Shown in pieces: positions 1-64,000 of a stretch of 64,000 bases of DNA. A model generated the notes under the pieces. It saw only the letters and a list, made by a program, of their open reading frames with translations. It was not told the origin of the DNA and did not search any database. How positions within the stretch are numbered: the first letter of the stretch is position 1; every line of letters starts with the position of its first letter. The DNA comes from a virus. The position numbers and the translations under genes were made by a program. The DNA lies in IMG/VR virus record IMGVR_UViG_3300028584_001238; one strand, given 5' to 3'.

Positions 1-655
1 TATAGTTTTTAACCAGATCCTCAATACGCCCCATTAAGTTATCAAGGAATTCTTCTGTATTATTGGGGACAGCATTTACATAGAAAGTAATGGCATTATT
101 CATGCCTTGATGATTATCCACTTCGATTTTATTAATAACATAACCTGAGAACATTTTTTCCTGCATTTCATATTCTTTCAACAATTCATAGCAGTATTTG
201 CGAGAATATTGTTCAGTAAAGGCATCAGAGTCGATACGAACTTTGACTTCATCAATCAATGTAGAATTGTCAATTTTATCAACAATAACATCGAATTTTT
301 TGAAAAACTGAGACTTGATTTTAGCTCGAACTTCGGAATCTAATTCGTGACCAGAAAAAATGATATGTGGAAAATTACTGTCGTAAAATGATTTAACACC
401 TGAACACAAGGCATAAGGCTCATCATTATCAGCCCCTTTGAAACAAGTGTTTTTTCTCCACCAAGAGTAGTAAGTGTTTTCAGCCTTTGTTTTTGTTGCA
501 TACGCGGCCATAACATCTTCAACACCATGACTACAATCACCTTCACAAGATACTTTCTTTGCAACATGACTAGAAATATAACCACCAATTGCATGATAAA
601 TCTCACGAATATCTTGATTTGTTTTTACAACGATTTCATAAGTTCTAGTGGTCAT
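1..655 (-). CDS. hypothetical protein, 3' end outside window
   Basis: ATG at 655 with GAGG RBS; frame open to window edge (MTTRTYEIVVKTNQD...); absent from ORF track. Confidence 0.75.
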   Translation of the reverse strand, partial: MTTRTYEIVVKTNQDIREIYHAIGGYISSHVAKKVSCEGDCSHGVEDVMAAYATKTKAENTYYSWWRKNTCFKGADNDEPYALCSGVKSFYDSNFPHIIFSGHELDSEVRAKIKSQFFKKFDVIVDKIDNSTLIDEVKVRIDSDAFTEQYSRKYCYELLKEYEMQEKMFSGYVINKIEVDNHQGMNNAITFYVNAVPNNTEEFLDNLMGRIEDLVKNY

Positions 656-723
656 ATATCTATCCTCAAAATGATAAGTTACTATACCATTCTGAGGACG
701 GATATTCAAGCGTATTTAAGAAT

Positions 724-1068
724 TTAGCCAATGTGAAGAACATCTTTCAAGAAGTCATCAGAAGGCTTGATATTATGAACTTTGATATAGTGAGAAAGAC
801 CATCAGGCCATTTCCAATTCTTGTAAGAAAACTCTGCTGCACCGTTTTCAGCACCACAGCAACGGCAAATAGAAAACCCTTTAAAGTAGACACAAGTGCC
901 TGCTCGGTCTTTATGCCGGTAAATGTCTTCTTCAAGTTTTTTAAGAGCCAAGATTACATCTTCTTTACCTTCAAAAGCGACATCGGAACTGACTGGTTTT
1001 GGAAAGTGTGGTTCACGCTCCGACCACCAGAAGCCTTCAAAACGTTGTGGTTTATTTTTATTTCCCAT
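724..1068 (-). CDS. hypothetical protein, Cys/His motifs (possible Zn binding)
   Basis: GGAG RBS; CRCC...WPDGLSHYIKVH. Confidence 0.7.
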   Translation of the reverse strand: MGNKNKPQRFEGFWWSEREPHFPKPVSSDVAFEGKEDVILALKKLEEDIYRHKDRAGTCVYFKGFSICRCCGAENGAAEFSYKNWKWPDGLSHYIKVHNIKPSDDFLKDVLHIG

Positions 1069-1120
1069 AGTAAATCTCCATGAATGTAAGGTGTGAGTTG
1101 TAGTATACGCTATTTTTTTG

Positions 1121-1396
1121 TTAACTGAAATACAATCTTCTTAAAAAAGGACTTTTTTGGCGAGCATGATAAATCTTTTCCAACCAGATTTCACTGCCAG
1201 TGCCACCACGAAATTCAGTGTAATGACATTTAATGCAACCAAACTTAGCTTCGGCTGACATGCCACTGTCTTGACTGATACGATGTCTCATACATCCTCC
1301 ACATTGTGGACAAGGATCTTTTTCTTCATCAGTAGGAAAGACATGTTCAATTTTTTTATAAAGCGTCTTGATACGTTTAGAAAGGCGGTTTTTCAT
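1121..1396 (-). CDS. small zinc-ribbon protein
   Basis: CPQC...CIKC; start moved to MKNRL after GGAG. Confidence 0.65.
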   Translation of the reverse strand: MKNRLSKRIKTLYKKIEHVFPTDEEKDPCPQCGGCMRHRISQDSGMSAEAKFGCIKCHYTEFRGGTGSEIWLEKIYHARQKSPFLRRLYFS

Positions 1397-2003
1397 TATG
1401 AACTCCAAATTTATTAATAAAATCCATGATTTTAGCAACTTCCATCAAATTAAGGCGATTGTCTTTATTCAGATCTTCATACAGTTTGATAAGATTCTTA
1501 TCTCTGGATGTTTTAATATAGGTTGTTAACTGAGCCAATGCTTCATCAGAAAGGTAGGTGAAGTTCCGCATCACATTATTTTTTTCAAAATTGACTAAGT
1601 ATTTTTCATTATTCTTTTGTCGTCCAACGGCAAAGTAATAGTAAGCAGGCTGATAACGGTCTTGTTCAGCAATCTGAATATAATAGTCATCATATTTTTT
1701 AGCCACAAGCAAACTTTTAATCTGCGGATTAAAGATAGACATGATAGAAGAGAAGAATACGATGGCTAGAACTAATGAAACACCCATTTTTAGAAGGCTA
1801 ATACCATCAGCAGCGATTAAATATTGACGCGACTTAAACAACACCAAAACAGACAATCCAGCAGCAACAGCCAAAAGGATTAAAAAGAAGAAAGGCAGTG
1901 TTTCAAAAGGATTGATAACAGCCGCATTGATACAAAAAGAAATAAGAGCAAGCAATAAAACGATAGTCATCGCTTTAAAATAGTGAGTATTTGCTTGTTC
2001 CAT
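1377..2003 (-). CDS. membrane protein (about 3 TM)
   Basis: hydrophobic segments; start MEQAN after GGAG; the track's upstream extension overlaps an ncRNA. Confidence 0.7.
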   Translation of the reverse strand: MEQANTHYFKAMTIVLLLALISFCINAAVINPFETLPFFFLILLAVAAGLSVLVLFKSRQYLIAADGISLLKMGVSLVLAIVFFSSIMSIFNPQIKSLLVAKKYDDYYIQIAEQDRYQPAYYYFAVGRQKNNEKYLVNFEKNNVMRNFTYLSDEALAQLTTYIKTSRDKNLIKLYEDLNKDNRLNLMEVAKIMDFINKFGVHNEKPPF

Positions 2004-2013
2004 AATTTTCTCC

Positions 2014-2044
2014 AAAAAAAAAGGACTTACATGATTGCAAGTCC
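2014..2044 (-). terminator. intrinsic terminator after tRNA-like RNA
   Basis: GGACTTGCA-ATCA-TGTAAGTCC hairpin followed by T-run. Confidence 0.7.
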
Positions 2045-2047
2045 CAT

Positions 2048-2144
2048 TACTAGATTTGGGGTTCGAACCCAACCAATCGCCGCTGAATCCTAAAGATGAT
2101 CTAACCTTTCTGTGAGGCGATTGCATCGTCATCTCTATCTAGTA
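2048..2144 (-). ncRNA. tRNA-like structured RNA
   Basis: stem ACTAGAT/ATCTAGT, T-arm TTGGG-TTCGAAC-CCCAA, helix CAATCGCC/GGCGATTG; own promoter TTGACT-17-TAATAT and terminator. Confidence 0.65.
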
Positions 2145-2181
2145 GTTCTATATTAACAAAAGAGCTATTGAAAGTCAACAA

Positions 2182-2754
2182 TTATTTAGAAGCTGTTGTA
2201 TCATCCAGTTGCTTAGAATACCAAGCAGCAACTTCATTGTTAAACACATTGGTTAAATGTTCTCGGTAATAATAGATGAACGTCTTGTTTGTTGCAGTGT
2301 CGCAAGAATACATCAGTAAATTGTTGGTACCGGCTGTAGGTTCTTGTAGCATAAAGACCATATTTGATTGATCGGCTGGATTAAAATGGGTTTGTACAGG
2401 ATGACCAAATCGTTTGTCGATAAAGGATCTAAACGTTACATTATCTTTCTGACAATCAGGTGACTGACCTTCAAGATAGAAGGTGTAAAGCTGCTGGCTA
2501 ATAGGTGTAACACCTATTTCGTATCGAGTAAATGGATAAATTTCTTTTTCTGGTTTGAGTGTGAAATAACCTAACTTGTTAAGTGGTTCATATGTGCTGG
2601 TGTTAATAATCGATCCTATTCGCAATCCTGATTGTCCTCGTAGAAAATCACCGATGGCTTTAATATCTTTCTGATCAAGACTACTGGGTTGCTGAGCAAA
2701 ACAAATACCAGAGAATAAACCGAATAACGCCATATATTTTAATTTTTTAATCAT
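2182..2754 (-). CDS. secreted protein
   Basis: N-terminal signal peptide ending CFA; loosely similar to 27443, 39708, 63430. Confidence 0.7.
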   Translation of the reverse strand: MIKKLKYMALFGLFSGICFAQQPSSLDQKDIKAIGDFLRGQSGLRIGSIINTSTYEPLNKLGYFTLKPEKEIYPFTRYEIGVTPISQQLYTFYLEGQSPDCQKDNVTFRSFIDKRFGHPVQTHFNPADQSNMVFMLQEPTAGTNNLLMYSCDTATNKTFIYYYREHLTNVFNNEVAAWYSKQLDDTTASK

Positions 2755-2842
2755 CTTCCATCTCCTAACAATGGAAAAGTATGGCACACAAAATCAATAT
2801 TTCAATAATAGAGAAACAAAAAAAGACCCGAAGGTCTTCTTT

Positions 2843-2947
2843 GTTAACGGACTTCCACCATTACACCGGATTTGCCGACACACATTCAGTCGTCTAATTG
2901 CCATTACTGGCGAGGTAGCCACCGGACTATTGCCTAACCGTCTTAAC
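2843..2947 (-). ncRNA. candidate structured RNA element
   Basis: GC-rich intergenic island with nested helices and GCCA-GTAA-TGGC GNRA hairpin, just before a terminator. Confidence 0.4.
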
Positions 2948-2973
2948 CATATAGGTATACGGGCGAGAAAGGC

Positions 2974-3504
2974 TCATTTTTTCAAATCCTTAAAACACTT
3001 ATTAAAATATTTCAAGTATGATTTGATGTTGGACAATTTACGTTTGCTATCTTTTTCAAAGTCCTTGTAATTGTCAATAATACCAAGAACAACATCGGCC
3101 AATTTTTCATTTTTATCATTCTTAATAATTGAATACAATTCATCCAGTTTATCAGAATCATTAATTGCTGACCGGATTAAAAATGAACGATCATTGGACG
3201 TGTCAGTAAAGTTTTCATAAATGAGATCAAAATAAATAAATTTAGCAATTTCAAGTTCTGACTTAACAGATTCTTGTAATTTATTAAAAATAGCATAACA
3301 ATGTTGCAAATAAGCTGGATATTGCTTGTCGGTTACTTTAAGTTTTCGGACATGCTCCATCAAATAAGCAATAGTATCAGAATTATCATCTTCGTCTACA
3401 TGTGCTAGAAAATCATGACCAATATACTTTTTGTAATAATCCTCATGATTATCTTTCAATACATCAATGAGAATGTTTAATTTTGTTAATTCTGGTGATT
3501 TCAT
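2974..3504 (-). CDS. hypothetical protein
   Basis: ORF, start MKSPEL after AAGG. Confidence 0.7.
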   Translation of the reverse strand: MKSPELTKLNILIDVLKDNHEDYYKKYIGHDFLAHVDEDDNSDTIAYLMEHVRKLKVTDKQYPAYLQHCYAIFNKLQESVKSELEIAKFIYFDLIYENFTDTSNDRSFLIRSAINDSDKLDELYSIIKNDKNEKLADVVLGIIDNYKDFEKDSKRKLSNIKSYLKYFNKCFKDLKK

Positions 3505-3592
3505 GAAGGTTTCCTTCTGGCAGTGCAACGGTTAACATGGTGACGGATAATAACAGAAACAATGAAAAAATGCAACCACTTTAACAATTCCG

Positions 3593-3865
3593 TCAACACC
3601 TTTTCATTTTACTAATCGGTTTCAGTCGTTTAATCATTTTTTTTAAGAATTTAATTTGATTAGCGTCACTGGTGCCATCCAGAAGGTGCAAGAGTTCTCG
3701 ACTCGATCCTAGCGTCCTCATGGAGTTCAGATAACCTTCCCGAGTTTCTTGTGCATACAAACGAGATTCGATTTGGCTAATAAGCGATTGAGCCTCACTA
3801 CGAAGCTCATTCAGATTATCCCGAGGCTTTTTAATCCAACTGAATAACGAACTCAACCTAATCAT
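3593..3865 (-). CDS. hypothetical protein
   Basis: start overlaps upstream stop. Confidence 0.65.
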   Translation of the reverse strand: MIRLSSLFSWIKKPRDNLNELRSEAQSLISQIESRLYAQETREGYLNSMRTLGSSRELLHLLDGTSDANQIKFLKKMIKRLKPISKMKRC

Positions 3866-4053
3866 TATTCCACCTCAAAAACAGGCTCAACGCCATACTC
3901 TCGAAACAGAGCCAGCAACTCAGCTTCATCCATATCATTCATGCCTTTCATACCATTCCTGATAATGCTGGCTAGTTCATCGTAGTCATCCCGACAGAAA
4001 CAAATAATGTCATGTAGCAAATCATCTTTTGAACGTTGTGTGATAGCTGGCAT
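3865..4053 (-). CDS. small acidic protein
   Basis: start MPAIT after AGGAG. Confidence 0.65.
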   Translation of the reverse strand: MPAITQRSKDDLLHDIICFCRDDYDELASIIRNGMKGMNDMDEAELLALFREYGVEPVFEVE

Positions 4054-4087
4054 AGAAACTCCTAATGTAAAATGATTATATAAAAAT

Positions 4088-4756
4088 TCAATAAACGTGC
4101 ATTTCAACAACTTTCATTTCGTCAGGTGTTGCTTTGTTAAACTTAAACCCACAATCTTTTAGGTTAGTCGCAAAGCGTTTTGCTTCATGAAAGCTATCAT
4201 CAAAATAAAACTTATCACCGACAAACACTACTTTACCAAAGGGTGTTAAGAGACAAATACCATAATTGTAAGTGCCAACAGCGTCTTTAATAAAGTCTTT
4301 CTTAAATTTGAAATCAATATCGAAACTAAAGGACTTTTCAGCAGGGAACAGTTCTCTTAATTGATTAATTAATGTCGATTCATTAGAACGAAACGTCATC
4401 GTGCTTAAAAAGACAAAAATATTGAAAATTGAAAAGACACAGATACTTATAAAATTAATAAAATATTGTTCTGGTATTACGATAGATAGACATAGTAGTA
4501 GCCCACTGATAACGTGAAAAGTCATAGCTCCATTGGAATAAAACTTATCCCGAGGCATCATGAAAATATTCATCACATTCAAAATAACCGCAAAACCTAA
4601 CATCACCGAAGTGAAACCACCCACAACAATGAAGAACTTATTTGCGTTTACTGTGACATAATCAAATGAGACGTAAGCACAATAAATAGCACAAGCCAAC
4701 ATAATGAAGGATGCTAGATTTAATTGACGTAAAATGTTGTTCGGTTTCATAAACAC
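4088..4756 (-). CDS. 4-TM membrane protein with shared C-terminal motif
   Basis: paralog of 4840 and 5583; ends KVVEMHVY. Confidence 0.75.
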   Translation of the reverse strand: MFMKPNNILRQLNLASFIMLACAIYCAYVSFDYVTVNANKFFIVVGGFTSVMLGFAVILNVMNIFMMPRDKFYSNGAMTFHVISGLLLCLSIVIPEQYFINFISICVFSIFNIFVFLSTMTFRSNESTLINQLRELFPAEKSFSFDIDFKFKKDFIKDAVGTYNYGICLLTPFGKVVFVGDKFYFDDSFHEAKRFATNLKDCGFKFNKATPDEMKVVEMHVY

Positions 4757-4839
4757 CTCATGGCATTATTTAAATTAGAAGCTGATTATACACTATTCCG
4801 AATAAATATGACAGCCAAAAATAGCGTATATCATTGCTT

Positions 4840-5502
4840 TTAGATACAAAACATTTGCATAACGGCAGCGTCTTCCGGTGTTGATGTGTCAATGTTAATA
4901 TTACACGACATATAACCAGAAATAAAGTTAGCTATCTCATAAGTATGCCCATTAAGATAAAAGAATCGTCCATCAAAAGATAGATTTCCAAGTGTAGTAA
5001 TAATTTTATAAGATCTCGGCTCATACCGTGGAGCATCAGTAGGTTTCAAAAAAGTGTAATCATAATCAATCTTGAAGTTTTTGACATCCGGTAGCAATTT
5101 ACGAAGTTTTTGAAGTTCAGGAACCCCGCCCAGATTAGAAAGATTTGATTGCATTTTAAAGCACAGATATATATTAAAAAGACTTAATAACAGAGCAGGG
5201 GCTAACATGAAATGTATATCAAAGCCTTTCATTAAAACAGTATAGACAACTAATAAAAGACTGAATAAATAGTTTAAACTTGCCACTTTTGAATAGTAAG
5301 TAATATTTTTAATCTCTGCACGGCCATCCGCACACATAACAAGCATAACCAATGCTAAACAACCTGTTACTACAATGCCAATAATATCTGATTCCACAAT
5401 ACCTGAGTTAGCTATTCCAAAAAAAATAGAAAAAATAATAGCCATCAAAGACACAGAATAGGAGACAAACAAACGTTGACAAAAAAATATAATTTTATTC
5501 AT
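4840..5502 (-). CDS. 4-TM membrane protein with shared C-terminal motif
   Basis: paralog; ends AVMQMFCI. Confidence 0.75.
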   Translation of the reverse strand: MNKIIFFCQRLFVSYSVSLMAIIFSIFFGIANSGIVESDIIGIVVTGCLALVMLVMCADGRAEIKNITYYSKVASLNYLFSLLLVVYTVLMKGFDIHFMLAPALLLSLFNIYLCFKMQSNLSNLGGVPELQKLRKLLPDVKNFKIDYDYTFLKPTDAPRYEPRSYKIITTLGNLSFDGRFFYLNGHTYEIANFISGYMSCNINIDTSTPEDAAVMQMFCI

Positions 5503-5582
5503 CCTTAGTTCTCTCATTAAACCCTTGGATACCCCTTCCTTCAGGTAGGGGTTGTTTACAAATCAATCCTTATCTAACGTAA

Positions 5583-6260
5583 TTAATATCTGATCATTTC
5601 AAACAGTTTAAAATCATCATCAGTGGCGGTATTTAAATCTAAATCATGGGTTTCAAAATATTTAGTGAGATCATACAAATCATAATCGACACCATTGACA
5701 CAAATTTTGTCAAAATAGACTGTTACCAAACCCACGGGCATCAACACATGTAATTTTTCTCCCATCGACAGTTTGAAATTGAAACCAGATTTCAATGATG
5801 TCAGTTTACGCAATGCATTCCAGTCATGGTGGTAATTAGAACGAAAATTAAATAGGTGTAACAGAACACACAAGTTAAAAATATTGATAAAGAAAAACGA
5901 CATTGCCAATGCAACCATTGACCGATTATCAATAAAGAGAAGGTAAGGAATAAGTAACAGCACCCCGAGATAGTTAATGGCCGATGACCAGCTATAATAG
6001 CGATCTGGTAATTTAGAGCTTTTGATCATCCATAAGCCAAAACAAAATAAAAGGAATGAACTAATAGCATTAAGCGGTGTAAAGACAATCAATTCACGGC
6101 TTTCTGTCTGCAATCCATAAGCGAAGGCATACAGCATAGCCAACGAACAGAGCGAAGAAAAAAGCAAAGAAGAATTGATAAACTCTGAAAGTTTATATTG
6201 GCTGATGAGTGTCTTAATTTTAGTAAAAACACCACTGAGATGTTGGGTAGCTGCGTTCAT
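5583..6260 (-). CDS. 4-TM membrane protein with shared C-terminal motif
   Basis: paralog; ends KLFEMIRY. Confidence 0.75.
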   Translation of the reverse strand: MNAATQHLSGVFTKIKTLISQYKLSEFINSSLLFSSLCSLAMLYAFAYGLQTESRELIVFTPLNAISSFLLFCFGLWMIKSSKLPDRYYSWSSAINYLGVLLLIPYLLFIDNRSMVALAMSFFFINIFNLCVLLHLFNFRSNYHHDWNALRKLTSLKSGFNFKLSMGEKLHVLMPVGLVTVYFDKICVNGVDYDLYDLTKYFETHDLDLNTATDDDFKLFEMIRY

Positions 6261-6314
6261 AACGGCATCCTATGTTATAAAGAATACCTGATTATATCAT
6301 AAATATAGAAGGTT

Positions 6315-6635
6315 TTACAGCATTTTTTCGAGCCTATCGCATAAATCAGTAGCATCTACTACGGAATAGGATGTGCCGGAATTGTCAACATAAGTCGTCA
6401 CAGGAAATGACCAAATAGAATCAATTTTTAGCTTTGCGTAATCATCACAGGTTCTGGAAACTGCAACATCTTTGTAGATTTCATGGGTAATCAGATCTTC
6501 AAGCGTAACACTAAACCCATAAGGTTCATCGTATTCCAAAACAATAAACTCACGAGGTGCTTCACTGATTACAGTATCACCGCCACAACCAGATAAGAAG
6601 GCGATAATGCCAAATAAACTAATAATTTTAAACAA
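6315..6635 (-). CDS. putative lipoprotein
   Basis: signal peptide with lipobox LSGC. Confidence 0.7.
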   Translation of the reverse strand: MFKIISLFGIIAFLSGCGGDTVISEAPREFIVLEYDEPYGFSVTLEDLITHEIYKDVAVSRTCDDYAKLKIDSIWSFPVTTYVDNSGTSYSVVDATDLCDRLEKML

Positions 6636-6768
6636 TGTAAATCTCCATAATTAAAATAGTATAACTATTCATTTAAAAAAAAACAAGGACCGAAATGCTT
6701 GTTCTAGATGAATTGCCATCAAATTTTCATATTTTAATCACGGTGATATTATGACGATATCATAAGAA

Positions 6769-7260
6769 TTAACGAACTTTCATCAATTCAGTTTCTGGAG
6801 ACACAACCAGTGTTTTGTATTTGAATTTAATCACTGTTTTCAAACTGTTTTTTCTAAAAGTAAGCTTTTCCCAAATATTAGCAGGCACTTCTTTTGTTTC
6901 AACAGATTGAACAACACCAAGAAAGTCAATATCCTTGATATAAACTTCACGGTTGCGAGCATTAACCTGTGCAACAATTTCATCATTTTTTTGACGGCAA
7001 AGGTGAAATCCTGTGCGAACTTTATCTGCAGTGACACCACGAATAATGACAGTCTGTGCCATTTTTTCGGTAGCAGTAAAAATGATCTTATTAGGGTTTT
7101 CACTTTGCACAACCAAGCCATCTTCACTCATTTTAGTCAGCAAAGTAAGGATAGGTGCATAAATGTTCATTGCGTTTTTAGGGATCGAATAATTCCCATG
7201 ACGGCGTAAGGTCGTGAAAATTTTATCTTCAAGATTTTCGATTTCATGATTATTTGACAT
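6769..7260 (-). CDS. hypothetical protein
   Basis: GGAGG RBS and upstream TATAAT. Confidence 0.7.
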   Translation of the reverse strand: MSNNHEIENLEDKIFTTLRRHGNYSIPKNAMNIYAPILTLLTKMSEDGLVVQSENPNKIIFTATEKMAQTVIIRGVTADKVRTGFHLCRQKNDEIVAQVNARNREVYIKDIDFLGVVQSVETKEVPANIWEKLTFRKNSLKTVIKFKYKTLVVSPETELMKVR

Positions 7261-7329
7261 GATAAATGACCTCCCTAATTAAGAAGGCCATTATAACATA
7301 GTAGGACGAAAAATCAATAGACTAAGAAG

Positions 7330-7914
7330 TCATTTTAGAGATTTTAGCTGGTTTTCTGCGGCCATGTAAACGGCAAATGCTTCTGTGTTGCTCCACGATT
7401 CTGGTGCTGTCAAAGGGCCAGAAACAAAGTAACTGCCCTTAATGCCTTTCTGGACAATACAAGCCGTTTCAACAACAAGGGCTTTCCAGTCAGGTTGAAC
7501 GTTATCAGGGACTTCATAAAACAGATGGTTAAACGAAGCACGGGACAGATCTTGGAATGTAGGTATCTGACTCTCAAAGAAAAAGAATTGATTGGCCGCA
7601 ATTTTCTTCATGTTGGCTTGTTTGAATTTATCAAGACCTTCTTCAAACTTGATTTGCAAATGATAGGCATCTGTCATCTTTGGCATATCATAATCTTTTA
7701 GAAGTTCCAACGTTTGAAGCAATGACTGAATAGTGCTATTCTCACCAAGTTCACTTTCTTGATAATGTTCAGGATTACCATCCAAACACCCATCAGTTGT
7801 CCAATAACAGCCATTACCATTCACCAGAAAAAGTTGTTCCAACACTCGCCAACGAGTGGAAAAGGACAAGTTATATTTAGCAATGATTGAGTTGATGACA
7901 GTAATTGCTTTCAT
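7330..7914 (-). CDS. hypothetical protein, paralog of 7914-8492
   Basis: similar N-terminal (T-R/T-W...F...N.G) and C-terminal (ES..W) segments. Confidence 0.7.
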   Translation of the reverse strand: MKAITVINSIIAKYNLSFSTRWRVLEQLFLVNGNGCYWTTDGCLDGNPEHYQESELGENSTIQSLLQTLELLKDYDMPKMTDAYHLQIKFEEGLDKFKQANMKKIAANQFFFFESQIPTFQDLSRASFNHLFYEVPDNVQPDWKALVVETACIVQKGIKGSYFVSGPLTAPESWSNTEAFAVYMAAENQLKSLK

Positions 7915-8492
7915 TAGGTTGGAATCCTTTGTGGTTTCAGTTTTTCAAGTCTTTCAGAGACTTTAACATAGGCTGTATGATAACACACTTCTTGCCACGA
8001 TGCACTCTCAATAGGACGTGTAAGGCAATGATGTAGGCCATAATGATACCAAAGCAAATGTTTAACCTTTTCCAAGACATCAATTGCTGCTTTAAAGACA
8101 TCGACGGGATAAGAATCATCAATCAACCAGACCGGGGATTCATCCACACATAAAGCTAAGTCATCAAGCGAAGGTTTAAGGTATTCAACATAGACACATT
8201 TGGTGTTCACAATCACATCAATGTTTTCTTTGATGAAATCATTCATAAACAACTTCATGCCATAATCCAGCTCACCTATTTCAGTGACAGCCAATGTTTT
8301 GTAGAGTTCAAGATATCGCTCATTGATAACAGGGTTTTCTTTGACTTCAAAGGGGCATTGAATTTCGGAATTAGCAAAAGTAAACCCAGAGTTCACATCA
8401 AGAAAAATAGAGGCATAACACTGCCAAGTCGTTGGATAAAGATAGGGTGCAGAAAGGATCATATTTTTCAAAATGAGATCAAGACTGGTCAT
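7914..8492 (-). CDS. hypothetical protein, paralog of 7330-7914
   Basis: GAGG RBS; stop overlaps next start. Confidence 0.7.
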   Translation of the reverse strand: MTSLDLILKNMILSAPYLYPTTWQCYASIFLDVNSGFTFANSEIQCPFEVKENPVINERYLELYKTLAVTEIGELDYGMKLFMNDFIKENIDVIVNTKCVYVEYLKPSLDDLALCVDESPVWLIDDSYPVDVFKAAIDVLEKVKHLLWYHYGLHHCLTRPIESASWQEVCYHTAYVKVSERLEKLKPQRIPT

Positions 8493-8541
8493 GGTAGTTC
8501 CTCTAAGATTTCGTTAATTATAACACAAACGAAGAAAAGAC

Positions 8542-9045
8542 TCAATCTGGAATGAAGAGCTTGATATAGGCTTTACAAATATCGAGGTAAATGTTTTTAC
8601 GAACTTCCTCATAAGGTCGTCTACTGGTGTTAAAATAAATATCCATATGCATAGCATCAGCACAGGCAACCGGAGTTAATGCATAATGAGGGGCATTTAA
8701 ATTTTCAACCCAGCAATCCGGCTTCATTAAGTTAACATCCATTTTCATTAGCAATTGCATAGTCTCTCTGTCCTTGAAACAGACATTAGCAATGGAATCA
8801 AAAATAGAAAATCGGTCCTCAAATTGATCAACAGACATTAAGCGAGTGTTCGTTCTGACATAACTGACTAATTTATCTTCATATAAACTTTTTAACATTT
8901 CATGAATATCAATGAAACGTGATTTTTTATGAATAGCATAATAGCTATCTTCAGTCATCCAAGCACTAGAACCATAGGGATCTCTTTCAAATGGTTTTTC
9001 AGGTGTGTATTTTTCGACAAAATCATGATAGATAGGAAGATTCAT
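8542..9045 (-). CDS. hypothetical protein
   Basis: ORF with AGGA RBS. Confidence 0.7.
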   Translation of the reverse strand: MNLPIYHDFVEKYTPEKPFERDPYGSSAWMTEDSYYAIHKKSRFIDIHEMLKSLYEDKLVSYVRTNTRLMSVDQFEDRFSIFDSIANVCFKDRETMQLLMKMDVNLMKPDCWVENLNAPHYALTPVACADAMHMDIYFNTSRRPYEEVRKNIYLDICKAYIKLFIPD

Positions 9046-9048
9046 TTA

Positions 9049-9252
9049 CTAATTCCTTTCTGTGAAAAGAAAGATTTGATTAAAATCCTGAGATTTGACA
9101 GAATCGGTGTTATACCTTGAGTTTTGACCATTAAAATGATGAATACTAATACCAAAAATCATCCTACCAATAAAAATGCCAACAAAAGAAAAAACAGCTA
9201 CAAAAAGTAATTGATTGGATTTCTTTCTGGGCAATGGAATGGTTTTAGGCAC
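9049..9252 (-). CDS. small membrane protein
   Basis: GAGG RBS, GTG start, one TM. Confidence 0.5.
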   Translation of the reverse strand: MPKTIPLPRKKSNQLLFVAVFSFVGIFIGRMIFGISIHHFNGQNSRYNTDSVKSQDFNQIFLFTERN

Positions 9253-9330
9253 AATAACAACCTCTTAAAGTATTGAATACATCAACAAATAGTTAAAAAA
9301 AAGACCCACAATTGTGAGCCTTATATAAAC

Positions 9331-9414
9331 TGGTGCGGAAAGTGGGACTCGAACCCACACGCCTCTCGGCACTGGCTTCTAAGACCAGCGTGTCTACCAT
9401 TCCACCATTTCCGC
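9331..9414 (-). tRNA. tRNA-Leu(UAG)
   Basis: cloverleaf, anticodon loop CT-TAG-AA, long variable arm, GTTCGAGTC T-loop, encoded CCA. Confidence 0.95.
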
Positions 9415-9462
9415 GATTTGATAATTATAGTGTAACACCAACATAAAGTCAACTATTTTATT

Positions 9463-9936
9463 TTAATTGTAGTAAAATTCTATCTTATTTTTATTGTAAG
9501 TGTAATCAATGTTGGTCAATTTAAATTTGTATTTTCGAATCAATGCTGCAAAACTTGGAACAAGATCTTGCGACATCGAAATCATCGGTTTTCTAGTGCC
9601 AAGGTATTCAAAAGCCAACTCAAACAATTCAGTAGCCACCCCTTGTTTACGATATTCAGGCAGCACAACAATGTTACAAATTTTCTTTTCGCCATCTGTG
9701 TCTTTCAAAATAAGAATACCGGCAATATTATTTCCATCCATAGCCAGAATAATCTCACGACGAACGTCTTCCATCAAAACTTCAACGAAGATTTTACCAA
9801 ACCAGTCGTCAAAATTAGGGTATTTGATTTCCATCGTCTTGAATACATCAAGAATGGTGTCTTTGAGTTTATAACTTTGAATACCCAATGCACTAGCCAC
9901 TGCTGGTATATTGTTAGACAGAGAAATATACTTCAT
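9463..9936 (-). CDS. GNAT family acetyltransferase
   Basis: motif A VLPEYRKQGVATELF. Confidence 0.85.
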   Translation of the reverse strand: MKYISLSNNIPAVASALGIQSYKLKDTILDVFKTMEIKYPNFDDWFGKIFVEVLMEDVRREIILAMDGNNIAGILILKDTDGEKKICNIVVLPEYRKQGVATELFELAFEYLGTRKPMISMSQDLVPSFAALIRKYKFKLTNIDYTYNKNKIEFYYN

Positions 9937-10196
9937 GCGAAAGCGGTCTTGACGATTTCAAGCATTCTAGCTTCAGATACTTCATCTTGATCAAGACGAT
10001 AAACAGCCCGAGCCACTTTTAAAAGAGCAGCCGTTTCTTTTTCTTTCTCTTTTTTATCATGAAGTTCCAATGCTTGATTCATTAGTCGCTGCATGGCAGT
10101 AGAATCACCATCTTCGGCAATACCAATAAACGAATCTTTGTAATAAACATTGCTGACTTTTTGCATAGGCAAATGTGTGATTTTGATAAGGTTCAT
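9933..10196 (-). CDS. hypothetical protein, paralog of 10228
   Basis: shared KV.N..V.Y.D...G..EDGD. Confidence 0.7.
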   Translation of the reverse strand: MNLIKITHLPMQKVSNVYYKDSFIGIAEDGDSTAMQRLMNQALELHDKKEKEKETAALLKVARAVYRLDQDEVSEARMLEIVKTAFA

Positions 10197-10227
10197 TGAT
10201 AAGCCTCAGTTGAAAGTGGGTAAAAAA

Positions 10228-10512
10228 TTACAAGGTGCATTTTTCAGCAATAAAGCGTTTCAAAATGGACTTGTTATGACCTTTCTGGCCCATTTCATAA
10301 GCAAGGTCGGCCACTTTCTCGCACGCTTCACGAACAATTGCCATAGAGTCTGCTTGTGAAGTTTGACGTGAAATATAGATATCAATGGCTCCATCAATAA
10401 TCATAGCCAGCGTCTCTGTATCACCATCTTCAAAACACCCAACAAGCACATCTCGATACATGACATTATTGGCATTGCCAACTTTTTTAATAGTGATTAC
10501 ACGGTTAGTCAT
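10228..10512 (-). CDS. hypothetical protein, paralog of 9933
   Basis: shared KV.N..V.Y.D...G..EDGD. Confidence 0.7.
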   Translation of the reverse strand: MTNRVITIKKVGNANNVMYRDVLVGCFEDGDTETLAMIIDGAIDIYISRQTSQADSMAIVREACEKVADLAYEMGQKGHNKSILKRFIAEKCTL

Positions 10513-10515
10513 AGA

Positions 10516-10653
10516 TTAATCCTCAAGAGAAGCGTGGCGTTTGCGGCGTTTGTTGCGAAAGCTTTGATCTTGACGATTATGTTTAGCCTTCTCGGTGTCT
10601 TTTTTCTTACCACCCCGAAAACGTTCTGTTGCATCACCAAATGAACCTTGCAT
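10516..10653 (-). CDS. small very basic protein (45 aa)
   Basis: MQGSFGDATERFRGGKKKD...RNKRRKRHASLED; AGGTG RBS and upstream promoter. Confidence 0.6.
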   Translation of the reverse strand: MQGSFGDATERFRGGKKKDTEKAKHNRQDQSFRNKRRKRHASLED

Positions 10654-10723
10654 TTTATTCACCTTTATTGATTGGTTGTTTACGTGTCAATATTATCAAA
10701 TTTAACAATAGTCGTCAACAAAA

Positions 10724-11125
10724 TTATGGAATAATTTCTTCATGAAGTCTGTCAAAATAAGTTAAGAAACCATTTTTTAAAGCGACATCACGTTCTTCAA
10801 TATCCATTTGCTCCCAAACGGCTTTGGGAGTTTGCTCTCTAAAAACAGCACCCATTGCTTTCATATGGGGAGTTAAATTAAAAAGAACACGAGATTTATC
10901 TTGGCTTAAACCACTAACCTGAGAAAATAAATCATCATCAGAGAATGAAGACAGACCATAGCAAATTCGATGCTTAGACCTAACCATAAAGTCTTTACCA
11001 TCAGTCATAATCACTTCTTTATTGAAATGATAAAGAAAGTAATCCTCCTTAAACAATTCGGGATTACGCCATTTATCAATATTCGTCAAATCAATAACCA
11101 TATCACCGACATTAAAATTGTTCAT
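10724..11125 (-). CDS. hypothetical protein, paralog of 11153
   Basis: shared DLTNI.KWR.P and FNLTPH. Confidence 0.75.
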   Translation of the reverse strand: MNNFNVGDMVIDLTNIDKWRNPELFKEDYFLYHFNKEVIMTDGKDFMVRSKHRICYGLSSFSDDDLFSQVSGLSQDKSRVLFNLTPHMKAMGAVFREQTPKAVWEQMDIEERDVALKNGFLTYFDRLHEEIIP

Positions 11126-11152
11126 GTTTTTTACCTTATTTGATTGGTTTGA

Positions 11153-11593
11153 TTAATAAGTAACTTCGTCATGAAGACGATCAAAATAGATTAAGAACGC
11201 ATCTTTTAATGCTTTAATATAAGCAATAGAAGGAGTCATGTAATCAGGACCAGCCTCTGCAAGATGCTCACGGACACTTGCCAGATCTTGCTCTTTAAGT
11301 TGTTCCTTCAAAATAAGACCAATACCATGAAGATGTGGTGTAAGGTTGAATAAGATACGAGTCTTATCTTCACTAAGCCCGCTTACTTTTGAAAAAAGAA
11401 CATCATCAGGCATAAAAAGATTTGAATTAGGTTTTGGATGTGAAGATTTGACGACAAAATGATCATTGTTGGTCATGAATACCCGTTTATTGAAATCGTA
11501 TACAAACAACTCACACTCAAATTTGGCAGGGTCACGCCATTTATTAATATTAGTTAGGTCAGCAACTACGTCATTCAAATTAAAATTAGTCAT
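11153..11593 (-). CDS. hypothetical protein, paralog of 10724
   Basis: start MTNFNL by alignment to paralog. Confidence 0.75.
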   Translation of the reverse strand: MTNFNLNDVVADLTNINKWRDPAKFECELFVYDFNKRVFMTNNDHFVVKSSHPKPNSNLFMPDDVLFSKVSGLSEDKTRILFNLTPHLHGIGLILKEQLKEQDLASVREHLAEAGPDYMTPSIAYIKALKDAFLIYFDRLHDEVTY

Positions 11594-11705
11594 ATTTTTA
11601 AACTCATGGTTGTGATTTAGGATTGTATTATAATACATTTCATGAAAAATAACAATAAAAAAAACCATCCGAAGATGGTCTTTTTGGTAAAAGGATCACT
11701 TTCTA

Positions 11706-12098
11706 TTAGGTCGCAGTCAAAAATTCCATCTGAGCACCAAAAAGAGCTTTGATTTTGCCTTCATAAACATAAATAACTTCTTCAACTGGCAAGACTTCAC
11801 CAAACTGAGCAAAATAAGTCATGGACGTTTCGAGTTCTTTGATACGGTCATTGAGAGCTTTCAAAACAACCATTTTGGCGTAAGCATCGACTTCATCAAT
11901 CACATGGCCTTCTTCGGTAAACAATTCAACAACACTTTCAAGCTTGTCAGTCACAGCATCATTGATATTTTGGTAGGGTTCAGCACGGTCTTGCATCAGA
12001 ACAGCAATTTCACCATTGAAACAAGTGAGTTTAGTGACAACACTGTTAAGTGATTCCACAATAAGATCTTGAGTTTGTTGAGACATTTCTTTAAACAT
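11706..12098 (-). CDS. hypothetical protein
   Basis: GGAG RBS and promoter. Confidence 0.7.
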   Translation of the reverse strand: MFKEMSQQTQDLIVESLNSVVTKLTCFNGEIAVLMQDRAEPYQNINDAVTDKLESVVELFTEEGHVIDEVDAYAKMVVLKALNDRIKELETSMTYFAQFGEVLPVEEVIYVYEGKIKALFGAQMEFLTAT

Positions 12099-12165
12099 TG
12101 TTAAATCTCCAATAGTATGATTGCGAGATTATACCAGTAAAAAATAGTTTATGCAATAAAAATAT

Positions 12166-12597
12166 TTAATTGTGAGGATTTAAAGTAAACTCTGGATTAA
12201 GCCCCATATGCCTCTCATTATTAAGAACATAAGAACGTAAAATGATAGTTCGGTCATGATCTGACCATGTTGTCATCACATGGTGAATCGTATCCGTAAA
12301 AACCATGCGTGGAAAATCTTTATTTAACGCTCCAAAAAAAAGAATTTCACACATTTTTTTCTGAATGGTGTCTTCAATCAGTTTTTTGATATGCCGAGGA
12401 TCAGCGTCTCGATCCATCAAACGATCAAGAAAGTGATCACGAATAGCCACACGAAAACAGAGTTCAGGCGGCATTTGTTGTCTAATTTTTCGATTTAGTT
12501 CTTTCTGCCAATCAGAAAATTCCATTCGTGCATGGGTTCTATTCCGAAATTTCGGTTTGTAGAGTTGAATTTCTTCTTTTTTGAGTTTTGTATTCAT
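12166..12597 (-). CDS. hypothetical protein (HFLDR motif)
   Basis: coupled to upstream ORF; motif recalls small RNase folds but is unverified. Confidence 0.65.
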   Translation of the reverse strand: MNTKLKKEEIQLYKPKFRNRTHARMEFSDWQKELNRKIRQQMPPELCFRVAIRDHFLDRLMDRDADPRHIKKLIEDTIQKKMCEILFFGALNKDFPRMVFTDTIHHVMTTWSDHDRTIILRSYVLNNERHMGLNPEFTLNPHN

Positions 12598-12899
12598 GCC
12601 AAAATAGCCTCAATTTTATCTGACGTATCCAAATGCTTAGTGGTTGTCTTTGAGTAGTTAGATTCCATGATTTCAAGCTGTTCTGGTGTGAGTGCTTCGT
12701 TGATGTTGCACTTAGGGTAGCGACCACCCTCATTGATTTTAACCAACACACCATCCGTCACAATGAATTTAGCCGCTGCATAGACGACATCAGACAATTC
12801 GCCACTGACTTTAAGCAGGCTGGTTGTAGGGTCAGTAACACAAGTGCGATTAAGTGTAGTGGTGTCACGGTTAAAAATAGAAAGATAATGAGTTTTCAT
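12594..12899 (-). CDS. hypothetical protein
   Basis: GAGG RBS. Confidence 0.7.
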   Translation of the reverse strand: MKTHYLSIFNRDTTTLNRTCVTDPTTSLLKVSGELSDVVYAAAKFIVTDGVLVKINEGGRYPKCNINEALTPEQLEIMESNYSKTTTKHLDTSDKIEAILA

Positions 12900-12931
12900 T
12901 TGGGCGTCCTCAAATTATTTAAATAATAATA

Positions 12932-13480
12932 TCACAAAATGGAAAATTCTTCAAGATTAAATTGAGTTCTTGGGCCACTTGTCCACTTACGGGCTTCTTC
13001 ATGCTCATCAAGATTAAGATCCTTATCAAAACCTTGCATAGATAAAGACTGTCTATCCCGATAATGATAGAATGGACGTTTACCAGTAAACATATCAGGT
13101 GAGCCATTGAATGGTTGAACTGTTTTGAAAAAACGAATAATAGTGCCACATTCGTCTAAATCGAAACAATAAATGAACTTATCGAGGTAAAAACAAAACC
13201 CCATACTGACAATGCCAAAGACCATGCCATCTTCGTTTTCTTCTTCATCATGTTCTGCAGCATCAGAATCGCCATAGGTGCTATAGACGAAAATAGTTTT
13301 TCCATCGAGTTCAAAAGTAAAGCAGCCATAAGCACCAACAGGTTTAGCGTCGAAATACGCACACACTTCTTTCATGGGTTCAAAATCAAAGTTAAATTCT
13401 AAACCATTGAGGCGATTATTCTTAAAAGCAGTCACAAAACTGCTAATAATAATATTAATAAGCTGATTATTCGTATTCAT
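12932..13480 (-). CDS. hypothetical acidic protein
   Basis: 182-aa ORF overlapping upstream gene end. Confidence 0.7.
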   Translation of the reverse strand: MNTNNQLINIIISSFVTAFKNNRLNGLEFNFDFEPMKEVCAYFDAKPVGAYGCFTFELDGKTIFVYSTYGDSDAAEHDEEENEDGMVFGIVSMGFCFYLDKFIYCFDLDECGTIIRFFKTVQPFNGSPDMFTGKRPFYHYRDRQSLSMQGFDKDLNLDEHEEARKWTSGPRTQFNLEEFSIL

Positions 13481-13850
13481 AAGGTTTAAATCCTATAGAT
13501 TGCCAGAAATTAGAACTATAACGAGAACCACGACCCACTTTCAAATTATTGGATACTTTCATTTGTTCAACAAGTTCTTTACCAATGCCCCGATTACGAT
13601 AAGAATTGCGAACAAAAATCATCAAGTCATAAAAAGAGGATAGATAGCTGGTTGGCACTCCATCAATGATAAGAACCGCCACACCAACTGGAATATCATC
13701 TTCGTAGTGAAGAAGAACACGAGCTTCCAAGATACCAGAACGAATGTCTTTAAGCACACCAGACAACAGAAAGCCTGAGACATATAGTCTACTACGAAGG
13801 GCAATGTTCGCATTGACTTGCGATTCTGTCCATTCCGTCTTTGGTTGCAT
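13467..13850 (-). CDS. GNAT family acetyltransferase
   Basis: IFVRNSYRNRGIGKELV motif A; NFW near end. Confidence 0.8.
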   Translation of the reverse strand: MQPKTEWTESQVNANIALRSRLYVSGFLLSGVLKDIRSGILEARVLLHYEDDIPVGVAVLIIDGVPTSYLSSFYDLMIFVRNSYRNRGIGKELVEQMKVSNNLKVGRGSRYSSNFWQSIGFKPYEYE

Positions 13851-13950
13851 ATGGATAATCTCTTTAAAAATGATGAGTTATTATACCATAGTCTAAAAAA
13901 TAAGGCAAAAAAAAGACGCTCCAAAGAACGTCATTGACGAATTATATGTA

Positions 13951-14580
13951 TTACAGTTTTGGCATGATTAAATTAATATCACGAGTTTGTTCAAATTCAG
14001 TTAAAATAGCCACAGCACCGGCTGAATTTCGATATGATTTTGAGAAATTATCAATAATTGAATTAACATCATAAGTATCAAACAAATGATTCAAAATGGA
14101 GGCATAAAACTCTGTCAAGAATTCATACATAAGGTTGGCATATTGCAAATACAATTCCCCATCAAACTCGCTCCAAGCCCGAGCATCAAAACCAGAAGGT
14201 ATCATGTGTGGATAAAAGATCATATCCATGCCACGCTCAGAATTATAGCTAATGGTAAAGTAGTAGGTATCTGCTCCTTTTTGGTATTCCAAGGCGTAAT
14301 GTTTGTAACGTCTGAAGGTGTCAAATACAAAACTACTTTTGGTAATGTTATAGGCTTTTAAAAAGTCATTGTAAGAAGCACAATAAAGATAATTAAGAAT
14401 GTCAGCAGGGGGTTTGAAACCATTATTATCCATCTGCAAGTCTCTGAATATCTGAGCGTTATACACCCAGTGGTCAATTCGAATAGCAGGATGTTGAATA
14501 TCATCTAAACTTAAACCTGATTTAATGTTTTTAATGGTTTGTTTGTCGGTAACTAAATTAATCACTATTGAAGACCTCAT
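13951..14580 (-). CDS. hypothetical protein
   Basis: 209-aa ORF; ends NLIMPKL, a possible weak C-terminal motif. Confidence 0.7.
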   Translation of the reverse strand: MRSSIVINLVTDKQTIKNIKSGLSLDDIQHPAIRIDHWVYNAQIFRDLQMDNNGFKPPADILNYLYCASYNDFLKAYNITKSSFVFDTFRRYKHYALEYQKGADTYYFTISYNSERGMDMIFYPHMIPSGFDARAWSEFDGELYLQYANLMYEFLTEFYASILNHLFDTYDVNSIIDNFSKSYRNSAGAVAILTEFEQTRDINLIMPKL

Positions 14581-14671
14581 AATATTTTTTGATTGTCGCT
14601 ATAATAGCATGTTAAAATCAATAAAGCAAAAAAAAGACGCTGTGAAAACGTCTTTTTATGTGACTATTTAT

Positions 14672-15187
14672 TTATTTTTTATCAAATAATTCTAATTGTT
14701 CTGGAGCTTCAACTTCTAATTTTTCAACAGTATCTTCACTAAAAAAAACAGCAACCACCCCAATGGAAAATACGAATAAGGCAAGTGAAGCCAAACAAGA
14801 TATAATATTAATAGGAAGCCATTCCATCCCAAGCTGAAAAGGAACCATGAAGAACATAATTGAGCCAATAGGAAATAATAAGAAACCTATAAAATTAAGT
14901 AACGTTGAATCTTTGATTTCATTTTCTTCCATTTTTGTGAAAACACAAACTAACCAAAGAGATATAATTACCCAACCAATAAATATTTTTCCAAGATGTG
15001 CAAACAAGAAATCTTTAAGTGGTTTAAAAATGTTAATAAAAGAAATTATACTGGCATTAATAGATGCCCAATTGTCCTGAACAACACATAATAATAAAAA
15101 TATTAAATAAAGACCTGCGACAACAAGTGCTATATTGCGTGTGCATGAAAACATAATAGAAACTAAACTTTTTTTAACTTTATCCAT
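14672..15187 (-). CDS. membrane protein (about 4 TM)
   Basis: hydrophobic segments. Confidence 0.7.
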   Translation of the reverse strand: MDKVKKSLVSIMFSCTRNIALVVAGLYLIFLLLCVVQDNWASINASIISFINIFKPLKDFLFAHLGKIFIGWVIISLWLVCVFTKMEENEIKDSTLLNFIGFLLFPIGSIMFFMVPFQLGMEWLPINIISCLASLALFVFSIGVVAVFFSEDTVEKLEVEAPEQLELFDKK

Positions 15188-15312
15188 AACATTGCTACTC
15201 CAATAAGTTGAATATATAATATTATTTATTAAAAAAAAGTCAACAAGTTGAAAACTAATATTTATTTTAAAAATAAAAAAGACGTTCCGAAGAACGTCTT
15301 GTATTTCTGGTA

Positions 15313-16467
15313 TTAATCTTCGTCTACAGGTGCTTCATCATCTGAGTCATCGGTACCAGTGAAGTCACCCAAGTCAACTTGCTCCAAAGACCAGACCTCT
15401 TTCAAACGGTTACGTTCATAGTAATCCAAGTAATCAACTTCTTTACCGCGAGCGGTAGTCATGATGAAAGAGAAATATTGATGACCCAAGTAAGTAGTTG
15501 CCAAGGTTTTGAAATCAACACCTTCATGCTGAGCCAAAATATCTGCAACATCTTTCTTAATACCTTCAATTTCTGCTTTAATCGTATCATTGATGTGATG
15601 GATTTGAGACAAATCAGCGTCTGGTGCATTCAAAGCAACAAATGCAATGTAGTCGTCAATTTTTTCAGACAAAACCAACCGAGCAATGTCACGAATACGG
15701 ACAAAAGTTACCGCATGGTGCAAGTTAACATACCAACGAGTTTTCACTTTAACCATATTACCGTTAGAGAACTGAATAACGTAACCTTCAATACCTTCAA
15801 CAGTGTCCAATGAATGCAACAACTCTTTCAAGTCGAAGCCTTTACCAAACAATGGAGCGTTGACTGGAATATCAAACTCTTTTGCTAATGCTGCGACTTC
15901 ATCGGGCATAAAGTAATCACCAGTAATAGTGTGACGAACATGCAACAAAGTCATTTTTTCTTCATCGTAACGCAAAACGATACGGTTGTTTGGCGAAGTG
16001 TATTCAAAGATAGGTGTAAAATCCAAGGATGCACAATGCTTAATAAAATCTTCGTATTTCTGGTTTGCTTTAACATATGCCAAAGCCGACACAGCCACAT
16101 CTGATTCAAAAGACTTTTTGGATTTTACAAATACTTCACCATGAAAAACACCAGCAGTAATCATGGAACCATCCATCTTATCGAAGACAGCAACCACATC
16201 ATCCCAGTTCAAGTTGTGTGGCAATACTTCTTCACGCTCTGCCAAGTTGAAGAACTTGTGCAAAGGACGGTTAACAATTTTACCATCACGGTCAAAGGTG
16301 ATACCACGGCATTCTTTTTCAAAAGGCGTAGCAAAGGACTCACCGTTGCTGATGTTGTAGCAAAGCACGGTTGCACCGTTAGATTGCTTGTTCACACCGA
16401 TATAGGTTTTACCTGCCAAAGCTGGCAAAATATCATTGATGTGTTCGATTTTTGGAAAAAGGTTCAT
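15313..16467 (-). CDS. rnlA: RNA ligase, T4 Rnl1 family
   Basis: KFFN, motif I KMDGS, FEYTSPNNRIV, EGYV, KVK. Confidence 0.9.
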   Translation of the reverse strand: MNLFPKIEHINDILPALAGKTYIGVNKQSNGATVLCYNISNGESFATPFEKECRGITFDRDGKIVNRPLHKFFNLAEREEVLPHNLNWDDVVAVFDKMDGSMITAGVFHGEVFVKSKKSFESDVAVSALAYVKANQKYEDFIKHCASLDFTPIFEYTSPNNRIVLRYDEEKMTLLHVRHTITGDYFMPDEVAALAKEFDIPVNAPLFGKGFDLKELLHSLDTVEGIEGYVIQFSNGNMVKVKTRWYVNLHHAVTFVRIRDIARLVLSEKIDDYIAFVALNAPDADLSQIHHINDTIKAEIEGIKKDVADILAQHEGVDFKTLATTYLGHQYFSFIMTTARGKEVDYLDYYERNRLKEVWSLEQVDLGDFTGTDDSDDEAPVDED

Positions 16468-16578
16468 GTGCGTGTATCTCCGTTGTTTTCAATTGACTTA
16501 GTATATCAAAATGAGGATTTTAAATCAACCTATTTTTTAAGAAATCCAAATTATCATATTTCAAGAAAATAATCTCCT

Positions 16579-17238
16579 TTAAAACATCATCATTTTAGCT
16601 AATGAAATACGGGTGTTAAATTCATCTGAATTGAAATCATAGGCGGCTGGTATATAGAACTCAGGAACGTAACCAATAATATCATCATTATATTGATATT
16701 GAAGAAATTCAATCAACAAGAGTTCATCATCAATAGGAAGTATATTTTCTTTATTCTTACTAATATCAAATAAAAGTTCAGTTCCAGAATGAGTGTATCC
16801 AGAAACTTTAATTCGTTGTAAATCTAAATTAATGTCAAAGTCAAACCATATAAAAATGTCAAACGAATATTTTAATTTATCAGTAATAATGTCCAAGCCA
16901 TCACTGATGCTGAGGTGTAAAAAGTCATACTTTTTATCGAAATGAAGAGTGCAGTAACGATAAAGATTTTTTTTATCATAAGTTGTAAGATTAATTCTTT
17001 TAAGAATCTCTTGCTGCTGTTCAAACTTTAAACTAATTGTATTATAGTCATTATATTCATAGAGTTCTAATTCAAAAATTTTTATATTAGAAGAATTTGA
17101 AATAATATATTTTGAGTGTTTGAAATGTTCGTTTTCAGTTGAATAATGGAAGTGTGAATCAGTTAGACTCTCCACAATTGATAGTGAAAAGCCTAATTGA
17201 CGCAGTGTTTGTTTAATTTTACAAACATGTTCGTTCAT
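16579..17238 (-). CDS. hypothetical protein with shared C-terminal motif
   Basis: ends ISLAKMMMF. Confidence 0.7.
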   Translation of the reverse strand: MNEHVCKIKQTLRQLGFSLSIVESLTDSHFHYSTENEHFKHSKYIISNSSNIKIFELELYEYNDYNTISLKFEQQQEILKRINLTTYDKKNLYRYCTLHFDKKYDFLHLSISDGLDIITDKLKYSFDIFIWFDFDINLDLQRIKVSGYTHSGTELLFDISKNKENILPIDDELLLIEFLQYQYNDDIIGYVPEFYIPAAYDFNSDEFNTRISLAKMMMF

Positions 17239-17243
17239 AATAA

Positions 17244-17777
17244 TTAAGCGTCTGGTTTAACTTCTGTCGCTGTAATAAAGAGAGTATTATCGTTAGATAA
17301 CTTAACTTTTACTTTTTTGCCCACTTTAATATCGCCAATCCATTGCAGGTTAGTATTTTCTACTACAGAAAGACTGTTAGAAAAATCGCAAGTATCACCA
17401 AGTTTAACAGGGTCATGTGGAGATTCTGAAGCAATGTATTCTTGTTTGTTAAGAACTAACATCAATTTAATATCATCATCTTTGATAGTGGAAGGATAAA
17501 TAGTCGCAGTTATACCAAGATTAACTTTTTGTTTAGCTTCAAGCGTTGAAGTTTCAAATTCATCATTTAATGTAAGAAAGCATGTAGAACTTTTATCTTT
17601 ATCTTCTTGTGCGATTTGAATAGGGATCATTTTACCAATGGGTGTTGTTAACGAAAAAGAAATGGTTCCCTTATCATCTTTAAAATCAAAGTTATATAAT
17701 TTTGGTATTTCATCAACAGCATAAGCGGATATCGAAGCGATCAATAAAGATCCTGCAATAAAAATTTGTTTTAACAT
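17244..17777 (-). CDS. secreted protein, paralog 1 of 3
   Basis: signal peptide; two Cys; C-terminal W.GDI..G. Confidence 0.75.
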   Translation of the reverse strand: MLKQIFIAGSLLIASISAYAVDEIPKLYNFDFKDDKGTISFSLTTPIGKMIPIQIAQEDKDKSSTCFLTLNDEFETSTLEAKQKVNLGITATIYPSTIKDDDIKLMLVLNKQEYIASESPHDPVKLGDTCDFSNSLSVVENTNLQWIGDIKVGKKVKVKLSNDNTLFITATEVKPDA

Positions 17778-17850
17778 TGTAATTCTCCTATAAAGTATAA
17801 ATTATATATTTAAAAAGGAGAATTGCAATCATATTAAAATATGGATTTGA

Positions 17851-18369
17851 TTATTCTGGATAGCCTTCTAAGACTTCCATATAAAGCTCATTGTTATTAG
17901 GAAGTTTGATAGTTTTCTTTTCACCAACATTAATATCACCAGCCCAGTTAACATCAATTAAAGTGGCTACATTATTAGCGATTGTGCATTTATCATTAAT
18001 TTTAATAGCATTTTCAGTTGAAAAATCTTCTTCATATTTAAGCGAGATAATCATATGAAATGTATCTCTAATTTTTGAAATAGTAAAAACAGAAACGAAC
18101 GTATCTGAGTCTGTTGCTGAGTAAATTTCAATAGGCACAGGTGGAGCTAAAGGATCATCAACGTCAATAACACAATTAGAAATCTTATTCTTATCTTTCA
18201 TTGAACCAATACCACCATAGGACATATTACCTACCTCAAGCTCTTCAAATCCTATAATTTTGTTATGTTTGTCAGTAAAGTTAACAGTATAGACAGCATC
18301 GTCTATTTCTGCTGCATGTATTAATCCTGACGCTAACAATACACCAATAGCCAATAATGATTTAAACAT
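17851..18369 (-). CDS. secreted protein, paralog 2 of 3
   Basis: signal peptide; WAGDINVG...NELY. Confidence 0.75.
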   Translation of the reverse strand: MFKSLLAIGVLLASGLIHAAEIDDAVYTVNFTDKHNKIIGFEELEVGNMSYGGIGSMKDKNKISNCVIDVDDPLAPPVPIEIYSATDSDTFVSVFTISKIRDTFHMIISLKYEEDFSTENAIKINDKCTIANNVATLIDVNWAGDINVGEKKTIKLPNNNELYMEVLEGYPE

Positions 18370-18429
18370 AATGAAGTCTCCGAAGTTTACAAGTATTATA
18401 CTCTCTTAACTTAAATATACAATGGACTT

Positions 18430-18530
18430 CTATTTAGATTTAGTTATCTGTAAATATAACTCGTTACCATCAGGAGTCACAATAATTGTAGTTTGTCCAA
18501 TATTAAGGTTGCCAAGCCATTTAATCGTAG
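18430..18530 (-). pseudogene. 3' fragment of IS-interrupted secreted protein
   Basis: translates TIKWLGNLNIGQTTIIVTPDGNELYLQITKSK*, matching the paralog C-termini. Confidence 0.8.
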
Positions 18531-20305
18531 CTGATACTCCCCATAGTTAAAACTAGGGGGTTCTATTTTTGTTAGCTGTTTCTTCTGGCTTCTTTTTCTT
18601 GCTTTCACAATTATCCGAAGCCAGCCACTGACGGCTAACCACCACAGATTCTTTATGCGAATTTCTCTTCTCAAGCTCTTGAATGCCTAAGCTAGTTGGT
18701 AATTTACCAACCGATTGAAATTTATTCCTACAAGTTAATACCGCATCTTCTAAGATCGTATCTAAACTTTCCCAATTTTCATGTATTTGGGTCGTATTAA
18801 CCTTTTTTGCTTCAAGATCATAGTGCTTTATTAGTAACGCAGAGTAAAGATCTCTTTGTTTTGTTATCTCACCACAAGTATGTATGCGTTCTGATAGTGT
18901 TTTCTTATGGTAATCGTCGCACACATGACAATATTGAGATAACTTACTAGTCCAAGTGTCAATCAAATCAACTTTCCCACCAGCACTTTCAGCCTTGCGA
19001 GTTAAAGTTGAAACAAATGCACTTGGAGCACGGAAACCGATGGTCTTTCCAAACCATCCTTTTTGCCAAGCTTTATAATTGTTATTTTCTATTTTTACAT
19101 ACTTACCCATTGAAAGAGCTTCATTGGCTAAAATATTGTGTAGCGTTTTTCGTTTATCGGCTTGGATTCGGTAAAGCTCTTGTATTTCTATTGAGTTTTT
19201 TTGATAGTTCTTTGAATTTTTCCAAACCTTTTTACCTTTAATAATTTTGCCAAGTTTCTTTTTTCCTTTCACATAAGAGTTAGGTTCAAAGTTTTGACTA
19301 TTCATCGCTCTTGTTGAACGGCTATTTTTTCGTTGTAATTTACCAATATCTTTTTGTATATCTTCTAATTCTGCACAAAATGGCCCTAGCATAGCGGTAT
19401 TATCACCGACAAAAGCATAAGTTGATACACCAATATCACCACCTATTGTTGCTTTTGGATAATCATGTTTAATGAGTGGTGTTCCTTCAACAATCAGTTG
19501 AAGGTAATAACGCACTTCACCTTTTAATAATCGACCCACTATTCGACAATACTTTACTTTTTTAGAAAGTGCATGAAATTGAACTCCATGTTTATCTTTC
19601 TTATCATAAACAACATCAATAAGTAAATCTTTCCATTTAACTTTTCCATCTTTAAACATAACACAATTGTTCTTTTTACCACTAATACTTCTTAAACCTT
19701 TTTTATAAGATTTGAAACGAGGCTTGCCTCGTTTGCCTATTTTATAATTCATATAAGCATCATAAGCTCTATCGCTTATGACTTGAACTGTATCACCATC
19801 TAAATGATCAACCATATAACTTGAATTTTTAGCTTGAGTCGCAAAAGATTGAAGATTAGCTTTTTCTAAAAGATATTCTTTTCGCAATAAGTTAAATAAG
19901 GGTTTCCCTTTTTTTCTTAATGAATCTTTCTTATTTAAGCTAACCGCTTCTGCAAAACGAGGATCTTGACGCATTTTACGTTCACGTTTGAAAATTTCAC
20001 TTAAAACCATGTTATAAAGTTCACGCAAAGCTTTGAACTTTATAGAAAGTTTTCTATTTTGATATTTGTTAGTTTTAAGTGGAAGTTCATGGGTAAAAGA
20101 GGGAGTTGGAGGTTTTCTTGTTTTTTTGATCTTTTTAGACAATAAAATGCCCCTTAAATAATTTAAGGTAAAAACATTTGATTTTATGGAAAAAGATAAA
20201 TAATTCATGCGGTTAAGTATATATTTAAGAAATAAAAAAGTCAATAGCTTTATAAAATTTCCTCCCCATAGATGAATCTAGGGGCTTCCATTTTACAGAA
20301 GCTTG
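18531..20305 (-). mobile_element. IS200/IS605-family element, tnpB-only (IS1341-like)
   Basis: related subterminal hairpins CCCCTAGATTCATCTATGGGG (LE) and CCCCTAGTTTTAACTATGGGG (RE); inserted after TCAC, ends TCAG; no tnpA; removal restores the host frame. Confidence 0.85.
18553..20142 (-). CDS. tnpB: TnpB RNA-guided endonuclease
   Basis: RuvC I GGDIG, RuvC II KIENN, Zn finger CHVC...HTC, RuvC III QRDLYSA; likely TTG start since the track start 20244 lies in the -35 box of TTGACT-17-TATACT. Confidence 0.9.
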   Translation of the reverse strand: MSKKIKKTRKPPTPSFTHELPLKTNKYQNRKLSIKFKALRELYNMVLSEIFKRERKMRQDPRFAEAVSLNKKDSLRKKGKPLFNLLRKEYLLEKANLQSFATQAKNSSYMVDHLDGDTVQVISDRAYDAYMNYKIGKRGKPRFKSYKKGLRSISGKKNNCVMFKDGKVKWKDLLIDVVYDKKDKHGVQFHALSKKVKYCRIVGRLLKGEVRYYLQLIVEGTPLIKHDYPKATIGGDIGVSTYAFVGDNTAMLGPFCAELEDIQKDIGKLQRKNSRSTRAMNSQNFEPNSYVKGKKKLGKIIKGKKVWKNSKNYQKNSIEIQELYRIQADKRKTLHNILANEALSMGKYVKIENNNYKAWQKGWFGKTIGFRAPSAFVSTLTRKAESAGGKVDLIDTWTSKLSQYCHVCDDYHKKTLSERIHTCGEITKQRDLYSALLIKHYDLEAKKVNTTQIHENWESLDTILEDAVLTCRNKFQSVGKLPTSLGIQELEKRNSHKESVVVSRQWLASDNCESKKKKPEETANKNRTP

Positions 20306-20714
20306 GTGAAACACTGTTTAAGAAATCACATCGCTGATCGTTATTGGTTAAATTATCGTCTAATCTGATTTCTGGTTTAGTGTAAACCACCATAACTTTA
20401 AACTGATCGTTATTTTTAGATAACGTATAAATAGATAGATCGGCACCAATTCGTTTAATGTTATAAACAGATGTTTTGACATTTAAATCATCAATTTCAC
20501 CTAAACTGATCAGACAGTCTATTAAGGTATCTTCTTTTCCTTCTCCGATAGATGCATAGGATATTTGTCCAAGACTGGATGGAATAACAAGATTAACCGT
20601 TTTATTTTTATCAGTGACGGTGATATCATAATTAGGGGATACGATGTCAGGATCGTTAGCATTGACCAACATACCACTCAAAAGCACAATAATTAGGATT
20701 AGAAAATATTTCAT
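20306..20714 (-). pseudogene. 5' part of IS-interrupted secreted protein (paralog 3)
   Basis: signal peptide; similarity to paralogs stops at CDFLNSVS where the IS begins. Confidence 0.8.
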
Positions 20715-20902
20715 AAGGTGCTCCTATTTTGCAAGACAGTGTATAGTATTAAAATAAATAAAGCAATCATACTTTGTATATATACACTATAATGCTAATA
20801 CATTGTGTATTACCTATAAATCAACATTATTTAATAAAATATAACCTGATTTTTTTGACTTAAGTTTTCTTTGTTATATTATGCGATAAGGAGAATTTAA
20901 CT

Positions 20903-21391
20903 ATGAAAACAGCCATCATTAGCCATTGTCAGCAATACCGTTATGAATTAGGTCGAGACTTCGTACCAGATGCCAGTAATCCCGCCATATTTTGTATGCT
21001 AAATCCAAGCACTGCAGACGCTATGTTGGATGACCCAACGATTAGACGCTGTATGCAATTTGCGAAAGATAATGGTTATGATTCATTAAAGGTTGTCAAT
21101 TTGTATGCGTATCGTTCACCATCACCCAAAAGCCTCTGGTTAACAGAAGATCCCGTAGGTGTTGAAAATGATCATTATTTACGCAATCTTTTTTCAACCC
21201 ACAAAAAAATAATTTGTGCATGGGGCGGAAATGCCAAGATGGGCAGAGTGATTGAAGTTTACAATATGCTCAATCAATTAGGAGTTGAAATGTATTGTTT
21301 AGGAACAACCAAGGCCGGTATGCCAAAACACCCATTGTACATAAAAGGCGATCAGACATTCATAGAATTTAAATTAAGTGAAGAAAAATGA
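20903..21391 (+). CDS. DUF1643 domain protein
   Basis: MLNPSTAD...DDPTIRRC...VNLYAYR...AWG...PKHPLY. Confidence 0.9.
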   Translation: MKTAIISHCQQYRYELGRDFVPDASNPAIFCMLNPSTADAMLDDPTIRRCMQFAKDNGYDSLKVVNLYAYRSPSPKSLWLTEDPVGVENDHYLRNLFSTHKKIICAWGGNAKMGRVIEVYNMLNQLGVEMYCLGTTKAGMPKHPLYIKGDQTFIEFKLSEEK

Positions 21392-22404
21392 AAATAATAA
21401 CAACGAAAGTAATGCTCAACATATTAGCTATTAATATCATATACATTATTATTGGATATTTTGGCTGGTTAGATACAACAGGCTATATAAATAAAGTATT
21501 GTATCAAGACGAAATGTTAACAGGAACACCAACAGAATATTGGAGAGTGACATTAAGTTATTATTTCAGTGTAACTTATATTATGCTGCCAATACTAAAT
21601 ATTATCACCATTATTCTGTATACTGGGTCAGGTGAAACTAGTCAAAAAGTAGCAACAGCATTAAAGGTTCAAATTGTTTTACTGATATTGATTAAATTTC
21701 TTACAACGTCTAATTTTTTAACACAGTATAGCGAAGAATTAATCACAGATACAAAGTCAATGAGTTTTGAATATTACTACATCATTATTTCTATTTTGAG
21801 TGTGTTATTCGTATACAGGAAAGACCTCAAAAACATAAAAATGATAGCAACAATTTCAGTGTCTTTTATGTTGTTAACACTGCTCATGAATTTACATGTA
21901 AATATTTTAAGAGTAAACATGTATAACAGAGTAATTGAGGCAATCAGTAAATACACAACCGCAGGCACACCTGTCATTAAAGCAAAAGTCAACCTATTAA
22001 ATGTTGAGTTCTATAATGATGGATTGATGTCAGTGGAAAGATCATCTAATGATTATAAAGATTTTATGGGGCTGTTCATATATGTAAGAACTAACAAACC
22101 ATCTAATGATGAAATTTTTAAGATAGTCGAAACTTTTTATGCAAAATATGAAACAATAAATAATGAATATTTAAAAGAAAAGTTGGGTAAGTATTATGAA
22201 GGGACAAAAGTAGGTAGATACAATCGTCTACTTCAACATAAAGACAACGATTTACATTTGCTTGATGTCTATAAAAATAAAGGGTTGGCGGTTGCAATGA
22301 ACGAAATTGAAAAGATGAAAAAAGACAAGAAACAATCCATTATTTATCTATTCATTAAGACAGTTGAAAATGTGAAAGAACTTGAAAATCCTTTTTTAAT
22401 TTAA
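21388..22404 (+). CDS. multi-pass membrane protein, similar to 56393
   Basis: about 5 TM then soluble domain. Confidence 0.7.
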   Translation: MKIITTKVMLNILAINIIYIIIGYFGWLDTTGYINKVLYQDEMLTGTPTEYWRVTLSYYFSVTYIMLPILNIITIILYTGSGETSQKVATALKVQIVLLILIKFLTTSNFLTQYSEELITDTKSMSFEYYYIIISILSVLFVYRKDLKNIKMIATISVSFMLLTLLMNLHVNILRVNMYNRVIEAISKYTTAGTPVIKAKVNLLNVEFYNDGLMSVERSSNDYKDFMGLFIYVRTNKPSNDEIFKIVETFYAKYETINNEYLKEKLGKYYEGTKVGRYNRLLQHKDNDLHLLDVYKNKGLAVAMNEIEKMKKDKKQSIIYLFIKTVENVKELENPFLI

Positions 22405-22634
22405 AATTGCAACTCACTCAAATATTTTTCGATTTTTGTTTTAACATACATAATATCACCTTGTGGGCCATACAAAACAAACTTGTTTTCAAAAATCCAC
22501 ATGGACTCTTGATATTGAATAGGCCAGCCCTTATTTTCAATAATATCATCCAAGTATTGACGAACAGTCCGTAAGTAATACCATCCAATATAGAAGGTAG
22601 TTGAAATCATTTCAGTAGATTCGCCGCGACTCAT
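22401..22634 (-). CDS. hypothetical protein
   Basis: AGGAG RBS. Confidence 0.6.
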   Translation of the reverse strand: MSRGESTEMISTTFYIGWYYLRTVRQYLDDIIENKGWPIQYQESMWIFENKFVLYGPQGDIMYVKTKIEKYLSELQF

Positions 22635-22759
22635 GTGTTATCTCCTTTGCCTCAAAGCAATGCAAGTCATTAGCCTCATTATAACAGAACCACAATAATT
22701 AAACAATAAAAAACCCCACCGAAGTGAGGTCTTTTTTCTAACAGAACGCCATAATTAAA

Positions 22760-23179
22760 TTATTCAGCTTTCGCCAAAAACTTATCATACAACGCTTTCA
22801 GGTTCACATACACTTTTGAATACTCGTAGTAGTTGAAATAGTAATCTGGTTCCTCGTCAAACGAATACCTTTGAACCATTGATTCTATTACTGAACTGTC
22901 AACGTCATCACGACCTAGACTTCTCAACAATCCCAACACTTCTGGAATAATGTCTTGTTCACCTTCACTGTCTACGGTTCTATTCAAATACTCATAGCAA
23001 TCGTTGCCTGAGACACCACCAGAAACCCAAACCTTTTCCATCACAGCAGTTTCAAGCACTTTGTCATCTAACGCTTCGATACACTGTTCAGTTAACGAGT
23101 AGTCACGCGAATTTAAAACATCAACGGACACATTTGCAAACACTACGGCTTTTTTTACAAACTCTTTAAACTCAATCAT
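22760..23179 (-). CDS. acidic protein, paralog of 23233
   Basis: WVSGG..G..C and DYY.NY...SKVYVNLK. Confidence 0.75.
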   Translation of the reverse strand: MIEFKEFVKKAVVFANVSVDVLNSRDYSLTEQCIEALDDKVLETAVMEKVWVSGGVSGNDCYEYLNRTVDSEGEQDIIPEVLGLLRSLGRDDVDSSVIESMVQRYSFDEEPDYYFNYYEYSKVYVNLKALYDKFLAKAE

Positions 23180-23232
23180 AATTTTTCTCCTTATATAATC
23201 GCATAAGATTTATAGGATGAAATTATTAATTG

Positions 23233-23658
23233 TTATTCATCAACACCATACAACACATCATACAACTCTTTCAAATTCACATACACCCGTGAATAGTTGG
23301 TGTAGTTGCCATAATAGTCGCTATCATCTTTTAACTCAAAAGATTTAATCAGAGGCTGAATTTTCGCAATATAAAAAACAAAACCAATGTTCTCTTTACC
23401 TACGGCCATCAACACCTTAGCAACATCAGGTGTAATATCTTCGGCAGTATCACCCTCACGAGAGTAACCCTCTCCACCCCAACAACTTTTACCTGTGTGT
23501 CCACCAGAAACCCATGTTTTTTCAAAAAACAATTTTTCAAGGTCGTCATCACTTAAACCGGCAATATATTTTTTACCCGTTGAACCATACTGGTGATTAA
23601 GGTCTTCAAGAAGAACAACTGCAGTACTAGCCTCTTCAACAAATTCTCTAAATTCCAT
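23233..23658 (-). CDS. acidic protein, paralog of 22760
   Basis: WVSGGHTGKSC and DYYGNY...VYVNLK. Confidence 0.75.
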   Translation of the reverse strand: MEFREFVEEASTAVVLLEDLNHQYGSTGKKYIAGLSDDDLEKLFFEKTWVSGGHTGKSCWGGEGYSREGDTAEDITPDVAKVLMAVGKENIGFVFYIAKIQPLIKSFELKDDSDYYGNYTNYSRVYVNLKELYDVLYGVDE

Positions 23659-23660
23659 AT

Positions 23661-24035
23661 TTACTCCTTTGACCGCTCCACGGCCAACGCAAAAAGATTA
23701 TCAAATGTCTTCGAAGTGATATTAAACCACATCGAAGGTTGGTCATATTTTACAACAATTTCGGCTTCAAGACCTTTCACAGCAATGACGAACTTTGTAT
23801 CAAGATCTTCTGTTTTTTCAATATCTTGCAGAGCACGCGGAACAACATCATTCCAATGCAAACGCATGGTGCCTACACCATCTTTAAACATAAGACACGA
23901 AACCTGTTTAATGGGGTCAAAATCATCATGAACTTGTTTACCACCACGAAACAATTGACTGATCAACTTATTAATAGGTTGGTTAGCCAGAAAATGAGTG
24001 ACAGCTTCTTGAATAACTACGTGTGCAATTTTCAT
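23661..24035 (-). CDS. hypothetical protein
   Basis: ORF with upstream promoter. Confidence 0.7.
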   Translation of the reverse strand: MKIAHVVIQEAVTHFLANQPINKLISQLFRGGKQVHDDFDPIKQVSCLMFKDGVGTMRLHWNDVVPRALQDIEKTEDLDTKFVIAVKGLEAEIVVKYDQPSMWFNITSKTFDNLFALAVERSKE

Positions 24036-24099
24036 AATTGATATCTCGTTCTTTTTGAATGTGCCTAATTATAGCAAAAATTGAAAATTAAAGCAACTC

Positions 24100-24360
24100 T
24101 TAAACTTTGAGTTTTGCTTCTTCTTTTCGGTCTTGACAAACTTTCTGACGACGCATGATTTCAGCTTTTCTTTCTGAAAATTTGACCACATCTTCATGCT
24201 CTTGATATTCTTTCATAACCTGTTTTTGCTCAGCCATCGAAGTAGCCGAAGCTTGATTTTTAATCATAGCTGCCAACAGTTCTTGTTCTTTCCTGTAAAG
24301 ACGTGTCAAGTCCATTGCAATAACCTGTTCATCATAATAGTTCAACGGTTCTGAAATCAT
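24100..24360 (-). CDS. coiled-coil small protein
   Basis: GGAG RBS; charged helical composition. Confidence 0.65.
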   Translation of the reverse strand: MISEPLNYYDEQVIAMDLTRLYRKEQELLAAMIKNQASATSMAEQKQVMKEYQEHEDVVKFSERKAEIMRRQKVCQDRKEEAKLKV

Positions 24361-24392
24361 TGTATATACTCCAAAAATTAAGGTAATAAGGT

Positions 24393-25157
24393 TTACTTCA
24401 AGTCAACTACTTTAAAATGAAACTCTGGATTAAGCGTGTCTGGATAACCGACAGGCTCACACACCACATGAACATCACCCAGCATATAATCAGACGAAGT
24501 ATGCATATGACCATGAATAGCCACATTAACCAATGAATTTCCAACAAAATAATCCAAATTACTGGTGTAACAGTGGTTATTGGTCAAGTCAGCCTCACGC
24601 TCACGATAAGATGGATGAACACTCTCATGCGAAAAACCATAATGAGTAATCATTACTTTTTTAAAACCATTGTCATTGTAAATGGCTTCTTTCAAGTAAT
24701 TATAAGAAATCTCAAATTCACGATAAATCGAATCGACAGTAATGTATTCATCAGCAGCAGCATTGTAAATTTTACGAAAATCGGTAATAACCAAAGAAGC
24801 ATTAAGCATGATTCTAGGATTTTGGCGATCAAAATCAACCCACAAAGTCGATCCAATGAATTCAATGTCATCAATAACAACTGATGAATTATCCAAGAAA
24901 TAAAAGTTGTCAATTTTAACCGACTTCCAAAAATCACGAACTTCTTTCAAAGTAAAACCATAGAACTCATGGTTACCCAAGATATAAATGACCGTATATT
25001 TGCTGGCACAGTCTTTGATAAATTCAAGGTGTGACTGATTGCTGCCAATGTCCCCGGCCAAGATCAAAAACTTCACACCATCAATCACAGGAATAGTAAT
25101 TTTATTCCCATGTTCAAGGTGAAGGTCGCTCATAACAAGGGCTTTTACAGTGGACAT
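24393..25157 (-). CDS. calcineurin-like metallophosphoesterase
   Basis: DLH, GD, GNHE, TH, GHMH motifs. Confidence 0.92.
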   Translation of the reverse strand: MSTVKALVMSDLHLEHGNKITIPVIDGVKFLILAGDIGSNQSHLEFIKDCASKYTVIYILGNHEFYGFTLKEVRDFWKSVKIDNFYFLDNSSVVIDDIEFIGSTLWVDFDRQNPRIMLNASLVITDFRKIYNAAADEYITVDSIYREFEISYNYLKEAIYNDNGFKKVMITHYGFSHESVHPSYREREADLTNNHCYTSNLDYFVGNSLVNVAIHGHMHTSSDYMLGDVHVVCEPVGYPDTLNPEFHFKVVDLK

Positions 25158-25211
25158 GACAGACTCCGAATCAATTAAGTTCGTGTATTATACACAAAAA
25201 TGCTGTTTAGA

Positions 25212-25496
25212 TCAAGATTTACTTTTTTTCTTGAAAAACAAACGGTCGGGAATACCATATTTTTTACGCTTTGAAAAATCATTGTCATAGACAGCAATCA
25301 TAAAAATGAGGAAATAGAGTGCTGAAAGAGAGTTTGCCATGTCAGCGTCTGGAACTTCCAGAACATACTTGAAAAAGGGGATTACAAAGACCATGTAGGT
25401 CGGAATAAGAACAATAAACATTCGGGTAACAGTGTTATACCAGAACCAAGTCCATGCAGCACCAATGCCAAACAGAATTTTGTTCATCATCATCAT
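25212..25496 (-). CDS. small membrane protein
   Basis: GAGG RBS before MMMMNK; TM segments. Confidence 0.65.
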   Translation of the reverse strand: MMMMNKILFGIGAAWTWFWYNTVTRMFIVLIPTYMVFVIPFFKYVLEVPDADMANSLSALYFLIFMIAVYDNDFSKRKKYGIPDRLFFKKKSKS

Positions 25497-25530
25497 TACC
25501 CTCAAATGTGTGTGGAGTATTATACCACAA

Positions 25531-26118
25531 TCAAACGAATTCCACCATACCTTCATGGTGACGACTGTAAGTATACCAGCTTTTTGCGGTGTCTTTCCAC
25601 TTATTAGAATTGTAAGGGGCCACAACAGGGCAGAACGATGGCATTTCAGCTTGAACAAGGTCAAAAGTTTTTCCAGTCGCAGCTAACATGTAAACATGCG
25701 TATCGTCACTGACATAAAGGTCTTGAAGCTGCTCGTTCAACACGCTCATCATAGCATGTCCAATACCTTTCTTACGAAACTCTGGCTTGACATAAGTGCC
25801 GACCAAACCAATCATCGTATAACGACGTTTTTTGTTGTTCAAAGTGAACTTTGGATCAATGGTATCATTAACGATATAGTGTTCCAGAACAAGCAATCCT
25901 ACTGGCTTCTTGTCAACACGACAAACTACAGTGGAAAAATGGCTGACTTTGATAAATGTAACATCACCCATAGGGCGAACTTCATCCCCTTCCAAAATGT
26001 AGAAAGCATTGTTCTCAAAACGGCTAGAGCGATGTTCTTTCTCGAAAAGTTTATGACGTTTGATGAGATTAGCCATTTTGCGGTTGTCGTGAATTTCCGT
26101 ATACTTAATGTCGAACAT
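25531..26118 (-). CDS. GNAT family acetyltransferase
   Basis: TYVKPEFRKKGIGHAMM motif A. Confidence 0.8.
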   Translation of the reverse strand: MFDIKYTEIHDNRKMANLIKRHKLFEKEHRSSRFENNAFYILEGDEVRPMGDVTFIKVSHFSTVVCRVDKKPVGLLVLEHYIVNDTIDPKFTLNNKKRRYTMIGLVGTYVKPEFRKKGIGHAMMSVLNEQLQDLYVSDDTHVYMLAATGKTFDLVQAEMPSFCPVVAPYNSNKWKDTAKSWYTYSRHHEGMVEFV

Positions 26119-26205
26119 AATTACGCTCTCTAAAAGGATGTCTAATTATAACATAATAGCAAAAAAAACAAAAGTAAAATCAAAAATGAAAACATTATAA
26201 TGCCA

Positions 26206-26234
26206 TTGACAATTATTCCAAAAAATCATATAAT
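26206..26234 (+). promoter_or_regulatory. consensus sigma70 promoter driving a candidate ncRNA
   Basis: TTGACA-17-TATAAT. Confidence 0.85.
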
Positions 26235-26240
26235 AAAGGT

Positions 26241-26519
26241 CTTGGTAGGGTATATCGGATTTTTTTATTGAGTAGTTTCATGCCGTATACTTTTTGTTGT
26301 AAAAAAAAACTCACTGTTGAAAGGTTTTTTTCGTCGAGAAGGTTTTTTCCTCGTTAACAGTAGCTAATATAAAATCTGACATTCTAACTGGGTGTGGTTA
26401 ATCTGGAAGGGAGTTGTGAAAATAACCAGTGATATGGTAGCCACCAAGGGCAATTATAACACGGGATCAATAGGGGTTCTTTATCCGGCAATTCATCGCC
26501 GCTCTTACCTATTACCAAG
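26241..26519 (+). ncRNA. candidate ~280-nt structured RNA
   Basis: lies between promoter and terminator; ends pair (CTTGGTA/TACCAAG); internal helices TCGGATTTT/AAAATCTGA and ACTGTTGA/TTAACAGT. Confidence 0.6.
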
Positions 26520-26547
26520 CCCTGCTCGAAAGAGCGGGGTTTTTTAT
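26520..26547 (+). terminator. intrinsic terminator
   Basis: CCCTGCTC-GAAA-GAGCGGGG then T-run. Confidence 0.8.
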
Positions 26548-26966
26548 TTGGCTTTTTTAACAGGTGGTTTAACATCTTCTTTTACGGGTGTAACTTCAAC
26601 AGGAGCTGGATATAAGACATCAAGTTTAAAACCAATACAATGATTATATTCGTGTTTGATTTTTAAATTCTTGATTGAATAAACGATACCAGATCTAATC
26701 TCAAAGTGACGTTTTATCAATTCAAGTTCAGCACTGGATAGATTAAGCACTTGATAAGGTATTGGAATGAACAACATATCATTAGGCAACTTTTTCTCAT
26801 AATGGAGACGATAGTCAAGCTCTGTGGCTCGCTCTATCATGTCTCTTTTTGAAAAAAGGTCATGAGCTGTTTTCACTTTTTTAATTAAGCCAGTGATGGT
26901 ATCAATGGCCTTAACAATATCCGGTGTATGTGTGAGCTGTGGAAGCAAAGGAACAATATCAGTCAT
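26544..26966 (-). CDS. hypothetical protein
   Basis: coupled to upstream ORF. Confidence 0.7.
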   Translation of the reverse strand: MTDIVPLLPQLTHTPDIVKAIDTITGLIKKVKTAHDLFSKRDMIERATELDYRLHYEKKLPNDMLFIPIPYQVLNLSSAELELIKRHFEIRSGIVYSIKNLKIKHEYNHCIGFKLDVLYPAPVEVTPVKEDVKPPVKKAK

Positions 26967-27358
26967 CAGTAGTGCCTTGCATTCTCTGCGAGATGAGCCA
27001 ACGGTGCTTGAACAAAAACAAACGTTTTGTCATCCTCGGTAATATAAAACCATAATTTTAAATCTGAATCTTTAAAAGCATACTCCAACAAACTAAGAAC
27101 GGATAGCTTACATGATTTTAAACTTTGAAGGTCAGAAATATTAAGATAAAGTGATTCAGGATCTAAATTAAACTCATAATCTTCTGGAAAAAGATCTTCT
27201 TCATCGACCATGCAAGCCGTTCTGATTGTCATTTCTACCATGTAGGCATCATACAATTCATCGAGTGCTCTAAAATTTTCAATAGTGGTGGTTATTTCTG
27301 ATAGTGCTGCTTTGTAACTGTCCGATAATCTAACTGATAGTTTAGGTATTCCAGCCAT
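26966..27358 (-). CDS. hypothetical acidic protein
   Basis: AAGGAG RBS. Confidence 0.7.
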   Translation of the reverse strand: MAGIPKLSVRLSDSYKAALSEITTTIENFRALDELYDAYMVEMTIRTACMVDEEDLFPEDYEFNLDPESLYLNISDLQSLKSCKLSVLSLLEYAFKDSDLKLWFYITEDDKTFVFVQAPLAHLAENARHY

Positions 27359-27442
27359 TTTAATTCTCCTTAAAAGATTTACTATAGCAGAAAAAATAAA
27401 AAAGCCAACACAAGTGCTGGCTGATTTGATAAATTTAAATAA

Positions 27443-27943
27443 TTACAATTGAACGTCTACTTTCTTTGTGCTTTCAACGTTATCTCTTATCTTTTCAAGT
27501 GCAGGATTAAACATGACATAATGAATTGAAGTTTCATCACAAGCAATATAGGCTGAATAACTATCAGTACCTTCTTCAACTGTATACGCATACATGGCAC
27601 CATTTTGAACACTAGGCTGAGCATTGGTATAGGTATTCAAAAAAGTCTCATTTAATGAATTAGCAATATCGACACAACTGTATTTACCCGAGGTTAAATC
27701 ACCAGTGGCTTCTACTTTGCGAACAAGTTGATCATCATTAAAATAGACATTGTATTCATTGAAGAAATCGTCAACAGGTTGTGGTGGCTGAACTTTAACA
27801 GGTTCAAGAACAGTGGGTTGGAGATTTTTTGGATAAAACGAACTTTGCTCTCCAATTTTGATTCCGAAGGGTGCAAAATCTGCTGCATGAACAGCTAAGG
27901 AACTACTGATCAAAAGACACGCTAATAAGGTTTTCTTTAACAT
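27443..27943 (-). CDS. secreted protein
   Basis: signal peptide ending VHA; PFGIKIG; two Cys. Confidence 0.75.
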   Translation of the reverse strand: MLKKTLLACLLISSSLAVHAADFAPFGIKIGEQSSFYPKNLQPTVLEPVKVQPPQPVDDFFNEYNVYFNDDQLVRKVEATGDLTSGKYSCVDIANSLNETFLNTYTNAQPSVQNGAMYAYTVEEGTDSYSAYIACDETSIHYVMFNPALEKIRDNVESTKKVDVQL

Positions 27944-28039
27944 ATAAACTCCTAGTTGTTTTTCTTTTAACTTCGGTTCAGTATACTATAATCTGATTGA
28001 AAGTCAAAATTAACAACTAAGAGTATGATGAAAGGTTAA

Positions 28040-28468
28040 TTAATACCAACCTTTGGTATTCAGTTCGCTTTTGATATAATTAACGATACTGCGATTCTTA
28101 ATGTCGCCTTTGAGTTCGTAGAAATATTGCAAACCAGTTTTGTCAGCAATGGCAATGGCAATCGCTGCAGCTTTGGCTGAACTGTGGAAGATGTAGAGAC
28201 ACAAGTCGCCTTTAAACGCCAGTTCAGAAACCTTGCTGTAAAAGTCATCACGAATAAACGAGTCGGCACAAACATTACGTCGCATCCATTCCGTGAAAAT
28301 ATTCATGTCACGTTGGTGCAGTTCGCCTGTTTTGAAATCATGCCCATTACATTCGACCTTATGAACACCACGAACATACATGGAGCTTTGAACTGTCGAA
28401 TGAACATTGCCATTCATAATGGCTTCGCTTTCCATGATTTTATTGAAGCCTTTGTGCAAAGTAGTCAT
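28040..28468 (-). CDS. hypothetical protein
   Basis: GGAG RBS and promoter. Confidence 0.7.
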   Translation of the reverse strand: MTTLHKGFNKIMESEAIMNGNVHSTVQSSMYVRGVHKVECNGHDFKTGELHQRDMNIFTEWMRRNVCADSFIRDDFYSKVSELAFKGDLCLYIFHSSAKAAAIAIAIADKTGLQYFYELKGDIKNRSIVNYIKSELNTKGWY

Positions 28469-28519
28469 AGTTGTATCTCCGATGAAAAAGTATGGCCTAT
28501 TATAGCATTAACGTATGTT

Positions 28520-29119
28520 TTAGGCAAGGTTATGATGGATGATGTAGCAAATCAACAGCAGTGAATTACGAAGACGGTCACTTTTACCACCGCCATAACT
28601 GGTGCGATACCGAAGACTGTCCAGCGAACGAACCTTCACATAGGCACCCACAATGTCAAAGCTGATATCCAGTGTAGACGTGTCTTCACCATCATTATCA
28701 TCTTGTAGGCGAGAGTAAACAAAACCATCCAGCACTTCTGGGTAATCTTGTTCTTCAACAATGGCATTGATGAGTTCAATTGGATTTTTCAAATCCACAC
28801 CACTGGAAATACGCCCCAACATGTTATCCATACCAATACCCCGAGCGGCGATTTTCAAGAAGCCGGTCAGTGTTGGATATTGCTCAAAGGAAAAGAACAT
28901 GTCTTGATAAATATCATTCATATTGCCATCGGTGTCACGAAGCGTTTTAATATCTGGATTCATGCAAGGCATCACATGAATATCGCAGTCATGAGCAATA
29001 CAGATAGCGAATTCTGAAATTTGGTCATTAGGGACGGTTGGGAATACGGAGAAATAATCAACGCCATCAAAACCAATATTGTAAAAGGAGTTGAGAAGTT
29101 TAACAATTTTTTCGTTCAT
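28520..29119 (-). CDS. hypothetical protein
   Basis: 199-aa ORF with promoter. Confidence 0.7.
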   Translation of the reverse strand: MNEKIVKLLNSFYNIGFDGVDYFSVFPTVPNDQISEFAICIAHDCDIHVMPCMNPDIKTLRDTDGNMNDIYQDMFFSFEQYPTLTGFLKIAARGIGMDNMLGRISSGVDLKNPIELINAIVEEQDYPEVLDGFVYSRLQDDNDGEDTSTLDISFDIVGAYVKVRSLDSLRYRTSYGGGKSDRLRNSLLLICYIIHHNLA

Positions 29120-29200
29120 GAGTAATAATCCCTTTGATTTTTTGATAAGGAATTATACCATAGTAGAATGAAAAAAGGAACCTTTCGGCTCCTTTTAAGG

Positions 29201-29539
29201 TTATTGATATTCGAATCGTTCACCATAATCACAAATTTTTGATTTGCCACGGTCGGAATAAATAAGTGGAATTTCATCAGGCAATAATTTACGCATGTCA
29301 GCGTCAAACGCTCCCTCAAAACCATCTGCAAGGATCTTATTCAAGTAGAAGTCGTGCTGAGTAGCGTTCGCAATTTCTTGCGAGATAACTGCAGCTTCTT
29401 CGGCCTTAAATTTAACGCCATCACGCCACATGGTAATCCAAGTAAATGAATCTTCTGAACTCCAATCAACTTCTAAATCATGTTTCAATGCGACTAAGGA
29501 AACAGCCGCTTTAATTTCTTTACACGTTAATTTACTCAT
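29201..29539 (-). CDS. hypothetical protein
   Basis: GAGGTG RBS before MSKLT. Confidence 0.7.
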   Translation of the reverse strand: MSKLTCKEIKAAVSLVALKHDLEVDWSSEDSFTWITMWRDGVKFKAEEAAVISQEIANATQHDFYLNKILADGFEGAFDADMRKLLPDEIPLIYSDRGKSKICDYGERFEYQ

Positions 29540-29577
29540 GAGATACACCTCAAAAAAGAGGAACCCGAAGGCTCCTA

Positions 29578-30663
29578 TCAGTTTAGTTCTGTGCCGCCTT
29601 TACGAGAAAGGTAAGCCGTCGAAACACTTTTCAATACAACACGTCCAATGGTAGAATCTCGACGTTGAACAAGTGGTTCAATTACAACACCCTCACGAAT
29701 GTGGGTTTCCTTACCTGAATACGTTTCAAAGCCATCAGTGTATTTCAACATGACTTCTTTGCTGAATGGCCCCTTGTAAAGCACAGGGACACGCTTCAAG
29801 TTAAACTCAGTCAACAAGGCTTCAAGTTCGTCATCATTAACCGGGAACACACCACTAGCATCAGTGCGGGAACCAAGAAAGACGTTGAACACACGGAAAT
29901 CAAACACACCATTATCCAAACCATACGTCAAATCTTGAACAGCACCAAATGTCTCACCTGAAATGTAAGCATTGGTTTTGTAGCGATCTGCAAGGATAGC
30001 TGTAATCTCGTAAAGATTGAACTTTTTAGCAACACGAATGTAAATGTTATGAGCATTTTGTTCGTTATCACGAAGCACCAAACCTTTGTTGAAGAAACCT
30101 TTGCTGCTCACAAATGAGCGACCATTAACCACATGTGGGATAGGATCTTTGCCATAAACGCTGCCAGCAATAGTGAATGTGCCATGAAGTTTTTCAGTCA
30201 TGGATACAAGCTCACCATCCACCAACACATCAGGGTAACGCTTGACGTTTTCAATGTCAAAGTGGAAAGTGTTTTCAATGCCCACGTTAGAAATCTCACC
30301 ATTCATGGAAGCTGGAATAGGAGCTTCATACTTGATGATACCCAATTCTTCGGCTTTATCGTCACCAATAGCCCAGCCATCACGGGCCTTGAAGCAAAGA
30401 CCTTGACTAAGAACACCACGAAGCATGGAAGGCTTCAAACGGTTTTTCTTGGAACCTGCCAATTTACCAAGGCAACCCACTTCTTCTTGAATGAAATCAG
30501 GAACAATGGCACCTTCTGGAATATAAACAGCCAAGTCACCTGTTTTCAGGTATCCTTTTTGGATAATCGAGAAGAAATCCCCGACGCGAGCCAGTTCAAT
30601 CGCATCAGCGTTAGGATGTGGCTCAACAATGACTGGAAGAACGGTCGCTTTAAACGTAGACAT
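29578..30663 (-). CDS. RNA ligase, DRB0094 family
   Basis: N-terminal HPNADAIE, motif I EKLHGT, GE, REGVV, LKSVS..YL. Confidence 0.9.
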   Translation of the reverse strand: MSTFKATVLPVIVEPHPNADAIELARVGDFFSIIQKGYLKTGDLAVYIPEGAIVPDFIQEEVGCLGKLAGSKKNRLKPSMLRGVLSQGLCFKARDGWAIGDDKAEELGIIKYEAPIPASMNGEISNVGIENTFHFDIENVKRYPDVLVDGELVSMTEKLHGTFTIAGSVYGKDPIPHVVNGRSFVSSKGFFNKGLVLRDNEQNAHNIYIRVAKKFNLYEITAILADRYKTNAYISGETFGAVQDLTYGLDNGVFDFRVFNVFLGSRTDASGVFPVNDDELEALLTEFNLKRVPVLYKGPFSKEVMLKYTDGFETYSGKETHIREGVVIEPLVQRRDSTIGRVVLKSVSTAYLSRKGGTELN

Positions 30664-30743
30664 TTTGTATAATCCTCTTTTATTTTCAATCTCGTAATTA
30701 TACTAAAGAAATCACTCCACGTCAAGAAAAAACGAGAAACGTG

Positions 30744-31367
30744 CTAGATTTTAACCATTTCAACCAGTTTCAAAACATTATCATCAATTTCATTCACTGG
30801 AATATTGAGAAATTTACCAATTTCATCAGCATAATATTCCAACATGGGTTCTCTGATTGATTCAAAATCTCGATAATAAACATCCACATTGAGATATTTA
30901 ATAGTTCCTTTCATTTCTGTATTTCTGTAAAATTTAGGCTGAACAGGTTCAGTATGAAAATTGACCTTGAGTCGTGTGGAGGTACCGATCAATTCTAATT
31001 GATAATAAGCTACATCATGAATACTGGTATACCCTTCTTTCAATACAATGTTTTGAATATTGTGAAGGATAAATTGATCAAAGAAGTTAGCGGCAAGAAA
31101 ACCCTCCAAACTATCTTCAATGACTTCACCCAAAAAATCAGTTAATCGTGTGACCAACTTTTTTACATGAAAATGTTTAAAAGGTTTCATTACAAGCGGG
31201 GTAACAAAATCAGCGTCCAGTTGAAAGAGCAGCACCGGATCAAAATTATGATTGTAGAAACTGAGAAGTTTTACGGCACAATAACGACCCACCATTATAT
31301 CGTGTTCCTTAGCGAACACAGTAAACAGTTCTTTAAAGCTATCTGTTTCAGCCGAATTGACATTCAT
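30744..31367 (-). CDS. hypothetical protein with shared C-terminal motif
   Basis: ends LKLVEMVKI. Confidence 0.75.
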   Translation of the reverse strand: MNVNSAETDSFKELFTVFAKEHDIMVGRYCAVKLLSFYNHNFDPVLLFQLDADFVTPLVMKPFKHFHVKKLVTRLTDFLGEVIEDSLEGFLAANFFDQFILHNIQNIVLKEGYTSIHDVAYYQLELIGTSTRLKVNFHTEPVQPKFYRNTEMKGTIKYLNVDVYYRDFESIREPMLEYYADEIGKFLNIPVNEIDDNVLKLVEMVKI

Positions 31368-31427
31368 ATATTGATCCGTAACTAAGTGTTGAAATTATAA
31401 AACCCCTGACCCAGCGAAACAGCTAGT

Positions 31428-31811
31428 TCAGTTATTTTTCAAATAAACATCACGACCAAACATAAAGTGATGATAATCACCCCAAGCAATGCCAAGATAT
31501 TCGTGAAGTTCCATATTTAATGAAGGTGTATTATGCCATAATTCGACTTTATCGTCAAGATGATTTACAGAAGTGATGCTATAGCCATGCTTAACCATAA
31601 CTTGATTAAATACACGATGATAGTCTTGCAGTTCTTCTTGGGTCAATTCACCAAAAGAATGCTGAATTGCGGTCAAAAGGGTATCATCACGAAATGTAAA
31701 CCAAGAAAAATCTTTGGATACTGAATGGGATTCAACCAGAGCAATAAACTTTTCAGTCATTGAACGTATAGCGTTAACAAAACTTTCATTGTCTTTCTGA
31801 GCTATTGTCAT
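31428..31811 (-). CDS. hypothetical protein
   Basis: GGAG RBS; LWH...ELHEYLG. Confidence 0.7.
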   Translation of the reverse strand: MTIAQKDNESFVNAIRSMTEKFIALVESHSVSKDFSWFTFRDDTLLTAIQHSFGELTQEELQDYHRVFNQVMVKHGYSITSVNHLDDKVELWHNTPSLNMELHEYLGIAWGDYHHFMFGRDVYLKNN

Positions 31812-31832
31812 ATGATGGCTCCCATAAGATGG

Positions 31833-32180
31833 TTAATTTTTGTGATTACCTAGAATTATATCAATTCTTTCTAGACTGGTTAATGTGGTATCTTCTAATT
31901 GCTTATCTCTGTCCGCGATTCGATCTTGCATTCTTTTGTCGGCTTCTTTACTTTCTAGACGAAATGAGTAAAAAATCATACCAAACCCGGCTGTAAAACC
32001 AATCAGTAATGGCATAAGGAATAAAGCGAACATGAGGATGTGAGAATCCCCTTCAAACGCTTTCCAAACCATAAACCGACCTGTGGAAAGCATGTAACTA
32101 TTCCAGAAGAAGAGTGAGAATGTCGCAGCTCCAAAGACACTGCATAATCCTGCTTTAAAGACTTGTTTTGAATTGATCAT
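31833..32180 (-). CDS. membrane protein (2 TM)
   Basis: hydrophobic segments. Confidence 0.65.
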   Translation of the reverse strand: MINSKQVFKAGLCSVFGAATFSLFFWNSYMLSTGRFMVWKAFEGDSHILMFALFLMPLLIGFTAGFGMIFYSFRLESKEADKRMQDRIADRDKQLEDTTLTSLERIDIILGNHKN

Positions 32181-32182
32181 AA

Positions 32183-32662
32183 TTAAGCCCAAAGAATATT
32201 TAAGTTTTTCTTGTATGCCTGATCAATGATTTCAAGCATATCACTGAGAGCACTCTGAATATAATCCATAGAGGCACCACCATCATAGAAGTTGCCATTT
32301 TGAGATGGCTCAACGGCATGGCCTTCGTTGACCTTATTCAAGGCCATAAAGACTTTCTTACGAAATACTTGAATATCAGCATGATTGATAGCATAGTAGC
32401 CACCATCGGCTTGTGTGGCAATACGAATATTACGATCTACGAGATCCAACACCAAGTAGAAATTAGCGTAGCTAAAATCACGACTTTGTTTGAAGTCAAT
32501 GACACGCTCCATCTGGTAATGGCGTTGAGTTTCTTCATCGAATGGGCAAAAACCTTCAAGCTTGAAATACTCTTCATCCAAATCTGGATAACGATCAGCC
32601 ATGAAAACCTTCTGCTGAGGGTAATCATCGTGATTGATTTGAGCTTGGAATGTAACACCCAT
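32183..32662 (-). CDS. hypothetical protein
   Basis: GAGG RBS and promoter. Confidence 0.7.
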   Translation of the reverse strand: MGVTFQAQINHDDYPQQKVFMADRYPDLDEEYFKLEGFCPFDEETQRHYQMERVIDFKQSRDFSYANFYLVLDLVDRNIRIATQADGGYYAINHADIQVFRKKVFMALNKVNEGHAVEPSQNGNFYDGGASMDYIQSALSDMLEIIDQAYKKNLNILWA

Positions 32663-32836
32663 GATAATGACCTCTTTAAATTAAGAAGGTCATTATATCA
32701 TGAAACAAGAAAAAATCAACCACTACAGTATGAATTCGCCTTTTTTTCGTGGCGTTCTGTTTTGCACGTTTGGCATTTGTTTTGTAGACGATGAACCACT
32801 CACACTTGTATAGTTTTCTAAATGATTAAAGATATA

Positions 32837-33166
32837 TTATTTTTTGAAAGAGTAAGCCGAAAAGCTGTCCCAATCACACGACGAACGTGTCAAAATGGAT
32901 TTAAATTGATGATAGGCACAAGAAGCGGCGTCACTCATGTGCAAGAAATTAAAACGGTGAGCTGCATAAATAGTAACAGGATAATGATATTCCGCACCAG
33001 TATGCAAATCAGTCTTTATAGAAGACACTCCATTTTTAAGCGTCATGTTTTTGTTCACATAAGGTAAAATGGCATCATTATTGGTTACTTTTTCAAATGT
33101 GTCATAAATACTGATACTATGTTCATATTCCACAACAATCACTTTTTTGAACAGAAAATTAATCAT
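32837..33166 (-). CDS. hypothetical protein
   Basis: GGAG RBS before MINFLF. Confidence 0.6.
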   Translation of the reverse strand: MINFLFKKVIVVEYEHSISIYDTFEKVTNNDAILPYVNKNMTLKNGVSSIKTDLHTGAEYHYPVTIYAAHRFNFLHMSDAASCAYHQFKSILTRSSCDWDSFSAYSFKK

Positions 33167-33215
33167 TAGGTGGATCTCCGAAAGAAAAGGATGACCGAAG
33201 CCATCCATGATATTG

Positions 33216-33650
33216 TTATTTCCTTGATTTCAGCTTGTTGTCGAGAACTTCTTTTTTATAATTGTTCAATCCTACCACAACCCAACTGATCTTGTCATCA
33301 ATTGCGGAAATAATTTTGTCAGCTTGATCGTTGTAGAACTCAACACATTCATCTTTGTTGTCAAAAACGTGAAGTGGTGTGCCCGCAAAACTACGATAGC
33401 CTGTATTGTCAAAAATACCAATCATTTTACTACTTGGCTCACCATTTTTACCAATAGGTCTGAAATGAGTTTCTGAATAATAGATTCTTTTATTGGTTGT
33501 ATTTTCTGCATTTGATACAATAAATACTTCTGTTGGCGGAACATGACGGATAGCTTTCTTATCCAAGTCAGGTTGACGATAATCACAAATCCAAACTTTT
33601 TGGCCGACATGCGGGCCTAATTCTTTTACAACTGTAATATCTAACTCCAT
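33216..33650 (-). CDS. hypothetical protein
   Basis: GAGGTG RBS before MELDIT. Confidence 0.7.
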   Translation of the reverse strand: MELDITVVKELGPHVGQKVWICDYRQPDLDKKAIRHVPPTEVFIVSNAENTTNKRIYYSETHFRPIGKNGEPSSKMIGIFDNTGYRSFAGTPLHVFDNKDECVEFYNDQADKIISAIDDKISWVVVGLNNYKKEVLDNKLKSRK

Positions 33651-33802
33651 AAAAATCACCTCTTCAAGAGCAAGTATTTTAACATATTTTAGAAATAAAA
33701 TCAATTAAATTATGTATTTTTGTCAATGTTTTTATGTTTTTTTGATGGACTAAAATTCTAAAATAAGGTATAATCAAAAGATATATAAATTGAGGATGTT
33801 AA

Positions 33803-34591
33803 ATGTATCTATCATTTCCAAATTACGATGAATTGTCAAACAACCCCAACCTTGCGAAAGACCAAGAAGGTAAAGTGTGGGAATTATTGTACGAAAAATT
33901 TGTAAAAATGAATAATAATCAAAATATCACAAACGAAGATATTCAAAGTAACCTTGGGATTTATGGAACAAATACAAAATTTTATAATACTAAGGATTAC
34001 TGTACAGTTAACTTTGCTGTTAATTTTTTCGATTGTTATATTGTAATACCTGTACATTTGTATTTTAATCAACATGGACAATATAATAGATGGCACTCAA
34101 CATATATGGGATCAAAAAATGATTTAAATTTAATGAATCTTTTAAATATTAATCATTTTAATGACGTTCTATCTAAATTAGAATTTTCATTAGATGATGA
34201 AAACAATAAAACGGTGTATGAAATTATCAAAGAAAATTACATTAAAACACCAGAATATCCAAAGATAAGAACTACTTTAAAATATCGTTTTGACACTGAA
34301 CATAAGGTTTATTTGCGTGGTTTTGAATCAAAAATAAACAACTCAAGTTCTAATTATTCAATGGAAGGTTTTGAGAAGTTTGAAACAGAACTCATGTTTT
34401 TAAAGTTCGTAAAACATGTCATAAATGAAAGAGACTCTGTTGATTCAGCCTTTATCAATTACAATGAAATAGATTTCACTCAATCAGAATGGATGCGGAA
34501 CGTGCATAAATACTTTTTCAGAAGCTTAACAGGTGACAAACGCATGGCATTCTTGGATTACATGAATGTAATAGACATGATAGCAATTTAA
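33803..34591 (+). CDS. hypothetical protein with shared C-terminal motif
   Basis: paralog of 34610; ends NVIDMIAI. Confidence 0.8.
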   Translation: MYLSFPNYDELSNNPNLAKDQEGKVWELLYEKFVKMNNNQNITNEDIQSNLGIYGTNTKFYNTKDYCTVNFAVNFFDCYIVIPVHLYFNQHGQYNRWHSTYMGSKNDLNLMNLLNINHFNDVLSKLEFSLDDENNKTVYEIIKENYIKTPEYPKIRTTLKYRFDTEHKVYLRGFESKINNSSSNYSMEGFEKFETELMFLKFVKHVINERDSVDSAFINYNEIDFTQSEWMRNVHKYFFRSLTGDKRMAFLDYMNVIDMIAI

Positions 34592-34609
34592 CAAAATACA
34601 AGGTGCCTG

Positions 34610-35419
34610 ATGAAATTATATTTTCCACATTTTAAAGATTTATCTATGAATAATAAGCTCAAAGACAAACACTTTGAAATTATTCGGGCCATGATGTGTG
34701 AAAAATTAATAGCGATTAACAATAATCCAAATTTAACGAAAGAGTTAATTGAAGAACATCTTGATTTAGTAAAAGATGAAACCTCTTTTGATGTATGTGG
34801 AAAATCAAATGATTGTATTCTCATTACCTTTAAATTTAACCTATTTGAATTGTTTGAATGCGAGTTTGATTTGCCTATTTACGTTTATTATAATGAAAAA
34901 GGTCAACAAACTCATTACAATGCTCTGTATAAGGGGGACTCACTAGATTCAACATTAATCCATTATCTGAACTTAAATCATTTCAACAAAGATAATAATG
35001 AATTAGAGTTTTATTTACAAAAAGATTTTTACGGATCAGCCTATGCTATAAAGCAGAAACACTGGGTGATCTTGTTGCATTTAAGAAAAATATCAAATAT
35101 GACATATTTCTTTGATAAAGATCATAAAATTTGCCGTAAGACCTTTGTATTGAAAAATATAGTTAAATCTAATAGTATAAGTTACTCACTCCACTCTAAT
35201 GGTGATGTTGAATCAGAAATGATGTTGTTAAGATTTACTAACCACATTATGAAAGTAAAAAAAGATGTGGATTCAAGTTTTTTCGATTACGAAAATTTTA
35301 ATTTAGACGACAACAATTGGTTAAAAATAGTTAACAAGTCATTTTATGATAATTTTAATGGTGATAACAAAGTCGCTTTTATGGATTACTTAAAACTGAT
35401 TGAAATGATCGAAATCTAA
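34610..35419 (+). CDS. hypothetical protein with shared C-terminal motif
   Basis: paralog of 33803; ends KLIEMIEI. Confidence 0.8.
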   Translation: MKLYFPHFKDLSMNNKLKDKHFEIIRAMMCEKLIAINNNPNLTKELIEEHLDLVKDETSFDVCGKSNDCILITFKFNLFELFECEFDLPIYVYYNEKGQQTHYNALYKGDSLDSTLIHYLNLNHFNKDNNELEFYLQKDFYGSAYAIKQKHWVILLHLRKISNMTYFFDKDHKICRKTFVLKNIVKSNSISYSLHSNGDVESEMMLLRFTNHIMKVKKDVDSSFFDYENFNLDDNNWLKIVNKSFYDNFNGDNKVAFMDYLKLIEMIEI

Positions 35420-35527
35420 CAAAACTGCATTATATTGCATAAAAGGATAAAAAAAAGCACCTAAATCTGCAATATAATGCCGATTAGGTGCCATCTTTTA
35501 ATATTAAGCAGTATTATATTGCCGATT

Positions 35528-36157
35528 TCAAATATCAATCATTCTCATCAATGTCACTTGATCTGCAGTAAAGATGTTTTTACTAAGATCATAACAATCC
35601 TCAAATGTAATATCTTCAACAAAAGGAAATTGTTTTTTAATCTCTTTAAAATTCATGTTTTGTCCACGACGCCTAGCCAACATGTCCATGACACGCCATT
35701 CACCTTTCTTACGCTTGTCATAGATAATGTGAGACATCTCAAAGCAACCATCATCTGAGGTGGCATACTGAAACGTCCAGAAATCACCATCACGACGATC
35801 TACAACAACAGGTTGCATAGGATTGTCACGAACAGCAATACCATTCACATACCAGCTTGTAGTATTTAAATTACCATTTTTAAGATAAAATAGAGAGCAT
35901 GGAAGATTAGCTAGTCTATGAAAAATATGATGTTTTTCTGGCTTAATCTGAAACCCTTTGAAGACAATGAGATCTCCACTCAATTGGAAATAAATCGTAT
36001 GTAAATCGTCCAGAACATAAATATATTCATTTCGATTCTCTGGTTTAATAATTACTCCTGATTGAACAAACTCGTTAACAGGCGTGATAAAACGACCAGT
36101 TTGCTCTACTGAGAACAAGCATTCTTTTAACTGGTCAATGGTATTGATTAATAGCAT
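35528..36157 (-). CDS. hypothetical protein with shared C-terminal motif
   Basis: ends TLMRMIDI. Confidence 0.75.
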   Translation of the reverse strand: MLLINTIDQLKECLFSVEQTGRFITPVNEFVQSGVIIKPENRNEYIYVLDDLHTIYFQLSGDLIVFKGFQIKPEKHHIFHRLANLPCSLFYLKNGNLNTTSWYVNGIAVRDNPMQPVVVDRRDGDFWTFQYATSDDGCFEMSHIIYDKRKKGEWRVMDMLARRRGQNMNFKEIKKQFPFVEDITFEDCYDLSKNIFTADQVTLMRMIDI

Positions 36158-36166
36158 GGTTATTCC

Positions 36167-36814
36167 TTAAATAAGAATCATATCAATAATAGGTAGATAA
36201 GATTTAATCAATTTGCTTTTGTTGGTAAGGTTTTCAATTGATCTAACTTTACCTCTCAAAGCAGATGCAATTTCTGGATAGTCTGCTGCCAGTTCGACCA
36301 ATGTTATTTCCCGCCCATTGCGTTTAAAGGTCATATCAATAAGGTATTGGGATTGATCAGTGACTCTAATTTGGCTCACATAGGTTTTATCATAAACATA
36401 GCGATACTTAGCAATAAAAGATCCATAATTGCGGACAACACTTTCAGGTTTATTTCCACGGTTATAAGTATAAAATTGTTTTTCTTCCCACTCGTGACTA
36501 CTTGAATCAAAACGAACAGATTGAATCACAAATTTTTTCAAATTAAGGATAGTTACATTATCAATGGCATATTTTTTCAATACAACAAAATGATCAATAA
36601 TTAAGAAGTAAACACGAAAACCTTCATGGACAAAAAAGAAAGCAATAGCATCTTTATGATAATTTTTCAAGTTAGCCAATAATTTATCACACTCATCATC
36701 AGTAGCAATAAAGTCACTGATAAGAATATCAGGATCAACAAAAACCGGAGCATTGTAGTCAAATGCCACCGATTTCAAATCATCTGGAGTAACAACTGTA
36801 ATTGATTTTCTCAT
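36167..36814 (-). CDS. hypothetical protein with shared C-terminal motif
   Basis: ends PIIDMILI. Confidence 0.75.
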   Translation of the reverse strand: MRKSITVVTPDDLKSVAFDYNAPVFVDPDILISDFIATDDECDKLLANLKNYHKDAIAFFFVHEGFRVYFLIIDHFVVLKKYAIDNVTILNLKKFVIQSVRFDSSSHEWEEKQFYTYNRGNKPESVVRNYGSFIAKYRYVYDKTYVSQIRVTDQSQYLIDMTFKRNGREITLVELAADYPEIASALRGKVRSIENLTNKSKLIKSYLPIIDMILI

Positions 36815-36871
36815 AAAAAAAAAGCCCTCTAATGGGCCTATTTTATCACAAATGAATAAACAAAGAAAGTA

Positions 36872-37303
36872 TTATTTAGTCAAATCAATTACCAAAGAGC
36901 CAAAAACCATAGCTTCCGGGGCATAAACGACTGTGACGTAAATAGTTTGATTACCACCAGTAGAGGCATGCCCAGTAGAGACTTCATTCAAGAAATCGTC
37001 AGTCATAATAGAGGCCAAAAAATTATCTACCTTATAATTTTTGACGTTATCATGACCAAATTTAATACTCTTAATAGCTTCTTTGTAGACCTCAACAATA
37101 TCACGATCACCCAAATCAAATGTTTTAGAAAAATCAGATGAACCATCGACGGCAAAATCATCATCCGTATCAATTTCAATCAAGAGTTGACGAACACCCA
37201 CAAGGCTTTGTGTCTTTTTGATTTCACCAAGAATAAGCTGGCTGCTCATATCAGTGTTCAGGATAAGGTCATTAATGAGTTTGGACGCTACAATATTATG
37301 CAT
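36872..37303 (-). CDS. hypothetical protein
   Basis: GGAG RBS before MHNIV. Confidence 0.7.
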   Translation of the reverse strand: MHNIVASKLINDLILNTDMSSQLILGEIKKTQSLVGVRQLLIEIDTDDDFAVDGSSDFSKTFDLGDRDIVEVYKEAIKSIKFGHDNVKNYKVDNFLASIMTDDFLNEVSTGHASTGGNQTIYVTVVYAPEAMVFGSLVIDLTK

Positions 37304-37403
37304 GGTGACACTCCGAATTAAGTAATGGTTTAGTATATCATGATAAGAAAATAAAGGCAAAAAAAAGATCAAGCGAACTTGACCTTTTCATTATTTTTAA
37401 GCT

Positions 37404-37739
37404 TTAAAGATATTTACGTTTTGTATCATAAGCCAACTGAGCAAACTCGTAAGCTTTTTTATCCGAGTTAAGGACAATAAAACCACGATGACGACGCAGT
37501 TTGGAGTAGGTGTCTTCTTCAATATAAGACCAGTTGAAGAAAGTGCAGTCCAGCCCTTTGTAAGTGCCAGCATAGATACCATCCGGTACTTCACGAAGAT
37601 CTACGGAAGCCGATGGAATATCAAATCCTACCATGTCTTCAAGTTCACCATGAAAATACCAACCCATTGCCGAAGCATAAAAACCTTCTGGTGGATTGTT
37701 CAGGTTGTCGAACTCAATTACCGCATTAACTTGTGACAT
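37404..37739 (-). CDS. hypothetical protein
   Basis: AAGG RBS before MSQVN. Confidence 0.7.
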   Translation of the reverse strand: MSQVNAVIEFDNLNNPPEGFYASAMGWYFHGELEDMVGFDIPSASVDLREVPDGIYAGTYKGLDCTFFNWSYIEEDTYSKLRRHRGFIVLNSDKKAYEFAQLAYDTKRKYL

Positions 37740-37767
37740 TGTAAATCCTTTTGGAAAATGAAGGGAA

Positions 37768-37893
37768 TTAACGCTTACGTGCTTTTTCGTGTTGCGACCA
37801 CATTTTTTCTTCTTGACGACGCTTGGTTTCAGCAACCTGTGCGTAGGCTTGTTCGATTTCTTGTTCTTTTTTTGCTGAATTTACTGTTGCCAT
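37768..37893 (-). CDS. small charged protein (41 aa)
   Basis: MATVNSAKKEQEIEQ...HEKARKR; TAAGG RBS and promoter. Confidence 0.55.
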   Translation of the reverse strand: MATVNSAKKEQEIEQAYAQVAETKRRQEEKMWSQHEKARKR

Positions 37894-38001
37894 GATTGTG
37901 TTTCCTTATTTAGTTAGTGTGAGGTTATTATATCAACGTTTTTATTTTAAAACAACTACTTTTTTAACATTTTTAAATTTATTTTTGAAATTTTTTTTTA
38001 A

Positions 38002-38304
38002 TTAACGATACATGTAAATCGCTGGGTAAGAGCCTTTGGTGTTACTACCGTGGATACCAGCATAATAAAGTTTTACTGCATCGGATAAGGCTGGAAAGTT
38101 TTTCAACTTGATGTAACTTTCAAGTTCACGACGAACCTCATCAAGCACATTACCATTGCTATCAAACAAGAGTTCAAACAACTCAACATGTCTTTCATTA
38201 TCACTACTGCGATAAGGATCAAAATATTCGATTCCAAACTCTTTAAGGTTAAAGTTACCTTTCTTGTTAAATACGCGGTCAAAACGAACAGTCATACGGC
38301 TCAT
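38002..38304 (-). CDS. hypothetical protein
   Basis: AAGG RBS. Confidence 0.7.
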   Translation of the reverse strand: MSRMTVRFDRVFNKKGNFNLKEFGIEYFDPYRSSDNERHVELFELLFDSNGNVLDEVRRELESYIKLKNFPALSDAVKLYYAGIHGSNTKGSYPAIYMYR

Positions 38305-38322
38305 AACCAGTTTCCTTATAGA

Positions 38323-38835
38323 TTAAAGATAGCGACTAAGATCAGCATCTTTTTTGATTTTAATGTAAGCGTAAGTCACACTATTGCCATAATAGTCATT
38401 ATGCCAATAAGTGTCATTCGCATGAATTTTAAGCATGTTGTCAACAAAAGCCTCAACATTTTCTACTTGTGGATAGTGTTCACGAATAAGCTCACGAATC
38501 TCGTAAAGTGGAACCTCAATGTCTACGTCAGTGGTAGACTTATGGCAATAACCACCGCATTCATCCCGATACGAATCGACAGGAGCCGTCTCAATGACTG
38601 GGTAATAAATCAACAAATAGTCTTCCACAATTTTATCGTGAAATTTAATTTTGTTAGCCACATGAACTTCTGCGTTGTAGGCGTCTTCTGGGGCATAATC
38701 CAGCATAGAACGAAGCTCAGGGAAAACTTCTTTAAGCATATAACTGATGTCTTCATGCAACAGCCCATTTTCAATTTGCCAAACGAAGGCTTCACCTTGA
38801 TCAGCATTGTGACCTGCAACGTAGTGGATAGACAT
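38323..38835 (-). CDS. acidic hypothetical protein
   Basis: start MSIHY; DYYGN motif as in 23233. Confidence 0.7.
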   Translation of the reverse strand: MSIHYVAGHNADQGEAFVWQIENGLLHEDISYMLKEVFPELRSMLDYAPEDAYNAEVHVANKIKFHDKIVEDYLLIYYPVIETAPVDSYRDECGGYCHKSTTDVDIEVPLYEIRELIREHYPQVENVEAFVDNMLKIHANDTYWHNDYYGNSVTYAYIKIKKDADLSRYL

Positions 38836-38836
38836 A

Positions 38837-39271
38837 TTAAATTCCTTCAACTTTAATGGCATAGGATTGAAGTGAGATACGCTCACCGTAATAAAGGTTA
38901 ATATCGTGGTCAGTGATAACCGCGTCCTTTATCATTTTAGTGGCATCATTATAGCCCATTTCTGTCAATTGAGCAACCATTTCTTCCATAGGAACAGAAT
39001 AGGTGTTAGTTTCAGAGTCCGAATGAGTATAGTCACCATCGCTGTCATTGTAGTCTTTGACAGAATAGGTGTAAGAATCTACAAAGTAGAAAACAATGTA
39101 GTGCGATTCAACAAAATCTCGCATTTTTTTGACAACGGCGTCTGACAAATATTGTTTACGCTCCATAGTAGTAGGTGCCAACTTATCAAAACAATCAATC
39201 ATGACACCACGCTCATAGCTGGTTGGATGAAGTTTGAGTGTGTCAGGAGTTGTAATAAGTTTAAGCGACAT
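38837..39271 (-). CDS. acidic hypothetical protein
   Basis: YYG motif near end; promoter. Confidence 0.7.
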   Translation of the reverse strand: MSLKLITTPDTLKLHPTSYERGVMIDCFDKLAPTTMERKQYLSDAVVKKMRDFVESHYIVFYFVDSYTYSVKDYNDSDGDYTHSDSETNTYSVPMEEMVAQLTEMGYNDATKMIKDAVITDHDINLYYGERISLQSYAIKVEGI

Positions 39272-39340
39272 GATAAATTACCTTGTTATGAATTAAGAAG
39301 GCCCATTATACCAAATGAGCCACTTTTAATCAACTTATAT

Positions 39341-39640
39341 TTAAACGAACATGTAGAGGCAGTCGTTATAACCATCAAAAGACACGCCACAACGAACCAA
39401 TTCCAGAATCTGGTCTTTTGTAATAATTTTTGCCAGTTCTTCAATATCAACATCCAAATAAATTTCATCGTGTTCTGCGGCTGAAATAATAGTCTGACCA
39501 TCAGGCATAATTTTATCCAACAAAATGAAGGCATGAAGATCATCACGCTTACTAAATTTCACTGGAATCCTATCAAATTTATGGGGTTCATCAGTTTCGC
39601 CGTACTCGTAAAAAAACTTTTTTAAATCATCTACAGTCAT
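39341..39640 (-). CDS. hypothetical protein
   Basis: DLHAFILLD...AAEHDEIY. Confidence 0.7.
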   Translation of the reverse strand: MTVDDLKKFFYEYGETDEPHKFDRIPVKFSKRDDLHAFILLDKIMPDGQTIISAAEHDEIYLDVDIEELAKIITKDQILELVRCGVSFDGYNDCLYMFV

Positions 39641-39707
39641 AGGTATTCTCCATTATTAAAATTTAAATTACAGTGTAACACAAACAAAGAAAAGCCCGTG
39701 AAGGCTT

Positions 39708-40286
39708 TTAAATATCATCAATAAGCAGTCTTGACGCTAAGTTTTCATAATGAAAAAGAGCATGAATGAAGGTCAATCGTTCAGAAGTAGTCGGGTTCTG
39801 AATCTTATTGCAAGAAAAATCTACTCGCAAAATATCTTCTCCTAGTTTAACAGCCCCTAACAGCGTGTCATAATCAGTAGCTGAACCATAACGAATAGGA
39901 TAGGTTCTAAAATTAATGTCAGCTTTGTATTTATCATTAAATCGTACTTTCAGGTCTTTAATAATATTGCTACACACTTCGCCAGTATCAGGATAAAGTT
40001 GATCAATAGTAATTTTAAGCGGATGTCCTTCATGGAAAGTCACTGTTTTCCCATTACGAGCTAATAACTCAGTAGAAAAAATTCCCGGTGACTTATATTT
40101 AAAAAATGCATCTCCCATGATACAAGTTTTCTCAACACAAGAAAAGCCCTTAGCTTTTAAGTCATCAATAGACGACGAAAAACTAATACCTTTGTAGGTG
40201 AAGTCTCGAATGCCTTTAAATTCGTCAGCAAAAGCAGAAGAAAATAAAAACAAACAGCCCAACAAAGTAAACATTATTTTACGCAT
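39708..40286 (-). CDS. secreted protein
   Basis: signal peptide ending AFA; Cys pairs. Confidence 0.75.
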   Translation of the reverse strand: MRKIMFTLLGCLFLFSSAFADEFKGIRDFTYKGISFSSSIDDLKAKGFSCVEKTCIMGDAFFKYKSPGIFSTELLARNGKTVTFHEGHPLKITIDQLYPDTGEVCSNIIKDLKVRFNDKYKADINFRTYPIRYGSATDYDTLLGAVKLGEDILRVDFSCNKIQNPTTSERLTFIHALFHYENLASRLLIDDI

Positions 40287-40298
40287 AGCAATCTCCAT

Positions 40299-40496
40299 TT
40301 ATTCTTCTGGTAAAAACTCAACATCAACATTGTTATTTGATAGAATAAACATGATATGAGAAGCATCAGATGCTTGGTTAGCTTCAATAAGATCATTCTC
40401 TTTTGCTATCGACAAAAGAACATCATAAAGATCGTTTTCTTCAAGATTGCTTTCAATTAGATAGACATTGTTTTTTTCATCAAACGTAGACGACAT
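40299..40496 (-). CDS. small acidic protein
   Basis: ORF with RBS. Confidence 0.6.
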   Translation of the reverse strand: MSSTFDEKNNVYLIESNLEENDLYDVLLSIAKENDLIEANQASDASHIMFILSNNNVDVEFLPEE

Positions 40497-40534
40497 GTTA
40501 AGCACCTTATGTTAAGTGAACGGATTTGAATGTA

Positions 40535-40729
40535 TTATTCTAAAAATCCACCACGACCAGTTTGACCATAACGCTTACAAACAGCACTTACAGCCGCAGA
40601 GCGTTCCATTTCAAGATTACGTTTCTGACTGTCGGTTTTGGCAGATTTAATAGCCGCATCAAAACGTTTATGAACATCAGCCACATCGTCATGAATACGC
40701 GATTTGCCACCATCTTCAAAAAATGCCAT
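40535..40729 (-). CDS. small hypothetical protein
   Basis: GGAG RBS and promoter. Confidence 0.65.
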   Translation of the reverse strand: MAFFEDGGKSRIHDDVADVHKRFDAAIKSAKTDSQKRNLEMERSAAVSAVCKRYGQTGRGGFLE

Positions 40730-40851
40730 TATAAAATCTCCACTAATTTATATAACAAAATTATAGCAAATTTTAAATTAATAATCAATGTTTATTAACA
40801 AAAGAAAATAAAAAAAGGCACCGAAGTGCCTTTTGTATTGTCTTCAAATAT

Positions 40852-41436
40852 TTAATGCATCATGTTACCAACAATAATAGCAATCAAGATGATAGGGACA
40901 GCGTTTACAAAAAATAGAGATCCTACACGTTCACCAGATAGGTCACCAAAATCAATGTAAACACGAGTGCGTTCTTCTTTTTGTGTGTTACCCCAACCGT
41001 CAACCATTTTAGTTTCAAATTTTTCTGTCATAACAGCACGCAACATGAAAATCCAAATGCCAATAGTAACGAGAATGAATAAAAGACCAAGAATATTCAT
41101 GGCAAACACTTTCCAAATAATCACACCAGCCGTCAACATACCAGCCGGTGAGTCCAAAAATTTATTTGCAGCCATACCCAGTTCATCGGCGGCGACACCA
41201 AGAGAACTTGCGAACTCCTTAGCAATGATTGCAAATTCGCCAAGGTTCTTGATGTTTTCAGAACCAGCAACTGATGCTTGTTTCTCTTTGTCTTTAACAC
41301 AAAGATCCATCATTTGCTTTACCACTTCCGGTGAAAGACCATCGGTTGAGATATTACAACCAGTATTAGATGGTGCTCCATAAGCCGCAAAACTCATACT
41401 GAGGAACAACATGAGTGTAAACATAATTCGCTTCAT
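40852..41436 (-). CDS. membrane protein with signal peptide
   Basis: signal peptide and TM segments. Confidence 0.75.
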   Translation of the reverse strand: MKRIMFTLMLFLSMSFAAYGAPSNTGCNISTDGLSPEVVKQMMDLCVKDKEKQASVAGSENIKNLGEFAIIAKEFASSLGVAADELGMAANKFLDSPAGMLTAGVIIWKVFAMNILGLLFILVTIGIWIFMLRAVMTEKFETKMVDGWGNTQKEERTRVYIDFGDLSGERVGSLFFVNAVPIILIAIIVGNMMH

Positions 41437-41488
41437 TGTAGAACTCCTAGTTTATTTTTGAGACATTATAATAACACAATGGTTTGAT

Positions 41489-41953
41489 TTAAGCAACTAT
41501 TTCAACATTGTTGTACACTTCAAAACCATTGATAACACTGTGAATAACCTTCTTGATGCCATAATGGTTAATACACGACGAACAGCCCTCACAAGGCTTA
41601 CTGGTAGCTAATGTGTGGTGCAAAAGGCGTTGACGATACTTACTCTTAACCGAAGACAATCGAACCACCAGCAGCGTAGCTTTACTGAGCTTATCTGCCC
41701 CAATGATTTTTAACGCTTTATGAATAGCACTGGTTTCCGCATGAAAAAAAATAGCATGTTCGTTTTTGGCAAAACGCTTTTGAAAGGTATGGCTTTTATC
41801 GACATTGTGTTCAAGACTGATGATTTTATTTTTATAAACAATCGCTGCAGCCACCTTGTGCTGAAAACCATTGTCATCAATATGTTTAGCAAAGTTTACG
41901 ACCTTATCAATCTGAAGTCGTTCTTTGTGAGTAATACCATCATTCATTGTCAA
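41489..41953 (-). CDS. zinc-dependent cytidine/dCMP deaminase-fold protein
   Basis: HAE...PCEGC motif. Confidence 0.85.
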   Translation of the reverse strand: MTMNDGITHKERLQIDKVVNFAKHIDDNGFQHKVAAAIVYKNKIISLEHNVDKSHTFQKRFAKNEHAIFFHAETSAIHKALKIIGADKLSKATLLVVRLSSVKSKYRQRLLHHTLATSKPCEGCSSCINHYGIKKVIHSVINGFEVYNNVEIVA

Positions 41954-42043
41954 TAAGCCGTTTTAGAAATTGGAGAGTTTTATTATAACAAAAAAGACTT
42001 GATCGCTCAAGTCTTTAATTGTTAACGGTGTCGCAATAAGGTG

Positions 42044-42370
42044 TCAGACTTCTTTATGGATAAGCTCAGCAGATTGTTTTTCTTGATGCAGAGCCAAAGC
42101 CGTCTTATAGTTTTCCAGCATAGAGCAAGTTCCAGTCACCCAAATAGGGTCATAGTTGACAGGGAAGTTAGCCCAACCAGAAGCCGCACCATGTGGATTG
42201 ATTGTAAGGCCAAGAGCTTTTTCAATGGTGCTTAACTGACCTGACATAACCATCATTAAAAGCATCATTTGACGCTCACCATTAGCCACAGGATGACCAC
42301 ATGACACATGGCAATCACCGGCAATAGATTTCTTGAACGGACATTCAACACAAGGACTGGAATTGGACAT
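42044..42370 (-). CDS. Cys-rich hypothetical protein
   Basis: CVEC...HVSC...GWANFP.NYDP.W. Confidence 0.7.
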   Translation of the reverse strand: MSNSSPCVECPFKKSIAGDCHVSCGHPVANGERQMMLLMMVMSGQLSTIEKALGLTINPHGAASGWANFPVNYDPIWVTGTCSMLENYKTALALHQEKQSAELIHKEV

Positions 42371-42464
42371 GGTAGTCTCCTACGAAATTTGAGTTATTAT
42401 AGCATGATTTTTAAAATTTACAATAATAACAAAAGGCACCGAAGTGCCCTTTGATAAACCTGAC

Positions 42465-42674
42465 TTAAATCTCAGTTTCTACATAAGAACCTTTGATTTC
42501 ACGGTTGAAGAATTCACCTTTCGATGGAGACTTCAAAAGTTGGTCATACTTTGCACGAGGAACCTTACGGAACTCATAAAGACGACCGGAATTGAACTGA
42601 ACTTGCAGAGTGCGACGACGATAGCCGACTTGAAAGATTGAGCTGGATTCTACAGTATTCATTTTGATAGTCAT
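42465..42674 (-). CDS. KTSC domain protein
   Basis: VESSSI..VGY...L.VQF..G..Y....VP...SKGEFFN..IKG. Confidence 0.9.
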   Translation of the reverse strand: MTIKMNTVESSSIFQVGYRRRTLQVQFNSGRLYEFRKVPRAKYDQLLKSPSKGEFFNREIKGSYVETEI

Positions 42675-42839
42675 ATTTGCTCTCCTGTTTGTGTGTGAGT
42701 ATTATACCAAGAAAATCATAAAAAAGCAAATTTCTCTAAAAATATATAATGTTTTAAAGTCTTTTAAATCAATCACTTACAAGCGATTATAATCTTTTTT
42801 CAATCTTTTTTAAGGTCTAAAAAACAACATAAAAATCAA

Positions 42840-43049
42840 CTATTTAAACTCGTTTTTTTCGAAGAAAAACAATAGAATTTTGAAAAATAATGGAATGACG
42901 ACGAATGGTATGCTAAAAATGCCAAAAAACATCAATACACTTTTCTCTGGCAAATTGTAAAAGACTGCAAGACAGAGGAAGAAGGCAATAAAAAAAATCC
43001 CAGCATGGGATTCAATGAGATTTAAATAATGTTTGATAAAATGTGCCAA
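42840..43049 (-). CDS. small membrane protein
   Basis: 2 TM. Confidence 0.5.
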   Translation of the reverse strand: MAHFIKHYLNLIESHAGIFFIAFFLCLAVFYNLPEKSVLMFFGIFSIPFVVIPLFFKILLFFFEKNEFK

Positions 43050-43068
43050 TGGTTGATACCTAAAAATG

Positions 43069-43320
43069 TTAAGAGATAATAAGCTTCCAATCGTCGTCAG
43101 TCAGCTTCCCAGCATGGGTTAAAATAGGAAATCCAAACAGCTTATGCACAATCCCTTTTTCAATGTCAGTATAAGTGATCTTATCATCAATGATACGATA
43201 GGTGCCCAAAATTAAAGTTTTCTTGCTGTAATAAGACCCAAAAATCTTAACGAAAAGATTCTGTGGGTCTTTAAGCAATACTAACGAAAAAAAGCTATGG
43301 GTTGGTTGTGAAGATTTCAA
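43069..43320 (-). CDS. hypothetical protein
   Basis: AGGAG RBS, TTG start. Confidence 0.6.
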   Translation of the reverse strand: MKSSQPTHSFFSLVLLKDPQNLFVKIFGSYYSKKTLILGTYRIIDDKITYTDIEKGIVHKLFGFPILTHAGKLTDDDWKLIIS

Positions 43321-43378
43321 AACAGATGGCTCCTAAATATGGGAAAATTATACCATCAAATAAGCCCACAATCAATCA

Positions 43379-43810
43379 TTAAACGAATGAAATAGTGTGT
43401 TCTTGGCAAGTTCTTTCAATGACTTCATGGTGTTCAGTAAACGAGCCTGTGGGCTTACAAGCGATGTCACAAGCCGTCATGATAGGGATGACAACATGAA
43501 GGTAGAGATCCCTAATCTCATCTGTTGTAAAGCGTCGAGAACACGCAAAACCAATTTGAAATGAATCATCATCATGATCAATAATTCGTTCCAATCCTTC
43601 AATCGTCATGTAGGCATAATCATCTTCTACATGTTCTTTAAATAGAAGAATTGTTTCATAAACAGAGAATTGAGAGTCTGTCAGCAGCGATTGCAAATAA
43701 TCAACCGAATGCAGTTTTTCAAAAAAAGAATTAGAAATGTCCTGCATGGACAAAGCACCACTTAAATTGAATGAGAAGGTGTAAATACCACCATTATAGG
43801 TTTTAGACAT
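43379..43810 (-). CDS. hypothetical protein
   Basis: AGGA RBS. Confidence 0.7.
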   Translation of the reverse strand: MSKTYNGGIYTFSFNLSGALSMQDISNSFFEKLHSVDYLQSLLTDSQFSVYETILLFKEHVEDDYAYMTIEGLERIIDHDDDSFQIGFACSRRFTTDEIRDLYLHVVIPIMTACDIACKPTGSFTEHHEVIERTCQEHTISFV

Positions 43811-43843
43811 GATGTTTTTCCTAAAATTAAAAATTTATGATAA

Positions 43844-45004
43844 TTAGTTGTAGTGATTAATAACAGTCAACAGCAAATCAAAATCGCTCATCAAATCACC
43901 TGAGTCATTGGAGTGAAGATTAAATCCGCGTGCAGAGTCATAAACCAGACCATTATCATCTTCAAAGTGATGCAGATAATATTGAGCCGATTTATCATAA
44001 CCATCGTGTTCAATCATCACTGGATAGGTGGTTGGTCCATAGGAACGCCCGATATAATACTGAGCCATTTCCAAATAATTCGTACAATCCTCAACCATTT
44101 CAGAATAGTAGAAATCATCATGGTCAGCTTTCACGTCTTGAGCAGCTTTCCACACTTTATAACGACCAGTTGCTTTCTCAAAGACATAAGCATACAGAGT
44201 ATTCTGACTGCGTTGAGACATCATCAGATGAGTGTCAGTTTCTTCAAGATACGCATAGTTATCAGAATCGTTGAAAGCGAACTGCTTGTCAGCAGTGGCC
44301 TTCTTTTTGCGAAGCAAGCTTTTCCATACTTTGAAAGCGTCTTCAAGTGTCTTTTGAGAACGATTAACTTTCTGAAAACTACTTTTTTTGTTATCATCAA
44401 TAAAGGTAAGCTGTTCTTCACTAAACGCTTCTGGAAATTTATCACACAGTCCAAGAAGGTCTTTTGAAACATAAGCCACTGGATAGTAAGTGCTAAGGCG
44501 AGCAATACCATACTCATTAAACTCATTAGAGCTATAACGATCTTTGTTGGTAAAGGTAATAAATGATTGTTGTGGATAAAGGCTGGTCAATTCAATGAAA
44601 CGCTCATGAATAAGATCCACATCATAAATAATAGGTTCTTTAAATTTCTCAGGAAGCGATGAAAAATCAGGAGCTTTATATTTTGAATAGACAGTGTAAT
44701 CATTAACCGATTGTTTCACATGATAGCGAAATCCATCAATGTTAAAAATAAGAGAATTAGTTGAATCTTCTTCTGAAACCTTACGAAGTGTTTGCATTGT
44801 CAACTTGTTGACCAATTCAAGTTGTTCAGGTGTTGCTGTTTTATCAATGACAGCTCGCATCAATTCCATTGTCATGACAACAGGTTCTTCGATGGGTGTA
44901 TATTTTTTGAACTCGACAATACTCTGATCGAGTTTATCCGAAAACAGATAATCGGTCAGAGCATTAACGATGGAAACAACTTGTTGGTTGGTGCTGGTAG
45001 TCAT
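43844..45004 (-). CDS. hypothetical protein
   Basis: 386-aa ORF coupled to upstream gene. Confidence 0.8.
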   Translation of the reverse strand: MTTSTNQQVVSIVNALTDYLFSDKLDQSIVEFKKYTPIEEPVVMTMELMRAVIDKTATPEQLELVNKLTMQTLRKVSEEDSTNSLIFNIDGFRYHVKQSVNDYTVYSKYKAPDFSSLPEKFKEPIIYDVDLIHERFIELTSLYPQQSFITFTNKDRYSSNEFNEYGIARLSTYYPVAYVSKDLLGLCDKFPEAFSEEQLTFIDDNKKSSFQKVNRSQKTLEDAFKVWKSLLRKKKATADKQFAFNDSDNYAYLEETDTHLMMSQRSQNTLYAYVFEKATGRYKVWKAAQDVKADHDDFYYSEMVEDCTNYLEMAQYYIGRSYGPTTYPVMIEHDGYDKSAQYYLHHFEDDNGLVYDSARGFNLHSNDSGDLMSDFDLLLTVINHYN

Positions 45005-45330
45005 TACACATTTCCTTGCTTAATATCGGATTCGGCTTGTTCTTGTTCATATTTTGCTTTCATTTTGTCATGATAAGCATCAACCTTTGCATCAAATTCA
45101 ACAAGGTCGCTGTCGTCAAGATTGCCTTTTTCTTCTTCACGATCCACCAAATGACCAACCGCTTCATCTGGATACCAACCGCTTGGAACAAGACCACTCA
45201 AAATACCAAACTCCATTGCCAAATCAAAAGCAATATTCTCTTTGGTTTCATCTTTGGAACAGGCATCAGGAATCAAGCTAACCACATGGGCCAGCCATTC
45301 ATCATGAGTCATAATATATTGAATAGTCAT
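45004..45330 (-). CDS. acidic hypothetical protein
   Basis: AAGGA RBS. Confidence 0.7.
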   Translation of the reverse strand: MTIQYIMTHDEWLAHVVSLIPDACSKDETKENIAFDLAMEFGILSGLVPSGWYPDEAVGHLVDREEEKGNLDDSDLVEFDAKVDAYHDKMKAKYEQEQAESDIKQGNV

Positions 45331-45342
45331 TGTTTGATATCC

Positions 45343-45522
45343 TTAATAATTTTGGCTAAATTTATAAGTGCATTGTTTGTGACACAAGTGTGTAACTTCA
45401 TTTTTCTCTAATGCCAACAGAGAAGCAAAGACAACTGAAAGAGTCGCAGCCCACATACTACCTGTAACAACAAGTGTTAAAACACTTACAACAATGAGAA
45501 CTTTCAACAGTAACATACGCAT
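45343..45522 (-). CDS. small membrane protein
   Basis: MRMLLLKVLIVVSVL...; GGAGG upstream; absent from ORF track. Confidence 0.5.
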   Translation of the reverse strand: MRMLLLKVLIVVSVLTLVVTGSMWAATLSVVFASLLALEKNEVTHLCHKQCTYKFSQNY

Positions 45523-45637
45523 TTTCCATCCTCCATACTACCTTATATGGTAGTTATTGGAAAGAATTATACCACTTTCATCAAAAATCGTCAATAAAAA
45601 AAGGCCCGCTAATGAGCCTTTTGTCGTATTTTAATAC

Positions 45638-46348
45638 TTATGAATTGTAGTATAGCAAGTCATTTTCAAGATCCATCTTCCAACCAAGACGTACAAAATC
45701 ATTTGCTTCCTTTTCGGTATGAAAGCGTTTTCCTAAAGAATAGTTGTCAACACCATAAATTAAGACAATCCACTCACCTTTTTCAAGAACATCCTGCTCT
45801 GTGTCAAATTCAAAAGTGCCACTTTTAAAAATATGAACAGAAACAAACTCCCTTTTATCAGGCATACTAAATGCAGCAGAATGCAACGTAATCAAATTAT
45901 TCAAAATAAAATGGTTTTCGTTAGGTATTTCAACAAAACCCACAAAACTTGTTTTACCAGCTTTGCGGTCATCTGCATCAAAATAGAATGAAGGCGTCAA
46001 ATAATCTTTGAAATGTTCAGGCATGTCAGGAATATTGGCAATTTGTTTCAATTCCAAAGAAATGGTTGAGCGAGCAATCGCATCATCAATATCTTGTTGA
46101 GCCATCAGCAACCTTGGACGTGTAATGACTTCTGAAATCCCTTCAGCATAGCGAAGTTTTTCAACAGACTTCCCAACACGAACTTCGGAGACAACACCTG
46201 TATAATCAACCAAACTGGCGACTTGTGCAACGGTGTGGTCAATAACATCAATGCCAGTCCGCTCTTTAAAGGCTTCTGGAGTTTCAGCATAGACTTCAAC
46301 AGCCATCACTTTATTACCATAACGGAAATATGCTTTTCTACCGATCAT
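45638..46348 (-). CDS. hypothetical protein
   Basis: AGGTG RBS and promoter. Confidence 0.75.
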   Translation of the reverse strand: MIGRKAYFRYGNKVMAVEVYAETPEAFKERTGIDVIDHTVAQVASLVDYTGVVSEVRVGKSVEKLRYAEGISEVITRPRLLMAQQDIDDAIARSTISLELKQIANIPDMPEHFKDYLTPSFYFDADDRKAGKTSFVGFVEIPNENHFILNNLITLHSAAFSMPDKREFVSVHIFKSGTFEFDTEQDVLEKGEWIVLIYGVDNYSLGKRFHTEKEANDFVRLGWKMDLENDLLYYNS

Positions 46349-46448
46349 GTTGTCACCTGTTTGTTTAATTAAGATAGTGATTATACCATAGTATAAGAGT
46401 TCTGGAAAGAAAAAAGCAGCACGAAGACTGCTTTTTTAACTATCAATA

Positions 46449-47342
46449 TTAATTTTCGATGGCAGGTTCAACGAATTTTGCAAGGCGTTTACTTTCATCG
46501 TAGAAGTAAAGGTCAATATCCTCAACAGCACGACCTTCAAAGCGTTTAATGAACTCAGCCATGACAGCCGTTGGAACCATCTTAAACTCTACACTACCAT
46601 CATCCCTTTCCTTCACGTAGAAAGGCTTATCAAAGGGTTTACGAAGCGTGAAAGCTTCCAGACGAACATTATAACCAAGTGGTGAAATAGCGTCCAAAAT
46701 GACCTCTTTCTTGTAGTCGCCTTGTTCAAAGACAAGTTCATCAGAAGAAAGGCTATACACACACGAAACATCCACACCGGCTTTAATCAATTTATCAGCA
46801 ATCTGGTTCATCATGAAGTATTGAACCTTTTGTTGACGTTTAGGATTCAAGTTACCAAACAAGATTTGGCGAGTAATTTTACTGATGAGCATGTATTCAT
46901 TAAAACCACGGCTAATCGCAAATTCTGCATAATCGGTATGACCACCAAAAATGGTAGGTTCTACCAGCAACAGCGACTGAAAGTTGGCTTTAACCAAATC
47001 AATACTGTAAAACTTTTTATCAGCCTTATCCGACTTGTAAAGGTCTTTTGCACTGATTTTGATTTCTTTGTTGAACACACTCATGTCCATTGCGTTAAAA
47101 CGAGCGTATTCAGGCGAAGCCGAGATCATATCAAGGGTGCCATTCACTGTTTTACGGTTATGTTCAAAGAAGAATTGACTACCGAACGACTCAAAGTCAC
47201 GCTTAAAAGTTTCGTATTTTTCAACGGAACCATAGTAAGGGCTGGTCAGTTCAAGGTAATGTTCAAAGTAGGGAGACTTATCGACTGCAATCGGCAGTTT
47301 AAGGTCTTTGATGAAATTTTTGTTAAAGTCGGAAGCTTTCAT
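46449..47342 (-). CDS. putative polymerase palm-like protein
   Basis: SIDLVKANF and SLSSDELVF resemble palm motifs A and C. Confidence 0.55.
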   Translation of the reverse strand: MKASDFNKNFIKDLKLPIAVDKSPYFEHYLELTSPYYGSVEKYETFKRDFESFGSQFFFEHNRKTVNGTLDMISASPEYARFNAMDMSVFNKEIKISAKDLYKSDKADKKFYSIDLVKANFQSLLLVEPTIFGGHTDYAEFAISRGFNEYMLISKITRQILFGNLNPKRQQKVQYFMMNQIADKLIKAGVDVSCVYSLSSDELVFEQGDYKKEVILDAISPLGYNVRLEAFTLRKPFDKPFYVKERDDGSVEFKMVPTAVMAEFIKRFEGRAVEDIDLYFYDESKRLAKFVEPAIEN

Positions 47343-47407
47343 GGTTATTCACTCTGCTTGAAATATGGAGCTATTATACCATGAATGAAGGCTTGCGTCT
47401 ACAGAGA

Positions 47408-47539
47408 CTACTTACTTTTACGGTTATTACTCCAGTCATCAATTTCTTTTTTATTGATGACTTTTTCATTAACGACTCTTCGAATAGGTGGGCCTTCTGG
47501 CCTGATAGGTGGTGTTGGTTTGGTTTTGTCATCGCTCAT
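47408..47539 (-). CDS. small Pro/Lys-rich protein (43 aa)
   Basis: MSDDKTKPTPPIRPEGPPIRR...; TAAGGAG RBS. Confidence 0.55.
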   Translation of the reverse strand: MSDDKTKPTPPIRPEGPPIRRVVNEKVINKKEIDDWSNNRKSK

Positions 47540-47584
47540 AGAAATCTCCTTATTACATTAAAGATAAGAGAAATCTATTAAATG

Positions 47585-47860
47585 TCAAAGAAAAAATTCT
47601 GACACTGGTTCATTCTTTTTATCAATAATGATTTGCATTTCATGCAAAGTCGTCAGCATTTCTTCTTCATTACCAAACACTTTAAGTCGAGCATACTGTT
47701 CAACCAGTAACCAGTAACTGACAAACTCTTTTTTGAAGTCGGCCATAGTCATTGAAAACAACTTATCTGTTCTCATAAGTTCTGGATCATCAAGTTCATT
47801 TAATGTTTTTTCATATTTGTCAACCAAGTTAACAAAGGCAATAAAAGTTTTATTGGACAT
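47585..47860 (-). CDS. hypothetical protein
   Basis: GGAG RBS and promoter. Confidence 0.7.
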   Translation of the reverse strand: MSNKTFIAFVNLVDKYEKTLNELDDPELMRTDKLFSMTMADFKKEFVSYWLLVEQYARLKVFGNEEEMLTTLHEMQIIIDKKNEPVSEFFL

Positions 47861-47901
47861 AGAAAAGGCTCCGTTGTTGGAGCCAATTATAGCAGCTTTT
47901 A

Positions 47902-48483
47902 TTATTTTTGCAAATTGAGCTTTTCTTCGCCATGCTTTTCATGTTCTGCAGGCTTATCTGAATTAGGTAATATCTTATTCAAACTGAGCAATGTGGTGAC
48001 GTATTTCCCCACCAAGTTACTTTCTGGAACATATCCCCAGAAACGGCTGTCGTAAGAGTGATTAATGTTATCACCAATGGCAAAATAGTAACCAACTGGA
48101 ACAACAGCTTTTTTCATATCCGGCATATCAGTGGGCATTTCATTAATTTTAAATGAATGGTCATTGAAGTAAACGGTATCACCCGCTACTGCCACAATAC
48201 GTTTTACATAATTGGTGCTTTCATCCAGTGGCATTCTAAACACAGCAATATCACCACGTTCTGGATGGCCTGTTTTTAAAATCTCAATTTTAGTGAAAGG
48301 TATTTTTAGTCCATAACTATGAACATCAACCAGTATAAATGATTTTTCATCAATGGTCGGTATCATCGATCCAGTAGGCACATAAGATGGATTATAAGCA
48401 AAAGATTTGAAGGATAAGATAGCAACAAGTATAAGAATAGTTGTTTTGTCTAATTTTATATAATTAATAAATTTACTGAACAT
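47902..48483 (-). CDS. lepB: signal peptidase I
   Basis: TM, GSMIPT (Ser), YVKRIV (Lys), GDN..HSYDSRFWG. Confidence 0.92.
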   Translation of the reverse strand: MFSKFINYIKLDKTTILILVAILSFKSFAYNPSYVPTGSMIPTIDEKSFILVDVHSYGLKIPFTKIEILKTGHPERGDIAVFRMPLDESTNYVKRIVAVAGDTVYFNDHSFKINEMPTDMPDMKKAVVPVGYYFAIGDNINHSYDSRFWGYVPESNLVGKYVTTLLSLNKILPNSDKPAEHEKHGEEKLNLQK

Positions 48484-48593
48484 GATGGCTCCATTAGTGT
48501 AAATAAAAGAGTATCACTCTTACAGAAAAAATCAAGTTAATAAAAATCCATAAAAAAAGCCTCCGAAGAGGCTTTAGAGCTTACAAGTTGGTT

Positions 48594-49214
48594 TTAGGAC
48601 ATTTTACCTGTTACATTTTGAATGGCTTCTTCAATGTGTGTCATGAAAAAAGCACCTTCGTAGGTTGTGCGATAATGCTGGGTTTGTTGTTCAAGGTATT
48701 TAACAGGATCTACATCTCCCCATGCAGGATGTGGCACCAGCATTTTTGGAACATGCTCAATAACCCATTCATGAAAAGCTTGATCCAAACGAGAAAATTG
48801 TTCACCAAAAATAGTTTTAATGATTTCATTATTTTCTTCTGCGGTTAACTGACTTCCACTGTCCTTTGCATAAGAAAGGTAAAGCAAGTTTGCGGCCATA
48901 TCGTAGAAAACTTCTGACAAAGAGACACACATCAAATGACTTTGAGTGACTGTATTGGTCAATTTTTTAACTCGCATCATGTGGAGAATATCGTCATCAT
49001 TGAATACAGAACCCGCCACATCCCAACGATAAGTAGATTGACGCCGCATTTCAATTGGAACAGTTGCAGCAGAATCCCGTTCTACCCAACGAGAAGATGC
49101 TTCTTCATCAAGCACAGTAATAATGGCGTGAAGGCGTTGTTCTGGTGTTTTGAACTTTTTGCATTTAACTCGATCAAGGTTTTCAATCAAAGGATATTCG
49201 TTTGATGTGGTCAT
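48594..49214 (-). CDS. hypothetical protein
   Basis: 206-aa ORF with RBS. Confidence 0.7.
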   Translation of the reverse strand: MTTSNEYPLIENLDRVKCKKFKTPEQRLHAIITVLDEEASSRWVERDSAATVPIEMRRQSTYRWDVAGSVFNDDDILHMMRVKKLTNTVTQSHLMCVSLSEVFYDMAANLLYLSYAKDSGSQLTAEENNEIIKTIFGEQFSRLDQAFHEWVIEHVPKMLVPHPAWGDVDPVKYLEQQTQHYRTTYEGAFFMTHIEEAIQNVTGKMS

Positions 49215-49299
49215 ATTATTTACCTTTAAAATGGCATAATTGGAATAAGATAATTCGGTTCATTGAAGCTATTATATCACAATCATGCCATGTTAACTA

Positions 49300-49632
49300 T
49301 CACTCTTTAACAGAATCGACAGTTGAAGAATCTTCATCAGATTGTTCATGCTCATCGTCTTCTGCATTGGCTGCATTGGCGGATGAAGTGGCGTTCATAA
49401 CAGCAATCCCTGTCATAATAGGAATAAGACTATTTGCCGTATTCTCAGGCTGGCTAGCTTTAGGAGCTTGAACACGGGCTGGTGGTGGCGAAACCTTAAC
49501 AGCCGGTGCAACGGGAGCAACCCGAACAGGTGCCACATAGACTCTTGGCATCACAATCATAGGGCCAGCAATAGCAGCGGTTTGAAAAGCACACAGAGCA
49601 AGAGCAACAGCCGAAAACATAAGTTTAATCAT
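49300..49632 (-). CDS. secreted low-complexity protein
   Basis: signal peptide, Pro/Ala-rich, acidic tail. Confidence 0.65.
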   Translation of the reverse strand: MIKLMFSAVALALCAFQTAAIAGPMIVMPRVYVAPVRVAPVAPAVKVSPPPARVQAPKASQPENTANSLIPIMTGIAVMNATSSANAANAEDDEHEQSDEDSSTVDSVKE

Positions 49633-49703
49633 TTTGATTTTTCCTTTAATGGTCTAGTTACATTTATTTATTAAACAATTTGTGTAGAATTTTGAATTAA
49701 CCT

Positions 49704-50123
49704 TTATTCTTTGATGAATACGTTTTTGTAGTTCGCTTTCAAAGGTTTCAATCCTTTGACTTCCTGTGAAGTAGCGGGCTGGCAATAACGCAAATAAGAC
49801 ATGATTGGGCACATCTTACTCATAAACCCACGATCTTTATCAGAAACACAGACTGTTTGCCATGCAAGGGCTGTCTGTGATTGTTCACGATTACAAATAG
49901 TCAACATATAGCTACCGGCTGGTTCTACATTGTATGACTTTTCTTTTGCTTCAATCTTTACGGATACAACAGGTTCCGCTACGTTTTCAGTCTCAGGATC
50001 ATCAATAATGCTTGATGCGGCAACTGTATTAATAATAGCCGTGCTAACCCCAGTATTAGCATAAGCACCAAAGCTCATTAAACACAACGACATCAGCATT
50101 AGACCAACAATTTTTTTCATCAT
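49704..50123 (-). CDS. secreted protein
   Basis: signal peptide ending AYA; four Cys. Confidence 0.7.
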   Translation of the reverse strand: MMKKIVGLMLMSLCLMSFGAYANTGVSTAIINTVAASSIIDDPETENVAEPVVSVKIEAKEKSYNVEPAGSYMLTICNREQSQTALAWQTVCVSDKDRGFMSKMCPIMSYLRYCQPATSQEVKGLKPLKANYKNVFIKE

Positions 50124-50137
50124 TTTAAAGCTCCTAG

Positions 50138-50662
50138 TTAAATGGTTTTTGTATACAACATTCCACGAGATTTTTCTACTTTTACAGATTTGTTTAACAC
50201 CCAAGAAAAATGCTCTACAGCATGGTTATTAGGGCGAATAACAATCAAATTATCCGCTACCGTTGAAAGCCCATAAAGCATAGTATTCAAGTAAGACGAT
50301 TCAACAAGGTCAATGGCATAGCTAAAAACAATCACATCAACCTTGGGCATTTCAAAGTTGCCATTAGCAATATCTTCGAAAGAATATTGGAAACACTCAT
50401 TATGGGTTTCTTTTATATAACGGGAAAACATGAATTTGTCACACCCAACAATGCTATCTACGGATTGAGTTTTAGCAAGGTGCTTAGAGACAAGGCCATC
50501 ACCACAAGCAAAATCAAGCACGCTTTTAAAGTCTTTTTTCCAAAGTTGGTCAAGACAGTTCAACGCGAAGGCAGCATGAGGGTTATGATACGTTTCAGCA
50601 TGATCGCTGTAATAGGTATCAACCCCCAAGGTTTCGTATTCTTTGCGTATGGATAAAGTCAT
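50138..50662 (-). CDS. class I SAM-dependent methyltransferase
   Basis: VLDFACGDG motif I; GCD. Confidence 0.8.
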   Translation of the reverse strand: MTLSIRKEYETLGVDTYYSDHAETYHNPHAAFALNCLDQLWKKDFKSVLDFACGDGLVSKHLAKTQSVDSIVGCDKFMFSRYIKETHNECFQYSFEDIANGNFEMPKVDVIVFSYAIDLVESSYLNTMLYGLSTVADNLIVIRPNNHAVEHFSWVLNKSVKVEKSRGMLYTKTI

Positions 50663-50706
50663 GATTAGCCTCTACTCTCATGTGTGGCCTGTATTATATC
50701 ACAAGG

Positions 50707-51198
50707 CTACCAATTACTAAAGACATCATTGAATTTATTGCTATAAAAATTGATAAAATCATTCGCACTGTCATCAAATTCAGTCGGTCTATCAATGGCG
50801 GCAATCTTTTTTCTAATTTTATTCAATTCATCATGTTTTAACTTTTCAACTCCATAAAAATCACGTTGTTCGGCAATAAACATAACCATATCAGACAAAG
50901 CTTTTAAATCAAAAACTCTGGATGCATAGCTATCTTGACCTTCTCGCCCAGCCGCATAACAAGCCATAACAATTTTATCTTTAAATGTAACATAAAAAAG
51001 TTGCCATACTCGACGGCCATCATAACAAAAGTCTTCAAAAATATGAATTTTGATGTTTTCATTATTTTTAAAATCCATTGGGAAATCAACCAGCTCACCG
51101 ATTTGAATAGACAAATAGTCTTCAACTTCATAATCGCCTGAAACGATAGATTGAATGGGGTGTTCTAGAAGTTCTTTGTATGAAATGTAACTATGCAT
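50707..51198 (-). CDS. hypothetical protein
   Basis: DGRRVW...AGREG.D. Confidence 0.7.
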   Translation of the reverse strand: MHSYISYKELLEHPIQSIVSGDYEVEDYLSIQIGELVDFPMDFKNNENIKIHIFEDFCYDGRRVWQLFYVTFKDKIVMACYAAGREGQDSYASRVFDLKALSDMVMFIAEQRDFYGVEKLKHDELNKIRKKIAAIDRPTEFDDSANDFINFYSNKFNDVFSNW

Positions 51199-51348
51199 TT
51201 AGATCTCACATTTTTTCAATTGTGGTGCAGGCTTGAGAACAGGAGTACAGACAGTTAATGGAATAAAAATATCCAAAACGATACGTTCAGAAGCCTGCAC
51301 TTGGGTCATACCAAACATAAGGCAAAGAGCCAACATTGATTTTTTCAT
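51199..51348 (-). CDS. small secreted peptide (49 aa)
   Basis: MKKSMLALCLMFGMTQVQA...; GGAG RBS. Confidence 0.5.
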   Translation of the reverse strand: MKKSMLALCLMFGMTQVQASERIVLDIFIPLTVCTPVLKPAPQLKKCEI

Positions 51349-51401
51349 GATAGATCTCCAATAAGGTGCCTGAGTATAACAGAAACATGTAAATGAAGCA
51401 A

Positions 51402-52079
51402 TTAAATATTTAACATGTCCGTTAATAAACCTAATTTTTTATAATCATCATGTGTTGCCGATTCATTAATTTTCCATATCTCAAAGATCTTTTCCCGGTA
51501 GGAATAAAAATCACTACTTAAAAAATCACCTTGACCATTATAATTAAAAACCAATTGAATAAAATGAAATTGATCAAGGCTAGTCTCCTTTGTAATCAAC
51601 TGAGCCATTGGATTAGTGTCACCATTATCCTTAAAAGATGGTATTCTAAGTTCAATAGAAATTAAAAACTTATCTTCTTTCGTTAAATGAGTAAATGATA
51701 TAACTGCATATATTCGACTTAGTAAAGTGGAAAGCACATATTTACCATCAATAAGCGACCTAAAACGACAAGCATTAAAAATAGATAATAGATTATTAAT
51801 ATTTTTCATAACTTTACAAATTATAGGATCTTTAAATTTTGAGCATAATGTATTGTTTTCAACATAAAGCATGTCATAGAATGTTGTAACAACGCCATAA
51901 TCCATACCATATACATCTTGCATATGAACACTTGGATTAAATGGGCCTTTTACATTACATTTATGTTTAGATTCATATTTAGGATTTTTTAGTTCTATAC
52001 CAAAATTATCTAAAAAAGATTTATTAGATAAAATTATTTCTTTTTCATATAGAATTTCTTTTGAACGTGTTCTTTTCAT
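51402..52079 (-). CDS. hypothetical protein with shared C-terminal motif
   Basis: paralog of 52094 and 52824; ends LLTDMLNI. Confidence 0.8.
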   Translation of the reverse strand: MKRTRSKEILYEKEIILSNKSFLDNFGIELKNPKYESKHKCNVKGPFNPSVHMQDVYGMDYGVVTTFYDMLYVENNTLCSKFKDPIICKVMKNINNLLSIFNACRFRSLIDGKYVLSTLLSRIYAVISFTHLTKEDKFLISIELRIPSFKDNGDTNPMAQLITKETSLDQFHFIQLVFNYNGQGDFLSSDFYSYREKIFEIWKINESATHDDYKKLGLLTDMLNI

Positions 52080-52093
52080 GTTTATACCTTTGT

Positions 52094-52816
52094 TTAAATG
52101 GAAATCATATCCGACAGTAAACCAAGTCTTTTATAGTCAATCTCTTGGCAGTCTTCGGTAATTTCCCATACATTTATCATGCGTTTCTTATATCGTTGAA
52201 TATCATTGATAATACTGTCACCTGTGATTGAGTAAATACAATTAAAACCCGATGGGTCATAAAAATGTTGAATGGCTGTCTGTTTAGTCGTTAAATAATA
52301 AGCATCACCTGTTGTTCTAAGAGAAATTTTAAAACTAACCTGAATAGTAATGCTATCAGTTTCTTTAATGTATTTGAACACAAGCCAAGGTTTAACATTG
52401 GGTAAAACTGGCAAATATTCAATGTAATCGTTAGTCAGACGAAAACTTTCAGTAATGCCTAGATATTGATTAACATCGTTTAACATAGTCTGAATGATAG
52501 GCGATTTTAAGGCGGATGAAACGATTCCATTATCAAGCGTAATGATGTTTTCAAATGAAAAACAAACATCACCAAACCCAGATAAATAGATATTAACATC
52601 ATGCCCATCATCTGATTTTGCGGTGTATTCGCCAAATAAAGATGGCTCCATATCATGAATAGAGATATTCAGATGCTCAAAAATCAATTGTTTAACATCA
52701 ATAATCTTTTCAAGTGTTGATTTCTGAGGTGCAATAGGATAAACCATTTGTCTTAACGCTCGGCCATATGACGATTCTTCTGTTTCTTCGTTAGAGTTAA
52801 TATCATCATTCATCAT
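52094..52816 (-). CDS. hypothetical protein with shared C-terminal motif
   Basis: ends LLSDMISI. Confidence 0.8.
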   Translation of the reverse strand: MMNDDINSNEETEESSYGRALRQMVYPIAPQKSTLEKIIDVKQLIFEHLNISIHDMEPSLFGEYTAKSDDGHDVNIYLSGFGDVCFSFENIITLDNGIVSSALKSPIIQTMLNDVNQYLGITESFRLTNDYIEYLPVLPNVKPWLVFKYIKETDSITIQVSFKISLRTTGDAYYLTTKQTAIQHFYDPSGFNCIYSITGDSIINDIQRYKKRMINVWEITEDCQEIDYKRLGLLSDMISI

Positions 52817-52823
52817 TAACTCC

Positions 52824-53471
52824 TTAAATATTAATCATGTCAGTTAAATCACCAAGACGTTTGTAGTCAATATCACTACTATTTTCATCAATATTCCAAA
52901 CCTTTAAAAGTCTGGTCTTATAAGTTAACAAATCACTAAAATAGTTTGAACCATTTGCATGATAGACGGCTTTAAATCCAGACGGTTCATAACCATGTTG
53001 AATAATGACATCTTTTGTTGTGATGTAAATAGACTCTTCTGATTCAATAGTGGGATTTAAGTCAAGATGAATCATCATATTATCACACTCAACATTATAT
53101 TTGAAAATAATAGAAGGTTTGATATTGTCTAAAATAGGATAGAATACGTCTAGATCCCATGTTGTAAAACGTAAGGCGTCGAAAATATAAAAGAAAGAAT
53201 TCATCTCTTTTACAAACTCATTAATCATCGGATCATTGAGTTTGGAAACTAAAAGACCATTTTCAAGATGCAATAAATTTTTAATACCAATGTAGAGATC
53301 GGTTTGGTTTAAAGCATAAATATCGACTGGATAATCCCCAGAAGCCACATAGTCTCCGTGGCTTTCACGAGTGACATTAGTAAAGTCAATACCAAATTTA
53401 GCGACCATAATTTTCCGTGCAGACTCAATACTGGTAAGATGGATGGGATCAGATTCGTGATAGCTTCTCAT
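52824..53471 (-). CDS. hypothetical protein with shared C-terminal motif
   Basis: ends DLTDMINI. Confidence 0.8.
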   Translation of the reverse strand: MRSYHESDPIHLTSIESARKIMVAKFGIDFTNVTRESHGDYVASGDYPVDIYALNQTDLYIGIKNLLHLENGLLVSKLNDPMINEFVKEMNSFFYIFDALRFTTWDLDVFYPILDNIKPSIIFKYNVECDNMMIHLDLNPTIESEESIYITTKDVIIQHGYEPSGFKAVYHANGSNYFSDLLTYKTRLLKVWNIDENSSDIDYKRLGDLTDMINI

Positions 53472-54079
53472 ATCATCACCATATCATTAAGTGCAGTTAA
53501 TCTGACAACATCGTCCATTGTCATCTTTTTAGATTTACAGTAATCATGCACAAAATGGAACGCTTTATCAATTCCATATATTGATTGAAAAGCATCACCA
53601 ATATAGGAGATTTGGAATTCCTTTTGACACCCCGGCAAATCAATCTCATCCAGAAACACAAACTTTGCATAATGGGGGTAAGGAATAGCCTTAAAAATAA
53701 TTTGTGGGTTCTTGATTGTATAGGTGACAACAAATTTAAGTGTGAACTTAGTATCTTCGAAGAAATGGATATGTTTACCACCCATTGTCTTCAATTTAAC
53801 CACATTAAGCACCATAGCTCGCTCATTTATGTCATCAACAATGGGCTGAAGGTTAGAGCCAGCTTTCTTTAAAGTGAGATTTTGACCATCAAAGCCTATG
53901 CTTGATGTGAAAGTGATATTGGCACACTTATTAAAGATATAGATGCGAGCTGGGCCAAGCGATGTCTTGGCTGTATAAATAGTATGTTGATTTTTAACCA
54001 AACACATACTGGTAATATCAATGTCATAGACAGATTTCATACGGTCCACAACTGTCTTCAATTGTTCTTCATGTGCCAT
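53468..54079 (-). CDS. hypothetical protein with shared C-terminal motif
   Basis: GGAG RBS before MAHEE; ends ALNDMVMI. Confidence 0.75.
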   Translation of the reverse strand: MAHEEQLKTVVDRMKSVYDIDITSMCLVKNQHTIYTAKTSLGPARIYIFNKCANITFTSSIGFDGQNLTLKKAGSNLQPIVDDINERAMVLNVVKLKTMGGKHIHFFEDTKFTLKFVVTYTIKNPQIIFKAIPYPHYAKFVFLDEIDLPGCQKEFQISYIGDAFQSIYGIDKAFHFVHDYCKSKKMTMDDVVRLTALNDMVMI

Positions 54080-54135
54080 GCAATAACACTCCAAAAAGTT
54101 TAGTTGATTATAGCATAAAACTAAATTAAAGACAA

Positions 54136-54172
54136 TAAAAATGCCAACGTCACATCACTATGAGTTGGCATT
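54136..54172 (-). terminator. terminator of the ncRNA unit
   Basis: ATGCCAAC...GTTGGCAT hairpin then T-run. Confidence 0.65.
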
Positions 54173-54183
54173 TATTTAAAAGT

Positions 54184-54252
54184 TGGCCCACCACAACGGA
54201 GTCGAACCGTTCCCTTTAGCTTTTAGAGGGCCAAGGTCAGCCTTAGTGGCAG
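54184..54252 (-). tRNA. non-canonical tRNA-like RNA, anticodon CUA (amber)
   Basis: acceptor CTGCCAC/GTGGTGG + G-CCA; T-arm AACGG-TTCGACT-CCGTT; loop CT-CTA-AA; minimal D-arm; 69 nt. Confidence 0.7.
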
Positions 54253-54257
54253 ATTTT

Positions 54258-54613
54258 GTTGCGAAAACAATCATAATCATGGTGTGCTATTACGCCAAAA
54301 GAGAATTCAGCCTTACCATTTCTGGGGTGCCTCCTTACTTGACCAAGACCACAACCACGGCAAATTCTTACATTATTGCAAGAACTGGGCGTTTTTGGCT
54401 GAGACGTTTTGATCTGCAAAATCTACTTTAATGTGGATTCGATTTCGACAAACCGTGGCTCACTTGTCACCGATACCTTTAAATGACCGCTAAATCATTT
54501 AAACCCGATGCTTACCATCACTGTATCCCAAACACCTGTGGCAACCGCTCTACTCATTAAAAGATGGCTGCTTTTAAGCCCACTTTCCAAGATTACATCA
54601 TTGCTTTACAACG
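54258..54613 (-). ncRNA. structured RNA with 23S rRNA H43/H44 (L11-binding site) mimic
   Basis: long 5'-3' closing stem; GGCTTAAAAGCAGCCATC and GCGTAATAGC match the 23S GTPase-associated centre. Confidence 0.75.
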
Positions 54614-54618
54614 AGGCC

Positions 54619-54647
54619 ATTATACGACAATTCATGGCCTTTGGCAA
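54619..54647 (-). promoter_or_regulatory. sigma70 promoter of the rRNA-mimic RNA
   Basis: TTGCCA-17-TATAAT; predicted start coincides with the closing stem. Confidence 0.8.
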
Positions 54648-54666
54648 CACCTTTTTCATCAAAAAA

Positions 54667-55224
54667 TCATTTATTTTCGTAGGAATCGACAACATCTTTA
54701 TGATTTTTAGCAATCGTATCAAAATTGAATGTCTTTTCGTCTTCGACATACTTTCTGATGGCATTAATGAATTCTACCGGAATCATCTGACCATTAATAA
54801 AGTTTTCTGTTGGCATGTTTTCATAAAAACCACCCAAATAAAATTCAATCCCTTCTGTTTGAATTTCAAGTAAACGAGCCAAGGGCTGACCTAATTGACC
54901 TGAGAACTTGTAAGTGTAGAATGCGTCAGGTTCTGGAATAATTTCACTCAGGAAAAGCGATTCTTTCTCTGGATGATTGAATATGTAATAGATGAAAGAA
55001 AACACGAGAGAAGGATACTGCCGACGAAATTCTTGGTCATCATTCTCATAAGCTTTAATCTCTTTCAGTACAAGTTGTTTGATGTCACCATTACGAACAA
55101 ATACAGAAGCCTTACGCAATGCTTTACGAGCATCACGGTAATTTAGATAAAATGTTTCTGCTTTATCAACATATTCATTGATCACTTTAATGGATTCAAT
55201 AACTGACATGTCTTTTGTAATCAT
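54667..55224 (-). CDS. hypothetical protein
   Basis: GAGG RBS. Confidence 0.7.
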   Translation of the reverse strand: MITKDMSVIESIKVINEYVDKAETFYLNYRDARKALRKASVFVRNGDIKQLVLKEIKAYENDDQEFRRQYPSLVFSFIYYIFNHPEKESLFLSEIIPEPDAFYTYKFSGQLGQPLARLLEIQTEGIEFYLGGFYENMPTENFINGQMIPVEFINAIRKYVEDEKTFNFDTIAKNHKDVVDSYENK

Positions 55225-55286
55225 TAATAAGTCCTCTTTTAATATGCAGAGTGTATCACAAGTGGACCGTTTTTGTCATCAAATGG

Positions 55287-56252
55287 TTAACACTTTGCCA
55301 TTTCAATGACAGGTTTAATATTGGCTTTAAAATATTCATAATATTCTTTTGTTAACGCCACCGGAACATTATCAATAATTTCATAATTTGATTTAAAGTC
55401 TTCAATAAATGGTAGTAAATATGAGACAATCGTTTTTTTAACATCATTATTAAAACGAGAATATTCATTAAAAATAATAACGTCATTGTGAATTAATCTA
55501 GTATTTAAAACAAAACCACAATAAAATTGAATATTCTCACTAATAATTTGTTCTTCATCATTTGAATTAATTAAACTCTCTGCAACATTGATTTCATGAA
55601 CTTTATATTGTTCTGATGTAAGTAGTCTAACTTGTAATTCAAGCTTTTTACTTTGATTTTGTTCAAATTGTTTAGAGTGAATGGTAGCCGTTGCCTTGTC
55701 AAATGACAGCAAAAAAGAAACAAAAGGAAAAATGCCCTTCATGCTTGAACTTTCATAACCAATTGATTTAATAATACTGTTCACATCATAATTAGACTCA
55801 TTGATAAGAAGATAACTAGGAAGATGATTTAACATATTTTTGTTGTGAGACAAATCAAGGGTAGTTTTGGATGAATCGATCAGCAACATATCAGCATGTT
55901 CTTTAAAAAATAACATAGATGTTTCGGTTAATGACGAATAAATATGTTCAAAAACAATCATAGAAATTGGAAGAATATTATGAAGGTCATCATAATACTG
56001 ATTTACATCTTTAATAAGTTCTTTTATTGTATCTTTTCCAATTATTCCACGACTTTTTCTTAAATGAACATTAATGCTCGAAATTATAATATCTTTATAC
56101 TCATCAACATTACTATGTGTTAAATGATAGATTTGAGCATTATCAAAACCTAATCGTTGGTTTGTTTCATCAATAAAAGACAAAAGGTTAGCAGACAAGG
56201 TTCTTTTAGACGCCTTCTTGAGAAATTGTTTGTTATGTTGAATGATTTGCAT
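55287..56252 (-). CDS. hypothetical protein with shared C-terminal motif
   Basis: ends PVIEMAKC. Confidence 0.75.
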   Translation of the reverse strand: MQIIQHNKQFLKKASKRTLSANLLSFIDETNQRLGFDNAQIYHLTHSNVDEYKDIIISSINVHLRKSRGIIGKDTIKELIKDVNQYYDDLHNILPISMIVFEHIYSSLTETSMLFFKEHADMLLIDSSKTTLDLSHNKNMLNHLPSYLLINESNYDVNSIIKSIGYESSSMKGIFPFVSFLLSFDKATATIHSKQFEQNQSKKLELQVRLLTSEQYKVHEINVAESLINSNDEEQIISENIQFYCGFVLNTRLIHNDVIIFNEYSRFNNDVKKTIVSYLLPFIEDFKSNYEIIDNVPVALTKEYYEYFKANIKPVIEMAKC

Positions 56253-56392
56253 TAATGTGACCTCTTAGAACATTCGATAAATATTTTGAAAGAATACCAT
56301 ATTTATAACAAAAAATAAACTAAAATTTTAATATTTTCATAATTGTTGACATTTAATAGGATAGTGGTCTAATTATGCAAAGGGGAAAAATA

Positions 56393-57433
56393 ATGCAAGA
56401 AGAAAAAATAGAAAAAAAACTATTATTTGGCTGTTTTATAGGAATATTTTTATACACTTGTTTAATGAGTTTAGGCATGGGTTTAACAAATGGGATCATG
56501 GAAATAATCACCTTGTTTTATAATTCTGAGAGTTACACCAAATATTTAAGATTAACGACTGGTTCTGGAATGGATCTGTTTAGAAGTCAACTTAATTTGG
56601 TTTATGCAACTGTGTTTATATTTTTAATTGCATTCAAATATTATGCTTTAGGCAGACATTATAAAACGGCATACTTACAATTAACATCTAAATCAATATT
56701 GTTATGTCTTATAACATATTCAGTAGGCAAAATAGTAACAGATGTGAATCCAGAAAAAACAGAAACAATACTCACAGCAACCTACATAATATATGCCTTA
56801 ATTATTCTTTTGACATTGTTTTGTGCCAAAAAGTTTTTTCATGATGAAATGAGTGTTAACAAAGGCTTCTTGAAACTAGCTGTCTCATTTTTTGTTATTG
56901 TGGCACTCATTGTTGCAACAGAACAACAAATTGAAAATGACAAAATAAACAAAAGACATGAACTTTCTGCAAGCTTATGTGGTGCTCCAAGTTATAATAA
57001 GATATCAGGTGTTCTGGGTATTGAAGTGACTGAAGTGGTTGTTAATGATTACATTGAAAAATTAGACAGTTTAGGAGAAATTATCTATTTTAAAACCAAT
57101 TATGAAAAATTTACTAACGAAGAATTGATTGGTTTGAAAAAAGAATTTTTAAATTACTACACCACCAATAAATCAGACTATATGAAAACAAAATATCCAG
57201 AAGAGTTTAAGAAATCCATACTGGAAATTAGAAGAGAGATAACTGATAGTCAACTTAGCCGAGATATGGCAACTATCAATGCTTTTGATAAAGGTGGTAT
57301 CAATGCGGTTGCTGAACTGATTAATAATCAGACAGAAGGATTAACTAACTTACAACAAATATTAATATTGAAAAATAAAGACAGTGTTAAATTCAATAAA
57401 GATCATGGTTTATTGATCACAACCTGCAATTAA
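56393..57433 (+). CDS. multi-pass membrane protein, similar to 21388
   Basis: about 5 TM then soluble domain. Confidence 0.75.
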   Translation: MQEEKIEKKLLFGCFIGIFLYTCLMSLGMGLTNGIMEIITLFYNSESYTKYLRLTTGSGMDLFRSQLNLVYATVFIFLIAFKYYALGRHYKTAYLQLTSKSILLCLITYSVGKIVTDVNPEKTETILTATYIIYALIILLTLFCAKKFFHDEMSVNKGFLKLAVSFFVIVALIVATEQQIENDKINKRHELSASLCGAPSYNKISGVLGIEVTEVVVNDYIEKLDSLGEIIYFKTNYEKFTNEELIGLKKEFLNYYTTNKSDYMKTKYPEEFKKSILEIRREITDSQLSRDMATINAFDKGGINAVAELINNQTEGLTNLQQILILKNKDSVKFNKDHGLLITTCN

Positions 57434-57478
57434 CAAGATTTAAAAGCCATCAGAAGATGGCTTTTTTGTTAACACAAT

Positions 57479-57886
57479 TTAAACTTTGTAACAAGTGACA
57501 GTAACTTTTGAATCTTCATAAAACATATCATCAATCGCTGCATCTAACAGAGACTGTGCTTCATCTGATAAACTACCATCAGGAAGAACACCAAGTCGAT
57601 CTTTAACTTTTTCAGAGAACTCTTCCAACATCTGCTCTTTACCAGCTTCAGTCGGTTTATAGGTGCGAATAGTATCCGTCACACCTTGCCACATATAAAC
57701 CAAGACATAGCTGGGTTGATAGTTGTTATCCAAAGCGGCTTCCAGAGCATGAATATCATCATGACCTAGCAATTTAGCCACTGTATTACGGTAAGATTCC
57801 AAACTTGGTTTCTCATTAGCAGTAGCTACCATAGACGCATGTGATTCTTCTGTTTTCTTGATGAAGTCTTGAAATGATTGATACAT
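57479..57886 (-). CDS. hypothetical protein
   Basis: GGAG RBS before MYQSF. Confidence 0.7.
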   Translation of the reverse strand: MYQSFQDFIKKTEESHASMVATANEKPSLESYRNTVAKLLGHDDIHALEAALDNNYQPSYVLVYMWQGVTDTIRTYKPTEAGKEQMLEEFSEKVKDRLGVLPDGSLSDEAQSLLDAAIDDMFYEDSKVTVTCYKV

Positions 57887-58226
57887 AGTGTATGTCTCCA
57901 AATAAGTTAAGTTTATATTTTAAAGTTGTCAAGATCAGCTTTAATTTTAGAAATAAGCCTGTTTTTTTACATCAATAACCTCACGCTCAATTCTGTTTGA
58001 ATTATAGTTGAAATGCAGTGAAATAGCAAGGTTTAAGATCACTCCAACGGTCGGATATTCAGGAAAAATAAGACTGACCACAGTATAGCTCAAAGATTGC
58101 CATACAATAGATTTATTTTAAATATAGGCTTGATTTAATAAGGTTAACATGCTAGAATGGCGACATTCAATAGTAATGAATGACTCTTATGAACTGGTAA
58201 GGATTTTACCAATAGGAGAATTACTA

Positions 58227-58619
58227 ATGAATATGCAAAACGAAGTAAATGCAACATTGAACAGAATGGTGGGTGAAACTATCGAGTCTGTGAGTGGTAA
58301 CCGTAACGATTCTGAGTTTGTAGTACGTACAACAAGTGGTTTAGTGTTTACGTTCTTACATCATCAAGATTGCTGTGAAGACGTGTATTTGGAAGAGATC
58401 ATTGGCGACATTGATGACTTAATCGGACACACTGTTGTTATGGCTGAGGAAACTTCTAACAGCGATTTGATTGTGGGATCGCCATGTTATCAAGGAGAAT
58501 CATTTACTTGGACTTATTATCGAATGGCGACTGAAAGAGGATTGGTGGTATTACGATTCTTCGGGTCTTCAAATGGTTATTACGCCGAGTCAGTGTCTGT
58601 ATCAGTAACACAACAATAG
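58227..58619 (+). CDS. phage hypothetical protein (QDCCE motif)
   Basis: HHQDCCEDV...TWTYY...G.SNGYY; AGGAG RBS. Confidence 0.75.
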   Translation: MNMQNEVNATLNRMVGETIESVSGNRNDSEFVVRTTSGLVFTFLHHQDCCEDVYLEEIIGDIDDLIGHTVVMAEETSNSDLIVGSPCYQGESFTWTYYRMATERGLVVLRFFGSSNGYYAESVSVSVTQQ

Positions 58620-58742
58620 GAACTTGAAAGAGTTCCTTTTTTTTCGCCTAAATAAATTAAAATCAATTTTTTTTGATGGTTGTTAATCAAAAATAAGACA
58701 ATAAAAAACCATCCTAGGATGGTTTTCTTACACTTAAATTAA

Positions 58743-59084
58743 TTATTTCTTCAAATCTTCTGCAATTGCACCAACCCAGCGATCAGCTCGACTAGAAAGA
58801 GTAGTAGCCAATTGCACTTGATCCAGTGCTTTAATATTATCCGTATACATTTTTCGATTGATTTCAATTGCACTATTCAACTGAGTTACCAATTTATTAT
58901 TTGCCTTACTTTCTTCATCTGTCTTTCCTTGTAAAGAATTGACCAGACTATTCAAAATCCGGCATTCTGCTTGAAGGCTTCTCATCGTCGCCTCAATAGA
59001 GTTTTTAACCTGATAAAGATTAATATTGGACTGTGAGAGGCATTCTTCTGCGTCTTTTAAAGCGAGATCGGTCAATCGAGACAT
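58743..59084 (-). CDS. coiled-coil protein
   Basis: GAGG RBS. Confidence 0.7.
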   Translation of the reverse strand: MSRLTDLALKDAEECLSQSNINLYQVKNSIEATMRSLQAECRILNSLVNSLQGKTDEESKANNKLVTQLNSAIEINRKMYTDNIKALDQVQLATTLSSRADRWVGAIAEDLKK

Positions 59085-59210
59085 AATGATTTATCCTCAT
59101 GAGTAATGGCCTATATTTTATCAAAATAATGAGTGCCTGACAAGTCTTTTTTTCGTTGTCAATCCTCATGGAATGTGCTATAATCCTTGAAATTATTTAG
59201 GAGATACACC

Positions 59211-59693
59211 ATGACTACTAATGAAAAGAGCTTCGAAGATTTGAAAGAATTTCTGGATGGTCTTTATGATACTACCCTCATCAAACGTAATTTGAAAAAA
59301 TATGGAGATGCTTTCATTCAAGAAGTCTTAGCTTTGGTAACATCTGAAAAAGATAAAAGTGAGATTTCCATGCTTTATTCTTACTACGTCGAAAATGGTA
59401 GCGAGCTTGTGATTAGATCTATTAATGAATTCGCTCACTCTAACAAACTGCATGATGCATTGGCAGTATTTCCACTCACTGATGATGATATTACAGGATT
59501 GGTTGATCAAGCAGTTTCCAACATTTTGTTTTATGACCGTAAAGGTGATGAAGAAATCAATATGGAACGTATCGAAGCCCATTTCAAAAATAACCCTGAT
59601 GCTATTGATGTGATGGTGGCAAAATTTCGTCAATCGCTGGAAGAAAGTCTCAATGATAAATCTGAGATTGAAGCTCTGAATGATGAATCTTAA
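59211..59693 (+). CDS. hypothetical protein
   Basis: AGGAG RBS before MTTNE. Confidence 0.7.
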   Translation: MTTNEKSFEDLKEFLDGLYDTTLIKRNLKKYGDAFIQEVLALVTSEKDKSEISMLYSYYVENGSELVIRSINEFAHSNKLHDALAVFPLTDDDITGLVDQAVSNILFYDRKGDEEINMERIEAHFKNNPDAIDVMVAKFRQSLEESLNDKSEIEALNDES

Positions 59694-59731
59694 TCAATTG
59701 CCATCAGCTCATGCATTAAAGGACTTTCATC

Positions 59732-60424
59732 ATGAAATATGATTACCGACATCCAGAAACACCAGAAGAAATTAAAAACGTGAAATCCAAGCTTTCTGTT
59801 GCAACGTATGAACAAAAAAACCTATTTGCCCGTTTCATGGCGGGTGATTATGAATGGGCAGAGTTTCAAGCTGATAATGGCTGTAAAACATTGGTTGAGT
59901 TGGGGTATTACATTTCTACTCGACCTCCAATTGAAGACATTATTGCAGCTTACTCTGATTTTGGGATTATTGCCGAACCCGTCAAAGGGTCTGCATGGCA
60001 TACTCAATCAATGGTAGCGGTCAATCATGATGGTATTCAATATGGACTGGATGATCGTGGTCGATATGCTGCTGAGAAGGATAAAAACAGTATTGAACAT
60101 GCTATCAAGCATTTTAAATTGATGAGCACTCACTACCATAACCGCATTAAGACAATTCATAACCATCTGGTATCTAAATCAAATGAGCCTATTTGGGTGT
60201 TAGCGGGTGGTGGTTATCAAATCCAAGCTTCATTTGGTAACAAGAATGGTTATATTGCTACGCTTGATTTGGATATGAATAGCTTTGTAAAAGTAGGTGT
60301 TGAAAATTCACAAAGGGCAAAAGTTATTAAAATTAAAAAATATGAATTATCTATGGAAGCTAAAAATTTGGAAGGGTTTTTTAGCGATTTTAAAGAAAAT
60401 AACTTTGTTTTAAAGGTTAGATAA
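59732..60424 (+). CDS. hypothetical protein
   Basis: 230-aa ORF with RBS. Confidence 0.7.
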   Translation: MKYDYRHPETPEEIKNVKSKLSVATYEQKNLFARFMAGDYEWAEFQADNGCKTLVELGYYISTRPPIEDIIAAYSDFGIIAEPVKGSAWHTQSMVAVNHDGIQYGLDDRGRYAAEKDKNSIEHAIKHFKLMSTHYHNRIKTIHNHLVSKSNEPIWVLAGGGYQIQASFGNKNGYIATLDLDMNSFVKVGVENSQRAKVIKIKKYELSMEAKNLEGFFSDFKENNFVLKVR

Positions 60425-61224
60425 TGAATGAATTAGAAATGAAAGAAAATTTTACATTTGACTTCTTTAATCCTGATTTCATCAGCGGGGGTAAAAAAGC
60501 CTTATCATTTTTGGTGCCAAATGAATTCAAGTTCTTTTTGAGTCATAAAATTATTAGTTGGCTAAATGTAGTTAATGAGTCAATAGATTGTGAATTTATT
60601 TTTGAAAGAGTGATGCCAGATGACTTTACATTACAAGGACAATCTCATTTTTCATTAAATATTAATACACATAATGGAGATGGGACTATTTATTTATATT
60701 ATGACAAAAACAATCAATTTACTCATGCCTGTTTATTATTTTTACAGAATGTGTATAAAAATGAAAATAAATTCCCTAAAAATAATAATCTATTTGAAAT
60801 AGAAATAAACATAAATAATAATATGGAAGTCGATAATTATATATTAACAAGGAAGGTGTCTTCATCAAATATACTGGGTTTGCAAATATCATATAAATTT
60901 GATTGTTTAGGTAAAAAATTGAAAGATTTTTTACTTTTAGATACTTATGAAAAAAACCAGAAATATGATCCGTACTTGTTGAGTTTTACAAAAGAAAATT
61001 TGAATGAACTAGATTTTTTTGATGACTTTTTTAACGAAATCATTGAGACTATTCTCTTGTCACCTAATGATTTTTTAGAATTAACAACACAATTTACAAT
61101 AAATAAAATAAATAGCAAAGAAGAATTTGAAATATTTTATGATGAATTAAGAGATTATTATAAGACTAAAAATTTATCTTATTTAGAAAATGCTTTGGAA
61201 GTTGTTGAAATGATAACTATTTAA
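60424..61224 (+). CDS. hypothetical protein with shared C-terminal motif
   Basis: paralog of 61243 and 62055 (FD...PDF); ends EVVEMITI. Confidence 0.8.
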   Translation: MNELEMKENFTFDFFNPDFISGGKKALSFLVPNEFKFFLSHKIISWLNVVNESIDCEFIFERVMPDDFTLQGQSHFSLNINTHNGDGTIYLYYDKNNQFTHACLLFLQNVYKNENKFPKNNNLFEIEININNNMEVDNYILTRKVSSSNILGLQISYKFDCLGKKLKDFLLLDTYEKNQKYDPYLLSFTKENLNELDFFDDFFNEIIETILLSPNDFLELTTQFTINKINSKEEFEIFYDELRDYYKTKNLSYLENALEVVEMITI

Positions 61225-61242
61225 TTAAACAGGATTATTAAA

Positions 61243-62031
61243 ATGAAAACTGATGAAACGGTAACATTCGATTATTTGAAACCAGACTTTTCTATTTTAA
61301 AAGGTAGAAGAATCGTTATGGTTAATCTTCAACCTGAATATCAATTTTATTTTAAACATAGGATTGTTCATTGGCTTAATCAAATGAATCAATCGTTTGA
61401 CCCAGAAACAAGTTTTGACGCGGTAAAAATTGAACGTTATATGGTAGGTGACAAAGGGACAGCCCTAATCGTCTATGGTTTTAAAAATCTTGCTGGCACT
61501 CTTCACTTTAATTATGACAAAGTTGGAAATTTTAAAAATATAAGTTTTTCAACTGAGGTTGGGATTTATAACAATCAGTTAAAGTTCCCATCTACCAGTC
61601 AATTTTTTACTGTGACTGCCGATATGAATACACACAATGAAATGCTCGATTATGTTGTAGAGCGTTCACTAGACATGTCAGATACCTCATATGACGATTT
61701 CATGGTAAAGTATTCGTTTACTGCTGATGGACAGAAAACAAAAGATTTATTAATTCTGTATGATTACAAATCGAAAGATGAGAACATGATTATTAATGCT
61801 GATGTTGAAAGTGTAGAAAACTTTGATGATTTTTTCAATAAAAATATAAATGTTATTTTACAATCATTAGAGACATTCATCGACATGTATCCACAATTTA
61901 GTATGGGTCTTGTAAACAACAATGAAACGCTTGACCTTTTTTATGCCGAAATGAAAAAAATGTATAAAGATGGTGTATTTAATAAAGGCTTCGATGAAAA
62001 TATTACGATTATCAAGATGATGACTATTTAA
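61243..62031 (+). CDS. hypothetical protein with shared C-terminal motif
   Basis: ends TIIKMMTI. Confidence 0.8.
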   Translation: MKTDETVTFDYLKPDFSILKGRRIVMVNLQPEYQFYFKHRIVHWLNQMNQSFDPETSFDAVKIERYMVGDKGTALIVYGFKNLAGTLHFNYDKVGNFKNISFSTEVGIYNNQLKFPSTSQFFTVTADMNTHNEMLDYVVERSLDMSDTSYDDFMVKYSFTADGQKTKDLLILYDYKSKDENMIINADVESVENFDDFFNKNINVILQSLETFIDMYPQFSMGLVNNNETLDLFYAEMKKMYKDGVFNKGFDENITIIKMMTI

Positions 62032-62054
62032 CTAGAAATGAAAAGGAATACAGA

Positions 62055-62849
62055 ATGACAATTAATGAAAGTGTTACATTTGATTATTTAAAACCAGACT
62101 TTTCTATTTTAAAAGATAAACGTCGAACAGATGCAGATATGTTACCAGAGCATATCTTCTATTTTAAACATAGAATTATTCATTGGCTTAATGAAGTTAA
62201 TGAAAAAAATGATCCAACTATTAATTTTGAAAACATCAAAATCGATCAATATGTTATTGGAAAAAATAAACAAGTAAATGCAAAATATAAATTAAAAGAT
62301 ATTGATGGACATATAATGTTCTTATATGATTATGATGATAATAATAATTTTATTGAAGTTGATCTTGAATTAAAAATAAAATCGGGTGTTTTTGATCATC
62401 TAAAATTTCCAAATTCAAGTCATTTTTTTGATCTTCAATTTGTATTAGATGAGAAAAATGAAATTGATTGTTATTTTATAAATCGACGCATTGATGTTTA
62501 TAAAAATGATACATTAGGCTATCTAATTCGATATGTATTTTACAAGGATACTCAAAAGAAAGATCACTTAGCCTTATTCGACTGTGTAAATCAAGAATCA
62601 TTAATACTAGACATTGATAATGGCTTTGAACTTTCTGAATTTGATGATTTTTTCAATGTTCACATCAACGATATCCTAAAATCCCCAGAAGCATTCGTGA
62701 CGATATATCCCTATTTCAGTGTGAAACAAGTAAACAGTAACGAAACACTAGAGGTTTTTTACAAAGAGTTGAAAGAAGCCTATAACAAGGGCATATTTGA
62801 TAATGGATTATCTGAAAACCTTCATGTTGTAAAGATGGCAGGTATTTAG
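62055..62849 (+). CDS. hypothetical protein with shared C-terminal motif
   Basis: ends HVVKMAGI. Confidence 0.8.
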   Translation: MTINESVTFDYLKPDFSILKDKRRTDADMLPEHIFYFKHRIIHWLNEVNEKNDPTINFENIKIDQYVIGKNKQVNAKYKLKDIDGHIMFLYDYDDNNNFIEVDLELKIKSGVFDHLKFPNSSHFFDLQFVLDEKNEIDCYFINRRIDVYKNDTLGYLIRYVFYKDTQKKDHLALFDCVNQESLILDIDNGFELSEFDDFFNVHINDILKSPEAFVTIYPYFSVKQVNSNETLEVFYKELKEAYNKGIFDNGLSENLHVVKMAGI

Positions 62850-62892
62850 AAAGAATAAAAGCACCTGATGGTGCTTTATTTTTAATTGACAG

Positions 62893-63237
62893 TTAAGCCA
62901 TCTGATATAGACCATCTGATAACTCATGAATGTTCTTTGCAAAATCATTATTAATCGTAAAACCATTTGATTCAAGGTCATTCACAAGAGTGTGAGCATC
63001 TTTAGCGGTTAACGGCATTCCATTTTTTTCAATAATATCAAGCAGTGAGTAATCCATTCCACTGGACTCCATAAAATAGCCATTTACACTAATACGAGAA
63101 ACAATATCTTCAATATCATTAGGATCATCATACATTTTATGAGTGTCCCAAGTATCTTTTGTGACGGCTGCAACACAAACAACGTCTTGTGATGTATCAA
63201 TAATAACTGCAAGGTATAGATATTTCTGAATACTCAT
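62893..63237 (-). CDS. hypothetical protein
   Basis: AGGAG RBS. Confidence 0.7.
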   Translation of the reverse strand: MSIQKYLYLAVIIDTSQDVVCVAAVTKDTWDTHKMYDDPNDIEDIVSRISVNGYFMESSGMDYSLLDIIEKNGMPLTAKDAHTLVNDLESNGFTINNDFAKNIHELSDGLYQMA

Positions 63238-63258
63238 AAATAGTCTCCTATATTTAGA

Positions 63259-63335
63259 TGGCCTCTACGGTTGGATTCGAACCAACGACCGTTCGCTTCG
63301 GAAGCGAGCACTCTATCCAACTGAGCTACGCAGAG
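63259..63335 (-). tRNA. tRNA-Arg(CCG)
   Basis: cloverleaf, anticodon loop TT-CCG-AA, GTTCGAATC T-loop, encoded CCA. Confidence 0.93.
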
Positions 63336-63429
63336 ATATTTGAAAAAGTATCTGACAATATAACCAATTAACAAGCTGTCGTCAATATTGAATTAGTATT
63401 ATACAGTTATCAAATCCGTCAATAACCAC

Positions 63430-63951
63430 TTATCGCATGTAGGTTGTGCTATGAATTATTTTATCAGTATCTAATAAGTCAGTGCAAGCTGTAATAAAGA
63501 TGTAATTTTTCAGTACACCATCGAAGTGATATCCTTTATCATTGACATCAGGGCGTTTTTCAAGTGGGAAAAATTCTTTAGTTTCATTGTAGATTTGTTC
63601 TGCTGCAGCATTACAGCTTCTGAAATGGGGGTATTGGTATCGGCTTTCTACTGAATAGATTTTATCATTGCGGACACTGACAACAATTGAGATCTGTCTT
63701 GGGTCATTATTTTTGTTTTTAACGGTGTAATAAGTCACATCGTCTTCTTTTTTCAAGAATGTATAATTAGGATCTTTTGAAATGTTTTCCATCTTGTCAT
63801 ATAACTTATAACCCAACATCGTCCTATTTTCTGGATCAAACATTGCTTTACCTTGTGGCTCAAGGTTTTCAGTTAAATGACCATTAGGGCTACATCCAGA
63901 AATAATGGCATAAAAGCTGACTAATATAAGTTTAATAAATAATGATAACAT
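63430..63951 (-). CDS. putative lipoprotein
   Basis: lipobox ISGC; loosely similar to 2182 and 27443. Confidence 0.7.
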   Translation of the reverse strand: MLSLFIKLILVSFYAIISGCSPNGHLTENLEPQGKAMFDPENRTMLGYKLYDKMENISKDPNYTFLKKEDDVTYYTVKNKNNDPRQISIVVSVRNDKIYSVESRYQYPHFRSCNAAAEQIYNETKEFFPLEKRPDVNDKGYHFDGVLKNYIFITACTDLLDTDKIIHSTTYMR

Positions 63952-64000
63952 TAAATAAAAGTCTCTTGTTAATACCTAAATTTTAAGCCAATAAAGCTTT

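Follow-up and report, generated by a model that had tools for sequence, protein, structure and literature searches.

Why do so many proteins with dissimilar bodies end in the same few residues? The question is raised by the 64,000-nt stretch of DNA analyzed here (the window), for which the original prediction listed 17 ORFs of about 200 to 320 aa with Met at the fourth position from the C terminus (-4). All 17 ORFs were recovered at the predicted low coordinates with the predicted last seven residues, at lengths of 207 to 321 aa, and the tail rule held throughout, with a hydrophobic residue at -7 (17/17), a polar or charged residue at -5 (17/17), Met at -4 (17/17), and Ile as the final residue in 13 of 17. 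The full motif has an acidic residue at -11, hydrophobic residues at -9, -7, and -6, Asp or Glu at -5, Met at -4, a hydrophobic residue at -3, and Ile, Tyr, or Cys at the end; the family-weighted hydrophobic fraction is 1.00 at -4, 0.82 at -3, and 0.96 at -1. Enrichment over background was present, given that Met occupies -4 in 20 of the 123 nonoverlapping window ORFs of at least 40 aa, compared to about 3 expected (Met makes up 2.7% of residues in window ORFs), and occurs in 0 to 7 ORFs at any other position from -12 to -1 (binomial P for the -4 excess, 1.5e-10, with paralogues counted as independent). Three Met(-4) ORFs lie beyond the 17. Those at 6769 and 13951 were rejected as carriers on tail-profile scores of -12.6 and -10.8, which mark their Met as a chance occurrence, and the third (3593..3865, minus strand, 90 aa, profile score 7.5) is a doubtful short carrier in which Ile replaces Met(-4) in 1 of 5 orthologues.

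The claim that the carriers come from different families held in part: there are several groups, but these are not 17 unrelated proteins, as they fall into nine groups, four with multiple members and five singletons. The first multimember group, on the minus strand, is membrane bound by prediction and comprises 4088..4756 (222 aa, ending VVEMHVY, with 3 to 4 predicted N-terminal transmembrane helices), its paralogue 4840..5517 (225 aa, 4 predicted transmembrane helices), and 5583..6260 (225 aa). The second, on the plus strand, pairs 33803..34591 (262 aa) with its paralogue 34610..35419 (269 aa, 31% identity). The third is a minus-strand tandem array of 51402..52079 (225 aa), 52094..52816 (240 aa), and 52824..53471 (215 aa), to which 53468..54094 (208 aa, minus) is linked solely via relatives. 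The fourth, on the plus strand, contains 60424..61224 (266 aa), which is skipped in contigs of two public runs, 61243..62031 (262 aa), whose exact sequence is on record on a contig of 1,851,360 bases, and 62055..62849 (264 aa), a paralogue of 61243 at 40% identity. The singletons, all on the minus strand, are 16579..17238 (219 aa), which has a widespread 60-residue C-terminal module (PE..IP.AYDF.S..F..R), 30744..31367 (207 aa), 35528..36157 (209 aa), which has a tailed orthologue in the distant element G006 (39% identity), 36167..36814 (215 aa), and 55287..56252 (321 aa). No Pfam domain scored above the cut-off in any of the 17, and our literature search found no published account of a Met(-4) tail.

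The tail extends well beyond the window. Six related records carry it in 43 to 63 ORFs each, giving with the window 272 carriers in 75 BLAST body clusters, and about one-sixth to one-fifth of ORFs follow the tail rule in the regions read of close relatives. In a held-out test on two distant elements, with -4 masked in the profile, Met was found at the masked position in 46 of 53 picks and in 0 to 2 picks of the shifted controls. In the 1.84-billion library, one tail module is joined to 36 body clusters, 121 of 125 anchored matches lie equally far from the C terminus, and Met is kept at one position in 103 of 125, with mixed neighboring positions and a constant stop. Between orthologues of the related elements G002 and G004, carrier bodies share 45% identity (41 pairs) compared to 74% for other genes (78 pairs; P = 1e-9), and yet the end position is kept in 41/41 carrier pairs versus 61/78 other pairs (P = 6e-4). 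Synonymous change affected 83 of 206 tail codons and 1765 of 4211 body codons in the same comparison. Conservation of the tail acts at the protein level, and synonymous change is free. Across the window and the six records, carriers are 124 to 492 aa long, net acidic, and arranged in tandem arrays; a Pfam domain was absent in 115 of 116 scanned, at least two transmembrane helices are present in 22/272, and N-termini resembling signal peptides by a crude hydropathy rule were found in 5/272 compared to 127/715 other ORFs. The carriers are cytoplasmic or inner-membrane proteins. A second, lysine-rich tail class occurs in 21 of 166 ORFs in G005, with no overlap with the Met(-4) class; these tails resemble the type IV signals that carry positive charge, and they, instead of the Met(-4) tails, could be the real export class.

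We consider it probable (roughly 75%) that the Met(-4) tail is a cytoplasmic docking tag read in trans. We suggest that one shared reader would serve all tails and that the variable bodies may bind variable host or competitor targets, in counter-defense or immunity while the element establishes in a new host. Of the free C-terminal tag with one shared partner that was originally proposed, the register-fixed, protein-level tag on many bodies is supported, but its reader was not found. Tails that stay constant while the bodies diverge rapidly are typical of proteins in conflict, and one short motif places much of a proteome that would otherwise defy annotation in a functional class.

The phage frame of the original prediction, with virion packaging or ejection among its options, probably does not apply, given a replicon of about 1.85 Mb that has the look of a conjugative megaplasmid. 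Window proteins are on record on the 1,851,360-base contig, relatives' contigs measure 1,859,102, 1,917,244, 1,843,594, and 1,539,155 bases, and all thus exceed 1 Mb, as do the pMEGA plasmids of Enterobacteriaceae (Guitor et al., bioRxiv 10.1101/2025.09.30.679422 = PMC12633466). GC content is low, as in pMEGAs (34.5% here), and of 145 proteins, most of them without the tail, 27 had a Pfam match, which agrees with the pMEGA share of about 80% unknown genes. Relatives encode three-domain Pnkp, T4-type RNA ligase, NAD kinase, Shufflon_N, and PilS, as well as ClpA, an FtsH-like protein, TnpB, and tRNA synthetases; by domain content, the pMEGA accessory set (Tables S8, S9, and S14 of PMC12633466) is present over the window, G001, G002, G005, G006, and L048 together, not all in one record, and the pMEGA core and multicopy families name all of those genes save PilS and the tRNA synthetases (PMC12633466). 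Of Dot/Icm secretion, relaxase, Rep, and partition genes, the 150 to 290 kb read per record (about one-tenth of the replicon) showed none, with PilS and Shufflon_N as the sole pilus-related genes there. Runs from food, groundwater, freshwater, peat, and the rhizosphere contain the elements, and no megabase relative was found in PLSDB or E. coli genomes. Gene content makes a pMEGA-like conjugative megaplasmid, in place of a phage, the likely identity of the 1.85-Mb contig. At 1.84 to 1.92 Mb, such replicons exceed the pMEGA plasmids (at most 1.58 Mb), and parts of them have been filed as proviruses.

The leading candidate for the reader, which we hold tentatively and at less than even odds, belongs to a Dot/Icm-type (type IVB) secretion system, whose coupling complex would take the tail as an export signal. 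The tail would dock carriers on this substrate-recruiting complex, the type IVB system would deliver them into recipient cells, and the variable bodies would there bind variable host or competitor targets. Dot/Icm signals are C-terminal and combine an extreme hydrophobic residue with an acidic block (PMC7251119), and pMEGA4 encodes T4CP, DotM, DotN, and IcmW (PMC12633466); the reader here is assumed, as the 150 to 290 kb read per record showed no gene for secretion. The carriers have the hydrophobic extreme C terminus and, by the crude hydropathy rule, the absence of a Sec signal peptide seen in Dot/Icm substrates, and acidic residues at -20 to -10 average 2.5 in carriers compared to 1.6. The E-block EExxE was not enriched (2/272 carriers versus 14/715 other ORFs). 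Published type IV signals lack a strict consensus (PMC10025392), and the strict Met(-4) consensus counts against a type IV signal. Membrane proteins are reportedly also among the Dot/Icm substrates (PMC11602083, PMC12981334). If the reader is a secretion system, it would show how a megabase plasmid could establish in new hosts, and the role of plasmid-borne IcmW, DotM, and DotN becomes testable. The broadest version, in which a 1.85-Mb conjugative element encodes several hundred (extrapolated) hypervariable orphans under one Met(-4) code, with its own type IVB system injecting them to disarm recipient defenses, we regard as doubtful; if true, the code would be a genome-wide predictor of a new anti-defense protein reservoir and a portable delivery tag.

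Alternatively, each body could bind a host or competitor protein that the tail tethers to a plasmid ClpA/ClpP or FtsH, with membrane carriers serving FtsH, although we judge this unlikely. The tail of SspB tethers substrates to ClpX, and SspB has the same layout of variable body and constant C-terminal anchor (PMC12373786). Suitable AAA+ machines were found, namely ClpA in G005 and an FtsH-like protease adjoining a second AAA protein in L048, and pMEGAs carry ClpA, ClpP, and three FtsH (PMC12633466). The N-terminal 170 residues of G005 ClpA belong to a separate clade (23 matches among 449 candidates) that lacks the Clp_N domain in precomputed lists, and carriers are, as an adaptor would be, cytoplasmic or inner-membrane proteins that diverge fast. 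However, no such machine was seen in the window's own clade, with no ClpA in the regions read of G001 to G004 or the window, carriers do not cluster near the G005 clpA gene, and neither structure model has an SspB-type disordered linker, as in both the tail follows on from one helix after another. Should ClpA or FtsH prove to be the reader, the carriers would be the bacterial parallel to F-box-style adaptor expansions.

The same two models bear on a rival that dispenses with a trans partner, namely, that the carriers form one huge, very diverged superfamily whose last helix caps a shared helix/beta-meander/helix fold with Met(-4) in its core; we consider this improbable. The 16579 model has N-terminal helices, a beta-meander, C-terminal helices, and a tail helix at 205-218, and the 61243 model has an N-terminal helix, a 9-strand beta-meander, four C-terminal helices, and a tail helix at 250-261 (pLDDT 89, no loose linker). 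The tail is thus predicted to be a helix behind a beta-meander. An ordered tail helix of this kind in 61243 fits packing on the body, against the export reading. These families have no detectable sequence likeness, yet their models, compared without superposition, show the same element order, and they share several weak beta-meander matches. Profile links also unite clusters 0, 2, 8, 15, 63, and 73, as well as 5 and 13, and the tandem arrays fit common descent. On the other hand, full-length sequence homology among carriers was not found, a single significant pair emerged among 33 tail-less family profiles, and cross-family AUC, forward minus reversed, was 0.38 to 0.59 (17 profiles). The 22 carriers with at least two transmembrane helices and the 124- to 492-aa length range also oppose a single fold. 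If position -4 were buried in a core, it should swap Leu, Ile, and Val and tolerate a C-terminal extension, whereas Met is kept in 103/125 while neighbors mix and the stop is constant. The possibility that all carriers are homologues of one fold therefore fails by sequence and on the membrane members, but a common layout is predicted for two soluble families, and one fold may still hold for the soluble majority.

It is very unlikely that the tail loads proteins into, or ejects them from, the virion of a megabase-size phage. The close packing of small orphan genes, the T4-type RNA ligases, and the tRNAs would fit, as would the provirus label that IMG/VR gives all six related records and one ORF whose residues 42-180 match a PHROG "virion structural protein"; the labels and this match also count against export from a plasmid. 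However, pMEGAs have similar phage-type accessory genes and no phage structural genes (PMC12633466), PilS and Shufflon_N suggest plasmid pili, and neither 388 Pfam-scanned proteins nor, save that match, 60 PHROG-scanned ones included a family for the capsid, portal, terminase, or tail sheath. Apart from this partial match, the ORFs scanned, about one-tenth of the replicon, held no phage structural genes, ribosomal proteins, or rRNA.

A window family distinct from the carriers, 14672, ends in what we take to be a bacterial beta-clamp-like motif. That the carrier tail itself binds a sliding clamp and loads carriers on DNA, as in T4 gp43, gp33, and gp55, is highly improbable, given that T4 epitopes are likewise short, acidic-hydrophobic, C-terminal, and interchangeable (PMC2988020, PMC6212786) but use an aromatic LDFLF (PMC6212786) on DNA or RNA enzymes that the carriers do not show, having Met at -4 and mostly Ile at -1, while 0/17 window carriers have a DNA-enzyme domain, 115/116 carriers lack Pfam domains, 22 are membrane proteins, carriers are net acidic, the element's own enzymes lack the tail, and no gp45 was seen in the DNA read (about one-tenth of the replicon).

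Docking in trans can be set against known systems. The replicon shares with pMEGAs its megabase size, low GC, roughly four-fifths unknown genes, tandem multicopy orphan families, Pnkp, RNA ligase, NAD kinase, Shufflon_N, ClpA, FtsH, and TnpB, a likeness of domain content; pMEGAs differ in size (1.33 to 1.58 versus 1.84 to 1.92 Mb), GC (26 to 29% versus 34.5%), and largest class (alpha-solenoid versus beta-meander), and the term "C-terminal" is absent from the main text of the pMEGA paper (PMC12633466). The T4 gp45-binding epitopes of gp43, gp33, gp55, and ligase are also acidic-hydrophobic amphipathic C-terminal peptides on unrelated proteins (PMC6212786, PMC2988020), but LDFLF sits on a handful of DNA/RNA enzymes, whereas here the bearers are orphans, some membrane bound. 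SspB, with its XB peptide on ClpX (PMC12373786), joins a substrate-binding body to a C-terminal anchor, a likeness of layout, but it is one gene per cell compared to dozens per 200 kb here, where its loose linker is absent from the predictions. The XVIPCD of Xanthomonas antibacterial type IV effectors is a constant C-terminal module of about 120 residues that the coupling protein reads and that toxin domains precede (PMC10025392); bodies vary here too, but the constant part is about 12 residues (60 in one subfamily), with no recognizable toxin domain. Dot/Icm signals, among them the RalF-type hydrophobic end, the E-block read by DotM, and FxxxLxxxK read by LvgA (PMC7251119), are likewise short and C-terminal, are shared by hundreds of proteins that are not related, and have a hydrophobic part close to the end and an acidic part upstream. 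The Met(-4) signal is far stricter, with a fixed Met in a fixed register and no EExxE enrichment, and its targets are more likely bacterial because the replicon is plasmid-like.

All 17 window ORFs that the original prediction had listed as sharing a C-terminal tail with methionine at position -4 (here, carriers) were present with the last residues given, and its further description of them was largely borne out. The residue at -7 is hydrophobic and that at -5 polar or charged in all 17, and 13 end in isoleucine; the claimed division of their bodies into several groups also held, with nine groups among the 17, so they are not 17 separate families. Methionine stands at -4 in 20 of the 123 non-overlapping window ORFs of at least 40 amino acids, compared with 0-7 at the other positions of the last twelve, and with methionine making up 2.7% of residues the binomial P for this excess is 1.5e-10, ignoring paralogy. 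In four close IMG/VR records (G001-G004; 152-193 kb), analyzed whole with ORFs of at least 50 amino acids, Met(-4) was found in 61/306, 63/287, 54/266 and 43/245 ORFs, confirming that the residue exceeds background both in the window and in related records. A DNA-pattern scan of viral contigs returned 76 loci, the majority without enrichment; the enriched loci were from this close clade or from two distant records, G005 (47/218 ORFs) and G006 (47/499), which have 15 and 67 ORFs, respectively, in common with it at a median identity of 33-36%. A search past the ends of G002 found no further records. Cultured phages gave no DNA match to the window and no match to the two carriers searched, and two other window genes matched them at only 31-44%.

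The family-weighted consensus of 204 proteins in 25 families comprises Asp at -11 (0.39), hydrophobic residues at -9, -7 and -6 (about 0.8), Asp or Glu at -5 (0.65), Met at -4, a hydrophobic residue at -3 (0.82) and Ile at -1 (0.68; Tyr 0.15), of which the -4 column is circular because the families were picked by Met(-4). With position -4 hidden, a profile built from the window plus the four close records selected 31 of 183 ORFs in G005, 27 of them with Met(-4), and 22 of 363 in G006, 19 of them with Met(-4); when the end was shifted by 1-10 residues, it picked 0-2. The full profile scored at least 12 at 209 of the 1,944 termini, those of the training set among them, versus 10 of 330,891 internal windows. 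A chance origin is ruled out by the masked-profile test and by the counts in the window and relatives, and the tail is a real and large feature. We compared G002 and G004 orthologues, taken as reciprocal best hits, and found that median body identity was 45% for the 41 carrier pairs versus 74% for the 78 other pairs, with the last seven residues 71% identical in both sets. The end column was identical in 41/41 carrier pairs versus 61/78 others, and synonymous codon change in the tail (83/206) was on par with that in the body (1765/4211). With the end column fixed and synonymous codons free, what is constrained is therefore the protein, together with where its free end falls. This freedom also rules out a DNA-level cause such as a start codon, ribosome site or repeat; high-scoring tails that deviate at -4 mostly have Ile or Ala, not alternative start codons, and the bases 3' of the stop codon were not conserved. 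A general degron of the whole proteome is unlikely because the recognizable enzymes lack the tail.

The bodies that bear this tail are diverse. None of the 17 carriers matched Pfam or PHROG above the cut-off, with two weak matches only. With the last 30 residues trimmed off, 272 carriers from across the records (score at least 7, a cut-off that loses true members such as window ORF 16579, score 3.4) formed 75 BLAST clusters. When 33 families were compared profile to profile without their tails, a single pair was significant; profiles of the 17 largest clusters joined a few clusters but did not rank other carriers above noncarriers more strongly than a reversed-sequence control did (AUC difference, 0.38-0.59). 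At least two transmembrane helices are predicted before a soluble end in 22 carriers, and signal-peptide-like starts, by a crude rule, were seen in 5/272 carriers versus 127/715 other ORFs. The 60-residue C-terminal module of the 16579 subfamily, searched as a profile against 1.84 billion proteins, hit 138 clusters, nearly all C-terminally (one was spurious); 112 have Met(-4), and the 130 long ones form 36 body clusters. Among 125 anchorable hits, the distance to the end was constant in 121, and the -4 column held Met in 103, Ile in 13 and Leu in 7. Some module carriers, on contigs of 1.84, 1.92 and 1.54 Mb, are unlike anything in the stretches examined, so the tail extends beyond them. One 32-residue GTDB match to the module (E 5e-4) was taken as chance, and of another 116 proteins with Met(-4) or a similar tail, one had a Pfam match and itself lacked the tail pattern. 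The carrier at 35528-36157 (minus strand) has HR..xP-type beta-hairpin repeats, spotted by eye and without a library match, which are presumably akin to MORN-variant repeats. Public-run contigs over window 60422-62893 lack or repeat entire carrier genes: some leave out 60424, some most of 61243-62849, and some step back by one gene, indicating that carriers turn over as whole-gene units. Carrier 61243 is largely covered by RNA-library contigs from one study, although contigs cannot show transcription.

Dozens of proteins that face the cytoplasm, have fast-evolving bodies and show little or no relationship to one another carry a strict terminal motif. We consider it probable, at roughly 75%, that the tail is a docking tag read in trans, and one constant, element-encoded reader would bind it. 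The type IVB coupling complex would be the obvious candidate reader for C-terminal signals on such a replicon, and we tentatively propose that the tail is a type IVB export signal. The excerpted account of the Legionella complex describes recognition of a hydrophobic extreme terminus, a block of acidic residues and a helix motif (PMC7251119), and that of XVIPCD, the C-terminal module of Xanthomonas antibacterial effectors, supplies a bacterium-to-bacterium precedent for a C-terminal type IV signal (PMC10025392). However, no secretion machine was seen in the DNA examined, and EExxE was not enriched in carriers (2/272 versus 14/715 other ORFs); FxxxLxxxK occurred in 11 carriers versus 6 other ORFs, ignoring paralogy. 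Moreover, a second, lysine-rich tail class could itself be the exported one. It is found in 21/166 ORFs of G005 (L143-L152) and 16/229 of G006 (L127-L142), with 2-7 in others, an excess to be read against the general lysine richness of C-termini; its internal rate is below 2%, and it never occurs on Met-tail carriers.

Rather less likely, by analogy with the adaptor SspB (PMC12373786, in part), the tail might tether varied bodies to an AAA+ unfoldase or protease. Relatives do encode a ClpA whose divergent N-terminal region forms its own clade (L149:13545-15842, minus strand) and a 946-amino-acid FtsH-like protein (AAA plus M41) with an adjoining 748-amino-acid AAA gene (L048:4579-9640, minus strand). 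The latter site is absent from the window; the longest contig of one ClpA homologue is 270,896 bases, the same figure as for a tail carrier. Almost as probable as this adaptor reading is that the tail is a structural cap, part of one diverged superfamily fold. Consistent with such a cap, the predicted models of 16579 (pLDDT 84) and 61243 (pLDDT 85) have a common layout of N-terminal helix, long beta-meander and helices, the tail helix last; the tail has the lowest confidence within the former (62-71) and is confident in the latter (89). Foldseek found nothing for either at E<=0.001. The best of the other fold searches (Z 5.3; Z 5.0, an immunity protein, 82 residues, rmsd 3.2; Z 5.9, cystatin-like) are all in the range of common arrangements, none clear, and of two ESM Atlas searches one had no usable match and the other reached 0.90, to unnamed clusters. 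A virion loading tag is very improbable; no capsid, portal or terminase family was found among 388 Pfam-scanned proteins, and one secreted-looking ORF partially matched a PHROG virion protein. A hydrophobic, probably membrane protein (window 14672-15187, minus strand) ends in QLELFDKK, kept in six homologues, which we take to resemble the bacterial beta-clamp motif. Sliding-clamp binding by the Met(-4) tail is the least probable reading; neither the kind of protein that carries the tail nor the T4 motif as printed in the parts consulted of PMC6212786 and PMC2988020 fits it well.

Three window proteins are identical letter for letter to proteins on a 1,851,360-base contig, and members of their clusters are found on contigs of 1,917,244, 1,859,102 and 1,843,594 bases. 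A stretch of the 1,859,102-base contig (L046) is identical to G004, and the IMG/VR "provirus" records are therefore cut-outs; IMG/VR files 150-290 kb pieces of these replicons as proviruses. Once a possible source run and the small-share runs X15-X20 are excluded, the DNA runs containing the stretch sample food, groundwater, freshwater, peat and rhizosphere. One Pfam scan matched 27/145 proteins, to RNA ligases, NAD kinase, Sir2, TrpRS, ribosome recycling factor, signal peptidase, deaminases and TnpB. The window encodes two RNA ligases (15313-16467 and 29578-30663), signal peptidase I (47902-48483), tRNA-Leu (9331-9414) and tRNA-Arg (63259-63335); G002 has a third RNA ligase, TrpRS and ribosome recycling factor. 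A TnpB-like nuclease gene (18553-20244, minus strand) has no match in G001-G004 and is probably a recent insertion. The gene at 43844-45004 (minus strand) has a G006 homologue, adjoining a Shufflon_N-type gene, that is 81% identical to the G003 copy, against a G006 average of 36% otherwise, which suggests a recent exchange between lineages. G005 and G006 further encode tRNA synthetases, three-domain Pnkp, RtcB, ClpA, PilS and Shufflon_N, the last weakly matched in G001. No GTDB relative turned up for the RNA ligase searched, and a Pnkp homologue search reached no megabase contigs. A 600-amino-acid family with an invariant G...WCI.R motif (L008:10837-12663, L008:12675-14393, L143:18135-19943, L145:1207-2970, L147:9688-11472, L138:13023-14924 and L139:16086-17972) is present in all three lineages, where each element has one to three copies; it has no Pfam or PHROG match, and every copy adjoins an orphan of 460-570 amino acids.

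We found no description of the tail in the literature, including the portion consulted of a jumbo-phage survey (PMC7824862), and it appears undescribed in print; the paper on the pMEGA megaplasmids of Enterobacteriaceae (bioRxiv 10.1101/2025.09.30.679422) was covered in part, and its PDF supplements may bear on this claim. In the part covered, these plasmids span 1.33-1.58 Mb at 26-29% GC with about 80% hypothetical genes, lack phage structural genes and, in pMEGA4, include a Dot/Icm system with T4CP, DotM, DotN and IcmW. The replicon, at about 1.85 Mb (relatives, 1.84, 1.86, 1.92 and 1.54 Mb), exceeds those published. Collectively, an accessory set is common to pMEGA, this replicon and its relatives, and on gene content, rather than sequence comparison, the replicon likely matches the pMEGA megaplasmids.

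Follow-up and report, generated by a model that had tools for sequence, protein, structure and literature searches.

A shrunken tRNA-derived element behind a 23S rRNA mimic in viral DNA: a possible release tag rather than a decoding tRNA

Directly behind an RNA that imitates part of 23S rRNA, viral DNA encodes a short RNA which resembles a tRNA and seems to carry the amber anticodon CUA, and the question raised by this locus is what such an element does in such a place. The window, by which we mean the whole analysed stretch of 64,000 nucleotides (IMG/VR record IMGVR_UViG_3300028584_001238), had received a first-pass annotation that offered three functions: an amber suppressor, a tRNA decoy working with the mimic, or a processing signal for release of the upstream RNA by RNase P. 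The last of these is the best supported, given a slot shared with ordinary tRNAs, a conserved top half, a compensatory base pair and RNA contigs that end just upstream. Our preferred reading, to which we give about an even chance of being right, sees in the element a shrunken tRNA-derived module which does not decode but tags the mimic RNA for release by a cut of the RNase P type.

The transcription unit lies on the minus strand in the order promoter, mimic, leader, element and hairpin, and the RNA contigs X16 and X20 span both mimic and element. A sigma-70-type promoter (54619..54647; TTGCCA-17-TATAAT, 11/12), with a −10 box invariant in five of five genomes, predicts a +1 at 54612, the position at which an RNA joint in run X15 also starts. 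The mimic of the 23S rRNA helices H43/H44, the uL11 site, occupies 54258..54612 (355 nt) and is held by a long closing stem with 54612:54258 as its outer pair. It contains an H43-like 5′ conserved block (54550..54589), which is where it matches 23S rRNA, and a 3′ conserved block (54281..54333) composed of a family motif and an H44-like end; RNA contigs suggest that the mature mimic runs from 54612 (or about 54607) to 54266. The 5-nt gap that had been reported between closing stem and element was found as described, an A-rich leader AAAAU at 54253..54257 whose −1 nucleotide is U here and varies among relatives, and the RNase P cut would be expected at 54253/54252. The element follows from 54252 to 54184, its 69 nt reading exactly as first written. 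A terminator had been placed behind it, and a hairpin followed by a U-rich tract is indeed predicted by folding at 54131..54176 and is kept in all five genomes, although a strict-pattern terminator scan returned 0 sites.

The top half of the element is that of a canonical tRNA. The 5′ strand of the acceptor (54246..54252; C1 U2 G3 ... C7) pairs with 54188-54194 over 7 bp, including C1-G72, U2.G71 and G3.U70, and its 3′ strand (54184..54194) brings U70, a purine discriminator R73 (G here) and an encoded CCA. The T arm (54195..54211), AACGG-UUCGACU-CCGUU, is canonical as previously claimed and invariant in the five genomes. All features of a canonical top half (7-bp acceptor, 5-bp T stem, T-psi-C loop, NCCA) are thereby present, and the pattern of 7-bp acceptor, T arm and NCCA occurs three times in the window, in two true tRNAs and in the element, and 0 times in 200 shuffles. 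Between these parts lie a collapsed D region (54232..54245), which forms a 4-5-bp hairpin with a CUGA loop in the best fold and is the most variable part, and a central arm (54212..54231) of ambiguous fold that contains CUCUAAA (54228-54222, with CUA at 54226-54224) and is invariant in the five genomes. The cloverleaf described at first is borne out for acceptor, T arm and RCCA, the only canonical portion, but not for the anticodon arm as it was drawn. ARAGORN, proposed at the time as a check, does not call the element, and with a relaxed score it makes inconsistent calls of 92-96 nt, labelling the window copy Pyl but the copies of two near-identical relatives Leu. No Rfam match was called for the element, including at the gathering threshold of RF00005, nor was any found for the mimic, and the folding energy of the element is ordinary (z = −0.28). 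A literature search found no description of element or mimic; large catalogues of motifs published as supplements may affect how novel the two are.

Four IMG/VR records (G001-G004), whose aligned DNA is 75-90% identical to that of the window, carry one copy of the element each. Among these five genomes 4 of its 69 columns vary, through a compensatory change from A6-U67 to G6-C67 (in two of five), a G/A change in the D region (54232, in G002) and the discriminator (G in two, A in three). In the same genomes the variable columns number 3/77 in tRNA-Arg, 14/84 in tRNA-Leu, 8/74 in tRNA-Cys, 12/36 in the promoter and 13/53 in the terminator, and since the element varies like the true tRNA genes and far less than promoter and terminator, it is under selection. 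CUCUAAA is kept in five of five genomes, linkage to the mimic in four of five, and RNA ending just before the element is present, which together argue against the decaying pseudo-tRNA that had been considered from the outset.

The genome in which linkage is lost, G003, is informative. Here the whole mimic is gone while promoter, a short leader with a changed closing-stem C and an intact element remain, the 69 nt being identical to those of G004. The mimic is lost cleanly from its place behind the promoter (L079, 3600-3700), at a TTG repeat that marks the two ends of the closing stem; the state is either a hairpin-driven deletion or one that precedes insertion of the mimic. Variation of another kind is seen in a low-depth DNA contig of run X9, in which three changes (54234, 54235 and 54238) break the AAGG/CCUU stem of the D region. 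A covariance model of the element run over 84 sources found no copy beyond those known, the other matches being ordinary tRNAs at 29.5 bits or less. A pattern scan for the D-region variant of X9 and X16 gave 57 viral loci, with mimic or T arm in none of the 20 distinct contexts listed, all of which look like coding sequence. Two of six matches to a gapped pattern (L083 and L085) were rejected as element copies, being chance matches.

The mimic itself belongs to a widespread family, both conserved blocks of which recur in cultured phages, and what other members carry in the position of the element bears directly on its function. Scans with the 3′ block matched 12 loci in viral sequences and 46 in metagenomes, from which, with duplicates and false hits removed, 28 distinct loci outside the present lineage with both blocks and at least 150 nt of downstream sequence were used to count the contents of the slot. 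ARAGORN finds a tRNA within 55 nt in 10 of the 28, not all of them independent (Met twice, Arg three times, Pro, Glu three times and Ser). Two more, L040 and L048, show a 7-bp acceptor, T arm and RCCA that ARAGORN misses, in a top-half scan whose false-positive rate was 4 of 280 shuffles, bringing the loci with a tRNA or a tRNA top half in the slot to 12/28. At 15/28 neither tRNA nor top half lies downstream, and one more (L032) is probably a false hit. A further genome scan returned 12 loci, none of which passes the both-blocks mimic filter of this count. The survey suggests that a tRNA shape in the slot is common, that its amino-acid identity is free and that it is not required; the mimic can evidently mature without a tag, as 15 of 28 loci have none. 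L040 is an independent case of the same mimic-plus-tRNA-like layout: behind an unrelated mimic, positions 650-763 (+) encode a 114-nt RNA in which acceptor, T arm and ACCA enclose a non-canonical middle. Elsewhere, the mimic of L044 is followed by a tRNA-Ser-like gene with an insert at the anticodon, the counterpart of which in L051 is intact, and that of L078 (5990-6280, +) belongs to a cluster of tRNA genes on a Pseudomonas plasmid of 910 kb, with a tRNA-Arg(CCU) behind it, so the mimic family is not limited to phages.

Expression and ends were assessed in six RNA runs from four studies, which derive from relatives 95-99% alike and were chosen as containing this stretch; the data are assembled contigs of depth 4-13 that carry neither strand nor true ends. 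None of the six locus contigs reaches beyond the predicted +1 at 54612, 7 nt past the −10 box; each stops there or short of it. At the other side, contigs of four runs have their limits at 54264 (X17) and 54270 (X18), with no loose end, at 54266 by a back-joint (X15) and at 54266-54267 by loose letters (X19). The 3′ end suggested by them lies at 54264-54270, 11-17 nt before the product end expected at 54253; most of the relatives' RNA contigs halt 12-18 nt before the element. The contigs of X16 and X20 continue into the element, to 54236 and 54212 respectively, and look precursor-like. The absence of flanking genes from the RNA runs was not used as evidence, since the flanks of the relatives are less than 80% alike and would not map.

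Two of the contigs join the ends of the mimic. That of X15, 350 nt long, has a back-joint from 54266 to 54612 (347 nt), and that of X19, a run of a separate study, has 16 loose letters past 54606, the last 15 of which equal window 54266-54280, and hence a second joint onto the 3′ end at 54266, this time from about 54607. The DNA run X12 reads straight through 54266 and 54612 and X9 through 54266, with a back-joint in neither. A microhomology template switch was considered as the source of the joints and rejected, as it does not fit the letters. The joints possibly stem from circular RNA or from an end-to-end jump of reverse transcriptase, which give identical letters; either way, they mark a discrete mimic RNA without the element. 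Little weight is given to the tail of X16 (depth 4), where 54236 is followed by 45 letters that depart from the window. The 30 of these that were read start as the X9 variant does and then give a shorter central arm that lacks the CUA loop, followed by a stretch resembling a T arm. The tail may come from a divergent copy or be chimeric, and a short motif from this loose end was in none of the loci compared.

How a release tag would work can be outlined from these features. Host RNase P would bind the acceptor/T-arm helix and RCCA and cut before C1 (54252), the upstream product would be trimmed to about 54266, within the weak outer part of the closing stem, and the two ends of the mimic, held by that stem, might then be ligated. 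According to PMC4919922, RNase P pairs with RCCA and prefers U at −1. The parts of the element that are kept are those which RNase P reads, namely the acceptor pair, the T arm and a G or A at position 73, and the tag reading needs no amber decoding; both points argue in its favour. It is weakened by G003, where the element is kept without the mimic, and by the invariance, in five of five genomes, of a central arm that is dispensable for RNase P. Moreover, the RNA falls 13 nt short of the product end predicted for RNase P, and another nuclease could therefore make the 3′ end of the mimic directly.

One may speculate further about the fate of the released RNA. The window encodes two ATP-dependent RNA ligases, a T4 Rnl1-like one at 15313-16467 (−) and an Rnl2/PHA02142-like one at 29578-30663 (−), and G002 has three ligase matches. 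In the extended scheme RNase P would release the mimic, a copy of the uL11/GTPase centre of the ribosome, the 3′ end would be set at 54266 and one of the carrier's own ATP-dependent RNA ligases would seal the ends into a covalently closed circular, nuclease-proof ribosome decoy; a 5′ triphosphate at +1 needs conversion before ligation. Taken as a whole we consider this scheme unlikely. The repeated end-joining makes a circular ribosome decoy directly testable, and the RNA data offer a first clue as to how a widespread family of rRNA mimics is expressed and where its members end.

Comparable arrangements are known. As described in PMC8457004, RNase P frees MALAT1 from the tRNA-like mascRNA as 3′-end processing, and with mascRNA and the menRNA of NEAT1 the present element shares a short tRNA-like module directly 3′ of a larger non-coding RNA, reduced arms with an intact top half and a 5′ RNase P cut that would make the 3′ end of the upstream RNA. 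It differs from the account given there in being part of a bacterial mobile element, in its encoded CCA and in an rRNA mimic closed by an ordinary stem instead of a triple helix, and further in the possible end-joining of the released RNA and in an RNase P step that is presumed here from the sequence. GOLLD and ROOL are likewise large mobile-element RNAs that lie beside or contain tRNA or pseudo-tRNA genes (PMC5737381 and PMC6582537), whereas here a degenerate tRNA part follows on the 3′ side and is excluded from the mature RNA, its partner being a copy of 23S H43/H44. The main text of PMC5737381 contains neither 'rRNA' nor 'L11'. Cleavage of non-tRNA substrates by RNase P, among them phage-induced RNAs, OLE RNA and pre-tmRNA, is covered in PMC4919922. 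The Rfam families of mascRNA/menRNA, GOLLD, ROOL, OLE RNA and tmRNA do not match the element. Large phage RNAs next to tRNAs and vertebrate tRNA-like processing tags are thus already known, and the element is a variation on these; if the release-tag reading is true, it is a bacterial mobile-element counterpart of mascRNA, a tRNA gene cut down to the parts that processing needs.

The main rival is that the element is a standalone small RNA, CCA-bearing, perhaps alanylated through G3.U70, which serves as a non-decoding tRNA decoy beside the uL11-site mimic, processing of the mimic being a by-product; host tRNA nucleases, EF-Tu, RelA or stalled ribosomes would be the candidate targets, and such a role may coexist with that of a tag. 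G003, with element, promoter and terminator intact where the mimic is missing, speaks for this explanation, and the invariant central arm and the presence of G3.U70 in five of five genomes also favour it. In addition, four of four relatives encode a second RNA resembling a tRNA, which is 103-125 nt long and has G3.U70, A73 and CCA, so that odd tRNA-like RNAs are a theme of the carrier, and the two RNA ligases of the window are of tRNA-repair type. G3.U70 had been pointed out as the AlaRS determinant, and it is conserved. The bacterial Ala set comprises A73, G2-C71, G3.U70, G4-C69 and G20, and in one case E. coli AlaRS is blocked by a first pair other than G-C (both from PMC9976931). The element has C1-G72, U2.G71 and C4-G69 in five of five genomes and A73 in just three of five, leaving G3.U70 as the one member of the set present throughout; the G73 noted alongside it in the window is not conserved (G in two, A in three). 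G3.U70 is moreover one transition away from the G3-C70 of the closest tRNA-Arg(UCU), and the D region tolerates three changes in one X9 contig. A decoy is accordingly a tentative and somewhat improbable alternative to the release tag.

An amber suppressor would have to be a working tRNA whose D arm is minimal, in the style of mitochondrial tRNAs, and which places Ala (through G3.U70) or Gln/Lys at UAG. Suppressor tRNAs have precedents in phages, and CUCUAAA fits the consensus of an anticodon loop (Y32 U33 ... A37 A38), is invariant and is flanked by a 5-bp stem UURGC/GCUAA that is fully Watson-Crick in G002. In the lowest-energy cloverleaf of all five genomes, however, the central stem is CCCU/AGGG and CUCUAAA does not appear as a 7-nt loop. 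The anticodon stem first proposed has a pair probability of 0.01-0.02 and lies about 5 kcal/mol above the best fold in every genome (5-6 kcal/mol for the suppressor fold), and the alternative stem UURGC/GCUAA, with a 9-nt loop, is about equally unfavourable. It must be noted that 6 of 75 canonical tRNAs from the loci compared give their true anticodon stem a probability of 0.02 or less, and that in 4 of 75 positions 31 and 39 do not pair, so that the low pair probability weakens the amber fold but does no more.

The coding sequences also speak against suppression. UAG ends 5 of 96 ORFs of the window and 13-26 of 215-263 ORFs in the relatives, and coding cover gains less when UAG is translated than when UGA is. 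Across 2613 ortholog alignments the internal stops comprise 93 TAA, 71 TGA and 23 TAG, and by inspection fall mostly in spurious frames and start extensions. These tests cover the window and four relative fragments (150-190 kb of an element of perhaps more than 1.8 Mb), G001 to base 160000 of 161697, and show neither UAG recoding nor a read-through signal. The discriminator also flips between G and A, the D arm cannot make the standard tertiary contacts, and the X16 contig, at depth 4 and perhaps chimeric, has a central arm without the CUA loop. The CUA tRNAs of large phages and tRNA-Pyl share with the window copy G73 and a CUCUAAA that can be drawn as an anticodon loop, but the element differs from them in lacking a standard D arm, in C1-G72, in its variable discriminator and in a setting where no recoding and no PylS were seen. 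The suppressor suggested by the first-pass annotation is therefore poorly supported and in our judgement improbable, and 'CUA' in a tRNA-like element of a phage need not mean stop-codon recoding.

The origin of the CUA letters may lie in another tRNA. The best non-self matches of the element include the tRNA-Arg(UCU) of the mimic-bearing loci L017 and L042, although one tRNA-Trp ties for the top alignment score. These two are the only ones of 95 tRNAs to share C1-G72 together with U2.G71, and they also share G3 and A73-CCA. Compared with them, the element is 6 nt shorter, its D arm is collapsed and C70 has become U. The arm GUAGC-CUUCUAA-GCUAU of the tRNA-Arg(UCU) corresponds to UURGC-CCUCUAAAA-GCUAA in the element, whose 9-nt loop lacks U33 when read in the Arg register. 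The former becomes the latter by a single change in the loop, the addition of two A's and a further change on each strand of the stem. Suggestive as judged from the letters, descent from a phage-type tRNA-Arg(UCU), by collapse of the D arm and gain of two A's in the anticodon loop, would make CUA an off-register by-product and G3.U70 a single C-to-U transition.

A dead pseudo-tRNA riding the mimic cassette, kept alike by recent recombination, would agree with the failure of ARAGORN and Rfam to recognise the element and with its ordinary folding z of −0.28. Identity is 99% to genomes which are 75% alike and 96% to genomes which are 87-90% alike, suggesting cassette exchange. The compensatory acceptor pair speaks against this explanation, and so do the flanking promoter, leader and terminator, which vary 4-6 times more than the element, a pattern that transfer of the whole cassette would not give. 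We regard it as very improbable.

About as improbable is a shortened tRNA domain of the tmRNA type, acting together with host SmpB in the rescue of stalled ribosomes but having no tag reading frame. The tRNA-like domain of tmRNA is characterised by G3.U70, a T arm, CCA and a dispensable D stem, and the first three are found in the element, the D region of which (...GGCUGAC) is loosely tmRNA-like. The element has C1-G72 where G1-C72 is expected, and G73 in place of A73 in two of five genomes; there is no match to the Rfam tmRNA family (RF00023) at E ≤ 10, in contrast to the second RNA of the relatives, which does match weakly (E 5.6e-4), and SmpB was found in 0 of four fragments, which are incomplete records.

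A pyrrolysine tRNA can practically be dismissed, since CUCUAAA, a single U8, a small D loop (all resembling tRNA-Pyl) and the relaxed ARAGORN label of the window copy stand against C1-G72 in place of G1-C72, a discriminator that is G73 in two of five genomes, a canonical T loop, no Rfam match, no in-frame use of UAG and PylS in 0 of four fragments of 152-193 kb (incomplete records). Its determinants, as given in PMC9976931, are G1-C72 and G73, with A73 or U73 in some species.

The element's carrier may be a giant one. IMG/VR holds provirus cuts of 150-190 kb and classes all four relatives as proviruses, and the locus of G002 recurs on a metagenome contig of 1,859,102 bp (L052), pointing to a very large phage-like element or island. 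Almost all of its genes are of unknown function: 16 of 90 window proteins have any Pfam match, and PHROGs gave two virion-protein matches among 72 of the 235 ORFs of G002.

Other unusual RNAs were observed in these genomes. The second tRNA-like RNA, 103-125 nt long and located in G003 at L160 7897-8021 (+), is also present in G001, G002 and G004; it has G1-C72, G3.U70, A73-CCA and a tmRNA-like 3′ end, its Rfam tmRNA match (E 5.6e-4) is below gathering, and at far below normal tmRNA length it is a candidate minimal tmRNA. Close by, at L160 8160-8233 (+) in G003 and also in G004, lies an odd tRNA gene with C1-G72, G73, its own promoter and an irregular anticodon loop around GUUGUA, which scores 34 bits with the Rfam tRNA model and is missed by ARAGORN. 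Finally, at about 2050-2150 (−) of the window, and in G001, G002 and G003 as well, a promoter-to-terminator RNA was found that has the T loop GGUUCGAACC, an acceptor-like stem, a long central arm and no CCA. A 251-aa ORF overlaps it, and early stops in the relatives indicate that the true start of this ORF is downstream.
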